Made by a program: the position numbers and the translations under genes
Notes under the pieces: generated by a model
What the model saw: the letters and a program-made list of their open reading frames with translations, nothing else
Databases searched by the model: none
What the model was told of the DNA's origin: nothing
Part shown: in pieces, positions 1 through 64,000 of the stretch
Position numbering within the stretch: position 1 is the first letter of the stretch
How the letters are laid out: each line of letters begins with the position of its first letter
Sequence record: OR352955.1
Reading direction: 5' to 3' (one strand)
DNA: 64,000 bases
Origin: Escherichia phage AV125

Positions 1-1485
1 GTTACTGGGAATAGCGGCAAGTCTCGTCTGCTATTGCTGAAAGCTTTAAAATACGCCTACAAAGACCCTTTGTTTGGTGGAATACTTTTCCGTAAGAACA
101 CCACTGCTCACCGTAAACCAGGTGGTCTGTTTACAGAAGCAAAACGTTTGTATCTTCCTTTACAACCGCACGTAAAAGAAAGTACAATGGATATCATTTT
201 TGAAGCCACTGGCGGCGGAACCCTCAAATTTGACCATTTGGAAAACGATAACGTAACCGCAGAAACAAACCATCAGGGTACACAGTATTCAATGGTAGGT
301 TTTGACGAGTTAACCCACTTCACACAGTATGAAATGCTCTATCTTCTGGGACGTATGCGTTCAGAATCAGAAACAAGCTTCATGTTGTGCACATGTAACC
401 CCGATGCAGATAGTTGGGTTTTGAATTGGGTACTACCTTATCTCGATGAGGGCGGTTATCCTAGAGAAGATATGTGTGGTAAACAAAAATATTTCATCAT
501 TGTTAACGATGAACCTGTTTTTGCTGACACACCTGAAGAACTGAAAGAAAAATATCCAGAAAACTGTTTCATGGAAAACCCTAATACAGGGGAGACAGTT
601 GTTATTGAACCACAAACTTTCGTATTTATCGGTGGGACAATATTTGATAACCCAGAATTGATTAGGCTTAACCCTAATTATTTAGCACAGCTTAAATCAC
701 AAACAGCAATCAAAAGAGCACAACTCTTGGACGGCTGTTGGTTTGCACGTATACAGAAAGAGTCTTTCTTCCAACGTGAATGGTTGCATAAGATATCTTA
801 TAAAGATGTTCCTAATAATCTTAAACTAATGCGAGCATGGGATAAAGCTGTTTCAGTTCCTACAGAAACTTATCGTTATCCAGACTATACAACATCTGTC
901 AAAATGGGTAAAGACCAAGATGGTAATATCTACATCTTTGGTGACTATGATTATGATGCTGTGGATGAGAAAAGTAAAATTTTCGGAAGGTTTCGAAGAT
1001 TACCTGGGGAAAGGGATAACCTGATTCTAAATCAATGTAAGATTGATGGACCAGAAGTTACAGTAGTTCTTCCTAAAGACCCATCTGGTGCTGGGACAAT
1101 AGAATATACAGAGTCTGCAAAGAAACTTATTCTAGAGGGTTTTGTTGTTAAACCAGATGCTATGCCAGGCAACAAGAAAAAGCTTCAGCGTTTTATGCCT
1201 TTTAGTAGTGCGTGTCAAAACGGTTTTGTTTATATTGTTGAAGATTCTTTCCCTAATGTGGAAACTTTAACCCACTTTTATAAAGAATTGGAATCTTTCA
1301 ATGGTGAAAGATCTACAGCCACTATTAAAGATGACATTCCCGATGCTGCTGCTTCTTGTTTCAATACTCTGTCAAAAGAGAATACTTTCAAAGCAGTAGC
1401 TATCCCTGCAACAACAAATGCTCCTACAGGATACAGTAGAATGAACAGCGGATTTCACCAACCGTATAGTGTCCGTAAAAGATAA
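1..1485 (+). CDS. Terminase large subunit, 5' partial (reading frame open from window start)
   Basis: Frame 1 has no stop from position 1, so the track ORF at 34 is a truncation. P-loop-like GNSGKS at the window edge, Walker B-like MVGFDELTHF, CTCNP motif, C-terminal nuclease-like segment; sits directly upstream of the portal gene. Confidence 0.6.
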   Translation, partial: VTGNSGKSRLLLLKALKYAYKDPLFGGILFRKNTTAHRKPGGLFTEAKRLYLPLQPHVKESTMDIIFEATGGGTLKFDHLENDNVTAETNHQGTQYSMVGFDELTHFTQYEMLYLLGRMRSESETSFMLCTCNPDADSWVLNWVLPYLDEGGYPREDMCGKQKYFIIVNDEPVFADTPEELKEKYPENCFMENPNTGETVVIEPQTFVFIGGTIFDNPELIRLNPNYLAQLKSQTAIKRAQLLDGCWFARIQKESFFQREWLHKISYKDVPNNLKLMRAWDKAVSVPTETYRYPDYTTSVKMGKDQDGNIYIFGDYDYDAVDEKSKIFGRFRRLPGERDNLILNQCKIDGPEVTVVLPKDPSGAGTIEYTESAKKLILEGFVVKPDAMPGNKKKLQRFMPFSSACQNGFVYIVEDSFPNVETLTHFYKELESFNGERSTATIKDDIPDAAASCFNTLSKENTFKAVAIPATTNAPTGYSRMNSGFHQPYSVRKR

Positions 1486-1488
1486 TTG

Positions 1489-1517
1489 TTGACAAAAGTC
1501 ACTTTAAAGTGTATTAT
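1489..1517 (+). promoter_or_regulatory. sigma70-like promoter (TTGACA-17-TATTAT) upstream of portal gene
   Basis: -35 TTGACA at 1489-1494, 17-nt spacer, -10 TATTAT at 1512-1517, in the intergenic gap after the terminase stop. Confidence 0.5.
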
Positions 1518-1586
1518 AACTAGATAGGTGAGGTTGTATATAATACAGCCTTGCCTTAACGATTTTATACCTGACTGGAGGAACAA

Positions 1587-3152
1587 GTGTCAACAGGAAA
1601 AAGAACGTACACTAAAAAGTCAGAATACTGGGACAAAGGTGCTGCAAATAAAGCTGCTCTCTCTCCAACAAAAGAGGCAGAGAAAGAGAAAACGTTACTC
1701 CTGTCACCTGAAATAGGAACGATCGGATTAAACTCAATCAAAGCATTTACGAATTTCATGCAACCTTATGAGACTCGTTTCCCAGAATGTATTCGCACTT
1801 TTAAAGAGATGGGTGAAGACCCTGATGTAGCTACTGCTCTTGACGCTACATATATCTTTGTAGATAGAGCATTCTTTGATTTCAAGATAAAATACAATGT
1901 AAACTCGGCAAAGTCAAGAAAAGCTGCTAAGTTTATTGATTACATGTTACGCAATATGCAAGCCCCTCTACGTCAATATGTTAGATCACTTTTGACATAT
2001 AAGCAATATGGTTTTGCATTCGCAGAGAAAGTTTATGAGTTGGATGAAGATCCTAAAAGTCCTTACTTTGGGTATTGGCGATTGACCAAACTGGCTTTTA
2101 GACCACAAGACACTCTTCACATGGCTCAACCTTTTACATATTCGGCAGACGGACGTTCTATTCTATCTGTTAACCAGAATATCACCAATACGATGTTAGC
2201 TCCAGGTAATACAACTTTAGAAACTGGTATTAAAGAAATTCCTTTCAGTAAAGTTTTATTTGTTGGTAGCAACATTACAGAGAATAACCCACTAGGAGTT
2301 AGTCCGCTTTTAGCTGTATATCGTAGCTGGCGTGAAAAATCTCTTATTCAGGAATTTGAGGTTATTGGGGTATCTAAAGATTTAGGTGGTATGCCAGTTC
2401 TTAAGGTTCCAAGTGACATTCTAAACAGAGCATCTTTAGATCCTGCTGGGGATGAAGCACAATCTCTTCGAGTTCTCCAAGCCAACATCGCTAACCTGCA
2501 CTCTGGTGAGCAAGCCTACATGGTATTGCCTTCAGACGTTTATGAAGGCACAGTGATGCGTCAATACGATCTTGTATTCCAAGGTGTTGATGGCACGGGT
2601 AAACAGTTTGACACTCAAGCACTAATCAAACAACGCAAGCTAGATATTTATAACCGCTTTGGTGCGGGTGTGTTGATTATGGGTGATGGTGATGCAGGAA
2701 GTTTTGCGCTTTCTGACAACAAACAAACACTATTGTCTCATTTTATTGAGCGAGATGTAGATATTGTTGTAGAAGCTATAAACTCTCAACTGATCCCTCA
2801 AACACTACGACTAAACAATATCTTCCTTTCTGATGAAGATATGCCTAAGTTTGTCAGTGGTGAAATGGGTGATCCTGATATTGAAGTAAATGCTAAAGCT
2901 ATTCAGCAGTTGGTAGCCTCTGGTGCAATACCTTTAACCCCAGAAGTTATTAACGAGTTCCTTGAAAAAATTGGTTTTGAATATCGTATCCCTGACGATA
3001 TTGTTGCCAATAAAGAGAAATTCTTTGAATTCATGGATAACTATATGCCTGACAAAACTTCACGATCAGGAGATGGTTTAGCTACAGCGGGAACTGGAAC
3101 GTCTGATACTGTTTCTGCTTTAGATCCTTCAGCACAAAACCTGTCGAATTAA
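1587..3152 (+). CDS. Portal protein (putative)
   Basis: 521-aa ORF immediately after terminase; GTG start with GGAGG RBS; acidic C-terminus; position and size typical of portals. Confidence 0.5.
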   Translation: MSTGKRTYTKKSEYWDKGAANKAALSPTKEAEKEKTLLLSPEIGTIGLNSIKAFTNFMQPYETRFPECIRTFKEMGEDPDVATALDATYIFVDRAFFDFKIKYNVNSAKSRKAAKFIDYMLRNMQAPLRQYVRSLLTYKQYGFAFAEKVYELDEDPKSPYFGYWRLTKLAFRPQDTLHMAQPFTYSADGRSILSVNQNITNTMLAPGNTTLETGIKEIPFSKVLFVGSNITENNPLGVSPLLAVYRSWREKSLIQEFEVIGVSKDLGGMPVLKVPSDILNRASLDPAGDEAQSLRVLQANIANLHSGEQAYMVLPSDVYEGTVMRQYDLVFQGVDGTGKQFDTQALIKQRKLDIYNRFGAGVLIMGDGDAGSFALSDNKQTLLSHFIERDVDIVVEAINSQLIPQTLRLNNIFLSDEDMPKFVSGEMGDPDIEVNAKAIQQLVASGAIPLTPEVINEFLEKIGFEYRIPDDIVANKEKFFEFMDNYMPDKTSRSGDGLATAGTGTSDTVSALDPSAQNLSN

Positions 3153-3180
3153 AAATATTTAATATTTTTTAATTTTTCTA

Positions 3181-3209
3181 TTGACAAAACAACAAATATC
3201 CTGTAGACT
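3181..3209 (+). promoter_or_regulatory. sigma70-like promoter (TTGACA-17-TAGACT) with AT-rich upstream element
   Basis: -35 TTGACA 3181-3186, 17-nt spacer, -10 TAGACT 3204-3209; AT-rich run 3150-3180; followed by RBS and ATG at 3246. Confidence 0.45.
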
Positions 3210-3245
3210 AAGATTTATGGGATATCTGTTTTTAAGAGGTTTCAA

Positions 3246-3725
3246 ATGGAACTCAATAAAGATACACTGTGGGAACTCTTCAAAACCTTCGCTGGTTTTA
3301 AAGAGAATTCTGAATCCCAACAAGATTCTATACCATCTCAAAAACCTGAAACTCTAGTCAAACAAAATAAATTTGATGAAGAAAAGATGCAGGTTATTGA
3401 GGTCTTGTATTGTCCACCTGAAGAAGACGATCTCCACGGAGAGCGCATGTCTGATTTGGAAATCAGGAAGATGGTTGACAACTTCAATGAGAATATTACC
3501 AACATTAGTGGTAATCTTGGTCACATGAAGAACACCGATAAGTTTTCTCCAATTAAAGCTTGGGTAAATGAAGTCGATTGTTACATTGGTGACGAACTCG
3601 TTGTGGAAGGAACTCCCCTCGTTAAAATCCAATTCAACGACCCTGAATTATATCAAGCTCGTAAAGACGGCGTTCTTAAAGGTTTGAGTATAGGCGCAAT
3701 GGGCGTTAAAGTCAAGAAGGACTAA
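3246..3725 (+). CDS. Head morphogenesis protein (unassigned; possible prohead protease or assembly factor)
   Basis: 159-aa ORF between portal and scaffold-like gene; good RBS; no diagnostic motif recognised. Confidence 0.3.
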   Translation: MELNKDTLWELFKTFAGFKENSESQQDSIPSQKPETLVKQNKFDEEKMQVIEVLYCPPEEDDLHGERMSDLEIRKMVDNFNENITNISGNLGHMKNTDKFSPIKAWVNEVDCYIGDELVVEGTPLVKIQFNDPELYQARKDGVLKGLSIGAMGVKVKKD

Positions 3726-3727
3726 TC

Positions 3728-4843
3728 GTGGCAAATACATATTTAACTAACGTAGACTTTTCTGGAAAAGCTACGGAAGAGTCACTAGGTGCTCATATTG
3801 CTTACACTTTTGATTTTCAAGGTGGAGCGGCATCTGGTTATAATACCCCCCTTTTATTTAAGTCAGACGGATCTCCAGACATAACTTTTGAAAAGTTAGA
3901 AGCTCTCACTAAAATGGGAGAAGATGTTACAGAGTTACGTAAAAGCTATATTCAACAAGTGATGGATCGCATTTCTGAAAAAGTGCGTGAAAAATTTGAA
4001 GCTGGTTGGGATTGGGTTTACGTTATTGATGCTGACTTCGATGCGAACGTTGCAATTTTCTGTTCAGATAACGGTATGTTCTCTGTTGGCTTTAAAGTTG
4101 ACGGACTGAATGTTGAAGTTGAAGAGGTTGCTAAACCTGTTGTTCGTGTTACTGATTATCAAGTTGTTGATGGTGATGTAATGATCTCCATTGATTTCTT
4201 TGAGGACGTTTTAGACGATGCTTTGAGTAATCTCGTTAAGAGTTCCTTGAAACAAAGTCAAGTTAAAGATTATTTAGTGAAAGCTCACGCTAAAGCTAAT
4301 ACAAACTCTGTGGATGCAGAGGCTAACCCCGCAGGTGATAAATCTGCAAACACAACTGGAATCAATAAAGGAGAAACCCCTTTGGAAAATATCAACAAAG
4401 AAGAATTCCTGAAATCTGCTGAATTCCAAGAACTGATGAAAGCACAGATCGCTGAAGCTGTAGAAAAAGCAGCCGCAGATGCACGTGCAGCCGCAGAACT
4501 TGAAGCACAGGAAAAAATCGCTAAGGCAGAACAGGAAGCAGAAGAACTTCGTAAAGCTGAACAAGCTCGTATCGAAGAAGAATATACAACTGTTGTTAAA
4601 TCCTATTCTTTCGTAGAAGAAGACAAAGTTGAAGCTCTCGTTAAATATCTGGTAGACAATAAAGATATCGCTGAAACTATCGTCAAAGCATTCGAAAAAG
4701 CACGTGCAGAAGTGGACGCAGTTAAGAAAGAATTTGGAACAGAACGTGGTGTTGATGTGATCAATACTCAACCTGTAGCTAAATCTTCTTCTGAACTGAT
4801 TAGTCAGAAAGCTGCTGAACTTAAAAAAGCCCAGAAACAATAA
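3728..4843 (+). CDS. Scaffolding protein-like (C-terminal Ala/Glu/Lys-rich coiled coil)
   Basis: GTG start; C-terminal half is a heptad-like acidic/basic helix (AEAVEKAAADARAAAELEAQEKIAKAEQEAEELRKAEQ); sits between portal and capsid genes. Confidence 0.45.
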   Translation: MANTYLTNVDFSGKATEESLGAHIAYTFDFQGGAASGYNTPLLFKSDGSPDITFEKLEALTKMGEDVTELRKSYIQQVMDRISEKVREKFEAGWDWVYVIDADFDANVAIFCSDNGMFSVGFKVDGLNVEVEEVAKPVVRVTDYQVVDGDVMISIDFFEDVLDDALSNLVKSSLKQSQVKDYLVKAHAKANTNSVDAEANPAGDKSANTTGINKGETPLENINKEEFLKSAEFQELMKAQIAEAVEKAAADARAAAELEAQEKIAKAEQEAEELRKAEQARIEEEYTTVVKSYSFVEEDKVEALVKYLVDNKDIAETIVKAFEKARAEVDAVKKEFGTERGVDVINTQPVAKSSSELISQKAAELKKAQKQ

Positions 4844-4862
4844 TCTTAGGAGATTAAATTAA

Positions 4863-5261
4863 ATGGCTAAAGGAATTACTTTATCTAACTCTCGCCAGGA
4901 ATTCGGACACCTGGTTCTGGGTGGAGTGTTTAGCTCTGACCTTGGACACTGTGTACGTGAAGTTAACCTGGTTAAAACAGCAACCATGAAAATTGGTTCT
5001 ATCCTGAAAGCTGACAACACTGAAGCTGCTAAAGCTGAAGCTGCCGATGCTGCTAAAGTTCTGATTTGGACTGATGCTCTGTTCGGTATTGACGATGTAG
5101 CAGTAGGTGACACTTTCACCGCAGTTGTTGGCGTACGTGATCTTACTCTGAACCGCTTTGCAGTATACTACAAAGATGGCTCCCTGGTAGATGACGCTGG
5201 CGTAGCAGCACTGGAAACACATGATCTGAAACTGACCGAAAAAGTCGTTTTCACTTCTTAA
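4863..5261 (+). CDS. Head decoration protein-like
   Basis: 132-aa ORF immediately upstream of the major capsid gene with a strong RBS (TAGGAGA); size and position as for decoration proteins paired with E-type capsid proteins. Confidence 0.4.
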   Translation: MAKGITLSNSRQEFGHLVLGGVFSSDLGHCVREVNLVKTATMKIGSILKADNTEAAKAEAADAAKVLIWTDALFGIDDVAVGDTFTAVVGVRDLTLNRFAVYYKDGSLVDDAGVAALETHDLKLTEKVVFTS

Positions 5262-5282
5262 TTTTAATAGGAGATTAATATA

Positions 5283-6284
5283 ATGCCAGCAGTAATTTTA
5301 GATCAGGTTGTAGATTTCAGCCCTATGATCGAACTTCAGGATTCCCCTGATACACTGATTGCCAGCCTGAATCTGTTCAGTGTTGACTATCATTCAACTA
5401 CCGCTATTGAAATCGGTAAAGAAAAAGCTGAAGATGCTCTGATCTCCGCTCGTGAGCGTGGTGGTGAGCGTAACTTCCTGACCATGAAAAATCCAGAACT
5501 GAAAGCGTTCCGCATTCCGTTCTTCCCTCTGGATAAAAACATCAAAGCTCAAGATATTCAATCTTTCCGTAGCTTTGCAATGGCAGGAATCAATGACTCT
5601 CTGCGCACAGACGCTGAAGTTGTTAACCGCTATATGTCCCAGATTCTGCGTGACGTAGCAAAAACCAAAGAAAAAATCTTTGCAGAAGCAGTTATGGGTC
5701 GTGCCTATAACGGCGTAGGTGGTGCAGCTAACTCTGCATACAACTGGTATACCGAATGGGGTGCTACCCAGAAATCTGTTGCTGTAGACTTTGCTTCTAC
5801 CACTGTTTCTCCAGCAGCCACTATCGAGCAAGAAGCTCGTGCTTACATCATCGATACTAAACAAGATGGCTCTACCGCTACTCGTATCGTAGCTCTGTGT
5901 TCTCGTGAATTTTTCGCATCTCTGGTTAACTCTCCATTTGTTCGCCAGGCGTATCAGTATTTCCAGGGAACTCCTAACCTTCTGCGTGACCGCCTTAGCG
6001 GTAACATGGATGTTCAGGTGTTCGAATGGAACGGTGTAACTTACATTGAAGATATCCACGGTAACATTCCTGCTGGTGAAGCATATGTTCTGCCTATGGG
6101 TATCGAAGGTATGTTCCAGGCGCACTACGCTCCTGCGGATACTCCAGAACTGGCTAACACCCAGGCTCGTGAACTGTATACCTTCATGATCAGCCAGCAC
6201 CGCACTATTCAGCTTCAGTCTGAATTCTCGCTGCTCGCAGTTAACACCCGTCCAGAACTGGTAGTTAAACTGACTACGGCTTAA
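5283..6284 (+). CDS. Major capsid protein
   Basis: 333-aa ORF with strong RBS (TAGGAGAT), followed by a strong terminator; position after scaffold and decoration genes; size typical of E-type capsid proteins. Confidence 0.6.
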   Translation: MPAVILDQVVDFSPMIELQDSPDTLIASLNLFSVDYHSTTAIEIGKEKAEDALISARERGGERNFLTMKNPELKAFRIPFFPLDKNIKAQDIQSFRSFAMAGINDSLRTDAEVVNRYMSQILRDVAKTKEKIFAEAVMGRAYNGVGGAANSAYNWYTEWGATQKSVAVDFASTTVSPAATIEQEARAYIIDTKQDGSTATRIVALCSREFFASLVNSPFVRQAYQYFQGTPNLLRDRLSGNMDVQVFEWNGVTYIEDIHGNIPAGEAYVLPMGIEGMFQAHYAPADTPELANTQARELYTFMISQHRTIQLQSEFSLLAVNTRPELVVKLTTA

Positions 6285-6304
6285 TAGAACTCTGTTAAGA
6301 TTAG

Positions 6305-6338
6305 AGGCTCGTCCGTGATGGGCGAGCCTTTTCTGTTT
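6305..6338 (+). terminator. Rho-independent terminator after major capsid gene
   Basis: Stem AGGCTCG (6305-6311) / CGAGCCT (6323-6329) followed by a T-rich tract TTTCTGTTT. Confidence 0.6.
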
Positions 6339-6368
6339 ACAATAAGAGTTTACAACGAGGAGATTGAT

Positions 6369-6713
6369 ATGTCAAACCCAGAATTGAAACGTTACTTTAG
6401 TTATCACGAAATGATTCGTGATTTCGAATCGCTTTCACCACTGATCGATGCTGATAAAACATTAGTATCTGCGCCACCAATGTCTTTCTATCTGAAAGAT
6501 GGTCGTATTGCATTAGGTGGAAACTTCATTCACTTCCTCACGCGTTTGAGAGAAGAAACAGGTATTCTTGTGCATCCTTTTGCAAGTGAAGAACACATGG
6601 GTTACTATCTTGTAAGTTACGAAGACTATGCACCTGTAAAAATCAAAGAAGAAGTTTTAAAAGTAGAAGCGGTAGACACTCCAGCTAAAAAACGTTCCCT
6701 TCGTAAAAAATAA
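6369..6713 (+). CDS. Hypothetical head/neck protein
   Basis: Track ORF 6315-6713 trimmed to the ATG at 6369 preceded by AGGAG; the upstream part of the track ORF overlaps the terminator hairpin. Confidence 0.35.
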   Translation: MSNPELKRYFSYHEMIRDFESLSPLIDADKTLVSAPPMSFYLKDGRIALGGNFIHFLTRLREETGILVHPFASEEHMGYYLVSYEDYAPVKIKEEVLKVEAVDTPAKKRSLRKK

Positions 6714-6722
6714 GGTGGGCTT

Positions 6723-7271
6723 ATGCTGAATGCGGTAGAGTTGGCACCACTGATCCGAATTCTTGTTTATAACCCTTCTCAAGAAGTATTGCCAGATGCA
6801 ATGCTGATTCAGATCATCCAAACTTGGATTGATATTATAGGGAATGAAGATAGGGATAAGTGTGCAGTATTGTGGAACAGCTTGATTTCTGTTTTAGAGT
6901 ATCTATGGAACAACGATGTTCTTAACAACAGTACTCAAACAGGAGGAGCTATGTCCCGCAGAGAAAAGATGGGTGAAGTCGAAGTTGAAGTTAAATTTAA
7001 CAACGGTCAAGTAACTTATAAGTCTCCGTGGGAAGATATCTATCATAACTATTTAAATGGTCTTATGGTCATTCCTGGGTGCACGGCAGGACGAGGAGCA
7101 ACCAGCAAAGTTCTTATTGGCGGTGTGGATGCTCGTGAGATTGATCGAGTAAACAGCGATCCTAACTCTGTGAATGGTCTTGGTAATGTTGCAAGTGTTG
7201 ATCGTAATACCCGCAACGTTAATTATTTGCGAAATTACGGACCTGTTTCTTTTTATCGTAGGGACAAATAA
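6723..7271 (+). CDS. Hypothetical head-tail connector/neck protein
   Basis: 182-aa ORF in the neck module; RBS AAGGTGGG. Confidence 0.3.
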   Translation: MLNAVELAPLIRILVYNPSQEVLPDAMLIQIIQTWIDIIGNEDRDKCAVLWNSLISVLEYLWNNDVLNNSTQTGGAMSRREKMGEVEVEVKFNNGQVTYKSPWEDIYHNYLNGLMVIPGCTAGRGATSKVLIGGVDAREIDRVNSDPNSVNGLGNVASVDRNTRNVNYLRNYGPVSFYRRDK

Positions 7272-7759
7272 TGGAAAGTGAGATCTTACCAGGTGACGAT
7301 ACAGATTGGGAAACCATTATCAAAAAGATGATGGACCTTGAACAAGTTCAAATCGAAGCTGGTTTTTTAACAAACAAAAGGCATCCTGAATCAGATCTCA
7401 CTATTCCTGCAATAGCAGCTATTCAACAATATGGTAATGAAACAAATAACATACCTGCTCGCCCTTTTATAACAGATGGTGCTGTTATCTCACAGAAAGA
7501 TATCGCTAAAAAGATGAAGCAGGTGTTTGCAAATTACCTAATGAATAATGTCGGGTTAGCTGTTTTTGAGCCTATAGCGAGAGCCTCTAGAGAAGGAATA
7601 GCTCAAGCGATTGCAATGCAACGTTATCGTCCTTTATCTCCTGTGACAATTAAGATACGACAAGATAAAGGCAACTATTCTAATCATATCTTAATAGATA
7701 CGGCACACATGATAAATGCAATCGAAACAAAAATCACAAAAAGCAAGTCTAAAAAATAA
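7271..7759 (+). CDS. Hypothetical head-tail joining protein
   Basis: 162-aa ORF with start overlapping the upstream stop (translational coupling). Confidence 0.3.
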   Translation: MESEILPGDDTDWETIIKKMMDLEQVQIEAGFLTNKRHPESDLTIPAIAAIQQYGNETNNIPARPFITDGAVISQKDIAKKMKQVFANYLMNNVGLAVFEPIARASREGIAQAIAMQRYRPLSPVTIKIRQDKGNYSNHILIDTAHMINAIETKITKSKSKK

Positions 7760-7760
7760 C

Positions 7761-7789
7761 TTGCATAAACTTTGTTTTTGATGTATACT
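7761..7789 (+). promoter_or_regulatory. sigma70-like promoter (TTGCAT-17-TATACT)
   Basis: -35 TTGCAT 7761-7766, 17-nt spacer, -10 TATACT 7784-7789, in the intergenic gap before the next gene. Confidence 0.45.
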
Positions 7790-7804
7790 AAAAAGGAGAT
7801 ACAA

Positions 7805-8221
7805 GTGTTACTAGATCAATTTACTCTCCTTGATCTAACTGAATACCAAGGTCGTAGACGAGTCTACAAAGAGGCAGTTGGTTCAGTTATTGCTAACTTA
7901 GAAAGTAGTGTAGAGTATGAACCATTTACTATCGAAGCAGCAAGCTTACAACCGATATCTGGTAAAACACTGAATGCACTACCTGAAGGTTACAGATCTA
8001 AGGCTCAATATAGTTTCTGGACTAAAACAGAAATGAAGGGGTTACAACAAGGAACAGAACAGTTATCAGATCAGATATTGATAGATGGTAAATGGTATTC
8101 TGTTTATTCCCTTAAAGATTGGACCAGAACATCTTTCTTAGTCCATCATCACTGTGTTGCAATATTAGACGATCAAAACAACTCCTGGTCTTATGGAACA
8201 GAAGGAGGAAACTTTGGCTAA
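7805..8221 (+). CDS. Hypothetical neck/tail completion protein
   Basis: Track ORF 7772-8221 trimmed to the GTG at 7805, which lies 6 nt after an AAGGAG RBS and downstream of the promoter. Confidence 0.3.
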   Translation: MLLDQFTLLDLTEYQGRRRVYKEAVGSVIANLESSVEYEPFTIEAASLQPISGKTLNALPEGYRSKAQYSFWTKTEMKGLQQGTEQLSDQILIDGKWYSVYSLKDWTRTSFLVHHHCVAILDDQNNSWSYGTEGGNFG

Positions 8222-8852
8222 TATTTACCAACAAATAGAAGCATACGAAAATGCCATCTACTTAAATATAGGTGGCTTCCTTCAAGAATTAGTGGGGTTG
8301 CCAGTCTATGTTATGGATAAGCCATTCATTAAACCGGATACTCCTTACCTAGCACTACGTATTATCACTTCCAGCGATTCTGGAGGTTGGTCTTACCGAA
8401 GTTCTATTCAAAATGATATGTATTCCTACGAGATGGATAATACCTACGAGATTGAACTTGTAGCCTATCGTGGAAGACCTACCACTTTGATGAGCTATGT
8501 TCTGGCTGCTCTCCGTGGTGCAGAGGAATTAAAATACAAACATCTCTATTCTAAAGGTCTTGGTTTTTTAGGAGCCTCTAATATAGCTCAAGCCAATACA
8601 ATTGTAGACGGAGATAAGACTGAATTAAGAGCGCGTATGGTTATGACGTTCAACACTCGCATGAGTATTGAAGATATTGCTACTACACCAATAGAAGCAA
8701 TCAACATGCACATCCGTTCATTCAGAGATAGTTACAATGATCCTATCCCTTTAGATTTAATTCTAAACAGGGTTTATGCAATTACTTTGGTTCCAGGCGA
8801 ATACTCGTCAGTTAATCAAAATGGATCATTATTTAACAACCCTACCGAATAA
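8193..8852 (+). CDS. Hypothetical neck/tail protein
   Basis: 219-aa ORF; the ATG at 8193 has no RBS, whereas a TTG at 8214 lies 5 nt after AGGAGG, so the true start may be 8214. Confidence 0.3.
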   Translation: MEQKEETLANIYQQIEAYENAIYLNIGGFLQELVGLPVYVMDKPFIKPDTPYLALRIITSSDSGGWSYRSSIQNDMYSYEMDNTYEIELVAYRGRPTTLMSYVLAALRGAEELKYKHLYSKGLGFLGASNIAQANTIVDGDKTELRARMVMTFNTRMSIEDIATTPIEAINMHIRSFRDSYNDPIPLDLILNRVYAITLVPGEYSSVNQNGSLFNNPTE

Positions 8853-8886
8853 ACTCATTGGAATTAAGTTTCTAACAGGAGCATAA

Positions 8887-10260
8887 ATGGCAACTTTTCG
8901 TGAAAAGGTAGCAACCGTAACTTTACTGTATGGTGCTACATCAATTCGTGAAACCCAGTTCGATATTCCCCTGATCCTTACAGGTCAGAACGTAACTGGC
9001 GAAGCGATTCAATATTACTCTTCTTCCGATGCACTTTTGGAAGCAGGTTATGGATTAAATGATCCAGCGTATATTATGGCAGTCAAACTGTTTAACGGTT
9101 TGTTCCCACCAGATCAAGTTATGGTTGGTAAGCGTGAAGTTACAAACTTTACTCTAACTCCAATCGTAGAAGATAGTGCAACTTACACAATTACCATCAA
9201 AAATGGTACCAAGAAAAAAGAATTTAAATTCATTGCTGATGACACTGCAACTGCACAAGAGATTGTAGTTGGTCTGACTGAAATGATCAATGCAGATCTT
9301 GTTTATGGCCCACTGTTTACAGTAGCTAACAACGGCGCTGCAATGACTTTCACTCCAGTAGAAGGTAAGTTTGGTTCTATTGACAGCACAGGTTTCACTC
9401 AAGAAACTGTCTATGCTAATGCTATTACGGAAGATATTGCTGCTCTGCATGATATTGATAGTAGCTGGTTCTGGACCCTTTCAGATTCCCATGAAACAGA
9501 AGATATTCTAGCTTTGGCTGCATGGGTAGAAGAGAATGATAAAGTTTACTTCTTCTCTAGTTCTGAACCTGGAATTAAAACGAAAGCAGAAGATAACGTT
9601 CTGGAACGACTGAATGATCTCGGTTATAATAACACTTGCTTTGCATTGTGGATGACCGATGCAGATTCTGTATTCCCAGAAGCAGCAGTTGTTGGTGCTA
9701 TCTGTTCTCGTCAACCTGGTTTAACTACCCTTCACGGTAAAACACTGGTAGGTGTAGAGATCGAGAAACTGGATCAGACTTCGGAAAACAATATTGTTCA
9801 ACAGAACGGTAACATCTATCGTAAAGAGCATGGAACTCTGTTCTATCGTGATGGATTGATGGTTAGCGGTTTCTTTGTTGACTATGTTGTTCATGCTTTG
9901 TGGTTTAAAGCTCGCACAGAAGAATCACTGTTTACACTGTTTAAACAACAGTCTATGCTGGGTGGTGGTGTTCGTGCTACTTCAAACGGTCTAGCTTTGA
10001 TTCGACAAGCTGTTCTGGCTAACCCGATCCAAGTAGGTATCCTCAACGGTTCCATCGCTAATGAAGTTGTTACTTCTGAAGAGACTGGTTTGCGTGTCGA
10101 TCTGAAACCTATTGTTTATATTCCTTCTCGTGCCGATATGACCGATGCGCAAATCAATGCTCGTCTGGTTGATGGGATGAAGATTGAATATGTTTACGCT
10201 GGCTTCTTCCATTACGTTAAAGTTCAGGTCAACGTCCTGACTAACCGTACTGCAAACTAA
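8887..10260 (+). CDS. Tail sheath protein (putative)
   Basis: 457-aa ORF immediately upstream of the tube-like gene, chaperone pair and tape measure; followed by a strong terminator; RBS AGGAGCA. Confidence 0.5.
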   Translation: MATFREKVATVTLLYGATSIRETQFDIPLILTGQNVTGEAIQYYSSSDALLEAGYGLNDPAYIMAVKLFNGLFPPDQVMVGKREVTNFTLTPIVEDSATYTITIKNGTKKKEFKFIADDTATAQEIVVGLTEMINADLVYGPLFTVANNGAAMTFTPVEGKFGSIDSTGFTQETVYANAITEDIAALHDIDSSWFWTLSDSHETEDILALAAWVEENDKVYFFSSSEPGIKTKAEDNVLERLNDLGYNNTCFALWMTDADSVFPEAAVVGAICSRQPGLTTLHGKTLVGVEIEKLDQTSENNIVQQNGNIYRKEHGTLFYRDGLMVSGFFVDYVVHALWFKARTEESLFTLFKQQSMLGGGVRATSNGLALIRQAVLANPIQVGILNGSIANEVVTSEETGLRVDLKPIVYIPSRADMTDAQINARLVDGMKIEYVYAGFFHYVKVQVNVLTNRTAN

Positions 10261-10265
10261 TACGG

Positions 10266-10290
10266 CGGGGGTTAAGCCCCCGTTATCAAA
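10266..10290 (+). terminator. Rho-independent terminator after sheath gene
   Basis: Stem CGGGGG / CCCCCG (10266-10282) with loop TTAAG, then TTATCAAAAT. Confidence 0.5.
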
Positions 10291-10306
10291 ATAAAGAGGA
10301 TCTATA

Positions 10307-10786
10307 ATGGATAAAATGCTTACTGGCGTAATGGCCTACGACCCATCTCAAGTTATCCTTTCATTAGGTGGTTGGGAACCGTGGGGTTTTGCGGCTGATA
10401 CTAAAATCGTTATTGCTAAATCTAACGATATTATCAACCCTTATTCAGGGACTGATGGGGACGTTTCACTAGCTTTGAGTCGTAACCGTTTGGGAACACT
10501 CACAATGTCTTTGCAACGCACATCTCCAGCTAACGAAGTACTTGCAACATATGCACAAACAATGTATTCTACTCGTCAAGTAGCATTCAGTGTTTACTTG
10601 GAAGACCCACGTGGCTATTACATTAGCACGATTGGATGGATTCAAAGTCAACCTGAAGATACTATTGGCGAAATGATTACAGAGAACCAATGGGTTATTG
10701 GTCTTAAAGATGCAAGCCTTCTGCGTAATGAAGTTGGTGTAGGTTTGAGCACCCTTAACTCAATCTCTGCTCTGACAATTCAATAA
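10307..10786 (+). CDS. Tail tube protein (putative)
   Basis: 159-aa ORF between the sheath and chaperone genes; followed by a terminator. Confidence 0.45.
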   Translation: MDKMLTGVMAYDPSQVILSLGGWEPWGFAADTKIVIAKSNDIINPYSGTDGDVSLALSRNRLGTLTMSLQRTSPANEVLATYAQTMYSTRQVAFSVYLEDPRGYYISTIGWIQSQPEDTIGEMITENQWVIGLKDASLLRNEVGVGLSTLNSISALTIQ

Positions 10787-10791
10787 TAAAT

Positions 10792-10814
10792 AAAGGGCAG
10801 AAATGCCCTTTTTA
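10792..10814 (+). terminator. Rho-independent terminator after tube gene
   Basis: Stem AAAGGGCA / TGCCCTTT with loop GAAA, followed by TTTAT. Confidence 0.55.
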
Positions 10815-10831
10815 TCATTAGAGAGGAAAAT

Positions 10832-11314
10832 ATGTCACAAGAACAAGATAACACAATTCAAAAATATGCTCGACCAGAAGAAGTAGTTGAGATTCCGTTA
10901 GATGGAAACAGATCTGTTACTTTCCGTATTATGAAGTGGAGTCCATCTAAAGTGTTTGACAGGATTCCAGAATTAGGTAGTGTTCTGGTTGTTCCTATGA
11001 CTATGTATAGCACAGCAACAATGTCCGCAGACGAAGACCTTGAGTCACGTATTGCTATGGCACTGATCCAACTTTTTGCAGGTTTGGAAGAAAAGAATTT
11101 AACTGTCTTTTTGCGTAAAATTTTAGATGAGGTTTATACCCAAGACGGTTATAACGTTGCAGAAAATTTTGATGAATTATTTATGGCTCACCCAGAACTA
11201 GTGTTAGATCTTACTGCTAAAGTTCTGGAGGTAAACTACGGCCCTTTTTTCAAACGAGGTTTCGGAAAACTGTTCACACAGCTTCAGGCGATGACGAGTT
11301 TAGCAGCAAATTAA
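10832..11314 (+). CDS. Tail assembly chaperone (G-like, zero-frame product)
   Basis: 160-aa ORF directly upstream of the tape measure gene; contains a slippery heptamer near its 3' end. Confidence 0.5.
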   Translation: MSQEQDNTIQKYARPEEVVEIPLDGNRSVTFRIMKWSPSKVFDRIPELGSVLVVPMTMYSTATMSADEDLESRIAMALIQLFAGLEEKNLTVFLRKILDEVYTQDGYNVAENFDELFMAHPELVLDLTAKVLEVNYGPFFKRGFGKLFTQLQAMTSLAAN

Positions 11315-11580
11315 CACCTGCGATTGAACATGCTATCGACACAGCAACGAAAACCCTTACTTTGAAGTGGTATGAGGTTATTCTTTGCAAAGTCGTTAAA
11401 GATACCTCGGAAACACTGAAAACATTAGATAACTACGGTGTAGATTATCTTTTAAAACTATATGAGTATTTAACATACGAAGAGTATGTTGAAGCCATGT
11501 ATGTTAAAGACACTTCAATAAAGAGAAAACATCAAAACCAGACAAATAAAATGTCAGATTTGTTTAAGAAACTTGTTTAA
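11245..11580 (+). other. -1 programmed frameshift site (T_TTT_TTC at 11245-11251) and -1 frame extension giving a GT-like chaperone fusion
   Basis: Heptamer is in X_XXY_YYZ register in the zero frame. The -1 frame is open from at least 11221 through the track ORF 11362-11580 with no stop. Position between tube and tape measure matches the conserved G/GT arrangement. Confidence 0.5.
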
Positions 11581-11600
11581 TCCAACACGAGGAACATACT

Positions 11601-13589
11601 TTGTTAGAAATTAACGCCTCCAGAATTAGTAACGTGGTTACGTTTAAGGTGGACAAGAACAGTCTCAAGGAAGCAAAAGATGCCGTGTTGAGTGTTCAGA
11701 AGTTTGCAAATAAAATGCAACCCACTATGAACATGACCAAGTTTAGACAACAAATGAAAGAGATTGAGCGTGAACTTAAGAAAGCTCAAACTCAAAGCCA
11801 AAAACCTATGCGAGCACCTACTCCCGCTGGAGCGGGTGCTCCTGTAGGTGGTTCTGGTAGACCTAGAACTCCTAAAACCCCACAAGGTAGAGAAGAAGAA
11901 AAAGCTCGTAAAGCGGCTGAACGCGAAGCTAAAGCAGCAGCACGTAGGGAAGACTTAGGTAATCTTCGTTTACAGAACTTTAACTATCGAGCAAGAGCAT
12001 TTAGTAAAGCCAGTCCTGGAGCTATGCAAGAAGCTAGAGACGTTATGGGTAAAGCTGTAGAGCAATACAAAAAGGGTGAAATAACTCTTCAACGTATGAA
12101 CCAAGCTCTTGCTCACCAGTTAGATGCTTTACGCAGATCTCATCGTGAAAAGAATGCTGAAATAGAAGATGAGGTTCGCGGTCGTCGCCGTATTCGTAGA
12201 GAGCTAGAAGCAGAAGCTAAAATGCGTATACGTATGCGAAATCGTGAACTTAGGGATATAGAACGAAATCGTAAGCGTGAATTGGCACAACAAAAACGTG
12301 ATCGTGATCGTAGATATGGACAACTAAAAGAAGGTGCAGCAGGTCTTAATCCACGTATGATTGCATCCTCTTTGATAGGTGCTGGACTGTTTGCAGGTGG
12401 TTCTGTAGTAGGTAACACGTTGATGAATACTAACGAAAGAATTAAACTTGTAAGCCGTGGTGCTGAAAACGTACAGACAAACGCCAACTCTATTTTAACA
12501 ATGACAGCTTGGGGTGAACAGAACGGTGTAGACTCTGCAAATATTATTAAATCAATAGATAATATTAAAGACGTTCGTGAACGTCTTGGTAATACCGTTT
12601 TAGCTGCAAAGTGGAATGAGAAAGAAGGGAAGTGGAAAGGCGGTGATAATGGCATAACTGACATTATGAACTTGTTTGGATGGAATCCAGAACAGCTTAA
12701 ACCTTTACAGAACGATCCTTTAGCTTTTATTCAGGCTACTGTTAATGAAGGTGAGCGTCGAGGTATGAACTCTGCTCAAATCGGGCGACTTCTTGAAAAC
12801 CTTGGTGATGACCTTATGCACTACCAACGTATGTTTAGTAAAAACGGCGAAGGCTACAATGAAACATTGAAAATGCTTCAAAGAACAGGTGCAACATTAA
12901 CTCAAGAACAAATAGATGCTTCTAAAGAGTTTACTCGTTTTGCTGCAACAGTTCAGCTTGTAGGTCAAGGTATGCAGAACCACTTCTTAGAGGGTTTTGT
13001 GAAAGCCTTACCTAAAGATGATTCTTGGTTGGATAACGTTAAAGTGCTAGATCAGTTTGCCAAAGATTTAGGTGAAGAACTTGGTAAGACAACAGTTCAA
13101 TTAGGAGGTTTTGCTAAAGAATTGGGAGATGGTTTCGGATCTTTTACCAATTGGCTTAAAGAAACATTCCCAGATACCTTCGGAGACAACACAGATCCTA
13201 ATAAATCTATGGCACAAAAAGCATACGAGGCAACGCAAAGTGGAGATAGCAATCCTGTAGCAGATTGGTTGTACAATTTAACAGGTATTGATACACAAGA
13301 CATTGGTCGTATGTGGAGAGGAGAACAAACAAGGACACGTGCTTTTGGATTTGGTAATCCTCTTGAAGATTTACGTGAATCAGCCTATACACCTAACGTA
13401 AGTTTGGCTCGTAATCAACCTGTTGTTGAGAATACGGTAGCAATACCAAGTGATCTTATCAAAGTTACGATCAGCCCTTCTTCAGAGTTTGGAAATATTC
13501 TTGATGCAAGAATTCAAAATAGCGGAAATAGCATTTTCCAACGTTTATCTCTTTCAACTCTAAGTGGACAATCTAACACTGGTGGTTAA
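11601..13589 (+). CDS. Tail tape measure protein
   Basis: 662-aa ORF; N-terminal half Arg/Glu/Ala-rich helical; central hydrophobic Gly-rich segment (IASSLIGAGLFAGGSVVGN); TTG start after GAGGA; sits after the chaperone pair; followed by a terminator. Confidence 0.6.
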   Translation: MLEINASRISNVVTFKVDKNSLKEAKDAVLSVQKFANKMQPTMNMTKFRQQMKEIERELKKAQTQSQKPMRAPTPAGAGAPVGGSGRPRTPKTPQGREEEKARKAAEREAKAAARREDLGNLRLQNFNYRARAFSKASPGAMQEARDVMGKAVEQYKKGEITLQRMNQALAHQLDALRRSHREKNAEIEDEVRGRRRIRRELEAEAKMRIRMRNRELRDIERNRKRELAQQKRDRDRRYGQLKEGAAGLNPRMIASSLIGAGLFAGGSVVGNTLMNTNERIKLVSRGAENVQTNANSILTMTAWGEQNGVDSANIIKSIDNIKDVRERLGNTVLAAKWNEKEGKWKGGDNGITDIMNLFGWNPEQLKPLQNDPLAFIQATVNEGERRGMNSAQIGRLLENLGDDLMHYQRMFSKNGEGYNETLKMLQRTGATLTQEQIDASKEFTRFAATVQLVGQGMQNHFLEGFVKALPKDDSWLDNVKVLDQFAKDLGEELGKTTVQLGGFAKELGDGFGSFTNWLKETFPDTFGDNTDPNKSMAQKAYEATQSGDSNPVADWLYNLTGIDTQDIGRMWRGEQTRTRAFGFGNPLEDLRESAYTPNVSLARNQPVVENTVAIPSDLIKVTISPSSEFGNILDARIQNSGNSIFQRLSLSTLSGQSNTGG

Positions 13590-13596
13590 TAAAATA

Positions 13597-13618
13597 CCTC
13601 GCTTCGGCGAGGTTTTTT
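13597..13618 (+). terminator. Rho-independent terminator after tape measure gene
   Basis: Stem CCTCGC / GCGAGG with loop TTCG, followed by TTTTTT. Confidence 0.7.
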
Positions 13619-13626
13619 CGTTTCCC

Positions 13627-13656
13627 TTGACACGAAGTTTCTATATGTGTTACAAT
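13627..13656 (+). promoter_or_regulatory. sigma70-like promoter (TTGACA-18-TACAAT) upstream of baseplate cluster
   Basis: -35 TTGACA 13627-13632, 18-nt spacer, -10 TACAAT 13651-13656, immediately after the terminator. Confidence 0.5.
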
Positions 13657-13715
13657 AATCAATATGGGAAGATCTTGCATCTTCCTTTTGGCATTATCAT
13701 TACTACGAGGTTATC

Positions 13716-14417
13716 ATGGCAGCAATGACTCCACAACAGTCGGTGAGAGCCGTCTATAAGGCAGAACAGGAAATCAACTCTACCGAGAATAAAAATACCT
13801 CGGCATCTACTGTAAAGGGTGATAATGGTTTCTGCATTTTAGCAAGTGTTTATAATAGTTCAAGTGATCAATACATTCAAAACTTTAAAGCAATTACTTT
13901 CGATTCGGTCCCTGAAATAGGTGTAACTCGTGAGGCAGATGTTACAAGTTTTCCAGTAGAATCAGGATCGGATGTAAGTGACCACGTTCAAATAAAAAAC
14001 AACAGATTTAAACTTTCAGGTATAATTACCGAAACACCAATTCGGCTTATGCGAGATCAATTATACAGTGCAGGTGTAAATGGTGCAAGGATTTCTCAAG
14101 CAATAGAATATCTAGATCAAATATTTGAGTCAAGACAACCAATAGTTCTTTTGACAGAACACAGAACTTTTGAAAATGTTATTCTCAAAGGTTATTCGTA
14201 TGATTATAAATCTGAATTTGCTATGCAATTTGATTTAGAGTTTGAACAAATCCGTCTCGTTTCTAAGGCCACTACTAATGCTATTGCTGTAAAAACAGCA
14301 CCAAATAAATCGACGGGTGGTGATGTGAAAGGTCAAGTTGCTTCGAATGGTCCTAAGTCAGATATTACAGTAAGAACTGCTGAAGCTACTAATACCCCAA
14401 CAAACAACGGAGGTTAA
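13716..14417 (+). CDS. Baseplate/tail assembly protein (unassigned)
   Basis: 233-aa ORF, first gene after tape measure; RBS ACGAGG. Confidence 0.3.
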   Translation: MAAMTPQQSVRAVYKAEQEINSTENKNTSASTVKGDNGFCILASVYNSSSDQYIQNFKAITFDSVPEIGVTREADVTSFPVESGSDVSDHVQIKNNRFKLSGIITETPIRLMRDQLYSAGVNGARISQAIEYLDQIFESRQPIVLLTEHRTFENVILKGYSYDYKSEFAMQFDLEFEQIRLVSKATTNAIAVKTAPNKSTGGDVKGQVASNGPKSDITVRTAEATNTPTNNGG

Positions 14418-14419
14418 TA

Positions 14420-14833
14420 GTGACAACTTATTCTAAAACAACAAGGTCTACAAGTAATACAGGCTACAGTGCAGTTTATCTAGAGGACCATTCTACTTAT
14501 TTTGCATGGTACCTGAAAACTGAAGAGTATCCTGATCAAACATATACAGTTACATTGGATGGGGTTGATTATGATATTCGTTTAAGGTGGAACACTAGGG
14601 ACGAGTCTTGGCAATGTCAGATTGGATTATCTGGAGATGATCCAAGTATAAGTTTCAAAGTTACAAATGGTTTAGATCTTCTTAAACCTTATAAATATCT
14701 TGAAAGTGTGCCAGATGGTCAATTATATATAGTAGATACAGTTAAGATTAATGGTCGTCCTGGGTATACAACTACAGGTCGAGATAAACGTTTTGTATTG
14801 GTTTATATTGATAACAAACCTAATCAGGCGTAA
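14420..14833 (+). CDS. Baseplate protein (unassigned)
   Basis: 137-aa ORF with GTG start after GGAGG; within the baseplate cluster. Confidence 0.3.
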   Translation: MTTYSKTTRSTSNTGYSAVYLEDHSTYFAWYLKTEEYPDQTYTVTLDGVDYDIRLRWNTRDESWQCQIGLSGDDPSISFKVTNGLDLLKPYKYLESVPDGQLYIVDTVKINGRPGYTTTGRDKRFVLVYIDNKPNQA

Positions 14834-14842
14834 GGAGATAAT

Positions 14843-15853
14843 ATGGCAGAAAGAGAGTATACAAAAGCTCCTGCCCCTAATTTAAACAGGGCATACAAAT
14901 TATTAATTGGTTCTGCCACAAACACAATACAGAAGAGAACTAAGAACTCGGCATTTAAATCTACAGTAGATTTGGATACCAAGTTAGGGACAACAGAAAA
15001 ATCCTCTTCTAATTTGTATTTGTTGCAAGACCATCAAATAACCTTCAGTATTAAGAAAGATAATAACAAAGATCCTAACCAAGCAGAGATTGTAGTTTAT
15101 AACCTTTCGGATGATACTGTTAACTATATAAACCGTGGTATCCGAAATAACTTGGCTGTTGCTTTAGCGGTAGGATACGAAGGTGAAGAGTTGGTTATGG
15201 TCTTCAAAGGAACTATCCAGTGGGTTAGTGATACTTTTGACTCGGTAGACAGGAAAACCACTTTACACTGTTTGGATGGCGGTATTAACATTGCAGAAGC
15301 AAGAACAAGCCGCAGTTATCCAAAAGGAACTAAAATCAAACGTGTTGTGACAGATTTGGTAAAGGATTTAGGAACTACAGAAGGTAATATACACGTAGAT
15401 AATGATCAAACCTTATCTTCAGCAACAGCTATGTGTGGAAACACTTCACATTACCTAGAACATATTTGTAAAAGTATTGATCACAATGTGTCGATACAAG
15501 ATGGATCTGTTTATGTCACTCCTCGTTCACAAATGTCTAGTGCACGTAGCGCCTACATTAGCCCTGAAACTGGTCTGATAGGAAGTCCAGAACCATTCCA
15601 CAACGATATAAAACCTACTAAAAAAGTTACCAAGTCCTCTAAGAAGGCAAAGAAACCTACAGATGGTGTTAAATTCAAATGCCAAATGAATGGTGCAATA
15701 CTACCAGAAAAAACAATCTGGTTAAAAAGCCGAGATTATGATGGTCCATTTAAAGTTGTTTCTGTTTCTCACAATGGTGATAAAGAGGGTAAAGAGTGGG
15801 TTACTGAAGTGGAGTGTGTATCCGTGTCTGAAATAATGACTAAGGAGAAATAA
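14843..15853 (+). CDS. Baseplate hub-like protein (putative)
   Basis: 336-aa ORF immediately upstream of the spike gene, the position occupied by hub proteins in contractile-tail baseplates. Confidence 0.3.
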   Translation: MAEREYTKAPAPNLNRAYKLLIGSATNTIQKRTKNSAFKSTVDLDTKLGTTEKSSSNLYLLQDHQITFSIKKDNNKDPNQAEIVVYNLSDDTVNYINRGIRNNLAVALAVGYEGEELVMVFKGTIQWVSDTFDSVDRKTTLHCLDGGINIAEARTSRSYPKGTKIKRVVTDLVKDLGTTEGNIHVDNDQTLSSATAMCGNTSHYLEHICKSIDHNVSIQDGSVYVTPRSQMSSARSAYISPETGLIGSPEPFHNDIKPTKKVTKSSKKAKKPTDGVKFKCQMNGAILPEKTIWLKSRDYDGPFKVVSVSHNGDKEGKEWVTEVECVSVSEIMTKEK

Positions 15854-16587
15854 TGGATGCATTGAATTTTGTCACAGCAATGCGCGGATTAATGACAGAA
15901 CAATTAGCAGAAGTCCATACAGCCCTGCCAGTCCGTGTGACTGGCGTTAATTATGGTGCTAAAACTGTCACTTTAGAATCTATTGTTAAAAACACACGAT
16001 CTAGTGAAGATGAAATAGATTATCCTACTTTTGAAGATGTTCCTTTTATGGTTAATGGGGGTGGGACAGGAAGAATCTCATTCCCTATTAAAGCTGGCGA
16101 TTTAGGAACTGTTATATTTTCTGAAAGAGATCCTTCTAATGCACTGCAAACTAGTGGAGAAACCTCTTCATCATCCACTTTTATGCAGCCTTGTGGATTA
16201 TACCCTATTTGTTTTATTCCCAAAATAGCTACAGGAACAGATTCAACAGAAGCCGTAGATTCTGAAAAGGTAGTTATTTCTAATAACAAAAACACGTACG
16301 CTTCTTTCGACCCTACAGGTAATATTTCAATATGGAATAGTCAAGGGATGAAAATAGATATTACTACCTCCGGTATTACTATTACAGATGGCACAGGGAC
16401 TTTGGATCTAAAAGGTGGTAATTTAACTTTCAAAGGCGGCGTGGCAGATATCAATGGTCTTAAAATAGATCAGAACGGTTTGATGACAGATGGTAATGGC
16501 ATCGGATTCCATACTCACACGCACACGGTTCGTAACATTCAGAGCGGTAACTCAAGTGCCGAGTCCTTAAAACCAACAGGAGCCTAA
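15853..16587 (+). CDS. Baseplate central spike protein (gpV/gp5-like) with HxHxH tip
   Basis: N-terminal OB-fold-like region, Gly/Thr-rich beta-rich C-terminal part, terminal GIGFHTHTHT motif resembling metal-binding spike apexes. Confidence 0.5.
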   Translation: MDALNFVTAMRGLMTEQLAEVHTALPVRVTGVNYGAKTVTLESIVKNTRSSEDEIDYPTFEDVPFMVNGGGTGRISFPIKAGDLGTVIFSERDPSNALQTSGETSSSSTFMQPCGLYPICFIPKIATGTDSTEAVDSEKVVISNNKNTYASFDPTGNISIWNSQGMKIDITTSGITITDGTGTLDLKGGNLTFKGGVADINGLKIDQNGLMTDGNGIGFHTHTHTVRNIQSGNSSAESLKPTGA

Positions 16588-16588
16588 C

Positions 16589-17215
16589 ATGGGAATCCCT
16601 TTTGACTTAAAACTTGGGCCAAACAACGACCTCATTATGGATGATGGGGATTTGGTCCTCACTACAACCAGAACAGAAATTGCAGCACAAACTCTTGGGA
16701 TAACTCTGAACACGTATCGTGGGGAGTGGTTTTTAAATACTAACTTCGGTGTTCCTTACTTACAAGAGATTATTGGTGTTGCTAGAAAGAAAGATATTGT
16801 AGACAGAATATTTTTAGCAGAGATTGCCAAAAACGTTTACATAGATACAATAAACAGTTATAAATCTGCTTATGACATGGATCAACGTTATTACTCAATG
16901 ACAGTTATGGTCACAGTTGGAGCAGATACAGTAACATCTATATTCAATACTCAACCTTCTGAAGAGTTTATTTACCCTGAAGCTGGTGAAGACAATGCAG
17001 CGATCACTTGTGAAGCTTACAGTATTGTTGAGAATTCGAATAGACTTTATCGCTTTATCAACTTTGTTGGTTTGCCACGTGATACCTACTCTACTTGGTG
17101 GAATGAATGGTCTACAGAGTCAGCAGTGGAAAGAATCATGGTTAACGAAAAAGGTGATGCATTAGCTACAAACAATAATTTCGGTATAACAGCTATGACA
17201 GGAGTAGAAGAGTAA
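16589..17215 (+). CDS. Baseplate wedge protein (gp25/W-like, putative)
   Basis: 208-aa ORF directly after the spike gene, as for W/gp25-like proteins; no diagnostic motif. Confidence 0.3.
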   Translation: MGIPFDLKLGPNNDLIMDDGDLVLTTTRTEIAAQTLGITLNTYRGEWFLNTNFGVPYLQEIIGVARKKDIVDRIFLAEIAKNVYIDTINSYKSAYDMDQRYYSMTVMVTVGADTVTSIFNTQPSEEFIYPEAGEDNAAITCEAYSIVENSNRLYRFINFVGLPRDTYSTWWNEWSTESAVERIMVNEKGDALATNNNFGITAMTGVEE

Positions 17216-17688
17216 TGGCAGATTTAACTACGATCAAAGTTTCTGATCTTACACAAACAACCTCTGTGTCTGATACAGATTTCTTTGTAACAGATCAGGC
17301 TGGAATAACAAAGAAAACTTCTTTGAAAGTGCTGTTGAGTGGTGCAGGGGTAACTAGAAACCGTCTGAATGCACGGGGAACAGTAACTAGCACATTGGCA
17401 TTAGATATTAGTTCAGCAGAATATTTTTCAGCAACTTTATCTTCTGAAACGTGCACAATTAGTTTTACTAATATTCCAGTAGCAACAAATGCAGTTTTAA
17501 ACTTTACTTTAGCTTTGCGTCAAGGAAGTGGTGCAAATAAAGTCGTATGGCCTTCTTCTGTAAAATGGAGTTTTGGTCGTTCCCCAGTTTTGAGTTATCG
17601 TCAAGGTGCAACAGACACTTTTGAGTTTATCAGTTATGATAATGGTGCAACTTGGACAGGTAGCTTAGTTTTAGCAGGAGTTATTTAA
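17215..17688 (+). CDS. Small tail protein carrying a fiber N-terminal anchor-like motif
   Basis: N-terminus VSDTDFFVTDQAGITKKTSLKVL resembles the N-termini of the 22735 tailspike and the 45-aa ORF at 25189. Confidence 0.3.
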   Translation: MADLTTIKVSDLTQTTSVSDTDFFVTDQAGITKKTSLKVLLSGAGVTRNRLNARGTVTSTLALDISSAEYFSATLSSETCTISFTNIPVATNAVLNFTLALRQGSGANKVVWPSSVKWSFGRSPVLSYRQGATDTFEFISYDNGATWTGSLVLAGVI

Positions 17689-20564
17689 TGTCAAGAGTTA
17701 AGCACAATATTGACAACACGTTTCAGTTGATTGAAGGGTTGGTTCAGTTTTTGGAAAGAAATACTGGGCTTACCATAGATCCTACGGTTCAGCATTACAT
17801 TATCAACCCACAAAACGTATTGGCGAACAACAGACACTTTATTAACTGGACAGCGCAGGAAGGGCAACCAAACGGTGACGCTACTACCGAAGGTCAATCT
17901 GTGCTTATCACTGGTTTTGCTTATGCATATTTGGCTACAGGGGATAAAAAATATCTTGAATCTGCCGAGAAGTATTGGCAAGCCTATATAGATCACTTCT
18001 TCGGGGGCCAACCTATTCCTGATCCTCCGGCTAAGTATCGTCCCAACTGGATCATCAATGGTAAAGAACCACGTTTAGCACATTACCCTCTCACAGATGA
18101 TGGGTATCCTACGCACGGTGGGTTCAAAGGTAGCATGATGACTTGGATTAACGGAAGGACTGTTATTCCTAAAGGTGCACCGCATTGGGGAGAATACTTA
18201 GATAAAGCTTGGTTTGCTTTCAATGGTAATCTTGGTTGGAACTCCGTTAACGCAACAGTTTATGCAACTAACCCAGATGGTTCAACTAACTGGAAAGAAT
18301 ATGGAGATCAGTGGGACGTTGAATGGATTATAGATCGTCTAGGACGTAAAGTTGATTGGGATGGTAACATTTTATCTGCAGGGCACAGCTTCGCAGAATA
18401 TGGAACAGTGCAACTTAAAAATGCTTCTGTGAACGGTGATTATAAATTCAACTACGCTACATGCAACCCTGTAGAACACGGTGGATATCTGCTTAAGCGT
18501 AATGAGATGTGGCATAACCGTCCTGTAAACGTTCCGGTAGAGTTAGGCTATCAAGATAATGCTTCCGATGCTGAAACGTGGTGGTGTGATGCAAACTACT
18601 TGATGTATCAGATCACAGGAGAGAGAAAATACTGGCTTTGCTGGCAATCTTCTTTATTGTTGTGTCAAGACTACTCAAACATCGATATGTTTGATAAATT
18701 CTTCCGTAGATCTACGACAGCAATAATTCCTTTTACAGATGGTATCTCGTATGATTACTCATACCCATCTACAGCAATACCTAAATATTCTCGTGACGAA
18801 TTAGGATATACAGTAATTCGCCAAGATGTTTCAGCACAAACAACTCTAGAACAACAGGCAGTTTGGTTCAGAGTGGATCAGAATTCAAAACTGCGTATTG
18901 AGTTTCAAGGTGTAGATGATGCAGGGGAAGGTGTTCTTTTCCGTCCAGAGTTAGAATTAAGCAAGACTAAGAGTGAAACAGACACAGTGACATATCGTTG
19001 TGGCTTACCTCTTGGTGCAGCTAATATGACTAAGATGGATATACCTTTATCTAGTTTTATGCGCACCGAACCTCCTGGAGGTGGTGTATATATTATTGCT
19101 GAACCTAGAATCATTGTTGACTGGGGAAGCAATACTGTGATACAATATAAATATGCAACTGGTATTGCTGGGACAAATAGTGATCAGATAGTTTCTGCTA
19201 ATATGGATTCAGATGGTGGTTTTACTATTGGATTTTGGTTAACACCAACTAAAACAGCCAATTTAAAATCTATTACCTATCGTTCATACGCAGATGATTT
19301 TAACATCACTATTACGGATTCCGCAGGTTGGAGATGGTGGGCCATGTTAGAAAAAACAAATTCTGCATGGGTTACTAAAGCTTTAAGTCCTGCTGATTTC
19401 AAATTAAGCACTTGGCAACCTAATCACAATGACACAGAGACAAAACCTTCGTCAATAAACCTGACTGCTGTTGATCAGATCAACATTGCATTGGATTCTG
19501 AACCTGCAAATGGCTTGACAGGGGCAATCGACTTTTATTGCGTTAACGATATCCCATCTTTGTATTCTTCAGCCGCTGGTGATGATTACACAATGTATTT
19601 CAGGGTTACAGTTTCATCTGAAAATCCTTATACAGCAAAACTTGGAGATTGTACAATACTGGACTACAAACTTGACAGTTTGAATTATACTCCAGGAATC
19701 ATTCCATTTTCCAATATTAGTGATCCTAACACAGCATTATATGACGGTTGGCGTGGTATTCCTTACCCAGGTTATCAATACCCATCCTTATATTGTTTTA
19801 AAGGGAGAGATATTGACTGGGTTCGTATGAACAACAGTATAGACTTTTTATATGATTCACAAATGTGGTTTTATAATAAGTTTGCCCCTGTGATGCCTGG
19901 GCCAATGGCACAAGCTTATGTTTGGGATCGTTGGGATGCTCATAAATACGGAAACAAGAATGAGTTCACAATGTATCATTGGAACGATAAAGCTTGGGAT
20001 GGTTATGAAGCACGAGCATTCTTCTGTGCATGTCATACAGTATACGAACTGAAACAACGAGGAGCAGAAGTTCCTGCAAAACTTTTAACAGTTTGTAAAA
20101 ACTGGATCAACTATCTGAAATGGTTCCAAGATAACAACGAAGGAAGAACACCAACAATATTTTATCCCAATGGAGAAGTGGCTGCGCCTGTAGATGACTT
20201 TACAAGTCACATGTCTGCGCTCTTTATGGCGGGATGTGCTATAATGGGGATGGCTGGATATGATTCAGAAATTCCTAACATTAGAATAGTAGCAGACCGC
20301 TGTTTTGAACTTATTCAGGAAAACTATATTGTTCTTGGTCCTAATCACGTCATGAATGGTTGTTGGAGTGCCGCTCCTAGACCAGACAGTGATAACGGAG
20401 TCTTCTTTGGCTTCCACGCTGGAGAGTTGTTACGTGGTTTTGGGTTGTATGCTTTATACAAAAAACTTAATCCCCAAAATGCATTACCTGTTTTGGATTC
20501 GAGCAATATTCCTGCACTTACTGTTTTGACAATGGCAAACATTAGTGTGGACGTTACCGAGTAA
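17688..20564 (+). CDS. Large tail/baseplate-associated protein (958 aa), possible enzymatic receptor-binding protein
   Basis: Large ORF in the tail cluster; Trp/Tyr-rich; segment ITGFAYAYLATGDKKYLESAEKYWQAY is suggestive of a glycoside-hydrolase-like helical barrel (weak). Confidence 0.3.
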   Translation: MSRVKHNIDNTFQLIEGLVQFLERNTGLTIDPTVQHYIINPQNVLANNRHFINWTAQEGQPNGDATTEGQSVLITGFAYAYLATGDKKYLESAEKYWQAYIDHFFGGQPIPDPPAKYRPNWIINGKEPRLAHYPLTDDGYPTHGGFKGSMMTWINGRTVIPKGAPHWGEYLDKAWFAFNGNLGWNSVNATVYATNPDGSTNWKEYGDQWDVEWIIDRLGRKVDWDGNILSAGHSFAEYGTVQLKNASVNGDYKFNYATCNPVEHGGYLLKRNEMWHNRPVNVPVELGYQDNASDAETWWCDANYLMYQITGERKYWLCWQSSLLLCQDYSNIDMFDKFFRRSTTAIIPFTDGISYDYSYPSTAIPKYSRDELGYTVIRQDVSAQTTLEQQAVWFRVDQNSKLRIEFQGVDDAGEGVLFRPELELSKTKSETDTVTYRCGLPLGAANMTKMDIPLSSFMRTEPPGGGVYIIAEPRIIVDWGSNTVIQYKYATGIAGTNSDQIVSANMDSDGGFTIGFWLTPTKTANLKSITYRSYADDFNITITDSAGWRWWAMLEKTNSAWVTKALSPADFKLSTWQPNHNDTETKPSSINLTAVDQINIALDSEPANGLTGAIDFYCVNDIPSLYSSAAGDDYTMYFRVTVSSENPYTAKLGDCTILDYKLDSLNYTPGIIPFSNISDPNTALYDGWRGIPYPGYQYPSLYCFKGRDIDWVRMNNSIDFLYDSQMWFYNKFAPVMPGPMAQAYVWDRWDAHKYGNKNEFTMYHWNDKAWDGYEARAFFCACHTVYELKQRGAEVPAKLLTVCKNWINYLKWFQDNNEGRTPTIFYPNGEVAAPVDDFTSHMSALFMAGCAIMGMAGYDSEIPNIRIVADRCFELIQENYIVLGPNHVMNGCWSAAPRPDSDNGVFFGFHAGELLRGFGLYALYKKLNPQNALPVLDSSNIPALTVLTMANISVDVTE

Positions 20565-20572
20565 GGGGTAAA

Positions 20573-22726
20573 ATGAAACAAGCTATATTTACTGTCACGC
20601 GAGACAAGAGAGTAAATGCGAGTTCATTTAACTACACGACTGTTGACGGAACAGCAGTCGCTGGTAGAGATTATATAGCAAAATCGGGAACACTTGTGTT
20701 CCCTGATGATGCTGATTCTGCTACCATTGTGGTTGAAGTATTTGAACGACCAAAGAACTCAATAGATCTTAACTTCTCCCTCCAAGTTTCAGGGATTAGT
20801 CAAAATAACATGATGGTTGAAACGACCATCAATTGTATTATAACTACTATCCAAGAAAACACTACTCCAATAACTTGGACTACAAAAGACGTTAAAATGT
20901 TCTCTCCTATGTATTGGACAATAGACTCTCAAGCAACGGAAAGTTGTTCTATTGTATCTCATGGAGACTCTTTTACTGCAAGATTTGTAAACAGAACAGC
21001 AGCAGGTTTGGCAGGGGTTATCTGGAGCACAGTTGACAAATATGATCACAAAGGTGTTGGGTATTTACCCCACACAGATTTAAGTTCAGAGAAACTTTGG
21101 TTTAAAATGGAAATTAGTCAAAACATGCCAGGTTTTAAAGAAGAACCTTTGGTGCCGACTTTGACTGTAACTCTCCTGGATAAAAGTGTTCATTATGTCA
21201 GTTTAGGATTCTACGCTTCAGATATTTCAGAAGATGGTAAAACAGCCACAATCAAGTTAGATTTTGGTAATATCTTTTCTGGCCCTAATAATGATATTCC
21301 TTTGGATATGAGTGCTGTAGATAATATTTTCTTCTCTTTGATTACAGCAAGGTATGAAGAAATAGAAGAGATTGTACCTATTGCCAGTCAAGAGGCTTGG
21401 TTTACTTTCACTCTTCTTGAACCTACTTCTGGTTACAGTATGATGAAAGTCAGCAACCTTGTTCAGCCTGAACATGATATTCGCATGTGCACATCTTATG
21501 ATGATATGTATAACCTGACTCCAGAGAGAGTTATTTATAATACGTATGCACTAGGTTATCGTGGAATGATTAACCATTACAACGGAATGTCTCACTATTA
21601 TGAGTTCTCATGGAACGGAACATCTTGGGCTTTAAATAGATCTGTTTTCCTGAATCCGGCTACAGAAGCTTGGCTTAACAGTTTCCATTCTATAGCTAAT
21701 GAAAATGGCTACACAATAATGAACTCTTTGAGTTTTGAGTTGATGAGCACAGTTTGTCCTGTAGAATGGGTTCAACATGATTGGAACGATGCTCTTGCAG
21801 CAACAGGTTATGAGCCGCCTAGTTATGTGTTATCTCCAACAATTGATGAAGGTATGGAATATTTGCAAAATGTTATTAACAAAATAGCATCTATTTCTCA
21901 AGCTAACAATATTCCAGTCGTCATTCAAATTGGTGAACCTTGGTGGTGGTATAATACAGCAAGTAAAATGCCTTGCATATACGATTACACTACCAAACTG
22001 GCATTCAACACAGAAACTGGCTTATTTGCACAAGATGCAGGAACAATAGATAATTATAAAACAGGAACGCCGTTTGACGAATACTATGCGTTTTTGTCTC
22101 GTAAACTAGGATTAAGAGTTACAAAGTTTGCAACAGATACTAGAGCAACTTACCCAGGAGCTAAAGTAACATTGCTTCCGTTCTTACCATCGATTATCGG
22201 CAACGGTTTGATGGAGAAAGTTAACTTTCCGTCTGATTACTACATTCCTGAAACTTTTGATTTTTACTGTTCAGAGTGTTACGACTGGCTTCTGGAAGGT
22301 AAAATGATGAAAGCATTCGATGCAATTACCATACCACGTGAAAAATTAGGTTTTGAATATTCTGATATTCACTATCTTTCAGGTTTTGTTCCAGATGCTA
22401 CTCTTGCGCCTTTGTATGGCTTCGATCCTGAATCAAACTACCGCACGTATCTTTGGAAAATGATTATAGGTAATATAGTGTTGAACGCCAATAAGTTCAA
22501 TGGGCTTACACAATATATATGGGCCTATCCTCAAATAATGCATGATTCCATCACGGTAGTTAATTCTCAATCCCAAGTTTTCTATATGGGTAACGTGCCT
22601 TTGAACGTTTATTTACAGGATATCACGCTTAAACAGGTAAATGTTGAGATTGCCACCATAAGTGGAATTACATTAGCCACTAAATCTGGAGAAGATTTAG
22701 TAACAACACAAAAATTTTATATATAG
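20573..22726 (+). CDS. Tail-associated protein with N-terminal Calx-beta-like domain
   Basis: N-terminus FTVTRDKRVNASSFNYTTVDGTAVAGRDYIAKSGTLVF matches the Calx-beta pattern (R, DG, TA.AG.DY, G.L.F); 717 aa, in the tail cluster. Confidence 0.35.
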   Translation: MKQAIFTVTRDKRVNASSFNYTTVDGTAVAGRDYIAKSGTLVFPDDADSATIVVEVFERPKNSIDLNFSLQVSGISQNNMMVETTINCIITTIQENTTPITWTTKDVKMFSPMYWTIDSQATESCSIVSHGDSFTARFVNRTAAGLAGVIWSTVDKYDHKGVGYLPHTDLSSEKLWFKMEISQNMPGFKEEPLVPTLTVTLLDKSVHYVSLGFYASDISEDGKTATIKLDFGNIFSGPNNDIPLDMSAVDNIFFSLITARYEEIEEIVPIASQEAWFTFTLLEPTSGYSMMKVSNLVQPEHDIRMCTSYDDMYNLTPERVIYNTYALGYRGMINHYNGMSHYYEFSWNGTSWALNRSVFLNPATEAWLNSFHSIANENGYTIMNSLSFELMSTVCPVEWVQHDWNDALAATGYEPPSYVLSPTIDEGMEYLQNVINKIASISQANNIPVVIQIGEPWWWYNTASKMPCIYDYTTKLAFNTETGLFAQDAGTIDNYKTGTPFDEYYAFLSRKLGLRVTKFATDTRATYPGAKVTLLPFLPSIIGNGLMEKVNFPSDYYIPETFDFYCSECYDWLLEGKMMKAFDAITIPREKLGFEYSDIHYLSGFVPDATLAPLYGFDPESNYRTYLWKMIIGNIVLNANKFNGLTQYIWAYPQIMHDSITVVNSQSQVFYMGNVPLNVYLQDITLKQVNVEIATISGITLATKSGEDLVTTQKFYI

Positions 22727-22734
22727 GAGTAAAA

Positions 22735-24930
22735 ATGTCAACTACAATTACTAATTTACCCGAAACATCAAAAGTTAATGGTTCTGATTACCTGGTTTTA
22801 GACCAAGCTGACAAGACTGTTAAAAGCACAGTTTCCAACTTTCTTACTGACACTGGGGTGGTTTTAGCCACCCAGTTGAAAGATACAGATGGAGCAGATT
22901 TAATACAATCCTCAAATGGTAATACTGTTCAGGAAGAGTTGAATAACAATCTTCTTAATGATCGTGAACTATGGCGTCGTAGTCTTGCTGAGGCAGGGTT
23001 AACTCTTGTCAACGGTAGCTTTGAAGATGGCGCTATATTAAATAATAAGACGGATGCTGTTTGGTATATTGCAGGTGGACAGTGCTATACATGGGGTGGT
23101 GCTTTCCCTAAAGCTGTTCCCGCTGACTCAACCCCTGAAACATCCGGTGGTGTTGGGCCGGGTGCGTGGGTTTTGGTGAACGCCACCACCCAGCTACCTT
23201 ATGTCACCCCTGAAATTTATGGTGCAAAGGGTGATGGCGTAACTGACGACTTGACCGCGATACAAGCGGCATTAGATTCAGGTAAAGATGTAATTTTTTC
23301 TAAAAAATATACAGTATCAGCCCGTTTAACTTTGAAAACTAATAACCAGACTCTACAATTTATTAATGGGTCTTCTTTGATGTGCAATGTACCGACAGTT
23401 ACCTTGCTGTATGGTTCTGGTGTTACAGGTGTCAAAATCTTTAATGCTCGTCTTGCCTCCAGTTCAGGTTCTACCAACACATATAATGGTTCTTGTGTTT
23501 GGTTAGATACATGCTCATATTGTTGCATTGAAGATTGTGTGTTTTCTAACTATAAAGCCTCGGCGGTATTTCTAAATAACTCAAGTTATTGTAATGTTGT
23601 GAGATGCACATTTTTGGGATCTCCGGGGGCTGCTGGTGACGTGACTATGTGGCGTTCCAATGTGGGGCACTTGATTTCTGATAACAATATGGTTTCTGGT
23701 TCAGATACTGCTATTGTTTTGCAAACAATTGATGATGGGGACCATTCTAATGCCAACAGAATAGTTAACAATACTATTGAAAATTGTACGCGGTATGGTA
23801 TAGTCGTTTATAACAATCTGGAAACAAAGACAGGGACACTCACCAATACATTGGTACAAGGGAACACCATTAAGAATATTTATGGTAATGTTCTTAATAC
23901 CACAACCCAAACATATACTTACGGATCAGGGATATACATTTTGTCTGCCGAAGGTATCAAAGTGATTGGGAATACCATAGATCTCACAAATCAAAACACC
24001 GATTCTACGACACTTTCACCAGCGTGTATTGGTGTGAACGCAACATCTGAAGCCATTATTTCCAATAATATAATTTCTCGTGGGGCTTATTATGGGATTA
24101 TGATTTCAGATGCACTACAGCAGGGGGTAGGGACTAACGCCAATTCTGAATCATTTAAACCAAATTCTACTGTCGTTGTTGCTAACAATATTATTAAAGC
24201 ATGTTCCCGTAGCGGGTTGTATATCTTTAATCATCATAATGTTAAATGTGTGGGTAATATCACTATTTCCAACACACAAAATGGGGTTCTCACAGGTGCT
24301 GATAATGCGTTATATCCAACTTTAAACAATATTGAAATTCTTTCGCACACTTCCAGAGAAAATACTATGGCTGGTCTGTCAATAACAAAATGTGATACCC
24401 CTACGATTGATGTATCAGAATGTAAGGATAATTCGGGAGATGGAATCTATTGTTCTTCAATAAATGCTGTTATCAAAGTGGGGAGCGTAATTCGGAACAA
24501 CAGAGGGATCGTGATTGCAGCTTCCGGTTGTTCAATAATGGGCGGTAGAGTCACAGGGAATACTACAGGAATATTATCTACTCTTAGTTATAAGTTGATT
24601 TCTGCTTATGTAGCTGGTAATACTACAGATTATTCTGGGGATTTCGGTCCAATTTTGTCCTACAAAGGTAACTCTACACCATCAGTCAAAGACAGAGATA
24701 CGATCATCCTGAGCGATGCCACTACCATAACCGATTTCACTGATGGTGTGTTGGGCCAGACAATTAAGATTAGGGCCACAGTTAATGGAACGGTTATTTC
24801 TCATAATTCATCCGGTATACGTCTTAAAGGGAATACCTCATTCTCTATGCAAGCTGGAGAAACATTGACGTTAACTAAATTTTACACGAACCAATGGGAT
24901 GAAATATCTAGAAAAACCGTAACCGAATAA
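22735..24930 (+). CDS. Tailspike with right-handed parallel beta-helix (pectate-lyase-like)
   Basis: N-terminal anchor motif SDYLVLDQADKTVKSTV; motif FPKAVPADSTPETSGGVGPGAWV; repeated N/G-x-I-x-N beta-helix rungs (NNTIENCTRYGIVVYNN, GNTIKNIYGN, SNNIISRGAYYGIMISD). Confidence 0.5.
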   Translation: MSTTITNLPETSKVNGSDYLVLDQADKTVKSTVSNFLTDTGVVLATQLKDTDGADLIQSSNGNTVQEELNNNLLNDRELWRRSLAEAGLTLVNGSFEDGAILNNKTDAVWYIAGGQCYTWGGAFPKAVPADSTPETSGGVGPGAWVLVNATTQLPYVTPEIYGAKGDGVTDDLTAIQAALDSGKDVIFSKKYTVSARLTLKTNNQTLQFINGSSLMCNVPTVTLLYGSGVTGVKIFNARLASSSGSTNTYNGSCVWLDTCSYCCIEDCVFSNYKASAVFLNNSSYCNVVRCTFLGSPGAAGDVTMWRSNVGHLISDNNMVSGSDTAIVLQTIDDGDHSNANRIVNNTIENCTRYGIVVYNNLETKTGTLTNTLVQGNTIKNIYGNVLNTTTQTYTYGSGIYILSAEGIKVIGNTIDLTNQNTDSTTLSPACIGVNATSEAIISNNIISRGAYYGIMISDALQQGVGTNANSESFKPNSTVVVANNIIKACSRSGLYIFNHHNVKCVGNITISNTQNGVLTGADNALYPTLNNIEILSHTSRENTMAGLSITKCDTPTIDVSECKDNSGDGIYCSSINAVIKVGSVIRNNRGIVIAASGCSIMGGRVTGNTTGILSTLSYKLISAYVAGNTTDYSGDFGPILSYKGNSTPSVKDRDTIILSDATTITDFTDGVLGQTIKIRATVNGTVISHNSSGIRLKGNTSFSMQAGETLTLTKFYTNQWDEISRKTVTE

Positions 24931-25018
24931 ATATTGATCAATAGGGGTTAAGTGCTCCTCTTCTTTTGATGCTATTTATCAAAACAGAGTATCATCACAC
25001 CGCAATGTTTCAAAAACA

Positions 25019-25047
25019 TTGACAACTTTGTGTGCACAAGTTATAAT
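25019..25047 (+). promoter_or_regulatory. Consensus sigma70 promoter (TTGACA-17-TATAAT) with palindrome across the -10
   Basis: Perfect -35 and -10 hexamers with 17-nt spacing; inverted repeat TGTGTGCA (25029-25036) / TGCACACA (25047-25054) brackets the -10 element. Confidence 0.65.
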
Positions 25048-25188
25048 GCACACACGTTAATAGATGGTTTGTGTGGCTTGCCGCACTTTACGACACAACA
25101 AGAACAAGCGACTGAGTATCATCACCCTGAAGGGGAAATCATCTCCTTCAGGTGGTGTTCAGTGCATAACGTATAAAAGGAAAAGTAA

Positions 25189-25326
25189 ATGTTAAATTAC
25201 ACCACTAGTCGCCCAACAGTAGCTATCTCAGATCTTGATAGCACTGGGGTTGTAACTTTATCAAACGATCTTGTCGTGGATCAACCTGATGCCACGAGAA
25301 AGGCCTCTTTAGCCTCTGTTCTGTAG
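25189..25326 (+). CDS. 45-aa ORF resembling a tail fiber N-terminal anchor module
   Basis: ATG at 25189 after AAAGGAAAAG; translation MLNYTTSRPTVAISDLDSTGVVTLSNDLVVDQPDATRKASLASVL shares the D-x-LVxDQxxxTxK motif with ORFs 17215 and 22735; not in the track because it is under 60 aa. Confidence 0.3.
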   Translation: MLNYTTSRPTVAISDLDSTGVVTLSNDLVVDQPDATRKASLASVL

Positions 25327-25378
25327 ACCTTGGGGAATTAGCTGTATATCGTGATTTAAAAAGTAATGAGAACGCACC

Positions 25379-25621
25379 ATGAGAAAGTTTTTAATCGGAA
25401 TGTTTTGTACTTATCCAAACAACAAAATCAGTTCTACTAAAGTGTGGAACGCACTGGGAATGCTAACCATGACAGGCATGTTTATCTTTTTAGGAATAGA
25501 AAAAGAAATTCCTGAATGGATGGGTTGGGCTTTTGTTTTCATGATAACTCCTTCTCGCCTCATGAAAAATCTTATTGATTTACGCTGGGGCAGATCACAA
25601 TCTACCAAAGAGGATGAATAA
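25379..25621 (+). CDS. Small membrane protein (two predicted TM helices)
   Basis: 80-aa ORF with two hydrophobic segments (LIGMFCTY...; MTGMFIFLGI...WMGWAFVFMI). Confidence 0.3.
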   Translation: MRKFLIGMFCTYPNNKISSTKVWNALGMLTMTGMFIFLGIEKEIPEWMGWAFVFMITPSRLMKNLIDLRWGRSQSTKEDE

Positions 25622-27108
25622 TGGACGAATATGGTTTGACAGATGCGGGATTTGTAATCCCGACTTTTGACGATGTTTTAAACAACTACATGACAGCAGT
25701 AAAAAACACATTTGGTGCAGATGCAGCCACTTCGGAAGATACTGTGATCGGACAACTGTTTAGAATAATTGCATACACAGATTACACATTGTGGGAAGGT
25801 ATGCAAGGGGTTTATAATACTCAAACACTGGATGGTGCAGAAGGTATTTATCTTGATGAAATCTTTTCTAAACGCGGTTTCTATCGAGCAGGTGCAGCAG
25901 CAAGTACAGGTTATGCATATGTTAAGAGTAATAACAAAGCAGCTTGGACTTATGAGCTAGGCACGGATATTTACTTCAACTCTGACAGTGATATGAACTA
26001 CTATGTTAGCACACCAACTATGTTGAATGCTAAGATTGCAGCTTATCAAATCTCTCGTGCTAATGCAACTGCTACAGGTGTTCCAAATATTACTTTTTAT
26101 GCACAAAGTGCGGTGGATGGAGGACTAAACAGTAAAACACTTGCACCTGGTTCTTCTACATTTATAACCGATCTTGAAACTTTTATCAAGGCGAATTTAA
26201 CAGAAGCTGATCGTAGTCTTGTATTTTCTGATTCAGGTAACTTATCAATTGGTTTTACTTCTTTAACCAGTGATACTCCAGTGGGGCTGGTAACTCCTAT
26301 TAAATTTTATGCTAGTGTTCCGGTTGGAACCAAGTGGAGTGAGATTCCGGTAGTTGCAGCAGAGAAAGGATACAATCCTGTTGGTGTGGAGTCTATTACA
26401 GGGATATCTTCTACCTTTACAGGTTATCTTGATAGTGGTAACTTCTATTCATTTTCCCCTGGTCGAGATGTTGAGACAGACGCAGAATTCCGCTCTCGTT
26501 TCAATGACAACGTTGACGAAGCTAACGCAGGGACACGAGCAGCTATTGTGAAAGCTCTGCTACTTACAGATGGTGTTACTAAGGTGAAGATTTATGATAA
26601 CCCTACATTACATGATCAAGAACATGCTCCAGCTATGACTTTCCAGACTATAGTTTATGGTGGCAGTGCAGAAGAAATTGCAAATGTTATCTATAAAACC
26701 AAACCAATCAACACTTTGACACACGGAACAACAAACATAACAGTTACAACAGAAGATGGAGGACAAGAAATTATTCGCTTCTCTCCTGGTGCTTCTGCTA
26801 TGTATTCCGTAAAACTTGTTTATCAAACTGTCAACGGAACAACTTTAAGTGGAACAGAAAAACAAAACATCGTAGAAGCTTTACAAAACCTGCAAGCTTA
26901 CTTTGAGTTAGGTTCTTCAGTAACGAACGATCAAATCAAAGGTGTTATTTATGCAGCACTTGCTTTTGGACGCTTGACTTCTCTTCGTGTTTATGTTAAA
27001 CTTAATACTGAGGATGACAGTAAATATACAGAGAATAATATAGTTCCTGCTTATAATGTTGTCCCTTCTTTTGACCTTGATAACATTTCTTACGAGTATG
27101 GAGTGTAA
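25621..27108 (+). CDS. Baseplate J-like protein
   Basis: N-terminus (GLTDAGFVIPTFDDVLNNYMTAVKNTFGADAATSEDTVIGQLFRIIAY) resembles baseplate J-family N-termini; 495 aa; followed by an I-like gene and a tail fiber. Confidence 0.45.
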   Translation: MDEYGLTDAGFVIPTFDDVLNNYMTAVKNTFGADAATSEDTVIGQLFRIIAYTDYTLWEGMQGVYNTQTLDGAEGIYLDEIFSKRGFYRAGAAASTGYAYVKSNNKAAWTYELGTDIYFNSDSDMNYYVSTPTMLNAKIAAYQISRANATATGVPNITFYAQSAVDGGLNSKTLAPGSSTFITDLETFIKANLTEADRSLVFSDSGNLSIGFTSLTSDTPVGLVTPIKFYASVPVGTKWSEIPVVAAEKGYNPVGVESITGISSTFTGYLDSGNFYSFSPGRDVETDAEFRSRFNDNVDEANAGTRAAIVKALLLTDGVTKVKIYDNPTLHDQEHAPAMTFQTIVYGGSAEEIANVIYKTKPINTLTHGTTNITVTTEDGGQEIIRFSPGASAMYSVKLVYQTVNGTTLSGTEKQNIVEALQNLQAYFELGSSVTNDQIKGVIYAALAFGRLTSLRVYVKLNTEDDSKYTENNIVPAYNVVPSFDLDNISYEYGV

Positions 27109-27110
27109 AA

Positions 27111-27740
27111 ATGGCAGTGAGTGTTGACCATGTAACAACTTGGGCCAGTATCAATGAAGATGTTAAAAACCTTCTGATTGAAGATTTTAAATCTTCTCCT
27201 AACATTGTCAAGCTCCTCTACATCGTATCCAGTGAAAAGCAAAAGATAGATCAGGCAATGATCTATCTTGCTAAACACCGCTTGATCTCTACAGCCACAG
27301 GCAAATACCTAGATATTCTAGGGGAAGAAATGGGGATCGAACGTAATGGCTCTGATGATGAAGAGTATAGAACAATATTAAAAATCAGGGCTTACCGCGT
27401 AGCCTCATCGGGGACTCGTGGTGACATAATTGATATCTTCGCCCGTTTCACAGGAACAGAGCGTGAAACGCTTAATACTTACGTAGGTTTGAATAAAACC
27501 TTTGATGTGTTTTTCTACAACCTGTGTCTTCAATCTGATCAAGCTTTAGAGCAGTTGCTAAGTGTTTTCCCTATTATTAGTAGCTACCGTCTTGGAGCAA
27601 AAGCAGGATCAGCTTTTGGTTTTAGTTCTTATTATGCTACCAAACCGCCTCATGGTATTGGTGGTTTAGGTTCCCTGTACATGGAATCTACTGGGGATGA
27701 AACAGGACGCATGTGTACGCTTCTCAAGCAAATAGATTAA
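27111..27740 (+). CDS. Baseplate/tail protein I-like
   Basis: 209-aa ORF between the J-like and tail fiber genes, the conserved J-I-H order. Confidence 0.35.
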   Translation: MAVSVDHVTTWASINEDVKNLLIEDFKSSPNIVKLLYIVSSEKQKIDQAMIYLAKHRLISTATGKYLDILGEEMGIERNGSDDEEYRTILKIRAYRVASSGTRGDIIDIFARFTGTERETLNTYVGLNKTFDVFFYNLCLQSDQALEQLLSVFPIISSYRLGAKAGSAFGFSSYYATKPPHGIGGLGSLYMESTGDETGRMCTLLKQID

Positions 27741-27749
27741 GGAGTTTAA

Positions 27750-28811
27750 ATGGCGAAGCCAATATATTATCCTGACTGGGCTACACAAACTGTAACGCTC
27801 CCAGGAACTTTAAACACAAACAAAATTAGACCTAAAGAAACCATCCGCACAATTGGTATGGATTATGGTCAAATCATGACTTGCGAAGAAATGAACTGGA
27901 TTCTTAATAATATCGGTTTATGGATTCGCTATTTGGTGGATGACTTTCTTCCAACTTTACCTAATACCTACTTGCCTTTAGTGGGAACTAAGATTACAAT
28001 GGCAGGTGATGCTACTGGTGAGGCTACTTGGAACGGTAACAAAGAAGTTACTTTATCTATCCAGGTTCAAGATAACAGTCATAATCACTTGTCGGCAAAC
28101 ATTACAGATGCCACTAGTTCAACAGTAACACCAAACGTGTTGGTAAAACGTGATGCGGGTGGTGCTATTTATGGTGGCGATGTTTATGTTAACGGTACTT
28201 CCACAACAGATCCTGCAACACTGTTCTTCAAAAACTTTGCAGGACAAACAAATGGTGAGATTTCTGCCGAGTATCAAAGCGGAGGTCAGCTTTATATTTA
28301 TCGTAGAAATCCTAGCACAGGTAGTGTATCGGCAGGTGTTCGTTTATATGATGCAGGTTATGTTCTAATAGATAATCCAAGATCAAACAGTGGACAAGAT
28401 ACTTCTAACGGAAATGCTTTAGTTCGTTTAGATTATCTGAACTCTCGTTTGACTTCCCTTCAGAACACATTGCAGACGAATATTAACACTGTTCAAAACA
28501 ACTTGAATAATGTTAACAACAACCTCTCTTCTCGTATAAACAATGTAGAAAGTAATCATCAAAGTCAGATTACAAATAACTACAACTATGCTAACGGAAC
28601 CTTTGTAAGAGATATTCGTTATACTAGCCAAGGTGTGTATTATCCACCAGGGAACGAGGTTTCTTGGACTTATATCTGTTCTTCTGGTTATGTTCTTTCT
28701 GGTATTATCGTACAGGAAACAGGACGTAGCTCTGCGGATAACATCGGTGGGGTTTACTTCAAACGCCTCCAGCGCAACGTTAACGGAAACTGGTACGATA
28801 TTGGAGGCTAA
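27750..28811 (+). CDS. Tail fiber protein
   Basis: 353-aa Gly/Asn/Thr/Ser-rich ORF with an N/Q/L-rich helical stretch (LQNTLQTNINTVQNNLNNVNNNLSSRINNVESN) typical of fiber shafts; followed by a chaperone-sized gene. Confidence 0.5.
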   Translation: MAKPIYYPDWATQTVTLPGTLNTNKIRPKETIRTIGMDYGQIMTCEEMNWILNNIGLWIRYLVDDFLPTLPNTYLPLVGTKITMAGDATGEATWNGNKEVTLSIQVQDNSHNHLSANITDATSSTVTPNVLVKRDAGGAIYGGDVYVNGTSTTDPATLFFKNFAGQTNGEISAEYQSGGQLYIYRRNPSTGSVSAGVRLYDAGYVLIDNPRSNSGQDTSNGNALVRLDYLNSRLTSLQNTLQTNINTVQNNLNNVNNNLSSRINNVESNHQSQITNNYNYANGTFVRDIRYTSQGVYYPPGNEVSWTYICSSGYVLSGIIVQETGRSSADNIGGVYFKRLQRNVNGNWYDIGG

Positions 28812-29357
28812 ATGATATTTACAAACTTTAAAAAATATATTCCTGAAGATCCTGAACTAAAAGAATTGGTAGAAGCAGAGAACATTCTTTTTCTTCGTTG
28901 CGATCAAGGTTACGATTGGTATTATTTACGTAGCACAGAATTCAATAACGATAAAATGAAAGTCGTTTTTGATGATCAAAATCGTATTGTGTTTTGGAAT
29001 ACTGATCCTACCCTACTTTGCCCTGAAGATCTTTCTATAGCACAAGTAGACTTTAATATAGATACTTTTGAGGATATTAGAAACAAGGTTCTGGATTTAG
29101 AAACCTTAACTCTTAAAGATAAAGAGTATTCCCGTGAAGAGTTGATGACACAAGCTAGTGCAAAAATTCGCTCTTTACAAGAAACAGCAGTAGCACTTAT
29201 AACACCTTTACAGTATGCTAAAGATTTAGAAATGGCTACTGAAGACGAATTAGCTTATCTTAAAAATCTTCAAGTTTATGTAGTTAAACTAAATCGTGTT
29301 CCGCTTCAAAAAGACTATCCTTACGCTATAGATTGGCCTACATTACCGACAGAATAA
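28812..29357 (+). CDS. Tail fiber assembly protein (putative)
   Basis: 181-aa ORF immediately downstream of and coupled to the tail fiber gene (ATG overlaps the upstream stop). Confidence 0.4.
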   Translation: MIFTNFKKYIPEDPELKELVEAENILFLRCDQGYDWYYLRSTEFNNDKMKVVFDDQNRIVFWNTDPTLLCPEDLSIAQVDFNIDTFEDIRNKVLDLETLTLKDKEYSREELMTQASAKIRSLQETAVALITPLQYAKDLEMATEDELAYLKNLQVYVVKLNRVPLQKDYPYAIDWPTLPTE

Positions 29358-29366
29358 GGGATCACT

Positions 29367-29702
29367 ATGGAATTTCAAGAAGCATGGGGACTTGCAAAGG
29401 ATGCAATAATCCCTTTAATAGGAGTCATCTGGTTCTTTTTCAAACAAAAAATGGATAAATTCGGCTCTGATCTTGAGGAAATGGAGGAGAAAAGTCGAGA
29501 GCTAGAGAAGAAGTTGGTCTTTGTTGAATCAACTTATGCAACTAAAGCCGAACTTACCCAGATGCTAAATCAAATTAACTCTACATTAATGGCAAATAAT
29601 AACACCCTTGAGCAAAAAATTGAAAAGATTATGGACCTCAAGAATGCGACTATCCAAATGATGCTAGATGACATAGTTAAACGTACACAGAATAAGGGGT
29701 AA
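29367..29702 (+). CDS. Small protein with N-terminal TM helix and coiled coil
   Basis: Hydrophobic segment AIIPLIGVIWFFF followed by a charged helical region. Confidence 0.3.
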   Translation: MEFQEAWGLAKDAIIPLIGVIWFFFKQKMDKFGSDLEEMEEKSRELEKKLVFVESTYATKAELTQMLNQINSTLMANNNTLEQKIEKIMDLKNATIQMMLDDIVKRTQNKG

Positions 29703-29705
29703 TTA

Positions 29706-32700
29706 ATGGCAACATTCCCAACATATCCAGCAACGTCTCTCGAACAGGGCGTAGACCTGGTTATTTTCTCATCTAACCAACTCCATGATGTTATTAATGG
29801 AAGTGCTACAGAGAGTATTGAAACAGAATCAGGGTTGATACCAACCCTGAGAAAAGCCCTTGTTGACAACTTTTTCTTTAAAAGCCCATTGGATTGGGCG
29901 CAAGGCACAAACGAAACAGTTTTTAACCAACTTCGTTATTTCCAGAATGGAGTGTTGAGTGGTTATTACTATGCGCCTAATGCTACACTGGTAAACCCAA
30001 TTCCTATGCAAGGGACTCCAGTAGGAGATAACAACTGGGTATTGTGGGGACTGAAGACAGAACAACTAGCAACAGAAGTCACCCCTTGGGTATATTCTGG
30101 TGCAACTGGTTATGAAACAGTAATCAGTCCTCCCTACATCTTTGATAGTGCTATTGTTACAATCAATGGTGTTATTCAGGTTCTGGGAGAAGCTTTCCGC
30201 ATAGAAGATAGTAAAATCATTTTATCTGAACCTTTGGGACATGATCCTGCAACAGGACTGCCAAACAAGCTTTTTGCCTATATTGGTAAAATCGTAGCTT
30301 CCGCAGATACAGATCCTAACTTAGAAAACCGTCTTGTCAGTTTAGAAACAAAAACTGAAGAACTGACAGAAAGCATGGATAAAGTACCTTTACAAACTAT
30401 TGCTCGTAAATACGGTTTGTTGGATGATGAAGTAGCTTACGCAACAGCGGGTCAATCATTAACAGGGATTAAAGCTCTGTATGATCCAGTAGCACAATCT
30501 TCCTACACATTGCCTCCTAACATCACAGGGACTTTAACATCTTTGTCTGTTTCTGGAGTAATGACTTATTCTGGCGGATCTGTAGATCTTTCTGCATTAG
30601 CTGTTGAACGTGGACAGTTTGTTCATTTGCCTACAAGCTTTGGTAATAATGTAACTCTGACAGCTAAAAATCAGACGATTGGACGTGGTGCTGGTCGTTA
30701 TCGTTGGGCTGGAAGTTTACCAAAAAGTATTTTGGCCTCTGACACGTTAGAGACAAGTGGTGGATTAGGTCCAAACGCATGGGTTCTAACTAATACGGAA
30801 GGACTGTTAACCCCTCGTGGTGGAACATACAACGATTTATTCGATGTTGTCTACTTGTCAGAATTTGCTAACAATACAACTACCTATACCACACCAGAAG
30901 CAGCTTTCCAGGCGGCACTGTTAGCAGCAAAAGCTTCGAAAAGTAAGATTCTCGATGCTTACGGTTGCGATATGACTTTCACGACAAGCTCTTTTGATAT
31001 TCAAGGTATCACTTTGCGTGGTGGTGTGTTCCGTGGTCAACGCGACTATCGTGTGCAGAATGCTACAGTAGAAGGCACAACTTTCCGTAACTCTCGTGTT
31101 ATGTATTGGGGTGGTGCTGTGCGCATGTTCGATTGTTTGTGGGACGGTGCTCCTCGCGCAGGTCAAGTTGGTAGCTTGGTATTCCAAGGCAACCCAATAT
31201 CAGGTACTTTTGAAATTGATAATTGTACTTTTAAAAACGGGTTATATGGCATCCTTCAACAAGGGACAGGAGAACCAGTAACACGCGGTGTCTTCCGTAA
31301 CCTTACCTTCATGGACATGCAAGGTGATGCGATAGAACTGAACGTCATCAATAAACATTATGATGATGGTTGTGTGATTGAGAATATTTACCTGTCTAAT
31401 ATCGATGGGACTAACGCTCCTATTCCTCTGTCCAACTGGGGTATCGGTATCGGTGTAGCTGGTAAAGGACCATATGGTTACGGAATCCCTGATGATCAAT
31501 ATTGCAAGAATATTACAATTCGTAACGTTTTTGCAAAACGTTGCCGTCAGATTGTCCACGTAGAAGTTGGTCGTAATATTTCTATCGAAAACATTCATGG
31601 CGATCCAGATCAAACCGTATCTGTTGGGACAGGTTTGGCAACTGGCGCAGTTGTAATGTATGGAAGTAAAGATTTTACGATTGACGGTGTTTATGGAGAG
31701 CCTAAAACAGACGGTAGCACACTTGCAAGTAATATCCGTATGATTTATTTGGAGTGGGGAACTAACGCAGTTCTGGACGAAGAGGGTAATCCGGTAGTTC
31801 CGGCACAGGGTAGACCTTCAAACCCATGTTTTAACTATTCTGTTCGTAACATTCACACCAAAACTGGGCGTGTTTTTGCGGGAGTTTCCGCTGGGCCAGG
31901 TTATGAAAACAGAGTTAGCTTTGAAAATATTCGTTGCGCTGCATTGCAGTTGTTCGGTATAGCTTCTTGGCTTTCAATGTCTAACATCACCTGTAATATC
32001 TTCGATTGTGTTGGTCAACCTGAATCTGGTCCAGGAACATTTTATGATGGATTCTTCCGTAGAGAAAAATCTGTTCTTGAAATGGTTAACGTAAACTGTT
32101 ACCCAGATGGCAAGACGATGGTTACTGGTCGTCCACAGTGGAGCCGTTGCCGTTACTCGGATATTCATCGTGTCAACTGTAATGTTGAAGCTAATATGTA
32201 TACCAATATCGCAGGTGGTATTGGAGCTATTGTAGGGACAACGGGCAAAGTTTATTACTTAGAGCCTAATCCTAGTCGAAACATTGATGGAATGCATTTC
32301 CCAACAGGGAAAGAGTTTGACAAAGGTGATATGATAGTCAAAGCGGATAATACGTTCTTCCTTGTAACAACAAGTGGGGCATATATTCCAGATATCCCAG
32401 CTTTCGGTATTCGAGCTACACAGGCAGGAGATACCTTCCTGACACAGAACTTGACTCCTAACGGGACAGCAACAAATGCTTCTTGGTTGTATCATTACCC
32501 TCTGTCAGCAGGGACACGTATCCGTATTCCTGGTGCTGGTGTAGGTGGAGCAGATTTGGACACAGTTATTACTCGTGCACCTTATCAAGATAATGATACG
32601 TGGACTAACCCAGTTAAAATAGACATTGCAGATCCAATTGTAACGCCTACAAGTGCTGGAGTTAGAATTAAAACCATACCTAATGATTCCAGTAATGTTT

Positions 32701-32759
32701 CTGTAGGTAATACTGCGGTTATTCGCCCAACGCCAGTAGTAGATGTGCCAACAACCTAA
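29706..32759 (+). CDS. Tailspike/tail fiber (1017 aa) with beta-helix-like region
   Basis: Internal module RYRWAGSLPKSILASDTLETSGGLGPNAWVLTN shared with two other fiber genes; beta-helix-like repeats (ITIRNVFAKRC, ISIENIHGDP, SVRNIHTKTG); followed by a terminator. Confidence 0.5.
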   Translation: MATFPTYPATSLEQGVDLVIFSSNQLHDVINGSATESIETESGLIPTLRKALVDNFFFKSPLDWAQGTNETVFNQLRYFQNGVLSGYYYAPNATLVNPIPMQGTPVGDNNWVLWGLKTEQLATEVTPWVYSGATGYETVISPPYIFDSAIVTINGVIQVLGEAFRIEDSKIILSEPLGHDPATGLPNKLFAYIGKIVASADTDPNLENRLVSLETKTEELTESMDKVPLQTIARKYGLLDDEVAYATAGQSLTGIKALYDPVAQSSYTLPPNITGTLTSLSVSGVMTYSGGSVDLSALAVERGQFVHLPTSFGNNVTLTAKNQTIGRGAGRYRWAGSLPKSILASDTLETSGGLGPNAWVLTNTEGLLTPRGGTYNDLFDVVYLSEFANNTTTYTTPEAAFQAALLAAKASKSKILDAYGCDMTFTTSSFDIQGITLRGGVFRGQRDYRVQNATVEGTTFRNSRVMYWGGAVRMFDCLWDGAPRAGQVGSLVFQGNPISGTFEIDNCTFKNGLYGILQQGTGEPVTRGVFRNLTFMDMQGDAIELNVINKHYDDGCVIENIYLSNIDGTNAPIPLSNWGIGIGVAGKGPYGYGIPDDQYCKNITIRNVFAKRCRQIVHVEVGRNISIENIHGDPDQTVSVGTGLATGAVVMYGSKDFTIDGVYGEPKTDGSTLASNIRMIYLEWGTNAVLDEEGNPVVPAQGRPSNPCFNYSVRNIHTKTGRVFAGVSAGPGYENRVSFENIRCAALQLFGIASWLSMSNITCNIFDCVGQPESGPGTFYDGFFRREKSVLEMVNVNCYPDGKTMVTGRPQWSRCRYSDIHRVNCNVEANMYTNIAGGIGAIVGTTGKVYYLEPNPSRNIDGMHFPTGKEFDKGDMIVKADNTFFLVTTSGAYIPDIPAFGIRATQAGDTFLTQNLTPNGTATNASWLYHYPLSAGTRIRIPGAGVGGADLDTVITRAPYQDNDTWTNPVKIDIADPIVTPTSAGVRIKTIPNDSSNVSVGNTAVIRPTPVVDVPTT

Positions 32760-32765
32760 TGGAAT

Positions 32766-32790
32766 AGAGGGGGATTCCCCCTCTTCTTCC
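32766..32790 (+). terminator. Terminator hairpin after tailspike gene
   Basis: Stem AGAGGGGG / CCCCCTCT with a 3-nt loop, followed by TCTTCC. Confidence 0.45.
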
Positions 32791-32820
32791 AATAGAATGG
32801 TCTAATGATAGGAGAGATAA

Positions 32821-34845
32821 ATGAATTTAACAAGACCTAATAGTGCGATAGCCGATCTGGTAGAAGCTACTTATCGAAAACGTCGCAGCTTTGAGGCAGG
32901 TTTTACATTACGTAATTCCCGTGAAGTTTTGCTGTTAGCAGCAGAAGGGAATTATTACCAATGGAAAGGAACTTTTCCTAAAGTGGTTCCAGCAAACTCT
33001 ACGCCAGCCACCACAGGTGGTATTTCTTCCCTTGCATGGCAAAGTGTTGGGACCGCTGATGATATAGCAATTATCAATGCCAAGTTTACGGCAATGCAGC
33101 AACAAATTGATGATCTGTCGGAAACAATACCTGAAGCTGGTAAATCGGCTTATCAGATCGCACTTGATAATGGTTTTGTTGGAACAGAAGCACAGTGGCT
33201 TGCCTCTTTGAAAGGGGATACTGGTGCTCAACTTAATATTAAAGGATCATTAGCAAGTACTAGTGAACTACCATCCACAGGTAACGTTGCAGGGGATGGT
33301 TATATCGTAGGTGATGTAATCTACGCTTGGGATGGTTCTGTTTGGAAACTTATTTCTTCTCTTGGGCCAGAAGGTAAATCAGCTTACGAGGTATGGTTGG
33401 CAGATGGTAATACAGGATCTGTTTATGATTTCCTTACCTCTATAAAAGGTGATAAAGGCGATGTTGGTCCTACAGGGCCACAGGGAGCACCTGGTGTTAA
33501 CGCCAACGGTTTTGATTATCGTGGAGATTTGCCTTCTACAAGTAACTTACCACAACCTACCTCTGAAAACGTAAGCCAAGCTTATTCTATCAATGGTAAT
33601 CTTTATGTCTCTAATGGGACAGCTTGGGTCAACATGGGTAATATTGTTGGTCCTCAAGGTCCACAAGGCGAGGCAGGAAAAGACGGTCTAGATGGAACAG
33701 ATGGAGATGAAGGGAAATCTGCATATCAAAGTTGGCTGGATGCTGGTAATGAAGGGACAGAAGTAGATTTTATTGCCTCACTTAAAGGTCCAAAAGGAGA
33801 CAAGGGTGATCAAGGAGAGCGAGGTCCACAAGGTGAACTAGGTCCACAAGGACCAGTGGGTGCAACAGGATCAGGCTTAGAGATTATCGGGGTTCTGAAC
33901 AGCGAAGCTGAACTTCCTCCGACTGGAGAAGTAGGTGACGCATATAAAATTAATAATGATTTATATGTTTGGGTCCAAGATGCTACGGAATGGATGAATG
34001 TTGGCAGTCTTGGAGGAACATCAATTACAGCTAAAGGTCATGTTCCGAACAGTGAAGCTCTCCCTGTTTACAATAACTATGGTGATGCTTACTTAACTGA
34101 AGACACTAGTAATCTTTACATCTATACCTACGATCAAGACACCAATTCCGCATCTTTTGTTGACATGGGAAGTATTAAAGGCGACAAAGGTGAAAAAGGG
34201 GATAAAGGAGATAAGGGTGATCCTGGAACAAACGGAACCAACGGTACTGATGGGACCAACGGTAAGGACGGCGCACAGTGGTTTGTAGCAACAACTAATC
34301 CAGTCGCAGGAGACGGTGTTATCAATGATTACGCCTTCAATACTACCACTGGAGCAGTGTTTAAGAAAACAGATTCTTCTACGTGGACGCTTATAGGCAC
34401 TCTTCCTAGTATACCAGAAGCCCCTCAAGACGGCTTGACGTATGGTAGGTCTGATGGAAATTGGATCGAAATATCAGGATCAGATCCTACGGAAGCTATA
34501 ACACCAACTAGAGTTACAGCAGGTTTCATGGAACTTGAAACAACTACTGCCAACTCTGGAGCATCTTGGACTCCTTCTGGAACTTCCAATATGTATGTTG
34601 TTACAGTAACTGACGCTCTGACAGTTGGAGCATGGCCTGGTGTCACTGGCTCTACAAAACCTAAAGCGTTTTCAGCAATGATTTATTTGATTCAAGATAC
34701 AACGGGACACACGGTTACACTAGATGCGTCTTATGGAGCACTAAATGATACAGAAATAGCAACTACTGCTAACGCAGTAACAATTTTGCAATTAACGTAT
34801 CCTGGTGTGGGTGATATCGTGGACATGGTTGTTGTAACACGATAA
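32821..34845 (+). CDS. Tail fiber with collagen-like G-X-Y repeats
   Basis: Motif FPKVVPANSTPATTGG near the N-terminus; three GKSAY-x-WL-x-G-x-G repeats; several G-X-Y tracts (GPQGPQGEAGKDGLDGTDG; KGDKGEKGDKGDKGDPGTNGTNGTDGTNGKDG). Confidence 0.55.
   Translation: MNLTRPNSAIADLVEATYRKRRSFEAGFTLRNSREVLLLAAEGNYYQWKGTFPKVVPANSTPATTGGISSLAWQSVGTADDIAIINAKFTAMQQQIDDLSETIPEAGKSAYQIALDNGFVGTEAQWLASLKGDTGAQLNIKGSLASTSELPSTGNVAGDGYIVGDVIYAWDGSVWKLISSLGPEGKSAYEVWLADGNTGSVYDFLTSIKGDKGDVGPTGPQGAPGVNANGFDYRGDLPSTSNLPQPTSENVSQAYSINGNLYVSNGTAWVNMGNIVGPQGPQGEAGKDGLDGTDGDEGKSAYQSWLDAGNEGTEVDFIASLKGPKGDKGDQGERGPQGELGPQGPVGATGSGLEIIGVLNSEAELPPTGEVGDAYKINNDLYVWVQDATEWMNVGSLGGTSITAKGHVPNSEALPVYNNYGDAYLTEDTSNLYIYTYDQDTNSASFVDMGSIKGDKGEKGDKGDKGDPGTNGTNGTDGTNGKDGAQWFVATTNPVAGDGVINDYAFNTTTGAVFKKTDSSTWTLIGTLPSIPEAPQDGLTYGRSDGNWIEISGSDPTEAITPTRVTAGFMELETTTANSGASWTPSGTSNMYVVTVTDALTVGAWPGVTGSTKPKAFSAMIYLIQDTTGHTVTLDASYGALNDTEIATTANAVTILQLTYPGVGDIVDMVVVTR
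33448..34270 (+). repeat. Collagen-like G-X-Y triplet repeat region, coding
   Basis: Four interrupted G-X-Y tracts encoded within the 32821-34845 gene. Confidence 0.5.
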
Positions 34846-34849
34846 CAGA

Positions 34850-34874
34850 AGCCCCGAAAGGGGCTTTCTTTTTA
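34850..34874 (+). terminator. Rho-independent terminator after collagen-like fiber gene
   Basis: Stem AGCCCC / GGGGCT with loop GAAA, followed by TTCTTTTTA. Confidence 0.65.
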
Positions 34875-34886
34875 TGGAGGGTTTAA

Positions 34887-37559
34887 ATGTTTCCAATTCC
34901 AATATTTACTATTATGACCAGCACTGGTGTCGTTCCTCTGCCAGCAGGTATTGTTAAAAAAGTAATCACTTTAGATTACCCAGATAATGCTGGTAATTCT
35001 AATAGCAGTTTAGCAATTTTGCTTAATGATGGTAGATTGTTTACTCAAGGCGCAAACCTTTTTGGTGAGATTGCAGATGGAACTCGTAGTGCACGATTCA
35101 ATAATTTCCACTTAGCTTCTACTGTAGTAGCGGATGTGTTTACCGCAGATCGTTGTTTTGTTATTAAAACTAACAGTGGAGGATGGCAATATTCAGGATT
35201 GACAGCAGGATTGGTAGGATCTATAGCAGCAGGTGGTACGGACGCATGTGTAACTACTTGGACCAGCTTTCCATCTGTAATAACAGGGACTATCTCTTTA
35301 GCTAATCTTAAAGAGGTTAAGGGAGGATATAACAATACTCTCTGGTTAATGAATAGTGGTGTTCTTTATGGATCAGGTCAAAACACAGTAGGTAGTTTAG
35401 GTGCAAGTACTACTAACGAAGTTTCTACTCCTCGTCAGATAACAAGTGCAGCAGTTGCTTTTGATGCAGGTTACAACCAATGTTCTTATGTCAACAATGT
35501 GGGAACCTTGCGTGTTTGTGGAGCCAGTAAAGGTTTAGCAGGTAATAATAACACAACAACAGCTTTTGTCAATGCCAAGATATCCGCTACTGAAACAGTG
35601 TATGTCAAAGATTACATCAATACAGTTTCCCAGACAATAGTTGTAGGAGATACCTCCGGTGGCACGGGTGCAGTAAACTACTTATATGTTAGATCTAATA
35701 CAGAAACAACCTATACTAAACTGGATACCTTTGCAGCAGGTTTCTCAACATGGAAATTTCCACCAAGCCGCCACTCTTTTTTCGTTGGGATCAATAATTC
35801 CTTGTGGGCTATTGGTAAGAACTACACTGCAAACTTAGGTTTGGGGTATGATTCTGCGAGCGGAGATCCACTTCAAGTGGGAAAACCAGTTAAACCTGAA
35901 GGAGTGGGTTCCTGGGATATAAACAAGCTCACAAGCGTTCATACGCTGAATATGGATGTTACTAACCAATTAGGTTATCAAGGAACCTTTTTCGTTTATA
36001 ATGGAGATATGTATTATTCCGGTATTTGGAAAGATGGGAAAGCCTCGTATCTGTTCAATAGCGGTCTAAACTATAATAAATTCACACCAATAGCAAGCTC
36101 TGTGATTACAGGGGATGTGCTGGCAACTAGCTTAACTACAGATTCTTTAGGAATTTGTATTGTAGGTGGAACTAAACAGTTGACACATTCTGTTAGCCCA
36201 GAAGGAGGTAAACTTTTCAATATTAAATACACTTCTTCTGCCCCTGCAAACATGACAATATCATCTACTGGTTTAATGACTTTCCATGCAGAAGGTGGTT
36301 TTGATGCAGGTATGACATCCTTAAACGCTGAAGGAACAACTTTATCAGATACCTCTGGAGGATATGCTTCAACATTGAGCGTTTACACCCCTAGCTTATC
36401 TGCGATGGATGTAGGAACAACACAAACAATGGTAGCAGAAATAACGCCAACAGGAGCAGCAAGCTTACCTGGCATGGTTGTTGAGTATACAACTACAGAT
36501 CCTAGTGTTGCTACAGTAGATCCTACAACTGGTGTAATAACTGGTGTTGGTGATGGTGGTTGTAGGATTGGTTGCACAGCTACGTATCAAGGTGTTGTTA
36601 CCGCTTCCGATAGTTCTTATTTAACGGTGAATGCTGTTGCGGGAAAGGAGTTAGCTCCATCTCCGAGTAGTAGTTTAACGGTTCTAAACGGATATTTCAA
36701 CCACTCGGCAGATGGGGCAATTACGTTCCCAATTTTATCGGGTACTGTCACACCAGCTAACTTTGTAGTTAAGGTGGATGACGTTGTAATACCTTCAAAT
36801 AAAGTAATATTTAGAAATAAAGCTTTCTCTACAGTGGATAGTTATCCAGCAGGAGAATATAGACTGGCTATTGAATTTGCAAGTGCTTCAGTAGTGAATA
36901 GTGTTGATGTGTCTATGGAAGCAAATCCAAATCTTTTAGAATTATGGGGCGGCAACAGAATTGGTTATTCTACAAGCCCAGCCTCACAATTCTTAAAAGG
37001 TTGTGCTAACTTAAGACGAATAACTTCTGATTGTTTTAGTAACACATCTTACACCGGAACATCTATAAGTGGTATCTTCTCTGGCTGTACAAGTTTGACA
37101 GCTATCCCTGAAGGTTTATTCAGTGATACTTTATTTCCTTCAATGACAACAATGTCAAGCACGTTTGAAGGTTGTACATCTTTAACATCTATTCCTTCAG
37201 ATTTATTTAAGAATCTATCAAAAGTTACAAGATATTCTTACACCTTTAAAGATTGCACGTCTCTTGCAGAAGTTCCAGCAGGAATGTTTGATAATATTCC
37301 AACGAAAGTGACCTCTTTAACAGCTACATTCCAAGGTTGTTTAGCACTTACAGATTTTAATAAAATCTTTAATGACAACCCAGGGTTAACTGTTTGTGGT
37401 AAACGTGGAGCATTATCTTCTTTCTTTAGTGGATGCACAAATCTTACAGGAACAGGAACAACATTAACAAATACATTAGGCGGAGTAGCTAATAGTTACC
37501 TATTCAGGTATTGCACAAAACTTTCTGATTATAACAACATTCCTTCCAATTATAAATAA
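34887..37559 (+). CDS. Tail fiber-like protein with Ig-like (Big_2-type) and BspA-type leucine-rich repeat regions
   Basis: Ig-like segment TTDPSVATVDPTTGVITGVGDGGCRIGCTATYQGVV; C-terminal repeats of the form F-x-GCTSLT-x-IP (FSGCTSLTAIPEGLF, FEGCTSLTSIPSDLF, FKDCTSLAEVPAGMF, FQGCLALTDF); 890 aa. Confidence 0.45.
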   Translation: MFPIPIFTIMTSTGVVPLPAGIVKKVITLDYPDNAGNSNSSLAILLNDGRLFTQGANLFGEIADGTRSARFNNFHLASTVVADVFTADRCFVIKTNSGGWQYSGLTAGLVGSIAAGGTDACVTTWTSFPSVITGTISLANLKEVKGGYNNTLWLMNSGVLYGSGQNTVGSLGASTTNEVSTPRQITSAAVAFDAGYNQCSYVNNVGTLRVCGASKGLAGNNNTTTAFVNAKISATETVYVKDYINTVSQTIVVGDTSGGTGAVNYLYVRSNTETTYTKLDTFAAGFSTWKFPPSRHSFFVGINNSLWAIGKNYTANLGLGYDSASGDPLQVGKPVKPEGVGSWDINKLTSVHTLNMDVTNQLGYQGTFFVYNGDMYYSGIWKDGKASYLFNSGLNYNKFTPIASSVITGDVLATSLTTDSLGICIVGGTKQLTHSVSPEGGKLFNIKYTSSAPANMTISSTGLMTFHAEGGFDAGMTSLNAEGTTLSDTSGGYASTLSVYTPSLSAMDVGTTQTMVAEITPTGAASLPGMVVEYTTTDPSVATVDPTTGVITGVGDGGCRIGCTATYQGVVTASDSSYLTVNAVAGKELAPSPSSSLTVLNGYFNHSADGAITFPILSGTVTPANFVVKVDDVVIPSNKVIFRNKAFSTVDSYPAGEYRLAIEFASASVVNSVDVSMEANPNLLELWGGNRIGYSTSPASQFLKGCANLRRITSDCFSNTSYTGTSISGIFSGCTSLTAIPEGLFSDTLFPSMTTMSSTFEGCTSLTSIPSDLFKNLSKVTRYSYTFKDCTSLAEVPAGMFDNIPTKVTSLTATFQGCLALTDFNKIFNDNPGLTVCGKRGALSSFFSGCTNLTGTGTTLTNTLGGVANSYLFRYCTKLSDYNNIPSNYK

Positions 37560-37561
37560 GA

Positions 37562-37590
37562 AAAGGAGCCAAATGGCTCCTTTCTTTTAT
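37562..37590. terminator. Bidirectional terminator at the convergent junction
   Basis: 9-bp stem AAAGGAGCC / GGCTCCTTT with loop AAAT, flanked by A-rich sequence upstream and T-rich downstream; between the end of the plus-strand fiber gene and the end of the minus-strand HNH gene. Confidence 0.6.
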
Positions 37591-38018
37591 TCAGCGTTCA
37601 ACCCTTCACCATGTTCTTGATGCCAAGCCTCATGGTGTAGAGGGCACAGCCATAGAACATCTAACGGTTTATCATAATCACAATGATGAGCATGAACATC
37701 AACAGACCCACACACTTGGCAAGGTTGTTTTACTAACTTTCCATCTCGGAGTGCGTTACCAACTAAAACGTGAACACTACGCTTCTTGGGATTCTTTTCT
37801 TGCCAACGTTTTTTAGCCGCGTCCGCTTTATCCTTTCCTTTTCCTTTTACATACTTTTCTTTTGCTGCTTTACGATTAGGGTCTTGATCTCGTATACGGT
37901 CACGTTCTTTTAAGCAAGCTTTACAGGACGCCGTATAGCCATCTTTAGAAGCCTTCCTTACTTGGAACATGTTGAGAGGCTTTTCAGCCCCACAACACGA
38001 GCATAACTTACTGATCAA
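37587..38018 (-). CDS. HNH homing endonuclease (free-standing)
   Basis: C-terminal HNH motif HAHHCDYDKPLDVLWLCPLHHEAWH; N-terminal Cys cluster CSCCG...SCKAC. Confidence 0.6.
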   Translation of the reverse strand: MISKLCSCCGAEKPLNMFQVRKASKDGYTASCKACLKERDRIRDQDPNRKAAKEKYVKGKGKDKADAAKKRWQEKNPKKRSVHVLVGNALRDGKLVKQPCQVCGSVDVHAHHCDYDKPLDVLWLCPLHHEAWHQEHGEGLNAE

Positions 38019-38902
38019 AAAGGAATATCTTCGTCGAAGTCCATTGGAGGTTCTTCTTGATTACTTGGAGTTGGTTCTGGTTGTGGTTCAGGTTTCTTAA
38101 CTTCTTTCTTCTCTTCTTTCTTAGGCTGTTCTGCGGAACCACGAATGGCAGCAGCAACTTTATCAGACAGAGCCAGAACTTTACGAGCAGAATCAATCAG
38201 ATCTTCTACAGAGACAGTCTTGATGGTATGGTCTTTACAAGCATTGAGAATAGCGTGACCAACAGATGCCCCAAGATCATAATCATTAATATCAACGCCA
38301 CGAGATTCAGCAATTTCAGATTTCAGCGTGACAGTTGCAGATTGAACAACCCCAGCGATATCGAAAGCATCGCCTTTAACACCATTACGAATCAGTTCCA
38401 GTGCACCATTTACTGCGTGACCAGTTTCCAGACCTACAGTATCACGTTTTTTATAGGACTGCTTAGGAGCAGCATCGTTGGAACCTTTATTGCCAGAAGA
38501 TTTGTTAGACTTCTGAACACCATCGGTAGACAATACTGTAATACGAGATTTTTTAGTATTGTAGTAAGTTTTACCGCCTTTATTATCAACGCGATCAATA
38601 TCAATACTTACTTCTACACCTTTTTCAATAGTGATCCAATTATCACCTTCTTTGACTTGCAGGTTTTCATAACCTTCTTTCAGTTCAATGTCACCAAGAG
38701 AAATCCAAACACCTTTCTCATCTGGTTTAGCACCTTTCTCTTTCAGAACAAGAGAAGCTCGGTGAGTTGAAACAATCGTTTTTCCTTCCCAATGGAAGGT
38801 TTTAGGTTCAGCGAATTTATCCAGTTTAACGTAGTCTACGATACCAGTTGCATAAGTTACGGTTTTGCCTTTACGATCAGTTTCAGTATTAATTACGGAC
38901 AT
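38015..38902 (-). CDS. ssb: Single-stranded DNA-binding protein with E. coli SSB-like acidic C-terminal tip
   Basis: 295 aa; Pro/Glu/Lys-rich linker then terminal PMDFDEDIPF, closely resembling the bacterial SSB tip DFDDDIPF; located in the replication module. Confidence 0.5.
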   Translation of the reverse strand: MSVINTETDRKGKTVTYATGIVDYVKLDKFAEPKTFHWEGKTIVSTHRASLVLKEKGAKPDEKGVWISLGDIELKEGYENLQVKEGDNWITIEKGVEVSIDIDRVDNKGGKTYYNTKKSRITVLSTDGVQKSNKSSGNKGSNDAAPKQSYKKRDTVGLETGHAVNGALELIRNGVKGDAFDIAGVVQSATVTLKSEIAESRGVDINDYDLGASVGHAILNACKDHTIKTVSVEDLIDSARKVLALSDKVAAAIRGSAEQPKKEEKKEVKKPEPQPEPTPSNQEEPPMDFDEDIPF

Positions 38903-38918
38903 TATTATCTCCTCTACA

Positions 38919-39311
38919 TTACATTAATTTTGCACAGAAAGAGCGGAGTCTTTCCATATCATCTTGCTCTAACAGGTATTTACCTTTACCTATTCCAACC
39001 CCAATTTCACCATTAGGAAAATGAACTATTTGCACTGGGAAACCTCCGAGTTTAATTGTGGCAGCTTTGCCTTCTTCGTCTATAACGTTTCGGATTGTAT
39101 CTTGCAGTGAAATGAATTCTTTGTTTGTAACAGTGGTTTCAATTATTTCAGATGTTTCAACACGAGCAGTTAGCTTCTTGTTTCCACCTTGAATAACCAA
39201 AATTTGAAAATAAAAAGAGTTGTCAAGACCTACAACATTTTTCTCAACTAGTGTCAAACTGGTATAGTTTCCATAAACAGTTTCAACAGCTATCTTAGAA
39301 CGTTCAGTCAT
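38919..39311 (-). CDS. Hypothetical protein
   Basis: 130-aa ORF with consistent strand and spacing; no motif recognised. Confidence 0.3.
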   Translation of the reverse strand: MTERSKIAVETVYGNYTSLTLVEKNVVGLDNSFYFQILVIQGGNKKLTARVETSEIIETTVTNKEFISLQDTIRNVIDEEGKAATIKLGGFPVQIVHFPNGEIGVGIGKGKYLLEQDDMERLRSFCAKLM

Positions 39312-39356
39312 TGAATGCTATCCTATCATAAAATGTTTAATATTGTCAAGCTTTAA

Positions 39357-39953
39357 TTACCAAGGAATATCATCTTCTTCTTCCGATTTGGTATCTACTT
39401 GAGGTGGACGTGGAACCTTAACCTCTTTAACAAAGCGAAGATATGGGAAACGCGTAGCGATTTTAATAACATGTTTGGCATCTTCTCTAACATCTTTGTG
39501 CAAGAAGCAGATCCCTGTTTCCAAAGTTGTTTCAAAATCTTTAGAGTAATAACAATCCTTTCCATCAAATGCAGCCTGGCAGATGGACAGATCAAACTCA
39601 TTCAGAAAGGTTGTCATTACATTTGGGTCCATAATCATAAGGTTGCAAAGCTGACCATCACGTTCAAATTCAAAAACGTGTTTAAGACCAGTAACACCCT
39701 CGTAGTTATCAGAAGCCTCTTTGTTTCCTAGTTTACGAATATTAGTTCCCATCAAAGCAGATGCAATCAAGTCTTGTATTTGCTCTTCTGATCGATGTGC
39801 AGGAAGAGACGTGTAAAAATCCAGATCACGTCCGGCAATATCAAGAATACGCCAATCACGAACAGCACCGCCAGCCAAGACAGAATTAGGATCAGCGATC
39901 TTTAATACGGTAAGAATTTCTTTGGCAATATTGATTTGTTTTGATTTAGTCAT
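39357..39953 (-). CDS. Pol-beta superfamily nucleotidyltransferase (CCA-adding/poly(A) polymerase head-like) with SSB-like C-terminal tip
   Basis: Motif LAGGAVRDWRILDIAGRDLDF matches the GGAVRD...D.D head-domain signature of class II CCA-adding enzymes; C-terminus ...SEEEDDIPW mimics the SSB tip. Confidence 0.45.
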   Translation of the reverse strand: MTKSKQINIAKEILTVLKIADPNSVLAGGAVRDWRILDIAGRDLDFYTSLPAHRSEEQIQDLIASALMGTNIRKLGNKEASDNYEGVTGLKHVFEFERDGQLCNLMIMDPNVMTTFLNEFDLSICQAAFDGKDCYYSKDFETTLETGICFLHKDVREDAKHVIKIATRFPYLRFVKEVKVPRPPQVDTKSEEEDDIPW

Positions 39954-40164
39954 TGATACGCTCCACAGTTACTTTAACAATATCGTCCATATTAATCTCA
40001 TCTCTCAAGACTTCAATAACACCTTTCTCATAAAGTCGAGCACATTCTTCCCATACTTCTGCTTCCGTCATTCCACCTTCAATCTTATTTGCAAGACCTT
40101 TAATAACATCTTCATTTTGTTCATCAATAAGAATTGAAACATTAAAGCTCACTAGTTTACGCAT
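39946..40164 (-). CDS. Hypothetical small protein
   Basis: 72-aa ORF with ATG and AAGGAG RBS; overlaps the downstream gene by 8 nt. Confidence 0.3.
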   Translation of the reverse strand: MRKLVSFNVSILIDEQNEDVIKGLANKIEGGMTEAEVWEECARLYEKGVIEVLRDEINMDDIVKVTVERIND

Positions 40165-40174
40165 TGTTTTCTCC

Positions 40175-40327
40175 TTATACCTCTAAACGGAAAGTTTCTT
40201 TAGATACAAAATCGTATCCACCTTTTTCAAGCCAGTCATTGTAAACCTCATCGGCTTGAGACTCTATCATAAAATACCGAGTGGTAATTTCGTCTCCGAC
40301 AATACGCACAATTTTATAGCAAATCAT
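40175..40327 (-). CDS. Hypothetical small protein (50 aa; not in ORF track)
   Basis: Manual translation MICYKIVRIVGDEITTRYFMIESQADEVYNDWLEKGGYDFVSKETFRLEV; fills an otherwise empty 160-nt gap in a tightly packed operon. Confidence 0.2.
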   Translation of the reverse strand: MICYKIVRIVGDEITTRYFMIESQADEVYNDWLEKGGYDFVSKETFRLEV

Positions 40328-40341
40328 GATACCATTTCCCA

Positions 40342-40533
40342 TTAATCTTCCTCCAGATCAATTTCATTATAGCAATGTATGCAGTAGCCATCGTTGTGCA
40401 TATGCTGTTCATAAGACATATCTTTACCACAAGACCAACAACGAATATCACCATCGTCCCATTCACGTTCTTCTTCGCCTTCAAATGCATCTGGTAGGTA
40501 AGGCATACCAAGACAATCTAAATCGTAATGCAT
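40342..40533 (-). CDS. Small zinc-ribbon-like protein
   Basis: Track ORF trimmed to the ATG at 40533 preceded by AGGAGG; the upstream part of the track ORF overlaps the polymerase 3' end and terminator. Cys pairs CWSCG...CIHC. Confidence 0.35.
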   Translation of the reverse strand: MHYDLDCLGMPYLPDAFEGEEEREWDDGDIRCWSCGKDMSYEQHMHNDGYCIHCYNEIDLEED

Positions 40534-40546
40534 ATCTCCTCCTATA

Positions 40547-40564
40547 AAGGGGCAGAAGCCCCTT
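40547..40564 (-). terminator. Terminator hairpin after DNA polymerase gene
   Basis: Perfect stem AAGGGGC / GCCCCTT with loop AGAA, between the polymerase stop and the next RBS. Confidence 0.45.
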
Positions 40565-40582
40565 ATAAAACAATATGTTAGA

Positions 40583-43500
40583 TCAATGACAGGATGCCCA
40601 GGAATTACCCACATCATATCCGGCAGTAAGCTGAACGTTAAGATTGTAAAATTCTCCAGCCTTAGTAACAGCTAAAGCAGCAAGTTCACCTGCCCGACTA
40701 TAGGCTGTAAACCATCCACCTTTGGGAGATTCATGAATGTTAGCCCAAATTTGCCCTGTCTCTTTTTCCTTATTATGCTTCCATTCTTCGACTTTAGCAA
40801 GACATTCTTTATCAATTTTCTTTTGTTCTTCAGGATCGTCTACTTTCTTCCAACCTAATGATTCAGGTGAAAACCATTTGAATTCTACAAGGTTACGAGA
40901 AACTTCAAGCTGGGCTTCATCGTGGTATGCAATCATTTGTTGCACGAAGTCTTTATTCTTCCAGTCATCTTTAAAGAAGTCAACACTTAGCCCTTCTTCT
41001 TCGATCATGTCGTCATAAATAACCATTGCACGTTTAGCACAGATAACCCCACCACTTTGGAACAGAGAGTTAAGAATCGCGTGAGCAGAACGAGTAGGAA
41101 CCTTACGACCGTCAATACCCAAAACATACTGTTTACCAGTCTTAACCCAGAAATCGTTTAAACGTTCTTTAAGACGCGCCAGTGGGAATGCAGCTTCCCA
41201 GAAAGCATCGAACACCAGTTGCCCTGTGTATTTATCGCTACCAATTGTTTTAGCAACCTTGTCTGCTTGTGCACCATAAGTGATCCCGTATTTAACAGAT
41301 TTCGCCGGACTACGTTCAAACTTACGCCCAATAGTATCTGTAATACGTTTTGCCATCATGGTATGAACATCGTTAGGCTTCTCTAACAAGAGAGCGTTAC
41401 AGTATTCATGAGGCTCCGGTTCGTAGCGCCAACAGTTTCCTGTGATGGTAATGCAGTCTTTCTGACGCATGACCCACGTACCAAGTTCTGTTTGTGGACA
41501 CCAAACATCCTCTACACCCCACTCTTCAATAGTCAAACTTTGAACAGGAATGTGAGAGCGGTTAGTCAATGTTGCCACTTTTACTTTCTGCTCTTTTGTA
41601 TTGAAAGCTACAGAGATATTGCCTCCATGCACCAGGTACGAGGCAGTTAAAGCTGCTTCAAAAAGTTCACCTGGGTTCTGCGCCCAACGCCAAACAGGTT
41701 TTTGTTTATGTTCATGCCAGTAACCATCTGCAATCAAGAAACCTTCCAAGAAAGCTACACGCTCGGCATGAGACATATTAACTACACGCTCTACCCACGG
41801 AACATCCCATTTACCTTGTTGAACAGAAGTTAAACTATTTACCTGATCTTGTTCCATGTTAAATGGAGCATTACAAATAATATTATCTCCTGTGCAAAGA
41901 TCGGCAGTTGTTCTGACTTTAGGCACATAAGTATTCCCTTTACTACGGGTATTAACATACCAACGGTGATCTGCTGTTGCACGGTAAGTGTGTGATTTCC
42001 CTTTAATCTCAAACGTCTTACTATTTTTATAGAAGACCTTACCTTTTACTTTAGTCCATTCTTTCATACCTGTTTCAGCATTGTACCCTAAAATCTCATC
42101 CCCTTCCTTCAGGTCGTGATATCCTACCCAACCTTTACGAGTCAAAGCTTGAGCATCCATCGGCACACAGTAATGCGACTCAATCTTTGCTTCCAAAGAG
42201 TCGAAGTCATAACCGATCTGGAAGTATTTAGGAACCTCTACACCAAACAAGTTACGCATCTCCCATCCAAACAAAGATGTGACACGAGGAATATTAGCTA
42301 CAGACCTATGCTTCATACGAGAGGTTGCAGCATCACATGTAGCTGCTGGGGTAGGAATACGACCATCCGCCCTTACTGCGGCTAAGAAACCTTTATCGTA
42401 TTCTTGATCTTCTTCGTCTTCTTCCCAATCGGCACCACCACCTAAAATAGAGTTCCTACGGTGTTTATACGTTAAGTATTCTACAATCTGTGTAGCATAA
42501 GGAAATTTCTCACCCAAAGCTTGCAGGTTAGGACAAATTTCTTTTTCCTGACCTTTGGTAAAACATGGGTTAGTCAATACTTTAAGACCGCGACCTTTAC
42601 CTTTTGCTATACGCTCTTGAATCTTCCTTTCCAAGGTTTCCGGTGTGCACTCCAGATGATCACAACGATCCTGACAAAAATTAGAAGATAGAGTTTGCTC
42701 AACGTAAGCTCGAATACCTTTCTGAAGTTCTTCCTCGCTCTTTTTAATCTTGGTGCCAGATTTAAGAGTCAAGTCTTTATCTTTATATTCAGACGGTACC
42801 CAACCTAACCCTACAAGCCAGTTTTTAATATGGGTTGTATCGTTCAATGTTGCAGGGATATTAGGATCACACAAAGGCTCATCTGCTGCAACTGGCAGTT
42901 TCCACTCTTTCCCCAACATAACTAACCACCAATCTCCATCCCTCTCTTCCAAATGACCATCATGTTTCTTAGCAAAATTGATCATATGGTTAGTTGGCTC
43001 TAAGTTCTTTTTAATTTGCAACTTAGGTGGAATAAAAGCCTTAAGATAGCCTTTTGTTGCTGGTTTAGGTGGCAAAATAGGCTCAACGAGTAAACGAAGA
43101 CGCTCCATTTCTGCATCCAAAAAAGCAAGGTTCTCTTCTGCTTGCTTCATGTTAAAAGCAAATCCACGGTGTTCCTGGCGTGTAATAATGTCTGCTACAC
43201 GTTGTTCAAGTTCAAATGGACCTTCCCATTTATCATAATCACCCCACTCTTCCATAAGGTAATTATATACGCTTGTATTAGCTTTGTTGTCATAGATACA
43301 GTAATAAAGCATATCCGCAGCAAAAGTCTTAAATCGATCTTCTTCTGGAATCTCTTTACGGAAATCTATTTTTACATCACCACCTGCTTTTCGAGAAAGT
43401 GCTGCCAAGCTATGTCCTGATTTGCCCTCAATCTTTCGATCTGGGTTTAACACTTTACTCAAAATCAAGGAGTCAATAAGTTTTACCTTATTTTTGCCCC

Positions 43501-43915
43501 ACGTATTATATTTAACACTGTAATCTAATCCATAAAACAGTTTTGTAGCCAACCAGTCGTAGTTGATACCGTTGTGAGCCACAGCCATTTCAACCAGATA
43601 TTCAGGCTTGTCTTCAAAATAACCTTCATGATTAATAAAGTCTGGGAAATCTTTTAGTTGAAAATGCGTGTAATCTTGCGCCACATACTCTTTAAGAACA
43701 TATGTGTATTTACCATCTGACTCTTCATAAGGACGCCCATCAAAGATGTATTTAGGGCCATCGTGGAAAGCTACTATTTCTCCTGTTTCATGGTTCTCTA
43801 AGACAATACAGTGCATTTGAAATGTGTCTTTGAGACGATAAGGACTAGCTAAATAATCAATAGTGTCATTATTCAACAATCCGTTTGCTTCAATATCCCA
43901 TGTAAACTTACTCAC
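40583..43915 (-). CDS. Family A DNA polymerase with 3'-5' exonuclease domain, interrupted by an intein-like insertion
   Basis: Exo I motif DIEANGL; polymerase motif A DFDSLEAKI, motif B RSPAKSVKYGITYG, motif C YHDEAQLEV; about 245 extra residues between motifs A and B; GTG start overlapping the upstream stop. Confidence 0.75.
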   Translation of the reverse strand: MSKFTWDIEANGLLNNDTIDYLASPYRLKDTFQMHCIVLENHETGEIVAFHDGPKYIFDGRPYEESDGKYTYVLKEYVAQDYTHFQLKDFPDFINHEGYFEDKPEYLVEMAVAHNGINYDWLATKLFYGLDYSVKYNTWGKNKVKLIDSLILSKVLNPDRKIEGKSGHSLAALSRKAGGDVKIDFRKEIPEEDRFKTFAADMLYYCIYDNKANTSVYNYLMEEWGDYDKWEGPFELEQRVADIITRQEHRGFAFNMKQAEENLAFLDAEMERLRLLVEPILPPKPATKGYLKAFIPPKLQIKKNLEPTNHMINFAKKHDGHLEERDGDWWLVMLGKEWKLPVAADEPLCDPNIPATLNDTTHIKNWLVGLGWVPSEYKDKDLTLKSGTKIKKSEEELQKGIRAYVEQTLSSNFCQDRCDHLECTPETLERKIQERIAKGKGRGLKVLTNPCFTKGQEKEICPNLQALGEKFPYATQIVEYLTYKHRRNSILGGGADWEEDEEDQEYDKGFLAAVRADGRIPTPAATCDAATSRMKHRSVANIPRVTSLFGWEMRNLFGVEVPKYFQIGYDFDSLEAKIESHYCVPMDAQALTRKGWVGYHDLKEGDEILGYNAETGMKEWTKVKGKVFYKNSKTFEIKGKSHTYRATADHRWYVNTRSKGNTYVPKVRTTADLCTGDNIICNAPFNMEQDQVNSLTSVQQGKWDVPWVERVVNMSHAERVAFLEGFLIADGYWHEHKQKPVWRWAQNPGELFEAALTASYLVHGGNISVAFNTKEQKVKVATLTNRSHIPVQSLTIEEWGVEDVWCPQTELGTWVMRQKDCITITGNCWRYEPEPHEYCNALLLEKPNDVHTMMAKRITDTIGRKFERSPAKSVKYGITYGAQADKVAKTIGSDKYTGQLVFDAFWEAAFPLARLKERLNDFWVKTGKQYVLGIDGRKVPTRSAHAILNSLFQSGGVICAKRAMVIYDDMIEEEGLSVDFFKDDWKNKDFVQQMIAYHDEAQLEVSRNLVEFKWFSPESLGWKKVDDPEEQKKIDKECLAKVEEWKHNKEKETGQIWANIHESPKGGWFTAYSRAGELAALAVTKAGEFYNLNVQLTAGYDVGNSWASCH
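41435..42169 (-). other. Intein-like insertion (Hint domain with a single LAGLIDADG-like motif) within the DNA polymerase
   Basis: Begins with Cys583 right after motif A (ESHY|CVPMDAQ); TxxH block (TADH); LAGLIDADG-like AFLEGFLIADGYW (nt 41723-41752); ends ...ITGN followed by Cys828 as +1 nucleophile. Other family A polymerases have about 30 residues here. Confidence 0.5.
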
Positions 43916-44709
43916 TATTCCTCCTTTCTAATGTTCTCCAGAACCCACTGAAGTTCTTTTAAACTTAAACTTCTTACTCCCGCAGTTTTACTAGCTTCAG
44001 CTTTAAGTAACGGGTAAGCCTCAATGATACGCGTTTTAAGATCAGAAGTCAAGGCTTTTAAAAAATAGGTAGATGCTTCAGATAAAGAATCTTCTTCTGA
44101 TAACACTTTACCTGCACTTGCTCCCGCTCTCCTAACGGCTATATCGTAGTCTTTACTGTTACCTAATACGAATAGTCGATTCTCTCCTAAAACAACGGGA
44201 GAACGCTTCTCGTTGCGTTTAATCCATATCTGGAATACACAAGGAACATCCCAAGGTTCTCCATGAAGAATAAAAGATCCTTTTGGACATTCTTCTTCGT
44301 AAAGAAGATGCATATGGGGATTTAGTTTGTGTGCAAAAAAGATTTTTTGAAATGTGCGAGGCAAGATAAAACAAATACCACCTTCGTTATCCAGCATTTC
44401 AGCACAATGGTTAAAGAATTTAATGGCAAGACTAGCATTTTTTCCAAATGGAGGATTACCGACAAAAGCAGTTACACTACCAACAGACTCAACAGATTGA
44501 GCTAAAAAATCTGCCTCAATACAATCTTCAAACTTAGGGTCAATATCAAAAGAAGTTATGTTTTTAAAACAAGAAGAGAAAGCTCCTTCTCCCGCAGATG
44601 GTTCTACGTAGTTAGCTTCCTCTCCAAAAATTTCTTTGATCTTATCACATAAGAACCCCGCATAAGCGGGGTTAGTGTAATATTGATCAAGTGTGTTCAA
44701 CTTGCTCAA
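43915..44709 (-). CDS. N6-adenine DNA methyltransferase (gamma-class motif order; orphan)
   Basis: Motifs DQYYTNPAYAGFL, EPSAGEGAF (AdoMet-binding) and VGNPPFGK (NPPF catalytic motif); no adjacent restriction endonuclease; stop overlaps the polymerase start. Confidence 0.5.
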   Translation of the reverse strand: MSKLNTLDQYYTNPAYAGFLCDKIKEIFGEEANYVEPSAGEGAFSSCFKNITSFDIDPKFEDCIEADFLAQSVESVGSVTAFVGNPPFGKNASLAIKFFNHCAEMLDNEGGICFILPRTFQKIFFAHKLNPHMHLLYEEECPKGSFILHGEPWDVPCVFQIWIKRNEKRSPVVLGENRLFVLGNSKDYDIAVRRAGASAGKVLSEEDSLSEASTYFLKALTSDLKTRIIEAYPLLKAEASKTAGVRSLSLKELQWVLENIRKEE

Positions 44710-44718
44710 TAGTCCTCC

Positions 44719-45150
44719 TTAGTTGTTAGCGAACTCAATAGTGAGGTCCACTTTACCATCATCAGAAATAACCATGTTTTTGGTATTTTTAAAGATGATA
44801 TCTACTTTACCTTCACTTACACGACAGAATGCAACACCATCTGCAACTTTATCAATATAATATTTGTAAGAAAGAATACCCACTTTACTACGACCAGCAC
44901 CTTTTGTGAAAGAAGGGCTTACATCGAAACGGAAACCTTTAGAAGAAACAACACGGTAAGAACGTCCAGTTGGAAGATGTTCAATAACAGAGACATTGTT
45001 CTCAACAACTTTTACAGCAAACTCTTCAGGATGATCCTCAACAATCATGTGTGGGATGGCAAACGCCAACGCTTGTTTGTGTTTAATAACACCAGCACCC
45101 AGAGCACCAGCAGCTTTAACTTTTGCATTCAGATCGATTGTCATACGCAT
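44719..45150 (-). CDS. Hypothetical protein (first gene of the promoter-proximal MTase/polymerase operon)
   Basis: 143-aa ORF with AGGAG RBS, downstream of a strong minus-strand promoter. Confidence 0.3.
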   Translation of the reverse strand: MRMTIDLNAKVKAAGALGAGVIKHKQALAFAIPHMIVEDHPEEFAVKVVENNVSVIEHLPTGRSYRVVSSKGFRFDVSPSFTKGAGRSKVGILSYKYYIDKVADGVAFCRVSEGKVDIIFKNTKNMVISDDGKVDLTIEFANN

Positions 45151-45184
45151 TTTTTACTTCTCCTCTTGTTTGGTTGATGAGACA

Positions 45185-45213
45185 AGTATAAGTCCCTTCC
45201 GTAAAGTTGTCAA
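45185..45213 (-). promoter_or_regulatory. sigma70-like promoter (TTGACA-17-TATACT) on minus strand
   Basis: Minus-strand -35 TTGACA (plus 45208-45213), 17-nt spacer, -10 TATACT (plus 45185-45190); between the primase-helicase terminator and the next gene. Confidence 0.55.
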
Positions 45214-45229
45214 CAGGTATTTTTAATAA

Positions 45230-45245
45230 AAGGGCCGAAGCCCTT
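45230..45245 (-). terminator. Terminator hairpin at 3' end of primase-helicase gene
   Basis: Stem AAGGGC / GCCCTT with loop CGAA, followed on the minus strand by TTATTAAAAAT; overlaps the stop codon. Confidence 0.4.
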
Positions 45246-47022
45246 AATAATTGCTATCCGTAGGCAAATTAGCAGGATTGTTGAAATACTGCTCTTTGTC
45301 ATGCAGAGTTGCAGTTCTAATGTCATAGTAAAACTGCCCTGCCGGACCAGTTTCCGAGAACTCACGGTTTTTTAGGATAAAGCAATGAGTCGTATTGCGT
45401 TCTACAGGGTCTTCAGCGGCTTTATCTCGTTCCAAAGCCAAGGTAATACCAGCACCTTTAGCCAAGAAACTACTACCCATTGCATCGTCCTCTGTTAAGT
45501 GTTCATTGCCACCATTAGCCGATTTCTTAACGTGTGAGATGACGATAATAGTTATAGCATACTCTTTCATGATGCGCTTCAACCATGTTGCTAACTCTTC
45601 CTGGGCTTGAACATCCATACCAGAAAGCAAATCAGAATAAGGGTCGATAACAAGAATTGTTACTCCAAAATAGATGATCATCTCCAAAACTTTTTCTTTG
45701 ATAGACTCCACATCTGCTCCACGATCATCACACACATAAAAACGTGGTGATCCATCTTCTCTTTCGTAAAAATCTAGGATTTTTTCTTTATTCTCTTCCA
45801 AGATTTGAAATTTCTCTTCCGGTGTTTTCCTGTGTAGAGGAATATGCAGGAACGAGGACAACAGGTTACGAGAATATTTCTTATAAGTTGCTTCCAAGGA
45901 CAGAATACCTAGGGTATGTTCTGGGTGCGCAACAATAATATGTTTGGTGATCTCGTTCACCATCAAAGTTTTACCGATACTGGTCTTTGCCAGGATGACT
46001 GTAATCTCTTCCTCTACTAAACCACCACCCAGCATATTTGCAGCAACACGCATAAAAGGAGGCAAGGTAATCATCTTGGATTCCAAGCATTCTAATGCAG
46101 CTTCATACAAGACATTAGAAGCATAAACACCTGCTGGGGTGTATAGACGAGCACTCCAAAAAGCTTTTACGAAATCTTTTGCACGACCTTCTTCCAGATA
46201 CTGATTGGCATCCTTAAGATCCATCTGCATACGGTAGACTTTGTTACGAGGCAGCACCTTAACAATATTTTCAAATGCCTCATTACCTGCTTTGTCATTA
46301 TCCATGCAAACAATAATCTTCTTAAATTTTTCAAAGAAAGGGTATTGTGCCTGAACTTGTTTATACATACTGGTTTCACCAGTTGTGCCACTAACTACTG
46401 CTGGAAGTTCATATTTGTTGTCCAAGTTTTCAGACAGCATTTGATAAGCTGCCAGAGCATCGTGTTCACCACCTGTAATTACCACAGTATGAGAACGGTC
46501 TGCAAAACGAATTTGTCCAAAAAGATCTACATCTTTACCTACTTGACCAATAGGTTTACTGAAATCTTTAGGATGAATACGACGCTTAAAACCAACCAAT
46601 TCTTTACCGATGGTAGTTGGATATAAACAACTTTCTACTACCATCTGATCCCCTTCCTGACGGTATTCATAACGAACACCATAGAAAGATGAAACTTTTT
46701 CTTTAATGCCTCGATAACCACGTGGGTTGGTTGATGTTTCTTGAACAATTTTACGATGAATCTGTTTATTAAATTCCGAACCCACAATCTCCTCCTCTTC
46801 TTCTAAAACTTCACCATTTTCTCGTAACCATTCTACGCTAGGAATAGTGTATTCACACGCAAAGCACTTAGCACCTTTATGCTCTCCATTAGAATCTAAT
46901 CCATAAACCATCAGGTTATTACGAGAGCGATCCTTGCCATTTTTCATGCAGCGCGGACAACCTGTATGTCCTTCCTTGCTAAGATCAACATCAAATCCAT
47001 ATTTAGTTATAATGTGCGACAC
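45244..47022 (-). CDS. Bifunctional DNA primase-helicase (T7 gp4-like)
   Basis: N-terminal zinc finger CPRC...CFAC; TOPRIM-like VVITGGEHDALAAY and VCMDNDKAGNEA; helicase Walker A KTSIGKT and Walker B ILVIDPYSD. Confidence 0.7.
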   Translation of the reverse strand: MSHIITKYGFDVDLSKEGHTGCPRCMKNGKDRSRNNLMVYGLDSNGEHKGAKCFACEYTIPSVEWLRENGEVLEEEEEIVGSEFNKQIHRKIVQETSTNPRGYRGIKEKVSSFYGVRYEYRQEGDQMVVESCLYPTTIGKELVGFKRRIHPKDFSKPIGQVGKDVDLFGQIRFADRSHTVVITGGEHDALAAYQMLSENLDNKYELPAVVSGTTGETSMYKQVQAQYPFFEKFKKIIVCMDNDKAGNEAFENIVKVLPRNKVYRMQMDLKDANQYLEEGRAKDFVKAFWSARLYTPAGVYASNVLYEAALECLESKMITLPPFMRVAANMLGGGLVEEEITVILAKTSIGKTLMVNEITKHIIVAHPEHTLGILSLEATYKKYSRNLLSSFLHIPLHRKTPEEKFQILEENKEKILDFYEREDGSPRFYVCDDRGADVESIKEKVLEMIIYFGVTILVIDPYSDLLSGMDVQAQEELATWLKRIMKEYAITIIVISHVKKSANGGNEHLTEDDAMGSSFLAKGAGITLALERDKAAEDPVERNTTHCFILKNREFSETGPAGQFYYDIRTATLHDKEQYFNNPANLPTDSNY

Positions 47023-47034
47023 TTTGTTCTCCTG

Positions 47035-47313
47035 TTAAAATGGTTCGTTAGTCTCCATCATATATTCTGCTTCTAGTTCTTCCATGTGCTTTCTAAATTG
47101 GAAAGCAATTTCTGCTACAGTTACATTTAAATCTTTTTCAAAAACTTCTGTAGATCCTTCATAAAAACGAATACCGTCAATTAAAAGCCCTCCGTGGTAA
47201 TCCCAATCGCTTTCACGAGAAAGTGGATTAGGTTCTTCATAATAGTAATCCACCTCCACGACCAAGGCTTTCCCGTTACGAGTGGTGTATTCAAAATCAA
47301 AAGTGTTAATCAT
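47035..47313 (-). CDS. Hypothetical protein
   Basis: 92-aa ORF, coupled to the upstream gene. Confidence 0.3.
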   Translation of the reverse strand: MINTFDFEYTTRNGKALVVEVDYYYEEPNPLSRESDWDYHGGLLIDGIRFYEGSTEVFEKDLNVTVAEIAFQFRKHMEELEAEYMMETNEPF

Positions 47314-48257
47314 TATAGCTCCTCAAATAAAAGTCTACGACGCTCATTCAACACATCAATGTGATAATGAGTCCTGACATACTTAGCTAATGCTAATCCT
47401 TTCTCCATGCAAACATCGGGAGCACTTGATAAGTATTCCGTAATATCTTTCCACTCGGAAGGTGTTTCAGCAAAGAATAACAAATCTTTAAACTCTTGTG
47501 TATGATAATTCTCACGAGGAGAGCAGATTAAAGGTAAACCCTTAGCACCTGCCTCAAGAATTTTAAGATTGCTTTTTGCATTATTAAACACGTTATCGAT
47601 CAATGGTGCAAGACTGATTTGATGACCATCGTAAGATTCCATGTAGTTGGCATATGGTCTTACACCTTCATAAACACAAGTTGGTGCTACATTTTCCCTG
47701 ATTAAAGACCATTCACGACTACTTAAAACTTCAGAATCCCTACGAAAACCACATATTGTAAGATCTTTACCAAAATCGGGCAAGATAGCCAAATCTTGTT
47801 TATGTGTTTCACTTCCAGCCCAGACTAATGGAGTTTTGGAGTAGCGATCACGGGTCAACACAAATTGACCTTCATCGTAAGGAAGTCCATTAGGGATTAT
47901 GTGCACATTATCATTGTATTGTGAAAGTTCAACTTGCAAGGCAGGTGTCGTAGTTGTAACAAGATCACTGTGCTCTAAAAACCATTTTAAATGTTCACGA
48001 ATACCTGATTCAAAAATACCTTCTAACATGTGTCCTTTTGGAATAACTAAAGAGTCATCCAAATCCATAACCATTTTAAAGCCCAGGTTTTTAAGGGCTA
48101 AAAAGCCCTCTTTACCTTTTGTTGGCACTCCGTTAAAAACGAAAACGTTGTGTTTAGGTTGTGAAGAGAACTGCCTTGAGTAAGGCAGCACTACCCTATG
48201 GAAATCGCAGACACTATAATTGATTCCGTTACGATTGTCAAGAATTATTTGTCCCAT
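47313..48257 (-). CDS. Glycosyltransferase (GT-B fold-like), paralog 1
   Basis: C-terminal motif KSNLKILEAGAKGLPLICS typical of GT-B donor-binding domains; paralogous to the adjacent gene. Confidence 0.45.
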   Translation of the reverse strand: MGQIILDNRNGINYSVCDFHRVVLPYSRQFSSQPKHNVFVFNGVPTKGKEGFLALKNLGFKMVMDLDDSLVIPKGHMLEGIFESGIREHLKWFLEHSDLVTTTTPALQVELSQYNDNVHIIPNGLPYDEGQFVLTRDRYSKTPLVWAGSETHKQDLAILPDFGKDLTICGFRRDSEVLSSREWSLIRENVAPTCVYEGVRPYANYMESYDGHQISLAPLIDNVFNNAKSNLKILEAGAKGLPLICSPRENYHTQEFKDLLFFAETPSEWKDITEYLSSAPDVCMEKGLALAKYVRTHYHIDVLNERRRLLFEEL

Positions 48258-48264
48258 ACTTCAC

Positions 48265-49251
48265 CTACAAACTTTCAATAACCTGGCGTCGCAATTCGTT
48301 TGCATCTGCCAGATTATAATGTGTTCGAACATGTTCCGCTAAGAACAAGCCGCGATCTTCCCGATAGTTCGGATTTCGAAGAAGCTTAACAATTTCGTAA
48401 TGCCATTCTGCTTTATTCTCTGCATAAGCAACAGCGCGAGCATCTACAGGGTTAAAATAAGGTAATACCTTAGAACAAACAATCGGAATACCTTTTGCCC
48501 CAGCTTCAAGGATTTTGAGATTACTTTTACAATTATTAAAATCATTATCTACCAAAGGAGCTATAGCAATAGCATGACTTTCGTAAACACTCATGTAATT
48601 ATCTAAATCTTTTACAGCAGCTTTATATTTGGCATTTGGTAAATTTCTACGGATCTTAATCCACTCTTGCCCTGTGATACTCTGCGATGCTTCATATCCT
48701 GCAATAGTAAGAAGTTCATCATCGAAAGTATTAGAGACTAGTCGTAAATCGGGTTCGTGACTAGCACCGCCAGCCCATACAACAGGGGTACCGGATGAAC
48801 GATCATTTGACAAAGTGAATTGTCCGCTATCAAAAGGAAGTGCATTTCGGATCACAACAACATTCCTATTTAAGTGACGGATCTTATATGCCAAATATTC
48901 CGTAGTCACAATGACCACATCGGCAAGCTTAACCATAGCTACAATAGCATGAGTGTTTGACTCATATAAACTTGCTAAATAATGTTCTGGATTAAGTTGG
49001 TAGAAATCATCTAAATCTACAACAATCTTAACACCTTGACGTTTCAGGGACAGAACATATTCTGCCCCTTTAGAATGAATACGGTTAAACACGACAACAT
49101 CTTTCTTAGGCTGAAAATTATTGTTGTTAAATGGTATAACAATACGATGATAATCACAACCACTGTGAGGTTTTGCATCAATTTTCAGTTTAGTCCATTT
49201 TTTATTTGACATGTGCCAGTGCCTCCTCATAAGAAATTCGGATTTTCCCAT
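48265..49251 (-). CDS. Glycosyltransferase (GT-B fold-like), paralog 2
   Basis: Collinear similarity to the 47313 gene (DYHRIVIPF vs DFHRVVLPY; KSNLKILEAGAKGIPIVCS). Confidence 0.45.
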   Translation of the reverse strand: MGKSEFLMRRHWHMSNKKWTKLKIDAKPHSGCDYHRIVIPFNNNNFQPKKDVVVFNRIHSKGAEYVLSLKRQGVKIVVDLDDFYQLNPEHYLASLYESNTHAIVAMVKLADVVIVTTEYLAYKIRHLNRNVVVIRNALPFDSGQFTLSNDRSSGTPVVWAGGASHEPDLRLVSNTFDDELLTIAGYEASQSITGQEWIKIRRNLPNAKYKAAVKDLDNYMSVYESHAIAIAPLVDNDFNNCKSNLKILEAGAKGIPIVCSKVLPYFNPVDARAVAYAENKAEWHYEIVKLLRNPNYREDRGLFLAEHVRTHYNLADANELRRQVIESL

Positions 49252-49885
49252 TTTTAATATCTTCTAAAGACGCTTTATATTCTTCCCAGTTAATGCCAAT
49301 AGCAGCTTCTTTCTCTTCTTTTGTCAGATTAGCAAAAGGCATAGGATTGTTTCCAAAAACATCGTCTGGGTGGATATAAGCCATGATACGAAGTGGACAA
49401 GGTATTGCCTGAATGCCCTGATTCAAACCAGCAGCTTTCAAACGGTGTACCCATTCAGCATCTTCAAAACCATAGCCGTGAGTGTAAGGGCGGAAATAAC
49501 CCATCTTCTCAACAACGGCACGAGAATACATTGCAAATTGACACATTGCAAGTTCCCAGAGAATAACTTCTCCTTTACTCCCAACAACTTTATCTTTGAA
49601 ATACTCCGGCATACCAAAGAAATCCCATCCTCCAGAGACAGCTTGATCTACAAAATATGTTTCCCATCCCTCCATGATTGGGTAGCAATCGTCGTCAAAA
49701 ATAAACCAATAATCATAACCTTCTTCATAAAACTGGTGCATAAGTTCATTCCTGGCGTAAGCTACACCTTTACGATCTGGATCGTTGAATATTCGAAAAT
49801 CTGCATGTGGATCTGTTACAAGATAGTCTTTAAGTGGACGGACACCTACAGTGATAACACCCACTCCGATTTTAATATTTTCCAT
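49202..49885 (-). CDS. Glycosyltransferase (GT-A fold-like, DxD)
   Basis: FIFDDDCYP (DxD) and YGFEDAEW motifs; the 3' end overlaps the next gene by about 50 nt. Confidence 0.45.
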   Translation of the reverse strand: MENIKIGVGVITVGVRPLKDYLVTDPHADFRIFNDPDRKGVAYARNELMHQFYEEGYDYWFIFDDDCYPIMEGWETYFVDQAVSGGWDFFGMPEYFKDKVVGSKGEVILWELAMCQFAMYSRAVVEKMGYFRPYTHGYGFEDAEWVHRLKAAGLNQGIQAIPCPLRIMAYIHPDDVFGNNPMPFANLTKEEKEAAIGINWEEYKASLEDIKNGKIRISYEEALAHVK

Positions 49886-49893
49886 TTTCTCTC

Positions 49894-50457
49894 CTAGATA
49901 GTTTTACTGTGATCGTGACAGTGTAATAAATGATGTATAGACCGTTGAGGATTTGTTTGACCTAATCTGTAAATGTGAAACAGATACATTCCCCGCATCA
50001 ATCCTAACCTTTTTCCTTTTTCATGTAAAGTGCGAGAGAAAATTAGGTCGAATTGGATAGATTTTTCTTCGAAAGGAATTTCATTCCACAATGATTTTCT
50101 AAAAAGCAAAAAGAAACCTGCCAGAGGTGTTCCGAAAGGAACTTCTTCAACACTCACTTTATGATATTCTCTTGCAATCTTAGCATATTCTATATGGTTT
50201 AGAATATTTGGATCATCGTTAATTTGGTTAGAGAAAAGCTGATAACCACTACCTAACCTGTTACAAGTTGCACCTATTACATCAAAAGGCGGGTTTGACA
50301 TAATAAGCTCTTCAAGCATAGATGGTTGATCAGGCAGGAGGAACATTGTATCGGTATCTCTTAAGCACACCCAACTATCATCTGGAAGAACGGCAATAGC
50401 TTCATTGATAGCCTTGCCGATATTTCCTGTCAGATAGGGAGTAATATAATAAATCAT
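49894..50457 (-). CDS. Putative glycosyltransferase (GT-A-like, DxD motif CLRDTDTMF)
   Basis: N-terminal YITPY..GNIGKAINEAI then DTD motif; fourth member of a glycosyltransferase cluster. Confidence 0.3.
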   Translation of the reverse strand: MIYYITPYLTGNIGKAINEAIAVLPDDSWVCLRDTDTMFLLPDQPSMLEELIMSNPPFDVIGATCNRLGSGYQLFSNQINDDPNILNHIEYAKIAREYHKVSVEEVPFGTPLAGFFLLFRKSLWNEIPFEEKSIQFDLIFSRTLHEKGKRLGLMRGMYLFHIYRLGQTNPQRSIHHLLHCHDHSKTI

Positions 50458-50473
50458 TCTCCCCTCCGTTATA

Positions 50474-50665
50474 TTAACTGTCAGCTACAATCCCACGTTT
50501 AATCATTTCTTGTTGGATTTGGATGACACGATCTCGTGCTTCCATATATTCTTTAAAAGATTCTTGGAGATGGTCACGAGCTACATCCCGTAGTTTAATC
50601 AGCTTGTCGTTTGTCACTTCTTGAAGAGAGATCTCGCCAGTTTCATTGGTCCCAAGCGTTTTCAT
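50474..50665 (-). CDS. Hypothetical small protein
   Basis: 63-aa helical, charged ORF. Confidence 0.3.
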   Translation of the reverse strand: MKTLGTNETGEISLQEVTNDKLIKLRDVARDHLQESFKEYMEARDRVIQIQQEMIKRGIVADS

Positions 50666-50873
50666 TTACAACCTCCTTAATAGCTACTGCACAGTTCTTA
50701 CAAATACATTGACCTTTGTTCTTAGAAATTTCAATGTAAGGTTCATTTTCGTTTTCTCCGCGTCGTGAATCGTATATTACAGTATTGAAGCAGACAACGC
50801 AAATGTTTTTAATAACAACATATTTTTGCACTTTTTGTTTAGTGCGAAAATTTACTTCAATGACTTCTCCCAT
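50643..50873 (-). CDS. Small zinc-ribbon protein
   Basis: Track ORF trimmed to the ATG at 50873 that overlaps the upstream stop; Cys pairs CVVC...CICKNC. Confidence 0.3.
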   Translation of the reverse strand: MGEVIEVNFRTKQKVQKYVVIKNICVVCFNTVIYDSRRGENENEPYIEISKNKGQCICKNCAVAIKEVVNENAWDQ

Positions 50874-51157
50874 CAGTGAATCTCCCCTAAAATGTTGTTT
50901 TGAGACATTACTGCGGAGCATTCTACAGCATCATGAGTCCTTGCAAAACGCTCCCACAGCACAGCATCTACTTTAAGAACCATACAAGGATAAATACTGT
51001 CGTTGATCATATCAATGCTATATTTATCTACATCCTTTTCATCTTCCATAAACAAAGTAGCGTATGCTTCCAAATGTTTACGGGTGTAGTATACGTCCTC
51101 TTCGGTAAGACCGACAACCAGGTAACTTGCTACAACAACAGTATTATCTTCTTGCAT
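50873..51157 (-). CDS. Hypothetical protein
   Basis: Track ORF trimmed to the ATG at 51157, the first start after the upstream gene's stop, with AAGGGGAG RBS. Confidence 0.3.
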   Translation of the reverse strand: MQEDNTVVVASYLVVGLTEEDVYYTRKHLEAYATLFMEDEKDVDKYSIDMINDSIYPCMVLKVDAVLWERFARTHDAVECSAVMSQNNILGEIH

Positions 51158-51158
51158 T

Positions 51159-51680
51159 TTAACTCCCCTTTGGTAGATAGAAACCATGCACTTTATCTCG
51201 ATAAACAAGACGCATATCACGCTCCCAGTGTGTCCTTATATTCCGTTTCTTGAAGTATAGAGCACCTTTAGTAACATCTAAAACAGACCGCAATTCAGGA
51301 AAATGTTTCTCTAAATAAAGTAAACGCTCCGCTATTGCTTTTGCTTCCTGCCACTTATCTTTCTCTGTCACGTTAAAAGTTTTCGCATATGAGAATTGCC
51401 CTTTCTGGAACAAGACTCCCTTGACTGTGTTAGGGAAGTAGGCATCATTTCTTCTGTTGATTACCACATTCCCAACGGCATTCATTCCTTTTTTACCCAG
51501 ACCGCGACCTTCTGCGTAAATTGCACAAGCTAATAGAATTTTATCATTATATTGCTTTGTACATTTGTGAACTACTTTAGCGGTTTTTACGTTTGCAGCT
51601 TCGGCTTTCGCCACAACAGGTGTAAATGTAAAAGCAGTTAAGGATAGTAACGCAACTGTTACAAAGTTTTTTATCAGCAA
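51159..51680 (-). CDS. Secreted cell-wall hydrolase, SleB/CwlJ-like (candidate endolysin)
   Basis: N-terminal signal peptide (LIKNFVTVALLSLTAFTFTPVVAKA); Hydrolase_2-like core LLACAIYAEGRGLGKKGMNAVGNVVINRR; TTG start 8 nt after AAGGAGG; own promoter. Confidence 0.5.
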   Translation of the reverse strand: MLIKNFVTVALLSLTAFTFTPVVAKAEAANVKTAKVVHKCTKQYNDKILLACAIYAEGRGLGKKGMNAVGNVVINRRNDAYFPNTVKGVLFQKGQFSYAKTFNVTEKDKWQEAKAIAERLLYLEKHFPELRSVLDVTKGALYFKKRNIRTHWERDMRLVYRDKVHGFYLPKGS

Positions 51681-51712
51681 ATTTTGCCTCCTTTTTAAGT
51701 TAACGAACTTCT

Positions 51713-51741
51713 AGTATAACACGATAGAGGCTTTATTGCAA
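51713..51741 (-). promoter_or_regulatory. sigma70-like promoter (TTGCAA-17-TATACT) on minus strand upstream of the SleB-like gene
   Basis: Minus-strand -35 TTGCAA (plus 51736-51741), 17-nt spacer, -10 TATACT (plus 51713-51718). Confidence 0.45.
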
Positions 51742-51762
51742 GAGGGGGGACTTCTCCCCCTC
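51742..51762 (-). terminator. Terminator hairpin after TerD gene
   Basis: Stem GAGGGGG / CCCCCTC with a 7-nt loop, immediately downstream of the TerD stop and abutting the promoter. Confidence 0.4.
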
Positions 51763-51780
51763 AAAATCATTTGTTAATTA

Positions 51781-52383
51781 TTATGGACATTCATACCATT
51801 CTTTTTTACCACCGAAGGCCATCACCACATCGCAAATATCCAGACCAGCTTTACCTACACCATATGCTTTCAGCTTCCATTCTCCATCTTCACGAACCAG
51901 GGAAGCCACGTGGCAGATTGTGTTGCCAGCTACTTCAGGAGCCAGGAAGTCAAAATCCAGAATTTCCACATTGCGCTCGGAGTCGAAGATTTTAAGCATA
52001 CCTTCAGAAGCATGACCAAAACGTTTCAGACCTGTATCATCATCAATGGTCAGAACAAAGGCAATCTCTTGTGCATCAGGAGAGATTTTAGCCAGAGTAA
52101 TATCAATCTGCTCCATGCTGCCAGTTCCATCACGAACATCGTCACCAGCGAAGGTAGAACGTTCAGGATCAAACTTGTTAGCATAGCAAACCAGATGACG
52201 TGCAGACAGCATTTCAGGATTGCCAGCGGCATTGTGACGACAAACCAGTGCACTTACATCCAGATCCAGTTTAGAATCAGATTTCCAAGAGAATTCCAGA
52301 CGCAGTTCTTTCAGAGCCGGAGCAACTTTCTTCAGGGAAATTTTTTCGCTAGAACCTTTTTTCAGGGAAATTTTATCAGTCAT
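51781..52383 (-). CDS. terD: TerD-domain protein (tellurite-resistance TerD family)
   Basis: N-terminal ISLKK repeats; core TFAGDDVRDGTGSMEQIDITLAKISPDAQEIAFVLTIDD matches the TerD GDxxxG..GDDE..I...L pattern; about 200 aa. Confidence 0.6.
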   Translation of the reverse strand: MTDKISLKKGSSEKISLKKVAPALKELRLEFSWKSDSKLDLDVSALVCRHNAAGNPEMLSARHLVCYANKFDPERSTFAGDDVRDGTGSMEQIDITLAKISPDAQEIAFVLTIDDDTGLKRFGHASEGMLKIFDSERNVEILDFDFLAPEVAGNTICHVASLVREDGEWKLKAYGVGKAGLDICDVVMAFGGKKEWYECP

Positions 52384-52398
52384 CTTTTGTCTCCTCTA

Positions 52399-52668
52399 TT
52401 ATTTAAGTGTAATACCAGTTACAGTCAATTCTACTTCCAAAAGCTTAGATGTGTTTTGGATTGATACTAATTGTGCATGATGGTTTAGTTCTACAGCAGA
52501 ATAATCATTTTCCCCATCATCTACTTTTAAATAAACAATGATTTCACTAAGGTCTAAACCATTTTCGTCAAATGCATTTTCATAGACGAAAGTATCTCCT
52601 ACATCCAAATCTTTGATGGTAAGGCATCGTTTATTTACTTTTTGCTCATCAATTTCGAAGTTTAACAC
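52399..52668 (-). CDS. Small protein, paralog B of a two-member family (precedes TerD)
   Basis: KDLDVGDTFVYENAFDENGLD...LEVELTVTGITLK aligns with the 53690 ORF (EDLGIGATFMYYDAYEDAGLD...VEVDLEVTNITLK). Confidence 0.35.
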   Translation of the reverse strand: MLNFEIDEQKVNKRCLTIKDLDVGDTFVYENAFDENGLDLSEIIVYLKVDDGENDYSAVELNHHAQLVSIQNTSKLLEVELTVTGITLK

Positions 52669-52897
52669 TTCTTCCTCCTAATGTTATCTCCGGTTTGTAT
52701 ATACGAAGAATTATAACATTTTCATTTTCTTTGTCAACCCATTCTTCATAATCAGGCCATACATGAATCTCTACTCTACTTACAATATCTTCCATTCGCA
52801 CAGTCCCAATGAAATACTCTTTGAGACTGCGCATAATGAAAGCTTCTCTCTCGCGCCAATAATTTTCTATGACTTGAGAGGCAAGCTCGTCGATCAT
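52649..52897 (-). CDS. Hypothetical small protein
   Basis: 82-aa ORF between the vWA gene and paralog B; overlapping coupled starts. Confidence 0.3.
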   Translation of the reverse strand: MIDELASQVIENYWREREAFIMRSLKEYFIGTVRMEDIVSRVEIHVWPDYEEWVDKENENVIILRIYKPEITLGGRSVKLRN

Positions 52898-53688
52898 TTT
52901 TTAGCACCTACTTTAACAACCCACTCTCCGAACTCTTCAGATAAGAGTTTGTCATAAAGCTCTGAATCTGTCAAGTCTAAATCTTTAATGCCAATAAAAC
53001 CAACATTATCATAAGCATTTGCCAGTTCTTTCAGGAAGCCAAACTTCTCATTACCAACGCCAACCATGAACCAATAAATAGGTTTATTCTTATTCTCTTC
53101 AATAAGACGACGAACAGCACTAGGATCACCATTCTCACCATCCGTCTGGAAGAATACAACACCAGGGGTAACGTCAGCACCTGGTTCAGACACAGCTACA
53201 ACCTTTTCACGCTCTACAGATACTGTTTCAGTTTTACCAAGCAGACGATTAAAGAAGCCTTTCTTTGGAGCCTCCTCTTGTACCACTTGTTTAGTGGTAA
53301 TATATTTGGTAACAGTGCCAAAATACTCATCGTAGATATCTGCCATTACAGGGGCGTAATTTGTTCCACCTCCGATACGAACATTGCGCATACATTTACC
53401 AACATAGTCATCGTAAACGTCTGCTGTTGCTGGAGTAAGCTCTTGGGAACTCGTATTGAAGGCCCACATATCAATTTGTTGATTATCGTCGAACAGCATA
53501 CCAAAAGGAAGCAGTTTACCTACAAAATCACTCACTACCCCACTAGAATATAGACCATGCATACTACCAGAAATATCTAGAGCACATGCTACACGAAGAA
53601 CAATCTTACCTTCATTCAGGTTCTTATTCTTTTTCAGAGAGAAAGCAAGGTTTTCTTGACGTTTTTTCAGGCTGATTTTCTCGGACAT
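52894..53688 (-). CDS. von Willebrand factor A (vWA) domain protein with TerD-like N-terminal leader
   Basis: MIDAS motif DISGSM in LRVACALDISGSMHG; N-terminus MSEKISLKKRQENLAFSLKK parallels the TerD N-terminus MTDKISLKKGSSEKISLKK. Confidence 0.55.
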   Translation of the reverse strand: MSEKISLKKRQENLAFSLKKNKNLNEGKIVLRVACALDISGSMHGLYSSGVVSDFVGKLLPFGMLFDDNQQIDMWAFNTSSQELTPATADVYDDYVGKCMRNVRIGGGTNYAPVMADIYDEYFGTVTKYITTKQVVQEEAPKKGFFNRLLGKTETVSVEREKVVAVSEPGADVTPGVVFFQTDGENGDPSAVRRLIEENKNKPIYWFMVGVGNEKFGFLKELANAYDNVGFIGIKDLDLTDSELYDKLLSEEFGEWVVKVGAKK

Positions 53689-53689
53689 A

Positions 53690-53986
53690 TTATTTCTCCT
53701 TCTTAAGTGTAATATTGGTAACTTCTAAATCTACTTCCACCATATTTGTATCTGGCGGGATGCAATGAGTATAGCCTCGTTGTGCTAGTGATCCATTAAT
53801 ACAGATCGCACTGTTTGTGGAATTTTTAATGAACACCAAGTTACGGTAGGTATCCAACCCTGCGTCTTCATAGGCATCATAATACATGAATGTGGCCCCT
53901 ATGCCAAGATCTTCGAAAGCAATAGGTAAATCCTGACACTTTTCTTCTTGAATATTGAATCTAAACACGCATACCTCCTCTACCAA
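53690..53986 (-). CDS. Small protein, paralog A (precedes the vWA gene)
   Basis: See paralog B; 98 aa. Confidence 0.35.
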   Translation of the reverse strand: MVEEVCVFRFNIQEEKCQDLPIAFEDLGIGATFMYYDAYEDAGLDTYRNLVFIKNSTNSAICINGSLAQRGYTHCIPPDTNMVEVDLEVTNITLKKEK

Positions 53987-54524
53987 TTTTGAAGCCCAAA
54001 TCGTAAGCTTCTTTAGTGATCTTTTGCAACTCGCTTATAGGAAGTGTTACAAGAGGATCATCTTCTTCAATTTCCATCTTGTCATCTTCTGTTTCAATGA
54101 GAGTATTATGCACTTTATGATAAGGGTTGTCAACACGTTTAAACTTATTCTTTTCTGTGCTGAAGAAACAATCTGGATCTTCTTCACCATCACCCCAACC
54201 TTGATTAGGATCTCTGTCAGATTGTTCTGTAGGGATCTCACCTGTAAAGTACTCTTCCAGCACCATAGCGATGCCGTCCCTTGGATTTGAGGAATGCATC
54301 AAATCACAAACCTTACTCCAATCCATAGCCCAGTCGAACCGTTCACGAACGCCATTTTCATCCTCTTTTCCAGAGAAAACACAACCATAACTATCATAGT
54401 TGCCATACATCTCTTCAATAACAACACCGTCCTTCAAAAGAAAGAGGTAGCAAGGTGATCCGTCGAAAGAAGTAGAAAGGGCAGCTTTGCCCGATTCTTT
54501 GCACAAAAAGCTAAAACAACCCAT
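53961..54524 (-). CDS. Hypothetical acidic protein
   Basis: 187-aa ORF rich in Asp/Glu (EEDPDCFF, ETEDDKMEIEEDDP). Confidence 0.3.
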   Translation of the reverse strand: MGCFSFLCKESGKAALSTSFDGSPCYLFLLKDGVVIEEMYGNYDSYGCVFSGKEDENGVRERFDWAMDWSKVCDLMHSSNPRDGIAMVLEEYFTGEIPTEQSDRDPNQGWGDGEEDPDCFFSTEKNKFKRVDNPYHKVHNTLIETEDDKMEIEEDDPLVTLPISELQKITKEAYDLGFKIGRGGMRV

Positions 54525-54727
54525 TACAAACCCTCCTTCAGATTATCAAGAGCTACAGTGGTTTCACAAAATTCTCCATAAGCTTTATGATGTTCCAGAA
54601 AAGCTTCGGGTCCACCCCAATCATTGTCTTGTGTATTCCAGCCATCAATAAAAGCATCTTCAATGATTGTGATCAGTTCTTGTCGGGTTAACTGGATAAT
54701 ATTAGGGTCGTTATCGTAGTTAAACAT
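54524..54727 (-). CDS. Hypothetical small acidic protein
   Basis: 67-aa ORF; ATG with GAGGAGGAAG RBS. Confidence 0.3.
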   Translation of the reverse strand: MFNYDNDPNIIQLTRQELITIIEDAFIDGWNTQDNDWGGPEAFLEHHKAYGEFCETTVALDNLKEGL

Positions 54728-54893
54728 CCTCTTCCTCCTCTAAAATATGGAACCCGTAATTACAATAGTCCTGAAAGGTTTCGTGTGCAAGATCTTCTAT
54801 ATCCTCTTGAGACATATCATCTTCAATTTCGATATCCACAACCTCATTGCATCCACACCAAGCAGTTTCAATATTCACTCGTAATATTTTCAT
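54720..54893 (-). CDS. Hypothetical small acidic protein (57 aa; not in ORF track)
   Basis: Manual translation MKILRVNIETAWCGCNEVVDIEIEDDMSQEDIEDLAHETFQDYCNYGFHILEEEEDV; ATG overlaps the upstream stop (TAATG) and follows a GGAGGAGGAG RBS. Confidence 0.25.
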   Translation of the reverse strand: MKILRVNIETAWCGCNEVVDIEIEDDMSQEDIEDLAHETFQDYCNYGFHILEEEEDV

Positions 54894-55090
54894 TACTCCT
54901 CCTCCTCATTGAAGTCAATATCTGCAAGGAGTTCGAATTTACGGAAGTTACGACAACCTTCATAAATATAACAATCACGACAAACTGCTAGAACACTTGG
55001 GGGATATATGCCTCCCATCGGCGCGAATCGTTTTTCGTCATCATAACGGACACCAATGTCCTCATCAATTATATAGATACGGATTCTCAT
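54893..55090 (-). CDS. Hypothetical small protein with acidic C-terminus
   Basis: 65-aa ORF ending ...DIDFNEEEE; start overlaps the TelA stop. Confidence 0.3.
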   Translation of the reverse strand: MRIRIYIIDEDIGVRYDDEKRFAPMGGIYPPSVLAVCRDCYIYEGCRNFRKFELLADIDFNEEEE

Positions 55091-56199
55091 TTACCAAGCC
55101 CTCGTTTCACAGCAGCTACCATCCCGTCTTCCAAAGATTGAACTTCATTAATATAATCAACACGAGCAGCACGGGCTTCCGTATTGATGCGGTTAGTTTC
55201 TTCCAACATCTTAACCAAGTTTTCCTGATCGTGACGCAGAGTTTCAATATCCAACACTTGACGGTTAGCCAGTGCTGCTGCTTCGATCTGATTCTGTGTG
55301 GCAAGATCGCTACCCAGTTTAATTGCCAGGTTAAATTCATCAAGAACGTTATTCTGCGACTCTGCTGCTTTCATTTGACGTAAGCTCTCGATATACATTG
55401 AGAAGTTAGCAGAGTAAGCAGGAATAACATTATTTACTATGTTACGCGCAGATCGCATTAAGCTTGCAGAAACTTTTTGCATACCTTGTACACGCGGTCC
55501 CATTTGGACACACAGTAGGCGCAATGCTTTTAAATCTGCAATACGAATCTCCAGAAGATCCAAAGTATCTCGGATCACTTGTCGCTGTTCTACTGCATCT
55601 TCTGGAAGAGCAGCCAAAGCTTGTTCTTCTTTTTCATAGGTTGCTGTTAGAAGCTGCATATCTCGGTTCAAACTTGCAGCATATTGTCCAATAGCTTGAT
55701 GTAGCTTTTCAAGATATACCAAGGAATCTTCTTCTTTGCGAATATCCATTTGAAGGTTTTTTACCAACTCTTCAATACGGTTATTAACATTATCAAACTC
55801 CCCAAACAGATCTTCTTTCATACCCATAACTTTTTTAATGAGTTTAGTAATACCCTTGCTTTGTTTAATAGAGTTTGGATCAAGTTGTTTTGCCTGTTTA
55901 ATCAAAGCTGTGAGTCGTTCACTCATCTGATCGCCTTGATTACTACGTTGATGTTTTAATACCTCGGCATTCAAGGAACGCAAGGTTGTTCCTGCCTCTG
56001 CCCCAATCTCTTCGATCTCCTGTCGGGTCATAGAAGGCAAAACTGGAACTTCTTGCGGTGCCGCTGGTGCATAAACAGGACTGGCATCTAACACGCTTGG
56101 AGCGAATACAGATTTACTTGCATCTGTTGTTGCAGCAAATACGCTCATTTCAGGTTTCTTCTGACAGCCAGTAGCTGCTTTTAAAAATGGACTTGTCAT
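55087..56199 (-). CDS. telA: TelA-like toxic anion resistance family protein
   Basis: 370 aa, largely helical with long heptad-like segments; size and composition as for TelA/KlaA; lies in a cluster with TerD, vWA and TerC homologs. Confidence 0.5.
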   Translation of the reverse strand: MTSPFLKAATGCQKKPEMSVFAATTDASKSVFAPSVLDASPVYAPAAPQEVPVLPSMTRQEIEEIGAEAGTTLRSLNAEVLKHQRSNQGDQMSERLTALIKQAKQLDPNSIKQSKGITKLIKKVMGMKEDLFGEFDNVNNRIEELVKNLQMDIRKEEDSLVYLEKLHQAIGQYAASLNRDMQLLTATYEKEEQALAALPEDAVEQRQVIRDTLDLLEIRIADLKALRLLCVQMGPRVQGMQKVSASLMRSARNIVNNVIPAYSANFSMYIESLRQMKAAESQNNVLDEFNLAIKLGSDLATQNQIEAAALANRQVLDIETLRHDQENLVKMLEETNRINTEARAARVDYINEVQSLEDGMVAAVKRGLGK

Positions 56200-56786
56200 T
56201 CTTCATTCTCCTCTTCTGCATCTCTTATATATGGTGAAACACCGTACTCTTTAGCTACTTTAACCCAATCGTCCCATTTATACAACCATAATTTTCCTTC
56301 GGTCCCTTCTTTATCTGATTTCAACCACATATTAGGTTGCTTACCTGGGTACATGCGATTAGGTTTACGATTATAACCTCTAACACATCTTGTCGCAAAC
56401 CTATCTACCAGAACAAGAACATATTTATATTCGTGGTTCAACGGCTCTTTGGAAGTGGCTTTAGGATTAGCCCCTAACTCTGCTGCCAGTTTTTGCCAAT
56501 GAGCACCGTGTCTACTAAACTTACCCATACAACCATCAATAGCATGAGCAATTTCGTGCTTCATTGTATCCACGATCATATCTCTTGTAGAGTTCTTATG
56601 CAAGTGCCAATTTACAACAACAATTTTATCTCGGTAGTTGCACCAACCGAAAGAGTTATTCACTTTGTTTCTAACACAAGCTTTATATCCTGCTTCACGT
56701 AACATGTTGTAGTAAACAGGAAAATCTTCTTTTATTTCCTGCATCACTTCCCACCACAAGAGTTGCAAGTCTCTCTCGGTATACAT
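56196..56786 (-). CDS. SprT-like zinc metalloprotease domain protein
   Basis: HExxH motif in MKHEIAHAIDGCMGKFSRHGAHWQKLAAELG; acidic C-terminal tail. Confidence 0.5.
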   Translation of the reverse strand: MYTERDLQLLWWEVMQEIKEDFPVYYNMLREAGYKACVRNKVNNSFGWCNYRDKIVVVNWHLHKNSTRDMIVDTMKHEIAHAIDGCMGKFSRHGAHWQKLAAELGANPKATSKEPLNHEYKYVLVLVDRFATRCVRGYNRKPNRMYPGKQPNMWLKSDKEGTEGKLWLYKWDDWVKVAKEYGVSPYIRDAEEENEE

Positions 56787-56789
56787 AAC

Positions 56790-57383
56790 TTACACCTTAA
56801 AAGTGAAATGCGTGGTCGTGGTTTCAAAATCAGGACCAGATAAACGTGCACTGAAATCTGAAATATTTGTAATTAAAAAGCTTTTATGCATACCTAACAC
56901 AGCTACGCTTTCAATATCTTCTACTAACATTTCAATCATGTTAGAAACATGGCTGAACGTAGAGTTTTGTTTTTTGATGGTGTAGAAAGAAAGATTCCCA
57001 CCTGCTGTATAAGATACCTCTTCAAAATCTTTAATGGTATATTGTGTGCCATCAGTAAAGAAAATGGTAGCTTTATTAGTAGCACGTTTCTTGTTTTTTG
57101 GTCCTTTTTTACGTTTACTGCGAGTAGGCAAACCGTTTGGGAACACCATAGCTACAAATTCTTCAGCAGAAACCTCCTTACCGAAATCATAACCATAAGA
57201 AACAGCGTCTATAAACTCGTCATCTTCATTTTTAAAATAATGGAAATAGGGCCAATTTGAAAGATTATCAAGCATCTTATGCTCGTCCACAGCAGAGAAT
57301 GTATCCCTCAAAGCGCGTGTGATTTGCAAAGCATTAGGCAACCTTTTAACACCTACGATGGAAGTACGAATAGAAATTGTCAT
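56790..57383 (-). CDS. Hypothetical protein
   Basis: 197-aa ORF with a basic stretch (RSKRKKGPKNKKRATNK). Confidence 0.3.
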   Translation of the reverse strand: MTISIRTSIVGVKRLPNALQITRALRDTFSAVDEHKMLDNLSNWPYFHYFKNEDDEFIDAVSYGYDFGKEVSAEEFVAMVFPNGLPTRSKRKKGPKNKKRATNKATIFFTDGTQYTIKDFEEVSYTAGGNLSFYTIKKQNSTFSHVSNMIEMLVEDIESVAVLGMHKSFLITNISDFSARLSGPDFETTTTHFTFKV

Positions 57384-57397
57384 TGTTTTTCTCCTTA

Positions 57398-57835
57398 TTA
57401 ACGTCGCTTGCTACGAGATGAACTCTTTTTACTTAAAGGGCTATTGTAAGATTTACGAGTTGTATAGCTACTATTTGTTTTAAAAGTTTGTCTCGGCTTT
57501 TCATAAGTTTTTATCTCTTGTTTAGGCTTACTATAAAAATTAGTTTTCGGTTTAGGTGTATTATAATGCTTATTAATAATCGTTCTGTTATCGTTATAAT
57601 CCCCACTGCTACGATTACTACCGCCACTCATCATATGCCCTAACAACATACCTGTAGCAAACTCACCAACACCGCTACTACTAGAACCGCCACCATTGTT
57701 GATAATAGTTGTATCTCCGTCAGATCCTTGTTGAGCGTATTGTTGAGGAGGTTGTTGGTATTGTGCAGGATTTGTTTCATCCTCGCAAGCTGTTAAAAAG
57801 ATACAACCAATTAAAATCAGGGCTAGTTTTTTCAT
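57398..57835 (-). CDS. Lipoprotein (lipobox LTAC), Gly/Ser-rich
   Basis: Track ORF trimmed to the ATG at 57835; signal peptide MKKLALILIGCIFLTAC with lipobox Cys; overlaps the 3' end of the upstream TM-protein gene in another frame. Confidence 0.4.
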   Translation of the reverse strand: MKKLALILIGCIFLTACEDETNPAQYQQPPQQYAQQGSDGDTTIINNGGGSSSSGVGEFATGMLLGHMMSGGSNRSSGDYNDNRTIINKHYNTPKPKTNFYSKPKQEIKTYEKPRQTFKTNSSYTTRKSYNSPLSKKSSSRSKRR

Positions 57836-58022
57836 ATTTGCTTTCCTCGTTTTGGCTATTAATACATCTGTGTTTGAAATCTCCAGAGAAGCAATAAAGT
57901 TGCTCTCCATCTCGGTATAAACTCACTTTACTGCCGTTGATTACGCTTGTCAATACAAAAATTACAACAAACAACCCTATTGCAAAACAAATATTTTCAA
58001 ACACAACCAACAAGTATTTCAT
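57777..58022 (-). CDS. Small membrane protein with N-terminal TM helix
   Basis: 81-aa ORF; hydrophobic segment LVVFENICFAIGLFVVIFVLTSVI; ATG with GAGGT RBS. Confidence 0.3.
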   Translation of the reverse strand: MKYLLVVFENICFAIGLFVVIFVLTSVINGSKVSLYRDGEQLYCFSGDFKHRCINSQNEESKYEKTSPDFNWLYLFNSLRG

Positions 58023-58369
58023 TTTAAAAATACCTCATCATCAGTTTCATTATCCCAGAAGAACAAGTCCCAACCATTCGGATCATTCCATTTAGCTGCT
58101 GGAGAAGTCCATATTTGCTCGATATCAATATTCAAAACTTCACCGTTTCGTTTTGAAACAGCTTTAGTTAATTCCCAACGGGATACAGGCTCCACTTCCC
58201 CTGAACCACTCCCACAACAAGCTACCACATTAGGAGGCAAATTAATTGGATCTTTGGTCACGATCATAACGCTTACCCCAGGGTAAACTTTTGAAAGATA
58301 ATCTAAAACGTAATCCACATCACCAGATAAATCCCAAACAAGTTCTTGAATTTCATCAAAATTACTCAT
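58019..58369 (-). CDS. Hypothetical protein
   Basis: 116-aa ORF; start after a terminator hairpin. Confidence 0.3.
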   Translation of the reverse strand: MSNFDEIQELVWDLSGDVDYVLDYLSKVYPGVSVMIVTKDPINLPPNVVACCGSGSGEVEPVSRWELTKAVSKRNGEVLNIDIEQIWTSPAAKWNDPNGWDLFFWDNETDDEVFLK

Positions 58370-58387
58370 AAGTCTCTCCTATAAAAT

Positions 58388-58405
58388 AGCCTCCCGAAGG
58401 AGGCT
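58388..58405 (-). terminator. Terminator hairpin after TerC gene
   Basis: Stem AGCCTCC / GGAGGCT with loop CGAA, followed on the minus strand by ATTTTAT. Confidence 0.5.
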
Positions 58406-58411
58406 CATTTA

Positions 58412-59386
58412 TTAAACAGTAGCTTCTTCTTTTTCAGGGAAGATAAAGCTTGCAATAACACCAAGAGATAATGTGCCTAGAACAATCATCAGACTTACGT
58501 TAGGGGAAATATCATGCGGGAGGAATGACCACTTGGCATGAAGTGTTTCACCGAACGGGTGATACATAAGTTTAGCACCAACAAACACCAGAACCACAGC
58601 AACAGCTTTCTCTAAGTGAACCAGATATTTCACAGCTACACTTAACACAAAGAAAAGTGCACGTAAACCAAGAACAGCCATCAGCATTGCAGAATAAACT
58701 AGCAGAGGTTCTTGTGTCACACCGATCACAGCCGGAACTGAATCAAAAGAGAAGACAATATCTGTAAGCTCAATAACAAACACACAAAGAAGAGCAGGAG
58801 TTGCATATTTAATACCATTCTTAATGGTGATGAACTTTTCACCATCCAGTGCATTGTGCACAGGCAGAACTTTACCTACTAAACGAACAGCCCAATGTTT
58901 AGAGTAATCAATATCCTCTTCTTCGTCACCACCTTTGATGATAGCCACGGCAGACCAAGCTACAATCAAACCGAACAACACTTGGACCGACCAATGAAGG
59001 TTAAACAAAGCGGTCCCTGCTGCAACAAAAATACCTCGGAAGACAATGGCTCCTGCAATCCCCCAAAGTAGAATCTTATGTTGGAGATGTGTGCTCTTAA
59101 TTCCAAAGCTTGCAAAAATTGCCATGAACACCATTAGGTTATCTACAGAAAGACTCTTTTCCAACACATAGCCACTTAGGAAAAGCGCGGCAAACTCTTT
59201 ACCATGTTCTACCCAAATGAATGCGTAATACCCTAAAGCTAAAGCAATCCAAAAAACAGACCAAAGCAAAGCAGATTTAATTCCAATTTCTTTATTCTCT
59301 TTATGACCAAAGAAATCGATACCAATAGACAATGCTAAAATACCAACTAAAACAACTACATCAATAATTGGGAAACCGAGTTGCAT
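58412..59386 (-). CDS. terC: TerC-family integral membrane protein
   Basis: 324 aa with multiple hydrophobic helices throughout; size and topology consistent with the TerC family; in the Ter-like cluster. Confidence 0.45.
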   Translation of the reverse strand: MQLGFPIIDVVVLVGILALSIGIDFFGHKENKEIGIKSALLWSVFWIALALGYYAFIWVEHGKEFAALFLSGYVLEKSLSVDNLMVFMAIFASFGIKSTHLQHKILLWGIAGAIVFRGIFVAAGTALFNLHWSVQVLFGLIVAWSAVAIIKGGDEEEDIDYSKHWAVRLVGKVLPVHNALDGEKFITIKNGIKYATPALLCVFVIELTDIVFSFDSVPAVIGVTQEPLLVYSAMLMAVLGLRALFFVLSVAVKYLVHLEKAVAVVLVFVGAKLMYHPFGETLHAKWSFLPHDISPNVSLMIVLGTLSLGVIASFIFPEKEEATV

Positions 59387-59403
59387 TCTTTTCTCCTCTC
59401 TTT

Positions 59404-59422
59404 GCGGGGAACTATTCCCCGC
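59404..59422 (-). other. GC-rich hairpin in intergenic region (possible terminator or processing site)
   Basis: Stem GCGGGGA / TCCCCGC with a 5-nt loop, between the small membrane protein gene and the TerC RBS; no clear U-tract. Confidence 0.3.
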
Positions 59423-59465
59423 TTCATGTGATATATCTTACTCTTTTTAAGAACTATGTCAACAC

Positions 59466-59687
59466 TTATTTTGTTGAATGAGAGGAAAAGATTCCTCGTA
59501 ATACCGCCAAAATAAACGAAACACAAACCACGGTCCAGAAGGTTACTGGGACAGTGATATCTGCATGACCCATAACTTCAGCAACATAGTTGTAAGCCAG
59601 CAACAGTAACCAAGCTGGAATCAAACTAAGCATAAAAGCAATAACAAAAAAGCTTACCACTGCAACAATACCTGCAAAAACACCCAT
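59466..59687 (-). CDS. Small membrane protein (two TM helices)
   Basis: 73-aa ORF with two hydrophobic segments; immediately upstream of TerC. Confidence 0.3.
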   Translation of the reverse strand: MGVFAGIVAVVSFFVIAFMLSLIPAWLLLLAYNYVAEVMGHADITVPVTFWTVVCVSFILAVLRGIFSSHSTK

Positions 59688-59699
59688 ACTAATCTCCTC

Positions 59700-60173
59700 T
59701 TAAAGTTTATAAATAGTCACATCGTGGCCTGTTTTTACTAAAGTTTCTTCAATCATCACTTGGATGATAGCCCAATTACCTCCGGCATGTCCCGCTCCAA
59801 TCATAGGTAAACCGATCTTACATTTTTGGTCACGGAGAAGCAAATCATTAGCCATAGCTATTAGTGCATCGTAAAGTGCATCATAGTCCAACTGACGACC
59901 TTTAGCATTGTATCCGTAACGGTATTGCCCGTATAGATTATATACCAAAGGGTCTGATTGTTCGTCTGGCACCCCTAAACTAAAAGAACCTAACTTACTT
60001 TGATCACCAGCCATTGTGTCTAAATCTGCCGCATATGCATAAGGGAATGCTCGTTTAATTTGCGGAGCAATTCCTGCTCCCATATTACACATACAATTGC
60101 AACAATGAGCAATAACAGTTACTTCACCTGCTTTAGCGGCATCAATAAGATTACCTGTTTTCATTTTAAGCAT
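59700..60173 (-). CDS. Macro-domain-like protein (putative ADP-ribose/nucleotide-binding)
   Basis: Track ORF trimmed to the ATG at 60173 after AAGGAG. Segments VIAHCCNCMCNMGAGIAPQIKRAF and KIGLPMIGAGHAGGNW parallel the macro-domain NAAN..GGGV..AI and AFPAISTGVYG blocks (divergent). Confidence 0.3.
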   Translation of the reverse strand: MLKMKTGNLIDAAKAGEVTVIAHCCNCMCNMGAGIAPQIKRAFPYAYAADLDTMAGDQSKLGSFSLGVPDEQSDPLVYNLYGQYRYGYNAKGRQLDYDALYDALIAMANDLLLRDQKCKIGLPMIGAGHAGGNWAIIQVMIEETLVKTGHDVTIYKL

Positions 60174-60186
60174 TTTTAGCTCCTTA

Positions 60187-61014
60187 TTACAGAATGTGTT
60201 GTTTTGTGTAACGATCCAAGAATTCAAAGTTTTCAGCATACTTTGAAATTCGGTTGTAACCTTCTCCCAAACATCCGAAGAAAAGTTGCTCTACATAGTA
60301 GTGTGGCAATTGGCTAAGAATGATTTTGAAGTCTTCGTGATTTTGGCCCATAAGATACTTAATAGGACGAACAAGACACTGTGCATCACGTTCTTCATTA
60401 ATCATTTTAACAAACGCTTCTGGTGTATTGATGTAGTTAAAATTCAGTTTAGCTTCAGTATCTGCTTGATTACCTTCATATTTTGCAAAATACAAGAAGT
60501 AAACATCATTTTTAACTTGATTTTCATCAAGAATCTCAATCAGTTTGTCTTCATGAGTTCCGGTGATATTTACATCATCAATGAACACAAGCTTCTTATC
60601 ACCCCAGAATTCTTTGTTGCAGTAGAATGTATCCCCATCAATAAGTTTCTTACGACTAGCTTTATCCAAGAAACCATAATCGTTGATATAGCTAACTTTA
60701 CGATGAATAATATCCAGTTCTGCTGAACGACCTTGATCATATTGTGCTTGCAACATATTAAAGTAATTAATAAAATGATCTGTCATCATTGTTGCAGCAT
60801 TGTGCACATGGTTATAAGGAGAAGGGATGATAACAAATTGTTCCCCAATATGTTTCATTGCCACTTGAGCAAAAAACTGAAGTGCCAATTCTTTACCCAT
60901 ACGACGCGCAGCTTGGTTACTACCAAATTTCAATTTTGAATAGTCTTTGATATCAAAAGTAGCAGTTTCCAGGTCATCAAATTTATTTGCAAAAATTTGA
61001 GTTTGATTACGCAT
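60187..61014 (-). CDS. Phosphoribosyltransferase (type I PRTase fold)
   Basis: PRPP-binding motif KLVFIDDVNITGTHEDK (hhhhDDhhtTGxT). Confidence 0.55.
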   Translation of the reverse strand: MRNQTQIFANKFDDLETATFDIKDYSKLKFGSNQAARRMGKELALQFFAQVAMKHIGEQFVIIPSPYNHVHNAATMMTDHFINYFNMLQAQYDQGRSAELDIIHRKVSYINDYGFLDKASRKKLIDGDTFYCNKEFWGDKKLVFIDDVNITGTHEDKLIEILDENQVKNDVYFLYFAKYEGNQADTEAKLNFNYINTPEAFVKMINEERDAQCLVRPIKYLMGQNHEDFKIILSQLPHYYVEQLFFGCLGEGYNRISKYAENFEFLDRYTKQHIL

Positions 61015-61663
61015 TTACAATTTCTCCTCTTTTAAGTTTCTCTAGTAAGTCGTTAGGGTTCTTAATATGACAGAAGTTAATCCCTATGTCAACACATTTA
61101 CCATCAAATTCTTCGCTGTCCCCAACATGTAAAATCTCTTCAGCCTTCAAAGGAATGCTTGAATATGTGGCGGTCCTAACAAAGAATCTAGGATCTGGTT
61201 TACATAACAGATGTTCGTCTGAAAAATGCATAAATTCAAAACAATTCCAACTGTCGAACATACAAGCACGACGCAAAATATCCCCAGATATAAAATTAGT
61301 ATTGCTTTTAATACTAAGATCATATTTACCAGACAAGTATAGCAAACAAACTGGCAAATCTAAAGCGATATGTGGAGGAAATTTAAGAAACCATTGCTCA
61401 CACTCAAAACGCATTTGTGCAGATTCTACAGGGGTTAAACCTATCTTTCTTCCCAACATATTCCATGCATATGCTACACCTTCTGCACACCCATTTAGTG
61501 CAGCATTATCCATAATTTCTTTGGCATCTTTATATGCTTCTTTTGCCGCACGTTCAGACATTCTACCATATGTAGCAATAGTGTGCGTACGTGCATCTGC
61601 ATAGTTTTGATTGGCAGAAATAAGAGTATTCCATACATCAAAAGAAATATGTTTTATTGTCAT
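61007..61663 (-). CDS. HAD-superfamily hydrolase (phosphatase-like)
   Basis: Motif I-like ISFDVWNTL (DxYGT variant), motif III KPDP, motif IV HVGDS. Track ORF begins at a TTG (61684); the ATG at 61663 follows the upstream stop and a GGTGGG RBS. Confidence 0.5.
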   Translation of the reverse strand: MTIKHISFDVWNTLISANQNYADARTHTIATYGRMSERAAKEAYKDAKEIMDNAALNGCAEGVAYAWNMLGRKIGLTPVESAQMRFECEQWFLKFPPHIALDLPVCLLYLSGKYDLSIKSNTNFISGDILRRACMFDSWNCFEFMHFSDEHLLCKPDPRFFVRTATYSSIPLKAEEILHVGDSEEFDGKCVDIGINFCHIKNPNDLLEKLKRGEIVNA

Positions 61664-61664
61664 A

Positions 61665-62270
61665 CTAGGCCCACCACGCATCAAGATTTAAGTTACTGTC
61701 TACCACAACTTGTTCTATGTGGTAGCCTTTTATCTGTATCCCACTGTTCAAGAGCATATCATACGCTTCATTGAAACGCAACTTATCTTCTGCGGAATAT
61801 AAGCGAGCATTATAAAATCGGTAATCAATTTCTTCAGCATTAGAAGAAATACGGAAGAAGTTTGTTTCTACTTCAGGATCACTTGCTGAAGTTTTAATGT
61901 GAACTTCTCCGTAATTTTCTTTGCTTAGATCCATGAAAAGAACACAGGCAACATGTTTGAACATTCGTTCTAGTTTGTAACGAACAACATTGAAACCTGC
62001 ATTCTCAAGTTTTTCTACACATTGCAACATTAACGTAGTGTCGAGATCGCTTTGATACTTTGTTAACATACGATCACGTTGAGACTTTGTATCCCGATGT
62101 AAATCAATTGTTGTGCATTTGGCACCAATGATCTTAGCTGCTTTCATCAACTCTTCAGAACTAACGTTAGATAAAGTAAGATGAAAATGGGCTTTCCACA
62201 CTTTTTTAGCAGGGACACCAAAAGATTTATCCCCACTATTCGGCATGTTGACTACTACACTATGTTGCAT
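61665..62270 (-). CDS. Hypothetical protein (weak 2H-phosphoesterase-like H-x-T-x motif)
   Basis: 201-aa ORF with HFHLTL near the N-terminus and a second, imperfect HIKTS; assignment tentative. Confidence 0.25.
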   Translation of the reverse strand: MQHSVVVNMPNSGDKSFGVPAKKVWKAHFHLTLSNVSSEELMKAAKIIGAKCTTIDLHRDTKSQRDRMLTKYQSDLDTTLMLQCVEKLENAGFNVVRYKLERMFKHVACVLFMDLSKENYGEVHIKTSASDPEVETNFFRISSNAEEIDYRFYNARLYSAEDKLRFNEAYDMLLNSGIQIKGYHIEQVVVDSNLNLDAWWA

Positions 62271-62285
62271 TACTTATCTCCTCAC

Positions 62286-62477
62286 TTAAAATGGAAGTCT
62301 TTGAAGTTCATCTCCTCCGATATCAAGTAATTTAGCAACATCTCGATCAGAAAGCAACTCTTTTCTTTGTAAAATATCCACAAGGGTTGCAAGAATGTCC
62401 TTAACGTCCCGATCACTGTTCTTCAAAAGTTCTCCTGCCGTCCCTACCCTATCTCCTACAGCAAAATATGTAACCAT
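62286..62477 (-). CDS. Hypothetical small protein
   Basis: Track ORF trimmed to the ATG at 62477 preceded by AGGAGG. Confidence 0.3.
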   Translation of the reverse strand: MVTYFAVGDRVGTAGELLKNSDRDVKDILATLVDILQRKELLSDRDVAKLLDIGGDELQRLPF

Positions 62478-62490
62478 AAAACCTCCTACG

Positions 62491-62961
62491 CTAATCTGAT
62501 TGCCAACCACTCGCCGTTTTGGTCCATAATCTTTGATTATCTGACCCTCTGAAAGGTTTTGTGGTTGGATTGTTTATTTCATACTTTCCGTCTACAATAA
62601 TGTCAACAAGATTTTTAATATACAAAGGCACTTCCTCAAAAGTATATCCTGTATACACCATTATATCTTTGCTTGACCCATAAACGTCTCTAACCTTTTC
62701 TATAAGGTTTTTAACATTGTAAATATTCTGCGGATCTAATGGTTCTCCTCCTAAAATTGTTAAACCTTTTACAAACGGTCTTGACAAATCTTTTAAAACT
62801 TGCTCTACATTTTCGTTAGTGAACGGTTTCCCATAAGAATAAGACCAGGCTTTCTGGTTAAAACAGCCACGACAACCGTGGCTACAACCACTAACCCAGA
62901 GGGAGCACCTAACTCCCTCACCATTAATAAGATCTACAGGTTCATATCCTGCAAAATTCAA
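62491..62961 (-). CDS. nrdG: Anaerobic ribonucleotide reductase activating protein (radical SAM)
   Basis: Cluster motif CSHGCRGC (Cx3Cx2C) near the N-terminus, GGEPL motif, 156 aa; start overlaps the NrdD stop (ATGA). Confidence 0.65.
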   Translation of the reverse strand: MNFAGYEPVDLINGEGVRCSLWVSGCSHGCRGCFNQKAWSYSYGKPFTNENVEQVLKDLSRPFVKGLTILGGEPLDPQNIYNVKNLIEKVRDVYGSSKDIMVYTGYTFEEVPLYIKNLVDIIVDGKYEINNPTTKPFRGSDNQRLWTKTASGWQSD

Positions 62962-64000
62962 AGATGTTTCTCCCTTTGCAAAACTTCCTGCATTTTACCT
63001 TTGTTATAAGGCCGTGAATTAGGGGCAGAAAGATACCCTGATACACGTCTAACTACAGAAATAGTTTCTTCTTCATGGTTGCCACAATTAGGACACTCAA
63101 ACCCTTTAGCCGTTGCCTTAAATTCTCCATGAAAACCACACTTAAAGCATTGATCCACGGGCTGATTAATACCAAAATAGTGAATATGTTCATAAGCGTA
63201 GTCTACTAAAGTCTCCAAAGCTTCTAAGTTATTCTTTAAGTTTGGTGTTTCGACATAACTTATGTTACCACCATTGCTAATCTGTGCAAAACCTGCTTCA
63301 TAATCCCATTTTTCAAAAGGATTTGTTACCAACCATACAGGTTGATGAAAAGAATTAGTAAGATAGTCTCTTTCTACCAGACCTGGATATTTTTCATTTA
63401 AAGCTGTTGCAAATTTATAGCACAAGGATTCTGCTGGAGTTCCATAAAGACTAAATGCCAACTTAGATCGTTCTTTAAACACAGCACACACATCTTTCAT
63501 ATGTTGCAGAATGTTTTTACCTAGTTCCTTTTTATCTTTTTCTTCTGGATAAAGGATTTCCAAAGCTTCGGCAAGACCTACATAACCAATACTAATAGAA
63601 GCATAACCACCTTCAAACAAAACACCAATTTCATCATTGGCATTTAAACGCGCTAAAGCCCCTTCCATGAAAAGAATAGGGTTTTCAGATGCTTTGGTAT
63701 GCCTAATACGGTTTACACGTAACATGTGAGCATCGTAGGCTATCTCCATATGTTTATTAAGGAGGTCGGTGAAAGATTCTCCTTTACTTCTCGCTTCCGC
63801 AGCAATCAGAGGTAAATTGATAGAAACTACTCCAAGGTTGAATCGTCCATCATATTTTTCTCCTTGTTCGGTGGCATAGTACGACAAAAAGGAACGACAA
63901 CCCATACTCGTAACAGTACCCTCTGCTGATCCCGTAACTTCTTTGTTCAAAGGAACAGAAATAAAATCTGGATAAATACGATCAGCACAACATGCCAAAG
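62958..64000 (-). CDS. nrdD: Anaerobic ribonucleoside-triphosphate reductase, 5' partial (N-terminus beyond window end)
   Basis: C-terminal zinc ribbon CFKCG...CPNCG followed by glycyl-radical motif RRVSGYL; only the C-terminal 346 aa are in the window. Confidence 0.7.
   Translation of the reverse strand, partial: LACCADRIYPDFISVPLNKEVTGSAEGTVTSMGCRSFLSYYATEQGEKYDGRFNLGVVSINLPLIAAEARSKGESFTDLLNKHMEIAYDAHMLRVNRIRHTKASENPILFMEGALARLNANDEIGVLFEGGYASISIGYVGLAEALEILYPEEKDKKELGKNILQHMKDVCAVFKERSKLAFSLYGTPAESLCYKFATALNEKYPGLVERDYLTNSFHQPVWLVTNPFEKWDYEAGFAQISNGGNISYVETPNLKNNLEALETLVDYAYEHIHYFGINQPVDQCFKCGFHGEFKATAKGFECPNCGNHEEETISVVRRVSGYLSAPNSRPYNKGKMQEVLQREKHL

What the first reader, a model, noticed from the sequence alone, without database searches (positions are those of the whole stretch)
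11245..11580. Programmed -1 frameshift (T_TTT_TTC) in the tail assembly chaperone
The slippery heptamer is in the correct register near the 3' end of the chaperone ORF, and the -1 frame is open through to the stop at 11580. This matches the conserved G/GT frameshift found between the tube and tape measure genes of tailed phages. The track lists the downstream ORF as an independent gene, which would be a mis-annotation.
Basis: partly seen in the sequence, partly recalled or inferred. Interest (0 to 1): 0.4.

Follow-up and report, generated by a model that had tools for sequence, protein, structure and literature searches.

The report
Tail chaperone -1 frameshift, unannotated
This E. coli phage almost certainly makes a second, longer version of its tail assembly chaperone by letting ribosomes slip back one base at TTTTTTC, the ordinary, well-known trick of tailed phages, which database records for this phage group have simply failed to annotate.

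Summary
The window is Escherichia phage vB_EcoM_ESCO25 (Phapecoctavirus). T_TTT_TTC lies at 11245-11251, in register (ccT TTT TTC = Pro-Phe-Phe), 63 nt before the stop of a 160-aa tail assembly chaperone (Pfam Phage_TAC_15). That gene sits between the sheath/tube genes and the tape measure gene. The -1 frame is open from 11221 to 11580.

In 57 of 57 relatives located by a conserved flanking motif (two subfamilies, chaperone identity down to about 30%), the heptamer is invariant at all three synonymous positions. The -1 frame stays open for 101-127 codons. Three more distant relatives keep the open -1 frame; one uses G_GGA_AAG (the lambda heptamer) and one A_AAT_TTT.

The downstream frame has no conserved start codon and no Shine-Dalgarno sequence. 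It still evolves as coding sequence upstream of any possible start. I found no downstream RNA structure. A GGAGG element 13 nt upstream, present in most relatives, may stimulate the shift.

The predicted products are G (160 aa) and GT (249 aa), join(10832..11251,11251..11580).

This is a new member of a known kind; the closest tested analogue is phage P2 E/E+E' at TTTTTTG. None of 60 listed Phapecoctavirus records annotates the fusion. Interest is low, apart from the annotation fix.

The parts
10307..10786 (+). Tail tube gene (context, upstream neighbour). It is followed by a terminator-like hairpin at 10792-10811.
   Evidence: PHROG 280 at E=3e-35; Pfam KPP10_Orf10 at 24.4 bits, just under the cut-off of 25. 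Annotated as tail tube or virion structural protein in relatives. Hairpin.
10832..11314 (+). Tail assembly chaperone, short product G (160 aa, 18.2 kDa), from zero-frame translation.
   Evidence: Pfam PF21822 Phage_TAC_15 at E=1.3e-23 (84.3 bits, cut-off 22); PHROG 3840 'tail assembly chaperone' at E=2.8e-55. Shine-Dalgarno GAGAGGA upstream, anti-SD duplex -6.4 kcal/mol.
11227..11231 (+). Internal Shine-Dalgarno-like GGAGG, 13 nt upstream of the heptamer. Possible dnaX-type stimulator of the -1 shift (inferred).
   Evidence: Anti-SD duplex of -10.7 kcal/mol, stronger than every other window of the G ORF. An element of -6 kcal/mol or stronger sits at this place in 27 of 34 unique relatives and is absent in 7.
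11221..11314 (+). Overlap zone, where both the zero frame (G C-terminus) and the -1 frame are open. A productive shift must occur here.
   Evidence: The -1 frame is closed by TAA at 11218-11220 and open from 11221; the G stop ends at 11314.
11245..11251 (+). Slippery heptamer T_TTT_TTC (zero-frame codons ccT TTT TTC). The overlapping C_CCT_TTT at 11242-11248 would give the same product.
   Evidence: Read directly; register. Invariant in 57 of 57 relatives, including all three third-codon positions. The H_HH.U_UU.Y class is among the most efficient -1 motifs in E. coli (PMC4066793).
11251..11580 (+). T segment, 109 codons read in the -1 frame after the shift. The fusion GT is join(10832..11251,11251..11580), 249 aa, 28.8 kDa. 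In OM386656.1 that is join(56840..57259,57259..57588).
   Evidence: Open frame. The homologous T segment is conserved in two subfamilies. There is a coding-type substitution pattern upstream of any start codon. Candidate starts have no Shine-Dalgarno sequence. PHROG 16039 at E=9.5e-45, function unknown.
11601..13589 (+). Tape measure protein gene (context, downstream neighbour). It starts 21 nt after the T stop.
   Evidence: PHROG 16051 'tail length tape measure protein', 1241 bits. No promoter-like or terminator-like site lies between 11314 and 11601.

Best explanation
This is a programmed -1 ribosomal frameshift of the lambda G/GT and P2 E/E+E' kind. Most ribosomes translate the chaperone gene 10832-11314 to its stop and make G (160 aa).

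A minority shift frame while tRNA-Phe molecules occupy the P and A sites on UUU UUC (11246-11251). Both tRNAs slip back one base onto UUU UUU. Translation then continues in the -1 frame from 11251 to the stop at 11578-11580. The result is GT (249 aa): the first 140 residues of G fused to a 109-residue T segment.

By analogy with lambda, the shared G part binds the tape measure protein encoded just downstream. The T part recruits the tube protein encoded just upstream. The fixed slippage rate sets the G:GT ratio needed for correct tail assembly, and neither protein ends up in the virion.

The slip needs no downstream RNA structure. An internal Shine-Dalgarno-like GGAGG 13 nt upstream may raise its rate.

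**Shown:** the anatomy, the conservation, and the absence of initiation signals.

**Inferred:** that the fusion protein is made, its ratio to G, its binding partners, and the role of the GGAGG.
For: **Gene context.** The order sheath, tube, chaperone, T frame, tape measure matches the myovirus pattern. The G part is a bona fide chaperone family member.

**Slip site.** The heptamer is in register inside a 94-nt overlap. It is the only heptamer in the window that opens into a -1 frame of 100 or more codons.

**Conservation.**
- TTTTTTC is in register in 13 of 13 GenBank relatives from Stephanstirmvirinae and Vequintavirinae, with chaperone identity of 28-82%.
- It is also in register in 44 of 44 IMG/VR loci.
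- The -1 frame is open for 101-127 codons in every one.
- The three synonymous positions inside the heptamer are 100% invariant over 32 unique contexts. Most neighbouring third positions show 0.34-0.66 majority frequency, and a few just upstream reach 0.72-0.97.

**Heptamer replacement in more distant relatives.** All three keep a -1 frame of 120-131 codons.
- Rheinheimera phage Barba18A has G_GGA_AAG three codons downstream.
- Vibrio phage S4-7 has A_AAT_TTT.
- Aeromonas phage phiA019 has TTTTTTC.

**No independent initiation.**
- The first in-frame start codons fall at different places. In Hena1 and KB57 they fall inside the conserved T domain.
- 17 stand-alone gene calls for T homologues use 7 different starts.
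- Candidate starts in the window have anti-SD duplex energies of +1.2, +0.1 and -2.4 kcal/mol. The real genes of the module have -5.8 to -10.7.
- The 16 codons between the G stop and the first possible start (11314-11361) show diversity of 0.43/0.40/0.63 at T-frame codon positions 1/2/3. The rest of T shows the same pattern, 0.43/0.37/0.62.

**Slipperiness.** H_HH.U_UU.Y heptamers are in the most efficient class in E. coli. U_UU.U_UU.C gives more than 0.1% frameshifting without any stimulator (PMC4066793).

**Precedent.**
- P2 shifts at TTTTTTG with no downstream structure (PMC3091744).
- The same -1 frameshift has been argued for the related Vandenendeviridae and Andersonviridae (PMC12846349).
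Against: No protein-level evidence exists. The fusion has not been observed, and chaperones are absent from virions, so virion proteomics is silent on it.

No downstream stimulatory structure was found (energy z-scores from -1.2 to +1.8 in 13 relatives). This is normal for lambda and P2 but removes one possible support.

The Phe-Phe dipeptide is itself conserved (NYG[PC]FF), so part of the heptamer's conservation is protein-level. Only the three synonymous positions are independent evidence.

No relative with G and T fused in one frame was found.

One of the two IMG/VR retrieval patterns required the FF residues. That constrains amino acids but not codons.
Confidence: 0.88

Rival explanations
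1. Transcriptional slippage. RNA polymerase adds one extra U at the T6 run in a fraction of transcripts, and normal translation of those mRNAs gives the same GT protein.
For: The site is a homopolymer run of T6. A +1 U mRNA would encode the identical ...PFFQT... junction, so protein data cannot tell the two apart. Transcriptional realignment at homopolymer runs is a known source of such fusions (PMC5009743).
Against: - Six T is short for efficient slippage by bacterial RNA polymerase. Known cases use longer runs (established knowledge, not tested here).
- No relative has lengthened the run: it is exactly T6 in 57 of 57.
- Distant relatives replace it with G_GGA_AAG or A_AAT_TTT. These are tRNA-slippage heptamers, not homopolymers.
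- The run keeps the X_XXY_YYZ register, and many lineages carry an upstream Shine-Dalgarno-like element, which acts on ribosomes.
Confidence: 0.06
2. Two separate genes. The downstream ORF is translated on its own from a weak or non-canonical start (ATT 11323 as annotated in ESCO13, or TTG 11362), and the heptamer is only the codons of a conserved Phe-Phe.
For: 21 of the 60 listed Phapecoctavirus records annotate it as a separate hypothetical protein. The Phe-Phe dipeptide is conserved at the protein level. All 18 database homologues are stand-alone calls.
Against: - No start codon is conserved in position, and several relatives have none until well inside the conserved domain.
- There is no Shine-Dalgarno sequence before any candidate start.
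- Coding-type conservation extends upstream of all candidate starts.
- Synonymous positions of the heptamer are invariant, which protein conservation does not explain.
- The -1 frame is kept open back to the heptamer in every genome.
Confidence: 0.04
3. A chance heptamer next to a chance open frame, with no function.
For: In-register heptamers occur about once per 230 codons in this window. One falling in a 31-codon overlap has a probability of roughly 0.13 in a single genome.
Against: A 109-codon open -1 frame is a clear outlier among the 88 heptamers. The whole arrangement is conserved in 60 of 60 relatives across large divergence.
Confidence: 0.01

Closest known systems
Phage P2 E / E+E' tail chaperone frameshift (Christie et al. 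2002; Xu, Hendrix and Duda 2004; as summarised in PMC3091744)
   Same: Both are contractile-tailed phages with the gene order sheath, tube, chaperone pair, tape measure. [quoted passage not shown] Neither has a downstream RNA structure.
   Different: There is no detectable sequence relationship. The G part here matches Pfam Phage_TAC_15 only. The products are larger (160 and 249 aa against 91 and 142 aa). The last base of the heptamer is C rather than G. A GGAGG lies upstream here. The P2 shift is shown experimentally, and this one is not.
Phage lambda gpG / gpGT (Levin, Hendrix and Casjens 1993; Xu et al. 2004, 2013, 2014; reviewed in PMC5009743)
   Same: Both have two overlapping ORFs between the major tail (tube) gene and the tape measure gene, with a -1 shift producing a minor long form. 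The inferred division of labour is the same: G binds the tape measure and T binds the tube. A distant homologue of this locus (Rheinheimera phage Barba18A) carries lambda's own heptamer G_GGA_AAG.
   Different: Lambda is a siphovirus and uses G_GGA_AAG. No sequence similarity was found. The roughly 30:1 ratio and the binding partners are measured for lambda and only inferred here.
TAC-N / TAC-NC -1 frameshift proposed for Vandenendeviridae (Pakpunavirus) and Andersonviridae (Felix O1-like, Mooglevirus) at a conserved GTTTTT motif (PMC12846349, December 2025)
   Same: That paper reports these families as structurally related to Vequintavirinae. [quoted passage not shown] In Vequintavirinae the site reads tGTTTTTTC, which contains that motif.
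   Different: That paper did not report the site for Stephanstirmvirinae or Phapecoctavirus, where the context is cccTTTTTTC. I did not align these chaperones with those of Pakpunavirus or Felix O1, so homology of the sites is likely but not shown here.
E. coli dnaX gamma/tau -1 frameshift (upstream Shine-Dalgarno stimulator)
   Same: Both have a homopolymer-type heptamer with an internal Shine-Dalgarno-like sequence upstream. Here it is GGAGG 13 nt upstream, inside the 6-17 nt range searched for such stimulators in PMC4066793.
   Different: dnaX also has a strong downstream hairpin and shifts at about 50% to a shorter product. There is no hairpin here, the product is longer, and the Shine-Dalgarno-like element is missing in 7 of 34 relatives.

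Membership tests
Tailed-phage G/GT tail assembly chaperone frameshift (Xu, Hendrix and Duda 2004) | The gene pair lies between the major tail/tube gene and the tape measure gene. | tested here: met
   Tube 10307-10786, G 10832-11314, T frame to 11580, tape measure 11601-13589.
Tailed-phage G/GT tail assembly chaperone frameshift (Xu, Hendrix and Duda 2004) | The downstream ORF overlaps the 3' end of the upstream ORF in the -1 frame. | tested here: met
   The -1 frame is open from 11221 to 11580, a 94-nt overlap. The +1 frame is closed after 7 codons.
Tailed-phage G/GT tail assembly chaperone frameshift (Xu, Hendrix and Duda 2004) | A slippery X_XXY_YYZ heptamer lies in the zero-frame register inside the overlap. 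| tested here: met
   T_TTT_TTC at 11245-11251. This motif class is efficient in E. coli (PMC4066793).
Tailed-phage G/GT tail assembly chaperone frameshift (Xu, Hendrix and Duda 2004) | The slip site and the open -1 frame are conserved in diverged relatives. | tested here: met
   57 of 57 relatives carry TTTTTTC, and 3 distant ones keep the open -1 frame (one with TTTTTTC, one with G_GGA_AAG, one with A_AAT_TTT). The -1 frame is open for 101-131 codons in all.
Tailed-phage G/GT tail assembly chaperone frameshift (Xu, Hendrix and Duda 2004) | The downstream segment has no translation start of its own. | tested here: met
   No conserved start, no Shine-Dalgarno sequence, and coding-type conservation upstream of all candidate starts.
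Tailed-phage G/GT tail assembly chaperone frameshift (Xu, Hendrix and Duda 2004) | The fusion protein is made at a low fixed ratio, is required for tail assembly and is absent from virions. | not testable with these tools
   This needs expression, mutagenesis or proteomics of infected cells.
Pfam PF21822 Phage_TAC_15 (tail assembly chaperone family) | The protein scores above the family's gathering threshold. | tested here: met
   84.3 bits against a cut-off of 22, E=1.3e-23, residues 29-143.
Phage P2 gpE / E+E' protein family | Sequence homology to P2 gpE. | tested here: not met
   The Pfam scan at E up to 0.1 returned only Phage_TAC_15 for the G protein. The locus works like P2 E/E+E' but is not a sequence-level member.
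dnaX-type stimulated -1 frameshift | An internal Shine-Dalgarno-like sequence lies 6-17 nt upstream of the heptamer. | tested here: inconclusive
   Present in the window (GGAGG, -10.7 kcal/mol, 13 nt upstream) and in 27 of 34 unique relatives, but it overlaps conserved Glu-Val codons and is absent in 7.
dnaX-type stimulated -1 frameshift | A stable hairpin or pseudoknot lies 5-9 nt downstream. | tested here: not met
   Folding 60 and 90 nt downstream in 13 relatives gave z-scores from -1.2 to +1.8 and no shared helix. Rfam gave no match in 10700-11700.

The most novel reading that the evidence does not exclude
The frameshift in this phage lineage may be tuned by an upstream internal Shine-Dalgarno element rather than being purely heptamer-driven. 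GGAGG/GAGGT lies 12-14 nt 5' of the heptamer and is the strongest anti-SD match of the whole chaperone ORF in 20 of 34 lineages. The G:GT ratio, and so tail assembly, would then depend on a dnaX-like rRNA-mRNA contact. Lineages that lost the element (KP13-16, KB57-type, CB7) would have a different ratio or some compensating change.
Probability: 0.3. Interest if true: 0.35.

Novelty: new member of a known kind. Interest (0 to 1): 0.2.

Why it matters
The main value is correct annotation. Phapecoctavirus, Justusliebigvirus and rV5-like phages are widely isolated and proposed for therapy and biocontrol against E. coli, Klebsiella and Salmonella.

In 60 listed Phapecoctavirus records the T segment is either blank (34), called a separate hypothetical protein with arbitrary starts (21), or sits in a record with no annotation (5). 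None joins it to the chaperone.

Annotating join(10832..11251,11251..11580) gives this family its missing essential tail assembly protein. It also removes a spurious 'hypothetical protein' family (PHROG 16039).

The result extends to Stephanstirmvirinae and Vequintavirinae a frameshift recently argued for the related Vandenendeviridae and Andersonviridae. The replacement of TTTTTTC by G_GGA_AAG in a distant homologue is a tidy example of a recoding site being kept while its sequence changes. It does not change what is known about mechanism.

Tried and rejected
**Downstream stimulatory structure.** I folded 60 and 90 nt after the heptamer in 13 relatives. Energies were no better than shuffled sequence and no helix was shared. 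Rfam gave only two sub-threshold sRNA matches elsewhere in 10700-11700. Rejected.

**Natural in-frame G-T fusions.** I searched the 5.8-billion-protein collection with the T segment for fused relatives as 'Rosetta stone' evidence. All 18 hits are 64-85-aa stand-alone calls. This neither helps nor hurts.

**Structure of the T segment.** AlphaFold2 on an 18-sequence alignment gave a low-confidence all-helical model (mean pLDDT 66, pTM 0.36, first 11 residues below 50). It was too poor for a fold search, so none was run. A sequence search of GT against PDB chains found nothing at E up to 1.

**Other frameshift candidates in the window.** The only other heptamer with a long -1 extension (T_TTA_AAA at 58028, minus strand, 81 codons) is an ordinary ATGA overlap, where the next gene has its own ATG.

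**Literature.** The rV5 genome/proteome paper does not contain 'frameshift', 'chaperone' or 'tape measure' in its main text. A search for phAPEC8 with frameshift returned one paper, on phage spanins, which I did not open. A search combining Phapecoctavirus, Stephanstirmvirinae and Vequintavirinae with frameshift terms led only to the Adele paper and to a reference-list hit in the Sichuanvirus paper.

**Promoter or terminator between G and the tape measure gene.** None was found between 11314 and 11601.

Full report
**What the window is.** A megablast of 10300-13600 matches Escherichia phage vB_EcoM_ESCO25 (OM386656.1) at 100% and about 60 other Phapecoctavirus genomes at 98-99%. Phapecoctavirus belongs to the subfamily Stephanstirmvirinae. 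Window position equals record position minus 46008.

The plus strand around the finding carries a contractile-tail module:
- sheath, 8887-10260 (PHROG 205, E=2e-100; Pfam DUF3383)
- tube, 10307-10786 (PHROG 280)
- a 160-aa ORF, 10832-11314, which matches Pfam Phage_TAC_15 at E=1.3e-23 and PHROG 3840 'tail assembly chaperone' at E=2.8e-55
- a gap with an open frame running to 11580
- the tape measure gene, 11601-13589 (PHROG 16051, 1241 bits)

**The observation.** In the chaperone frame the sequence reads GGC CCT TTT TTC AAA (Gly-Pro-Phe-Phe-Lys). T_TTT_TTC at 11245-11251 is therefore in the X_XXY_YYZ register, 63 nt before the chaperone stop.

The -1 frame is closed by TAA at 11218-11220 and then stays open to the stop ending at 11580. 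That gives a 94-nt overlap and 109 codons after the shift point. The +1 frame closes after 7 codons. An overlapping C_CCT_TTT (11242-11248) would give the same product.

**Is it more than chance?** I scanned 72 likely genes of the window (about 20,300 codons) and found 88 in-register heptamers. Of these, 79 open into fewer than 20 codons in the -1 frame. Only the pair at 11242/11245 opens into 100 or more. The next longest (81 codons, minus strand, 58028) is an ordinary ATGA stop/start overlap with the following gene. A single heptamer in a 31-codon overlap is not rare on its own (about 0.13 expected), so the case rests on comparison with relatives.

**Comparative evidence.** I fetched the locus from 13 GenBank phages whose chaperones are 28-82% identical to this one:
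- Stephanstirmvirinae and related: phiWec186, muut, KP2025 (no subfamily assigned in its record) and KP13-16
- Vequintavirinae: 18-1-2, rV5, SSE121, Hena1, KB57, CB7, CR9 and UPEC06

All carry TTTTTTC in register. All have the -1 frame open for 102-126 codons, ending just before the tape measure gene or, in CB7, before two inserted ORFs. Their T segments are homologous, sharing the motif A-x-x-x-A-x-K-x-x-S-L-x-W-[YF]-[DE] ... L-x-x-x-E-Y-L.

A scan of IMG/VR added 44 loci, 33 of them non-identical. Again every one has TTTTTTC in register and a -1 frame of 101-127 codons.

Over 32 unique 97-nt contexts, the three third-codon positions inside the heptamer are 100% invariant. Most neighbouring third positions show 0.34-0.66 majority frequency, with the three just upstream reaching 0.72-0.97. 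Conservation of the Phe-Phe dipeptide alone cannot explain that. One IMG/VR retrieval pattern required the residues FF, but that does not constrain codon choice.

More distant homologues are the most telling:
- Aeromonas phage phiA019 keeps TTTTTTC.
- Rheinheimera phage Barba18A has lost the Phe-Phe and carries G_GGA_AAG, lambda's own heptamer, in register three codons downstream.
- Vibrio phage S4-7 has A_AAT_TTT.

All three keep a -1 frame of 120-131 codons encoding a homologous T segment. The sequence of the site changes while the arrangement persists.

**The downstream frame is not a gene of its own.**
- In-frame start codons fall at different places in different phages. In Hena1 and KB57 the first one lies inside the conserved domain.
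- 17 stand-alone gene calls for T homologues from the large protein collection start at 7 different alignment positions. Some cut into invariant residues.
- In the window the candidate starts (ATT 11323 as used in the ESCO13 record, TTG 11362, ATG 11497) have anti-Shine-Dalgarno duplex energies of +1.2, +0.1 and -2.4 kcal/mol. The seven real gene starts of the module have -5.8 to -10.7.
- The 16 codons between the G stop and the first possible start (11314-11361) show nucleotide diversity of 0.43/0.40/0.63 at T-frame codon positions 1/2/3. The rest of T shows the same coding signature, 0.43/0.37/0.62.
- No promoter-like or terminator-like site lies between 11314 and 11601.

**Mechanism.** The best-supported mechanism is tandem -1 slippage of the two tRNA-Phe from UUU UUC onto UUU UUU. 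Both stay cognate after the shift.

Systematic measurements in E. coli place H_HH.U_UU.Y heptamers in the most efficient class. They list U_UU.U_UU.C among motifs giving more than 0.1% frameshifting without any stimulator (PMC4066793).

The products would be G (160 aa, 18.2 kDa) and GT (140 + 109 = 249 aa, 28.8 kDa), annotated as join(10832..11251,11251..11580).

What the two proteins do is inferred from lambda. There, G and the G part of GT coat the tape measure protein and the T part recruits the tube protein. The ratio is about 30:1, and neither protein enters the virion (PMC5009743).

**Stimulators.** Folding 60 and 90 nt after the heptamer in 13 relatives gives energies indistinguishable from shuffled sequence (z from -1.2 to +1.8) with no shared helix. 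Rfam finds nothing there. The same is true of P2 (PMC3091744).

There is a GGAGG at 11227-11231, 13 nt upstream. Its duplex with the 16S rRNA 3' end is -10.7 kcal/mol. A comparable element (-6 kcal/mol or stronger) sits at the same place in 27 of 34 unique relatives. In 20 of them it is the strongest such match in the whole chaperone ORF. It is absent in 7.

The distance falls within the 6-17 nt range searched for such stimulators (PMC4066793). The element overlaps conserved Glu-Val codons, so I regard a dnaX-like stimulatory role as possible but not shown.

**Rivals.**
Three things argue for the ribosome: the run is short, it has never lengthened in 57 relatives, and distant homologues replace it with non-homopolymer heptamers.
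- *Independent initiation.* The start-codon, Shine-Dalgarno and substitution-pattern data above contradict this.
- *Pure chance.* The conservation excludes this.

**What is known already.** The G/GT frameshift is textbook (Xu, Hendrix and Duda 2004). The closest experimentally established case is P2 E/E+E', a myovirus with the same gene order that shifts at TTTTTTG without a downstream structure (PMC3091744).

A December 2025 paper argues, on the same comparative grounds, for a -1 frameshift at an invariant GTTTTT in the chaperone of Vandenendeviridae and Andersonviridae. It notes the relatedness of these families to Vequintavirinae (PMC12846349).

My searches turned up no description of the site for Phapecoctavirus, Stephanstirmvirinae or rV5. 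Among 60 listed Phapecoctavirus records the T region is unannotated in 34, a separate 'hypothetical protein' in 21, and lies in a record without annotation in 5. None joins it to the chaperone. The recent Eryne annotation (a Justusliebigvirus) and the rV5 RefSeq record also keep two separate genes.

**Verdict.** It is an ordinary, expected feature: a new member of a known kind. Its practical value is an annotation fix for a large, much-used phage group. The only mildly new angle is the conserved upstream Shine-Dalgarno-like element.

Noticed in passing
window 10792-10811 and 13596-13613: Terminator-like G+C hairpins followed by T-runs lie just after the tube gene and just after the tape measure gene. 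The first would attenuate transcription between the abundant sheath/tube genes and the low-abundance chaperone and tape measure genes.
   Followed up: no
window 58016-58028, minus strand: An in-register T_TTA_AAA heptamer sits 3 nt before a stop, with an 81-codon -1 frame after it. It turned out to be a plain ATGA stop/start overlap between genes 58019-58369 and 57777-58022, with a GAGGT just upstream. This is translational coupling, not frameshifting.
   Followed up: yes
L062 (Rheinheimera phage Barba18A) 2132-2770; L013 (Pectobacterium phage CB7) 2300-3370: In some relatives extra genes are inserted between the T segment and the tape measure gene. Barba18A has an HNH endonuclease on the opposite strand, and CB7 has two hypothetical ORFs. 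Tight T-to-tape-measure adjacency is therefore not obligatory.
   Followed up: no
GenBank records MG065650.1, OP562383.1, MH252123.1 and several 'Campylobacter phage' records: Records named as Campylobacter, Acinetobacter or Klebsiella phages are 99-100% identical to E. coli Phapecoctavirus or rV5-like genomes at this locus. This suggests mislabelled hosts or contaminating coliphages in those sequencing projects.
   Followed up: no
L009 (phage rV5, NC_011041.1) 1851-2219: The rV5 RefSeq record annotates ORF 50 as a hypothetical protein starting at locus position 1851. That is inside the overlap zone and 3 nt upstream of the TTTTTTC at 1854, an artefactual start that masks the frameshift.
   Followed up: partly
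window 11601: The tape measure gene appears to start with TTG, preceded by GAGGA, 21 nt after the T stop. Several tail-module genes use non-ATG starts (TTG at 11601, GTG at 14420).
   Followed up: no

Follow-up and report, generated by a model that had tools for sequence, protein, structure and literature searches.

The adsorption array of phi92 has been named a "multivalent adsorption apparatus" or "Swiss army knife" (PMC13450770, PMC8594841, PMC10844046, PMC11414711), and the phi92/phAPEC8 apparatus is attributed to Schwarzer et al. (2012) in PMC13450770, PMC8594841 and PMC10844046. The phi92 virion displays several distinct fibre sets together by cryo-EM, and these fibres attach to the wedge platform of gp145/gp146 (PMC13450770). 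The secondary spikes of CBA120 and G7C bind a partner spike by their own D1-D2 head (PMC7506556, PMC6872550, PMC11414711); the docking element of CBA120 TSP1 and TSP3 is D1 (TD1) and not D2 (PMC11414711, PMC7506556), and D1 of TSP1 comprises residues 12-96 (PMC7506556). Attachment through a conserved N-terminal peptide has been described for K1-5/SP6 and in the anchor-branch model of Klebsiella phages (PMC6872550), and the N-terminus of the phiTE fibre binds wedge protein 2A and the sheath-initiator helix (PMC11972413). A deacetylase fibre like N4 Gp64 is conserved in Vequintavirinae and their relatives (PMC8594841, S5F), and infection by N4 and by Justusliebigvirus Bas60-62 is reported to depend on the NGR glycan (nfrA/nfrB/wecB) (PMC11990801).

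The locus described here lies in a stretch of 64,000 nucleotides from Escherichia phage AV125 (OR352955.1), referred to below as the window. Its best joint explanation, which we hold to be probably correct, is that of a Phapecoctavirus block in which the D2 domain common to three proteins is a junction module, the attachment elements of these proteins differ, and host range changes by replacement of slots.

Identity and gene content of the block

Positions 17215-37559 are the host-recognition block of a contractile-tailed coliphage similar to phAPEC8 and ESCO5, a Phapecoctavirus of the subfamily Stephanstirmvirinae. With published phapecoctaviruses (phAPEC8/ESCO5-like; dozens of deposited genomes) the window shares 97-99% identity, and 17215-37559 itself is covered to 80% or more, at 95-99% identity, by 61 phage records. 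The identity of 40000-60000 to Ro121c4YLVW (98.8%) and ESCO5 (98.7%) assigns the backbone to Phapecoctavirus. Gene order is colinear with phi92 gp140-gp151 and is the same in ESCO5 and in Justusliebigvirus AV123, from the baseplate hub to the last fibre gene. Compared with ESCO5, Ro121c4, UP17 and Mt1B1_P17, all block genes show 97-100% amino acid identity except the spike slot (g22735) and the C-terminus of g34887, the only parts varying among the relatives.

The preliminary description listed six large fibre or spike genes together with a standard tail fibre and chaperone. All six open reading frames are present on the + strand at the positions given below, as are the fibre and chaperone; two of the six, g17688 and g20573, are by fold and domain content enzyme-like tail proteins and not fibres or spikes. 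The surface proteins encoded around the two baseplate wedge genes comprise spikes (one predicted to degrade colanic acid, and a swappable one with a beta-helix), fibres (of the Mu-type short kind, accompanied by its chaperone; collagen-like; and the mini-fibre g17215), a glycan-targeting protein like N4 gp64/65, a conserved protein resembling CAZymes, and g34887, which combines propeller, Ig and LRR parts. Predicted domain content supports the claim that several virion proteins bind receptors or degrade glycans and differ in their distal domains, which has been published already for this phage group. Among the distal labels, beta-helix in g22735, collagen in g32821 and Calx-beta in g20573 held, whereas beta-helix in g29706 and LRR in g34887 found weak matches only. 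Receptor specificities remain putative for all the block proteins, and a literature search found no virion proteomics of any Phapecoctavirus.

The mini-fibre g17215 (17215..17688, + strand; 157 aa) occupies the phi92 gp140 position and matches PHROG 9017 "tail fiber protein" (E 9e-68). A C-terminal tip domain follows its N-terminal peptide of ~40 aa, which is common to g22735 (score 66, a value reached by 0 of 2000 shuffles, whose maximum was 55). g17688 (17688..20564, + strand; 958 aa; PHROG 2871 "tail protein"), at the phi92 gp141 position, is 99% identical in relatives and gave no sequence match in Pfam or PDB; its 306 homologues include some fused to NCTSP or P2 gpI domains. Its AF2 model (pLDDT 85, pTM 0.82) retrieved CBM11 and CBM22 (probability 0.75-1.0), Cel48F, GH105 and glucuronyl C5-epimerase in Foldseek, and the modelled protein is no fibre but an (alpha/alpha)-toroid, CAZyme-like in fold, into which CBM-like beta-sandwiches are inserted. 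g20573 (20573..22726, + strand; 717 aa), at the phi92 gp142 position, combines Calx-beta (E 7e-11), NCTSP_N (E 2e-16; 60 bits) and TIM-barrel_NCTSP (E 1e-78; 265 bits), the cut-off for these two being 27 bits, and in PDB it matches Gp64 (9lc0_M, E 4e-30) and NCTSP (9lc0_I, E 1e-12). Judged from its sequence, it is a homologue of phage N4 Gp64/gp65 and a conserved tail protein predicted to bind or modify glycans.

Downstream of the spike slot lie two baseplate wedge proteins (25621..27740, + strand; PHROG 6 and PHROG 4056) at the gp145/gp146 positions of phi92. They are followed by the Mu GpS-like short tail fibre and its GpU-like assembly chaperone (27750..29357, + strand), the 353-aa fibre at 27750-28811 corresponding to phi92 gp147, or fibre III, and the chaperone at 28812-29357 (PHROG 4465, E 4e-108; PHROG 136, E 3e-41; Pfam Caudo_TAP, E 3e-13); this assignment follows PMC8594841 and PMC13450770. 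A predicted lipoprotein of 111 aa (29367..29702, + strand; PHROG 15210, E 4e-70) stands at the phi92 gp149 position.

The next gene, g29706 (29706..32759, + strand; 1017 aa), is predicted to encode a gp150-type colanic-acid-degrading spike, its residues 426-1000 matching the colanidase structure 6E0V (E 1.4e-79) and the protein matching PHROG 6117 (E 1e-282). It is laid out as a baseplate anchor (aa 1-196), a coil, a D1-D2 head (aa 226-372) and the gp150-type catalytic domain (aa 426-1000). The anchor of ~200 aa is of the TSP4, T7 gp17 and phiTE long-fibre type, is 40% identical to the modelled N-terminus of the phiTE long tail fibre in a Foldseek alignment, and recurs in 16 other proteins joined to unrelated distal domains; beyond aa 196 the AF2 model is unreliable (pLDDT <50). 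The orthologue in AV123, which is of phi92 type, keeps the anchor at 75% identity and lacks aa ~205-395, including D1-D2.

g32821 (32821..34845, + strand; 674 aa; PHROG 15437) is a collagen-like fibre at the phi92 gp151 position (Pfam Collagen, E 3e-12). D2 stands at its extreme N-terminus; behind it come repeated shaft modules containing Gly-X-Y runs and then a tip (aa 559-671) resembling that of the phiTE long tail fibre (9cuy_g, E 4e-8); a terminator-like hairpin follows the gene at 34848-34867. The last gene, g34887 (34887..37559, + strand; 890 aa; PHROG 11922), encodes an RCC1-like beta-propeller (weak Pfam matches to WD40_RLD and RCC1), Big_2 (E 2e-10) and a C-terminal LRR-like region, for which Pfam LRR_5 (E 0.003) fell below the cut-off and LRR proteins in PDB gave E 1e-5 to 0.08. 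Its residues 585-890 (nt 36639-37556) form the second variable module of the block, as no similarity to the Ro121c4 and UP17 alleles was found beyond aa 584. A protein of this type is reported from Phapecoctavirus and "Wecvirus", whereas Justusliebigvirus is reported to lack it ("TfpM1"; PMC12695924).

The D2 head and the attachment of the three proteins

The peptide reported to be common to g22735, g29706 and g32821 is borne out, with similarity far above chance. A regular expression derived from its motif has exactly three matches in all six frames of the window (nt 23092, 30705 and 32962), and a profile of the three copies found no further copy among 940 six-frame segments (next best E = 3). 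All three copies exceed the curated gathering threshold (25 bits) of Pfam PF18668, Tail_spike_N: g22735 at 63.5 bits (E 1.9e-17), g29706 at 37.6 bits (E 2.3e-9) and g32821 at 70.5 bits (E 1.3e-19). Pairwise BLASTP gave E 1.6e-9, 6e-8 and 7e-3, and 17 of 75 alignment columns are identical throughout; the g32821 copy departs slightly from the written motif, with TTGG and with AWQ instead of AWV. By this homology the peptide is a catalogued domain, the D2 head of CBA120/G7C-type tailspikes, and covers aa 92-148 of g22735 (nt 23008-23178), aa 302-361 of g29706 (nt 30609-30788) and aa 12-77 of g32821 (nt 32854-33051). Residues 91-151 of g22735 align to TSP1 residues 99-157, and g22735 and g32821 align to D2 only, not to D1. 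D1 occurs only in g29706, which carries both D1 and D2 because its residues 230-399 align to TSP1 residues 20-190.

That the three copies lie in one gene block on one strand could be taken to mean that they are relics of gene duplication within the genome, uninformative on function or exchange. This origin is highly improbable, since the copies are 43-56% identical to each other over 28-54 aa, the g22735 copy is closer to the spike of another phage (8x8m, E 2e-21 over 75 aa), and D2 recurs across unrelated phages (in many PHROG families), its presence not being tied to that of the flanking modules, as in the AV123 orthologue of g29706 and the ESCO5 spike.

The preliminary description proposed a common attachment module, by which D2 would plug all three proteins into sockets of one kind, located either on the baseplate or on a partner. 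The D2 copies are homologous to the heads of CBA120 TSP1/TSP3 and G7C gp63.1, which bind partner spikes, g32821 starts with D2 and has no other N-terminal element, and cryo-EM of phi92 joins fibre II to the base of fibre I. CBA120, however, docks by D1, and g22735 and g32821 have D2 only; in g29706 a separate baseplate anchor lies 300 aa ahead of D2, and the phi92-type orthologue of this protein works without D1-D2; the N-terminal peptide of g22735 is separately conserved, the ESCO5 spike keeping aa 1-54 without D2; and Pfam detects no T4 gp10-like (XD) docking socket in any block protein. We therefore consider a common socket unlikely. The proposal is supported in part only, because the attachment elements of the three proteins differ: g29706 and g22735 have their own upstream, and D2 could serve as a docking element in g32821 only, because this protein alone begins with D2. 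Since the D1-D2 heads of CBA120 and G7C bind a partner spike, a docking role of D2 is still conceivable, especially in g32821.

A more specific arrangement, modelled on G7C gp66/gp63.1 or on KP32-type phages, is an anchor-branch complex in which anchored g29706 offers aa ~121-196 as docking site and g32821 hangs from it by D2, the two corresponding to phi92 fibres I and II. Branching does exist in the subfamily, as the attachment of phi92 fibre II to the base of fibre I demonstrates, and aa 121-176 of g29706 weakly resemble what follows the anchor in anchored receptor-binding proteins (E 1e-4 to 0.16). Every step is nevertheless drawn by analogy, these E-values are weak, no gp10-like fold is shown for aa 121-196, and a 2026 phi92 study could not fit gp150/gp151 models into the fibre II density, so that such a complex is doubtful.

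The reading preferred here is that D2 would be a small trimer-forming structural module between the element fixing a protein to the particle and its distal receptor-binding or enzymatic part. g29706 would be held by its baseplate anchor of ~200 aa, with D2 300 aa downstream; g22735 by its N-terminal peptide of ~50 aa, found also on g17215 and a vestigial spacer ORF; and g32821, with nothing upstream of D2, may dock through D2, possibly on g29706. Both the junction role of D2 and the assignment of each protein to its docking place are putative.

The spike slot and its exchange between genera

g22735 (22735..24930, + strand; 731 aa) is a variable tailspike in the phi92 gp143 slot, composed of an N-terminal peptide (aa 1-54), a helical linker, D2, a right-handed beta-helix (Pfam Beta_helix, E 2e-21) and a C-terminal domain, its distal part being ~50% identical to spikes of Klebsiella podophages. 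The EF1-1, ZCKP1, Ro121c4 and UP17 alleles are 85-91% identical to it up to aa 148-152, the end of D2, beyond which all four are unrelated except for one weak C-terminal match of 35% in ZCKP1. The ESCO5 spike keeps aa 1-54 at 94% with a different body, and Mt1B1_P17 has no gene in the slot. From junction statistics on six alleles (n=6), the 3' edge of D2 would be a preferred recombination junction. Residues 1-54 are thus retained while the distal part is swapped, and they resemble other N-termini: the peptides of g22735, g17215 and a 45-codon ORF are similar over ~38 residues, with scores above all 2000 shuffles.

This 45-codon ORF (25189-25326) lies in the spacer behind the spike gene (24931..25378, + strand), which also contains a terminator-like hairpin (24943-24959) and a perfect sigma-70 consensus (25019-25047). 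It is probably, on its resemblance to spike N-termini, the vestige of a second spike gene; the equivalent spacers of EF1-1, ZCKP1 and Ro121c4 hold a 103-aa ORF resembling D1. The spacer ends at a small membrane protein gene (25379..25621, + strand; PHROG 1322, E 2e-26) at the phi92 gp144 position.

The notion of exchangeable modules is supported at this slot, which differs among relatives that are otherwise 97-100% identical and yet matches AV123, a phage of another genus. The 2,410 bp of 22977..25386 (+ strand), comprising most of the spike gene and the downstream spacer, have zero mismatches to AV123; megablast gave 100.0% over 23150-25395, 22700-22976 is near-identical with 9 mismatches, and counts per 100 nt rise from 0 inside 22977-25386 to 12-30 in the flanks (~75-80% identical). 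The right-hand junction falls in the first ~10-20 nt of the 25379..25621 gene, ESCO5 homology being back from 25396. The zero-mismatch stretch of 2.4 kb shows that Phapecoctavirus and Justusliebigvirus have exchanged whole spikes recently and still do so. Tentatively, the slot could even travel between genera intact, as a self-contained cassette equipped with a terminator, a perfect promoter and a vestigial anchor ORF. Host range would change by its replacement, and likewise by that of the g34887 C-terminus.

Comparison with known systems

Given that the array has been known since 2012, that the peptide is a catalogued Pfam domain and that the window is near-identical to deposited genomes, the array as first noted is already known. 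The domain map separates anchors, D2 head and distal modules, and it offers breakpoints in the spike-slot protein, after aa ~54 or after aa ~150, at which the host range of these broad-host-range therapeutic phages could be engineered. Through its homology to the structurally resolved long-fibre anchor of phiTE, the gp150-type anchor also gives a testable assignment for fibre densities left unidentified in the 2026 phi92 cryo-EM.

The long tail fibre of phiTE (PDB 9CUY) resembles the g29706 anchor at its N-terminus and the g32821 tip at its C-terminus, and the two proteins might be split halves of such a fibre, g29706 having kept the anchor that binds the wedge and sheath initiator and g32821 being hung on it via its N-terminal D2. 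We put this forward only tentatively. In phiTE both ends belong to one fibre of 793 aa, whereas here they lie on two adjacent genes with the colanidase body and D2 between them. If true, genes would be assigned to the phi92-like "fibre II / base of fibre I" densities, and the colanidase would sit at a position coupled in phiTE to the sheath initiator.

From the branched tailspike complexes of CBA120 (Kuttervirus; TSP1-4) and G7C (gp63.1/gp66) the block differs in that no T4 gp10-like XD domains were found by Pfam, D2 occurs without D1 in two of three proteins, and the N-terminal, XD3-binding D1 of their secondary spikes was not found in g22735 or g32821; moreover, cryo-EM of the phi92 particle places three separate fibre sets at the wedge, and CBA120 has a four-gene tsp cluster whereas the genes here are spread around the baseplate wedge genes. 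N4 Gp64/gp65 ("non-contractile tail sheath protein") is like g20573 in NCTSP_N and TIM-barrel_NCTSP, but g20573 stands in a myovirus baseplate context and has an added N-terminal Calx-beta. The closest system is phi92/phAPEC8, with homologues at every position from gp140 to gp151, including colanidase (6E0V), Mu-type short fibre and chaperone, wedge proteins, collagen-like fibre, N4 gp64-like protein and swappable spike slot. The differences are that the gp143 slot holds a predicted beta-helix enzyme here and an endosialidase in phi92, that g29706 has a coil and D1-D2 insert which the phi92-type colanidase lacks, and that the propeller/Ig/LRR protein of g34887 type, lacking in Justusliebigvirus, is extra here.

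Gene order and protein content of the receptor-binding block

By megablast against the phage collection, 17215-37559 matched 136 records, 61 of them with at least 80% query coverage at 95-99% identity, and among the matches listed all are Phapecoctavirus or unclassified Escherichia, Shigella or Klebsiella phages of about 145-156 kb. Identity over the replication region (40000-60000) is 98.8% with Ro121c4YLVW and 98.7% with ESCO5. Gene order in the block is the same as in ESCO5 (RefSeq annotation) and in the Justusliebigvirus AV123, a phi92-type phage. All ORFs of the array were found where the preliminary description had placed them; they lie on the plus strand and are named here by their start coordinates. 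Assigned by position, g17215, g17688, g20573, g22735 and g25379 correspond to phi92 gp140, gp141, gp142, gp143 and gp144, respectively, g25621 and g27111 to the wedge proteins gp145 and gp146, g27750 to the short fibre gp147, g28812 to the chaperone gp148, and g29367, g29706 and g32821 to gp149, gp150 and gp151. g34887 is an extra protein with no phi92 counterpart, and this protein, "TfpM1", is reported to be missing from Justusliebigvirus (PMC12695924).

At least six fibre or spike genes with varied distal domains had been proposed, and three of the labels (beta-helix, collagen, Calx-beta) are borne out by Pfam. A beta-helix spike is encoded by g22735; its distal part shares about 50% identity with spikes from ~40-kb Klebsiella podophages, so that it probably acts as a depolymerase of capsule or O-antigen. 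g29706 is a predicted colanidase, its residues 426-1000 matching phi92 gp150 (PDB 6E0V, E 1.4e-79). g32821 is a collagen-like fibre; its translation (32821-34845) contains three 'GKSAY..L..G..G....F..SLKG' units, about five 'GDxY..n..lY.W.g..W...G' units and several Gly-X-Y runs, and a strong terminator-like hairpin lies 3' of the gene (34848-34867). g20573 consists of Calx-beta, NCTSP_N and TIM-barrel_NCTSP domains and matches N4 Gp64 (E 4e-30) and gp65. The N4 Gp64-like protein is a conserved glycan-deacetylase-like fibre component in the BASEL papers, and the NGR glycan is reported there as the target of N4 and of Justusliebigvirus Bas60-62 (PMC8594841, PMC11990801). g34887 combines an RCC1-like propeller, Big_2 and an LRR-like C-terminus, for which the LRR label is weakly supported, a strict LRR assignment being rejected as below threshold.

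In its AF2 model (pLDDT 85, pTM 0.82), g17688 looks like a carbohydrate-active enzyme rather than a fibre. The model has helical toroid-like N- and C-terminal parts with beta-sandwiches in the centre. Its Foldseek matches are domain-wise and weak (TM 0.1-0.3; CBM11, CBM22, Cel48F, GH105 and glucuronyl C5-epimerase), too weak for a specific enzyme family to be claimed, and g17688 has no match in Pfam or, by sequence, in the PDB. Its family is large and conserved, and some of the members are fused to NCTSP domains or P2 gpI; homologues P0103 and P0087 are fusions to NCTSP_N and TIM-barrel_NCTSP, as in the neighbouring g20573, or to the P2 gpI baseplate domain. Such fusions suggest that g17688 works with g20573 at the baseplate.

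The shared peptide and the attachment elements

A peptide common to three of the genes had been described as consistent with a common attachment module. A regular expression built from the motif matches exactly three places in six frames, and a profile from the three copies found no fourth in the window. Pfam PF18668 (Tail_spike_N) has this peptide at its core, and all three copies exceed its curated cut-off: residues 92-148 of g22735 (E 1.9e-17), 302-361 of g29706 (E 2.3e-9) and 12-77 of g32821 (E 1.3e-19). In CBA120 TSP1, residues 99-157 align with residues 91-151 of g22735; since TSP1 D1 comprises residues 12-96 (PMC7506556), the peptide corresponds to D2, which is the second of the fold modules in the tailspike head. 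Residues 230-399 of g29706 align to TSP1 residues 20-190, so that this protein has both D1 and D2, and the E-values of its matches to TSP1, TSP3, TSP4 and G7C gp63.1 range from 1e-24 to 1e-30. In g22735 and g32821, the alignment is confined to D2. Pairwise BLASTP among the three copies gave E-values of 1.6e-9, 6e-8 and 7e-3. Duplication within the genome was considered as their source and rejected on these comparisons and on alignments of g22735 to other spikes.

The attachment role proposed for the peptide is plausible for g32821 only, the one protein of the three that starts with D2. g29706 has a separate anchor (residues 1-196), which resembles those of TSP4, T7 gp17 and the phiTE fibre and in other phages is joined to NosD/beta-helix, Gp53-like, collar or fibre-repeat bodies. 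A protein database search with its residues 1-426 returned at least 16 matches, on which PF26208 is precomputed; the AF2 model is unusable past residue 196. In the AV123 orthologue the anchor is 75% and the catalytic domain 33% identical, and residues ~205-395, comprising the coil and D1-D2, are missing. In g29706, D1-D2 is best read as an optional insert, not an attachment element. g22735 carries a distinct N-terminal peptide, kept when the body is swapped, which resembles the g17215 N-terminus and a 45-codon spacer ORF with scores of 54-66, reached by none of 2000 shuffles.

Exchange of the spike and of the g34887 C-terminus

The proposal of exchangeable modules is borne out: all block proteins are 97-100% identical among phapecoctaviruses, the exceptions being g22735 and the g34887 C-terminus. 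Residues 1-584 of g34887 are 97-98% identical to the Ro121c4 and UP17 alleles, to which the LRR-like ~300 residues that follow (585-890; 36639-37556) show no detectable similarity, and this C-terminus is a second exchangeable module of the block. Up to residues 148-152, which is precisely where D2 ends, g22735 shares 85-91% identity with the EF1-1, ZCKP1, Ro121c4 and UP17 spikes; past that point they are unrelated to it, save for one weak C-terminal match in ZCKP1. The endosialidase-type spike of ESCO5 has only residues 1-54 in common with g22735. The slot is dispensable, because the phapecoctavirus Mt1B1_P17 (locus L007, 4859-7175) has no gene there; its N4 gp64-like gene, at 687 aa a little shorter, leads straight into the membrane-protein gene.

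Exchange also reaches across genera. Megablast gave 100.0% identity between 23150-25395 and AV123, and base by base 22977-25386 contains no mismatch. There are nine mismatches in 22700-22976, and the flanking genes differ by 12-30 mismatches per 100 nt. With no mismatch inside and divergent flanks, the whole spike gene and its 450-bp spacer have therefore moved recently between the two genera, one junction lying near the spike gene start and the other in the opening ~10-20 nt of the membrane-protein gene. Within the spacer lie a terminator-like hairpin (24943-24959, plus strand) and, just after it, a perfect 12/12 sigma-70 consensus (TTGACA, 17 nt, TATAAT; 25019-25047, plus strand), both inside the zero-mismatch stretch; scans for promoter-like (56 vs 52.4) and terminator-like sites (19 vs 14.1) showed no enrichment over shuffles. 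The 45-codon ORF (25189-25326, plus strand) resembles the N-terminal ~40 residues of g22735 and g17215, a link based solely on local alignment against shuffles. It is probably what is left of a second spike gene that has been lost. Among phages, tblastn matched it in AV123 and 'cardinal' only, and it has no match in PHROG or Pfam. In EF1-1, ZCKP1 and Ro121c4 the equivalent spacer carries instead a 103-aa ORF resembling g29706 D1.

Directly downstream of the block, a 143-aa ORF (37587-38018, minus strand) matches the PHROG 2340 endonuclease and endonuclease VII/HNH families. As it occupies the same place in Mt1B1_P17 but is missing from ESCO5, it looks like a mobile endonuclease.

Assembly of the modules and comparison with known systems

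In the best-supported reading, D2 would be a small structural head module that sits between varied anchors and equally varied distal bodies, its 3' boundary serving as a favoured recombination junction. TSP1 and TSP3 of CBA120 are documented to dock through D1, which binds XD3 (PMC11414711), and Pfam detected no gp10-like socket in the block proteins. g32821 might instead be docked on g29706 as a branch, as fibre II joins the fibre I base in phi92, and residues 121-176 of g29706 resemble the regions that follow the anchor in anchored first receptor-binding proteins. The phiTE long fibre, in which the N-terminus is like that of g29706 and the C-terminus like that of g32821, also makes such docking attractive. 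In a 2026 phi92 study, however, neither gp150 nor gp151 models could be fitted into fibre II density. Assignment of these two proteins to the unresolved phi92 fibres is the less likely reading.

In phi92-like phages, the block has been published as a "multivalent adsorption apparatus" or "nanosized Swiss army knife" (PMC13450770, PMC8594841, PMC10844046, PMC11414711). The phiTE long tail fibre (PDB 9CUY) is one protein, the ends of which are matched here by the g29706 anchor (29706-30293) and the g32821 tip (residues 559-671; 34495-34833; 9cuy_g, E 4e-8); PHROG 4549 matches both proteins, and the adjacent pair may have arisen by the splitting of a single fibre gene. The array, the variable slot and the D2 domain have all been described previously, and the window holds one further allele combination. 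Rather than a new kind of system, it adds useful details: a zero-mismatch cross-genus stretch, a junction map at domain level and the homology of the anchor to phiTE.

Follow-up and report, generated by a model that had tools for sequence, protein, structure and literature searches.

The window analysed here is a stretch of 64,000 nucleotides from Escherichia phage AV125 (OR352955.1) and carries genes for a contractile sheath, tube, hub, spike and wedge. Within its lateral-fibre locus, between the baseplate genes and a tailspike gene, lies a gene for a 717-aa protein (Table 1), a position that bears out the tail association proposed in a first-pass annotation of the sequence. The protein aligned with Justusliebigvirus proteins across 100% of its length at 76-77% identity, and the flanking genes were the same (gp141 and gp143 in phi92); full-length identity was 77% to phi92-like and 43% to rV5-like homologues, with a common three-domain architecture and gene neighbourhood. 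It belongs to the phi92 gp142 type of lateral-fibre receptor-binding proteins, here in a contractile-tailed phage resembling phAPEC8, and differs in nothing essential from other members of that type, for which the N-terminal domain, its truncation and the upstream tail considered below are not described in published work. No solved structure containing the 717-aa protein or its 958-aa upstream neighbour was found, and neither gp141 nor gp142 was assigned a place in the phi92 cryo-EM paper.

Table 1. Features of the 717-aa gene and its surroundings, in window coordinates.
Feature	Coordinates	Strand	Basis or remark
Carrier gene, 958-aa tail protein	17688..20564	+	phi92 gp141 orthologue, PHROG 2871
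Unstructured C-terminal tail of carrier, residues 929-958, containing the proposed plug	20472..20561	+	AF2 pLDDT
Proposed plug, last 18 codons of the upstream gene, IPALTVLTMANISVDVTE (linker Pro and strand-A-like segment)	20508..20561	+	Conservation, strand-A model
Shine-Dalgarno AAGGGG	20563..20568	+	4 nt before ATG
Whole gene, 717 aa	20573..22726	+	phi92 gp142 orthologue; ORF ends coincide exactly with those first annotated
Calx-beta sandwich lacking strand A, residues 1-95, strands B-G, proposed socket	20573..20857	+	Pfam, AF2, orthologue starts
NCTSP_N domain, residues 107-292	20891..21448	+	PF23844, 60 bits
TIM-barrel_NCTSP domain, residues 299-658, candidate glycan-binding/-modifying body	21467..22546	+	PF23845, 265 bits
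C-terminal extension, ~33 aa, residues ~684-717, candidate tailspike docking site	22622..22723	+	Low pLDDT, co-occurrence
Downstream tailspike, 731 aa, conserved N-terminus MSTTITNLPETSKVN..., then Tail_spike_N and beta-helix	22735..24930	+	Place of phi92 gp143
Wedge-1 protein, 209 aa, without plug here	27111..27740	+	phi92 gp146 homologue; rV5/Av-05 homologues carry the plug

The body of the protein consists of NCTSP_N and TIM-barrel domains, which were matched in that order, each above the Pfam cut-off of 27. The NCTSP_N region matched residues 51-114 of N4 gp65, and the best relative of the TIM barrel was N4 gp64 (9lc0_M; phmmer E 4e-30; Foldseek E 3e-21, target TM 0.63); Foldseek also returned 9lc0_I (E 7e-15), and GH31/Cwp19-type barrels ranked after N4 gp64 in the fold comparisons. 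The body is homologous to the N4 gp65/gp64 heterodimer (PDB 9lc0, 9yf4), and both are regarded as receptor-binding for the same glycan pathway. In relatives, the body protein has been tied to wecB/nfrB-dependent recognition of the NGR glycan (PMC8594841, PMC8669472, bioRxiv 10.64898/2026.04.02.716166); by extension from that literature on relatives, the 717-aa protein may target NGR with the same dependence. N4 gp65 is a ten-domain protein that builds a six-fold sheath on the tail of a podovirus, whereas the window phage encodes a contractile sheath of its own and carries, on this lateral fibre component, a Calx-beta N-terminus that N4 lacks. Elsewhere, orthologues of the 717-aa protein are labelled 'non-contractile tail sheath' or 'Calx-beta domain protein'. 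The former is a misnomer, because the phage possesses a contractile sheath and the protein has a lateral-fibre role; judged from the genes, it is not a functional non-contractile tail sheath in the N4 sense. The latter name is already present in one GenBank record, and a Calx-beta match alone is routine.

The N-terminal Calx-beta domain that the first-pass annotation had read from a residue pattern was recovered by profile search; PF03160 matched residues 4-82 with an E-value of 7.4e-11 and 42.5 bits (gathering score 27), and the first 110 aa alone scored 47 bits. The residues of the pattern were present as read (R10, S17/S18, Y21-T-T23, D25-G-T-A28, A30-G31, D33-Y34, G39-T-L41, F43), with the R-to-S spacing off by two residues, and the domain covers about 90 residues instead of the 60 first proposed. 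Its DGTA..G.DY core, between strands C and D, aligned with NCX/CALX and is the same as that of NCX1 CBD1/CBD2, CALX and bacterial tandem arrays, which belong to the same fold family; the solved non-phage relatives of this segment were exclusively NCX/CALX calcium-binding domains (E 1e-7), and strand B was almost the same as its counterpart in the closest bacterial Calx-beta repeats.

A complete Calx-beta sandwich has seven strands (A-G), but AlphaFold2 (mean pLDDT 92.5) returned an N-terminal beta-sandwich of six, at residues 3-10, 18-25, 38-42, 49-56, 66-73 and 85-90. Residues 4-82 aligned to PF03160 profile positions 24-104 of 119, and since the match begins at position 24 as early as residue 4, strand A is missing from the 717-aa chain. 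An upstream start is not possible, because an in-frame TAG at 20543-20545 is followed by no start codon. Every orthologue, down to 43-48% identity, likewise begins at strand B. A homology search started from an alignment of the N-terminal domain retrieved short fragments for the most part. The N-terminus of the 717-aa protein is a truncated Calx-beta member, and its own gene does not encode strand A. Neither the absent first strand nor the N4 gp65/gp64-like, putatively glycan-targeting body had been remarked on in the first-pass annotation.

The domain had also been proposed as a calcium-dependent module, which would bind Ca2+ in the manner of NCX CBD1 and thereby regulate virion or host binding. 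Such a role would fit the family membership and the conserved DGTA..G.DY motif, and the terminal Glu of the upstream tail would, by alignment, fall at the place of the strand-A glutamate ligand. The calcium-binding residues of CBD1 are well established in NCX1; at the E-F loop, where NCX1 CBD1 has DDDIFEEDK/E, the 717-aa protein has ERPKNSIDL, so that most ligand positions are occupied by Arg, Pro, Ser or Leu. Across the family a P.N[ST] motif is conserved there instead of the acidic cluster, and close relatives have Lys or Gln in place of the tail's terminal Glu. With the canonical ligands mostly lost, the sequence does not support calcium dependence; a calcium switch is unlikely, and we regard the calcium-dependent module as a very improbable explanation of the domain. 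Compared with NCX and the bacterial arrays, the window domain is one strand short in the chain, has its acidic ligand cluster (E-F loop and after strand G) mostly replaced, and is a single N-terminal copy as opposed to an internal tandem repeat.

The product of the immediately upstream gene ends in IPALTVLTMANISVDVTE*, a tail that is conserved in nine lineages with the pattern hxhxh-turn-[IVT][ST][VI][DN][VAF][TS]. Two kinds of protein carry it, the 958-aa tail protein and a Wedge-1 protein of about 228 aa. The carriers are unrelated (BLASTP E 0.48, with the alignment confined to the tail), and in both families the tail is positioned outside the conserved core. In rV5, Av-05 and relatives, the carrier is the baseplate Wedge-1, homologous to the wedge protein that is tagless (lacks the tail) in the window; in the 958-aa family, the C-terminal extension is missing from ~115 of 120 members. 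The fold of the 958-aa carrier weakly resembles that of (alpha/alpha)6 glycosidases and includes CBM-like sandwiches; AF2 modelled the body at a pLDDT of 87 and the tail at ~30 with no secondary structure. This prediction of an unpacked tail favours the connector proposed below, but the low tail value may stem from sparse alignment columns.

The tail-bearing gene and the start codon of the 717-type gene are separated by -1 to 12 nt (-1, 1, 3, 8, 9, 12). In the window the 717-aa gene is read in the -1 frame with respect to the 958-aa gene, an arrangement that would suit programmed frameshifting or readthrough, by which both genes would be made as one polypeptide with a complete Calx-beta domain in cis. 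We rejected this explanation, to which we attach almost no probability: no slippery heptamer was found, ahead of the ATG the downstream frame stays open over just 9 codons, a good Shine-Dalgarno sequence is present, and spacing, frames and stop codons vary among the lineages. The 958-aa and 717-aa genes are distinct; they occupy different frames, and their translation is coupled.

Presence of the tail followed that of the downstream gene. Tagless 958-like genes in two loci (L019 and L020, 72-76% identity) and the tagless wedge genes that accompany them have no Calx-NCTSP gene downstream; the tail was thus found on two unrelated carriers only when a 717-type gene follows, and was absent from close tagless homologues. 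This distribution argues against an ordinary accessory Calx-beta or Ig-like domain, one that decorates the fibre or weakly binds glycans, whose missing strand is tolerated or replaced by its own linker, and for which the upstream tail would serve the carrier in some other way. Phage structural proteins often bear Ig-like accessory domains, which counts for that explanation, as does the confidence of AF2 in a six-strand domain without a partner; a replacement strand in cis was not predicted, however, residues 91-103 being modelled as coil. Acinetobacter NCTSP proteins, considered as a control lacking both Calx-beta and tail, were dropped as uninformative, because they are encoded by stand-alone chromosomal genes.

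The co-occurrence is one that would equally arise if tail and gene moved as a single recombination cassette. It may be that an ancestral chain was split inside the Calx-beta domain and that the upstream 3' end has since travelled with the downstream gene by recombination, the tail no longer binding and attachment proceeding via other surfaces. Co-occurrence alone cannot tell function from linkage, single-chain relatives exist, and the tail looks like the inter-repeat boundary of a Calx-beta array, all of which favour such a relic. A relic should decay, yet the peptide has been kept in nine lineages while codons diverged synonymously (for example, Ser AGT versus TCT), which indicates purifying selection on the tail peptide as judged from the aligned sequences; moreover, an incomplete sandwich with an exposed core would presumably be costly unless complemented. 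We therefore consider the relic improbable. Covariation between residues of the tail and strand B gave no clear signal, the independent lineages being too few.

Similarity of the tail to strand A was assessed with a model built from 278 natural upstream segments of Calx-beta repeats, the tails not being included; this natural set came from an exhaustive representative search, the output of which was dominated by giant repeat proteins. Seven of the nine tails scored with p from 0.02 to <0.0002, all on the same columns, although these p-values are not independent because the nine lineages are related. The window tail gave p 0.013 and two relatives <0.0005, whereas all five tagless controls were at the null (p 0.42-0.75); the L011 and rV5 tails were not significant with this, the best strand-A model. 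The linker Pro was 20 residues away from strand B, compared with 19 in natural repeats. Restricting the model to strand A of the closest natural repeats replaced less specific and underpowered tests: concatenation of the tail in the Pfam scan added only 0.9 bit; a full Calx-beta HMM of mixed subfamilies, a less specific model, gained 2.5 to 4.5 bits (p 0.01-0.26); pairwise Smith-Waterman gains had p 0.01-0.23; and hhalign placed the tail profile at strand A with E 0.71. Isolated tails had no specific match to the mixed HMM, and some favoured strand E. Several of these tests were non-significant, as would be expected of an accessory domain with an unrelated tail; the score obtained with the independent model speaks against that explanation, and we think an accessory domain rather unlikely. 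The tail resembles strand A of a Calx-beta domain. A 7.8-bit strand-A match near the C-terminus of a 1017-aa fibre protein was discarded as chance; it is internal, a terminator hairpin follows, and the next gene opens with Tail_spike_N.

Natural fusions provided a further line of evidence. In P0223, a 958-like core (residues 9-941) is followed after ~7 aa by NCTSP_N/TIM, corresponding to residues 108-675 of the 717-aa protein at 52% identity. This fusion drops tail and domain together, again at odds with a merely accessory domain, and the tail and Calx-beta domain hence stand where a covalent linker sits. The C-terminus of a bacterial GH5-type protein runs on in frame into a Calx-beta domain. 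Stand-alone proteins of 113-117 aa in Erwinia phages comprise strands B-G and, at the C-terminus, a strand A that scored 13-14 bits (p<0.0002); they are pilin-like, register-shifted units. The tails of Erwinia GH5-type carriers (..QTVKLNLLAPALSD) were not significant as donors in either model.

Both sides of a donor-strand arrangement are present at the locus, namely an acceptor fold lacking one edge strand and a partner polypeptide whose terminal segment matches that strand. We consider it reasonably probable that the Calx-beta fold is split over two polypeptides to form a plug-and-socket connector, a pairing we infer from the sequences. The ~95 N-terminal residues of the 717-aa protein would provide a sandwich whose first strand is not encoded in its own gene, and the linker proline and strand A would be supplied as the C-terminal tail of the upstream product; the tail would enter as the missing edge strand, complete the fold and so fasten the receptor-binding protein non-covalently to its carrier. 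The attachment chain would then run from the wedge to the gp141-like protein, to the gp142-like protein and to the tailspike. The adaptor part of the original suggestion of an adaptor or calcium-dependent attachment module is thus favoured by comparative evidence (the truncated socket always co-occurs with an upstream strand-A-like tail, and takes the place of the covalent linker in P0223), and its calcium dependence is not.

Chaperone-usher pili similarly use an Ig-like fold that lacks an edge strand and is completed by another polypeptide, and the Erwinia phage proteins mirror the pilin design. The window system shares no homology with them; the first strand (A) is missing and not the last (G), the donor is at the C-terminus, neither chaperone nor usher is involved, and complementation is proposed from sequence. 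SpyTag/SpyCatcher (CnaB2) also pairs a short strand peptide with a truncated Ig-like domain, and the window tail has a conserved Asp/Asn; that system, however, is engineered and not natural. We rejected a SpyTag-like isopeptide bond as unlikely, because the aligned acceptor domains of the orthologues have no invariant Lys. Tailspike anchors (CBA120 TSP1-4, G7C gp66/gp63.1 and the K1E/K1-5 adaptor) provide modular, exchangeable docking on a conserved platform in branched multi-spike assemblies, and Tail_spike_N occurs in genes neighbouring the 717-aa gene. Those anchors are complete domains that bind each other, whereas the connector proposed here is one fold divided between two gene products.

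What appears to be new at this locus is that strand A is missing in all orthologues and that a conserved strand-A-like tail is borne by the upstream product. More broadly, we see an even chance that rV5, phi92 and phAPEC8 phages, together with some Erwinia phages, wire a multi-fibre adsorption apparatus by a natural split domain, with strand A on the carrier C-terminus and strands B-G on the cargo N-terminus. The NCTSP/TIM glycan binder and a GH48 glycosidase would be clipped to different platforms through donor-strand complementation, a cargo gene, on moving, would bring its plug into the 3' end of whichever gene lay upstream, and the small proteins made up of strands B-G and A would serve as extension units resembling pilins. 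The value of this proposal is a testable rule for how broad-host-range "Swiss-army-knife" phages attach many receptor-binding proteins. Maffei et al. (2021) found it unclear which genes form which fibres, and fibre II and the arm of fibre I are without assignment in the phi92 structure of 2026. If correct, the plug and socket predict a tail/Calx-beta joint by which gp141 holds gp142, with gp142 in turn holding the tailspike, and would explain why the same glycan-binding module is on the wedge in rV5 and on the 958-aa arm in phi92/phAPEC8; the genome sequence, through the tail motif, would reveal how fibres that lack an assignment (phi92 fibres I and II) are wired. The pair would also be a compact, natural and orthogonal tag and catcher for retargeting phages and engineering host range, and more generally a case from nature in which two genes each encode part of one protein domain that comes together again in the virion.

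At the other end of the 717-aa protein, a C-terminal extension probably holds the downstream tailspike. The extension is present in all five loci with a downstream tailspike and absent in all three without one, and AF2 gave a pLDDT <50 for residues 698-717.

The open reading frame for the 717-aa protein was present as described in the first-pass annotation, which had assigned an N-terminal Calx-beta domain to its product. This assignment was confirmed: the Pfam match was far beyond chance and above the 27-bit cut-off used for all three domains of the protein, the quoted motif was directly visible in the sequence, and AlphaFold2 (49-sequence alignment; pLDDT 92.5, pTM 0.89) modelled the N-terminus as a six-stranded beta-sandwich, whose sole non-phage solved relatives were the NCX/CALX calcium-binding domains. 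The body matched N4 gp64 (phmmer E 4e-30; Foldseek E 3e-21) and N4 gp65, followed by GH31/Cwp19-type sandwich-plus-TIM-barrel enzymes. The source phage is Phapecoctavirus-like (Stephanstirmvirinae; ~97-99% identity to phAPEC8, ZCKP1, ukendt and others), and the window encodes contractile sheath, tube, hub, central spike, wedge and several Tail_spike_N fibres. Orthologues of the 717-aa protein include phi92 gp142 (76-77% identity) and the rV5 "baseplate protein with EPS depolymerase activity" (43%). Proteins of this type have been described as lateral tail fibres with a glycan deacetylase domain common to N4, and the wecB/nfrB-dependent NGR glycan has been linked to these phages (PMC8594841, PMC8669472); Gp142-type proteins have been named NGR receptor-binding proteins (2026 preprint, bioRxiv 10.64898/2026.04.02.716166). 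Database names are "non-contractile tail sheath", "capsid protein" and "tail fiber", the "sheath" being a misnomer in a myovirus, and PV191315.1 uses "Calx-beta domain protein". The domain call itself is thus ordinary and, as an annotation, already known; what appears new is the proposed split-domain plug-and-socket arrangement, of which no description was found in the searchable literature.

Locations of features in the window and in related loci
Feature	Location	Remark
958-aa carrier (phi92 gp141 orthologue)	17688-20564 (+)
In-frame TAG	20543-20545
717-aa protein	20573..22726 (+)	phi92 gp142-type
Calx-beta, PF03160	residues 4-82 of 717-aa protein	Pfam, 42.5 bits, E 7.4e-11
NCTSP_N, PF23844	residues 107-292 of 717-aa protein	Pfam, 60 bits
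TIM-barrel_NCTSP, PF23845	residues 299-658 of 717-aa protein	Pfam, 265 bits
C-terminal extension, ~33 aa	22622-22723	...ITLKQVNVEIATISGITLATKSGEDLVTTQKFYI
Tailspike	22735-24930	N-terminus MSTTITNLPETSKVN...
80-aa hydrophobic ORF	25379-25621	MRKFLIGMFCTYPNNK...
Wedge-1 protein (phi92 gp146)	27111..27740
1017-aa fibre protein	29706-32759
C-terminal segment of fibre protein	32661-32756	TIPNDSSNVSVGNTAVI
Tail endings, 958/959-aa carriers		ALTVLTMANISVDVTE, TLTVLTMNDISVDVTK, ALTVLTMKDISVDVTQ, TLTVLTASDVTVDVTKE
Tail endings, 225-229-aa carriers		DILIYVDNISVDATE, PTLVKVSVLDTTVNFS, PSLIKVSVQDTTVNFS, TTIYCDPISIDVTAEG, TTIYCESITVNATRQEG
Hydrolase / Calx-beta-GH48 gene pair	L006 1524-3944; L022 5001-7409	Erwinia phages
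Stand-alone Calx-beta protein gp073	L006 3986-4339	Erwinia phage pEp_SNUABM_01
NCTSP_N + TIM gene	L028 5001-6875	Acinetobacter sp. COS3

The Pfam alignment places residue 4 of the 717-aa protein at position 24 of the 119-position Calx-beta profile. Upstream of the ATG the reading frame is closed by a TAG, with no start codon between the two; the ATG has a good Shine-Dalgarno sequence (AAGGGG) 4 nt upstream, no slippery site is present at the junction with the 958-aa gene, and the same N-terminal start, M..A.F.v.R, corresponding to strand B, is found in all orthologues down to 43-48% identity. Because the match starts late, the frame is closed and all orthologues begin at strand B, this gene lacks strand A, as a conserved trait of the family.

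The gene lying 8 nt upstream encodes the 958-aa carrier, which ends ...IPALTVLTMANISVDVTE (stop). In nine lineages the directly upstream gene (-1 to 12 nt) encodes a product ending in a common two-part motif, here called the tail, which is all that the two carrier classes share (BLASTP E 0.48). The 225-229-aa carriers are homologous to the Wedge-1 protein of the window, itself without a tail, and in rV5 the tail is a 17-aa add-on past the last modelled residues of solved Wedge-1 structures (9mjn; 21vq_D, which is Phi92_gp146). The core of the 958-aa family stops at ...GFWAGEILRGLGLY.LYK, and only phAPEC8/phi92-type members carry the extension. Two loci, L019 and L020, contain tagless 958-like relatives (72-76% identity) that no Calx-NCTSP gene follows. 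The tail is also missing from their wedge proteins, one of which ends ...HLTYVSDEENTLI (stop), equivalent to the Av-05 type cut right before the tail. The tail peptide is kept and its codons have diverged, and the extra QEG/AEG residues in the tails of rV5 and locus L011 encode the Shine-Dalgarno sequence of the abutting start codon. AlphaFold2 was confident for the 958-aa carrier up to a helix at 908-927; residues 929-958 were unstructured (pLDDT ~30), to which sparse alignment columns may contribute.

Early tests of similarity between tail and strand A were weak: a Pfam scan of tail and domain concatenations gained +0.9 bit, the tail added +2.5 to +4.5 bits in a mixed full-length HMM (p 0.01-0.26), pairwise alignment gains from the tail gave p 0.01-0.23, hhalign placed the tag profile on strand A at E 0.71, and isolated tails had no specific match to the mixed HMM. 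The closest natural Calx-beta repeats, taken from an exhaustive search, have a strand B (AvFTVTL) nearly equal to that of the window protein (AIFTVTR), natively preceded by the consensus ddP.LSI.DVSVTEGdeGtgt. A strand-A-only model was built from 278 natural upstream segments, without use of the tails, and compared with a null of 6000 random 32-mers. Seven of the nine tails scored at p <= 0.02, including two at p < 0.0005, although these values are not independent because the lineages are related. All seven, drawn from both carrier classes, fell on the same columns (e.g. IVDDRTYPTLTVLtasDVTVD vs IlDdDpaPtlSis...DvtVt); the L011 and rV5 tails did not reach significance (p 0.23 and 0.09), and five tagless homologues were at null (p 0.42-0.75). 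Across the gene junction, the linker Pro and strand B are 20 residues apart, versus 19 in natural repeats. Among other C-termini of the window, the highest score in this model (7.8 bits) was that of TIPNDSSNVSVGNTAVI; 15 residues separate it from the C-terminus of the 1017-aa fibre protein, a terminator-like hairpin follows, and the match is probably due to chance.

A natural fusion was found in P0223, a 1557-aa protein of an SU10-like podovirus, in which a 958-like core (matching residues 9-941 of the carrier) is joined through ~7 residues to NCTSP_N/TIM (matching residues 108-675 of the 717-aa protein, 52% identity). P0223 is without tail and Calx-beta; both elements therefore sit exactly at the place of a covalent linker. 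In the related proteins P0207 and P0240, a P2 gpI-type wedge domain is fused to a 958-like protein.

We infer from these comparisons that the tail pairs physically with the Calx-beta domain: it would supply the missing edge strand, its insertion would complete the sandwich, and the completed sandwich would anchor the glycan-binding protein. In phAPEC8/phi92-type phages the anchor point would be the 958-aa arm, and in rV5-type phages it would be the wedge itself. As a reading of comparative evidence, the split-domain plug-and-socket arrangement is well supported, and the same evidence supports the adaptor role proposed in the first-pass annotation. The calcium dependence proposed along with it was not supported: the acidic E-F loop of NCX1 CBD1, DDDIFEEDK/E, aligns to ERPKNSIDL in the 717-aa protein, the family keeps P.N[ST] at this position, and the terminal Glu of the tail is replaced by Lys or Gln in close relatives. 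Judged by these residues, a canonical calcium switch is unlikely.

Similar architectures occur elsewhere. Erwinia phages pEp_SNUABM_01 and Fifi051 encode a GH48 enzyme headed by a truncated Calx-beta and preceded by a GH5-like hydrolase with a conserved end, ...QTVKLNLLAPAL(SD/A) (stop); this tail was not significant in the strand-A model, and in bacterial P0256 a Calx-beta domain is joined in frame to the C-terminus of the GH5-like hydrolase. Conservation is higher in the hydrolase tail than in the remainder of the protein, and the phages sharing the gene pair are very different (147 kb and 76 kb). In stand-alone Erwinia proteins (P0242-P0244, 113-117 aa), strands B-G come first, then a linker, and strand A is at the C-terminus (13-14 bits, p<0.0002 in the strand-A model), which makes each a register-shifted unit with a layout like that of a pilin; their strand A reads VISISDAV(L/I)T(T/Q)V.

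The C-terminal extension of the 717-aa protein accompanies a downstream tailspike with the conserved N-terminus in 5/5 loci (the window, L001, L002, L007 and L008), and is absent in 3/3 without such a tailspike (L009, L024 and L025). This distribution suggests that the tailspike is attached at the opposite end of the protein, by a second docking joint, which fits the L-shaped fibre I of phi92, seen by cryo-EM with endosialidase at the tip and the arm not assigned. Similarity of the tailspike to most Phapecoctavirus genomes stops ~146 aa in (~23172), just past the Tail_spike_N segment, and its distal receptor-binding part therefore appears swapped; a full-length match was found only in phage AV123 (83.7%). 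The 80-aa hydrophobic ORF, between the fibre module and wedge genes, is conserved in all Stephanstirmvirinae loci examined.

The 958-aa carrier matches no Pfam family, and AF2 plus Foldseek link it weakly to (alpha/alpha)6 GH48/GH116-like and CBM-like structures; many copies of its relatives are located in Enterobacter and E. coli chromosomes, and P0208-P0220 are relatives fused to Gly-rich PF21722 modules. NCTSP_N + TIM proteins without Calx-beta (~623 aa) are common as single chromosomal genes in Acinetobacter (P0010-P0071), between catalase and mechanosensitive-channel genes and outside prophages. Their records nevertheless carry the names 'phage capsid protein' or 'non-contractile tail sheath protein'. 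In P0077-P0099 (~780 aa, alphaproteobacterial contigs) the NCTSP_N + TIM body is followed by a C-terminal DUF2460 (PF09343), another route for its tail attachment. Finally, ~21 GenBank MG0656xx records of 'Campylobacter phage' (host C. jejuni) hold rV5-like or phi92-like copies of the locus nearly identical to those of E. coli phages, and their host label looks doubtful.
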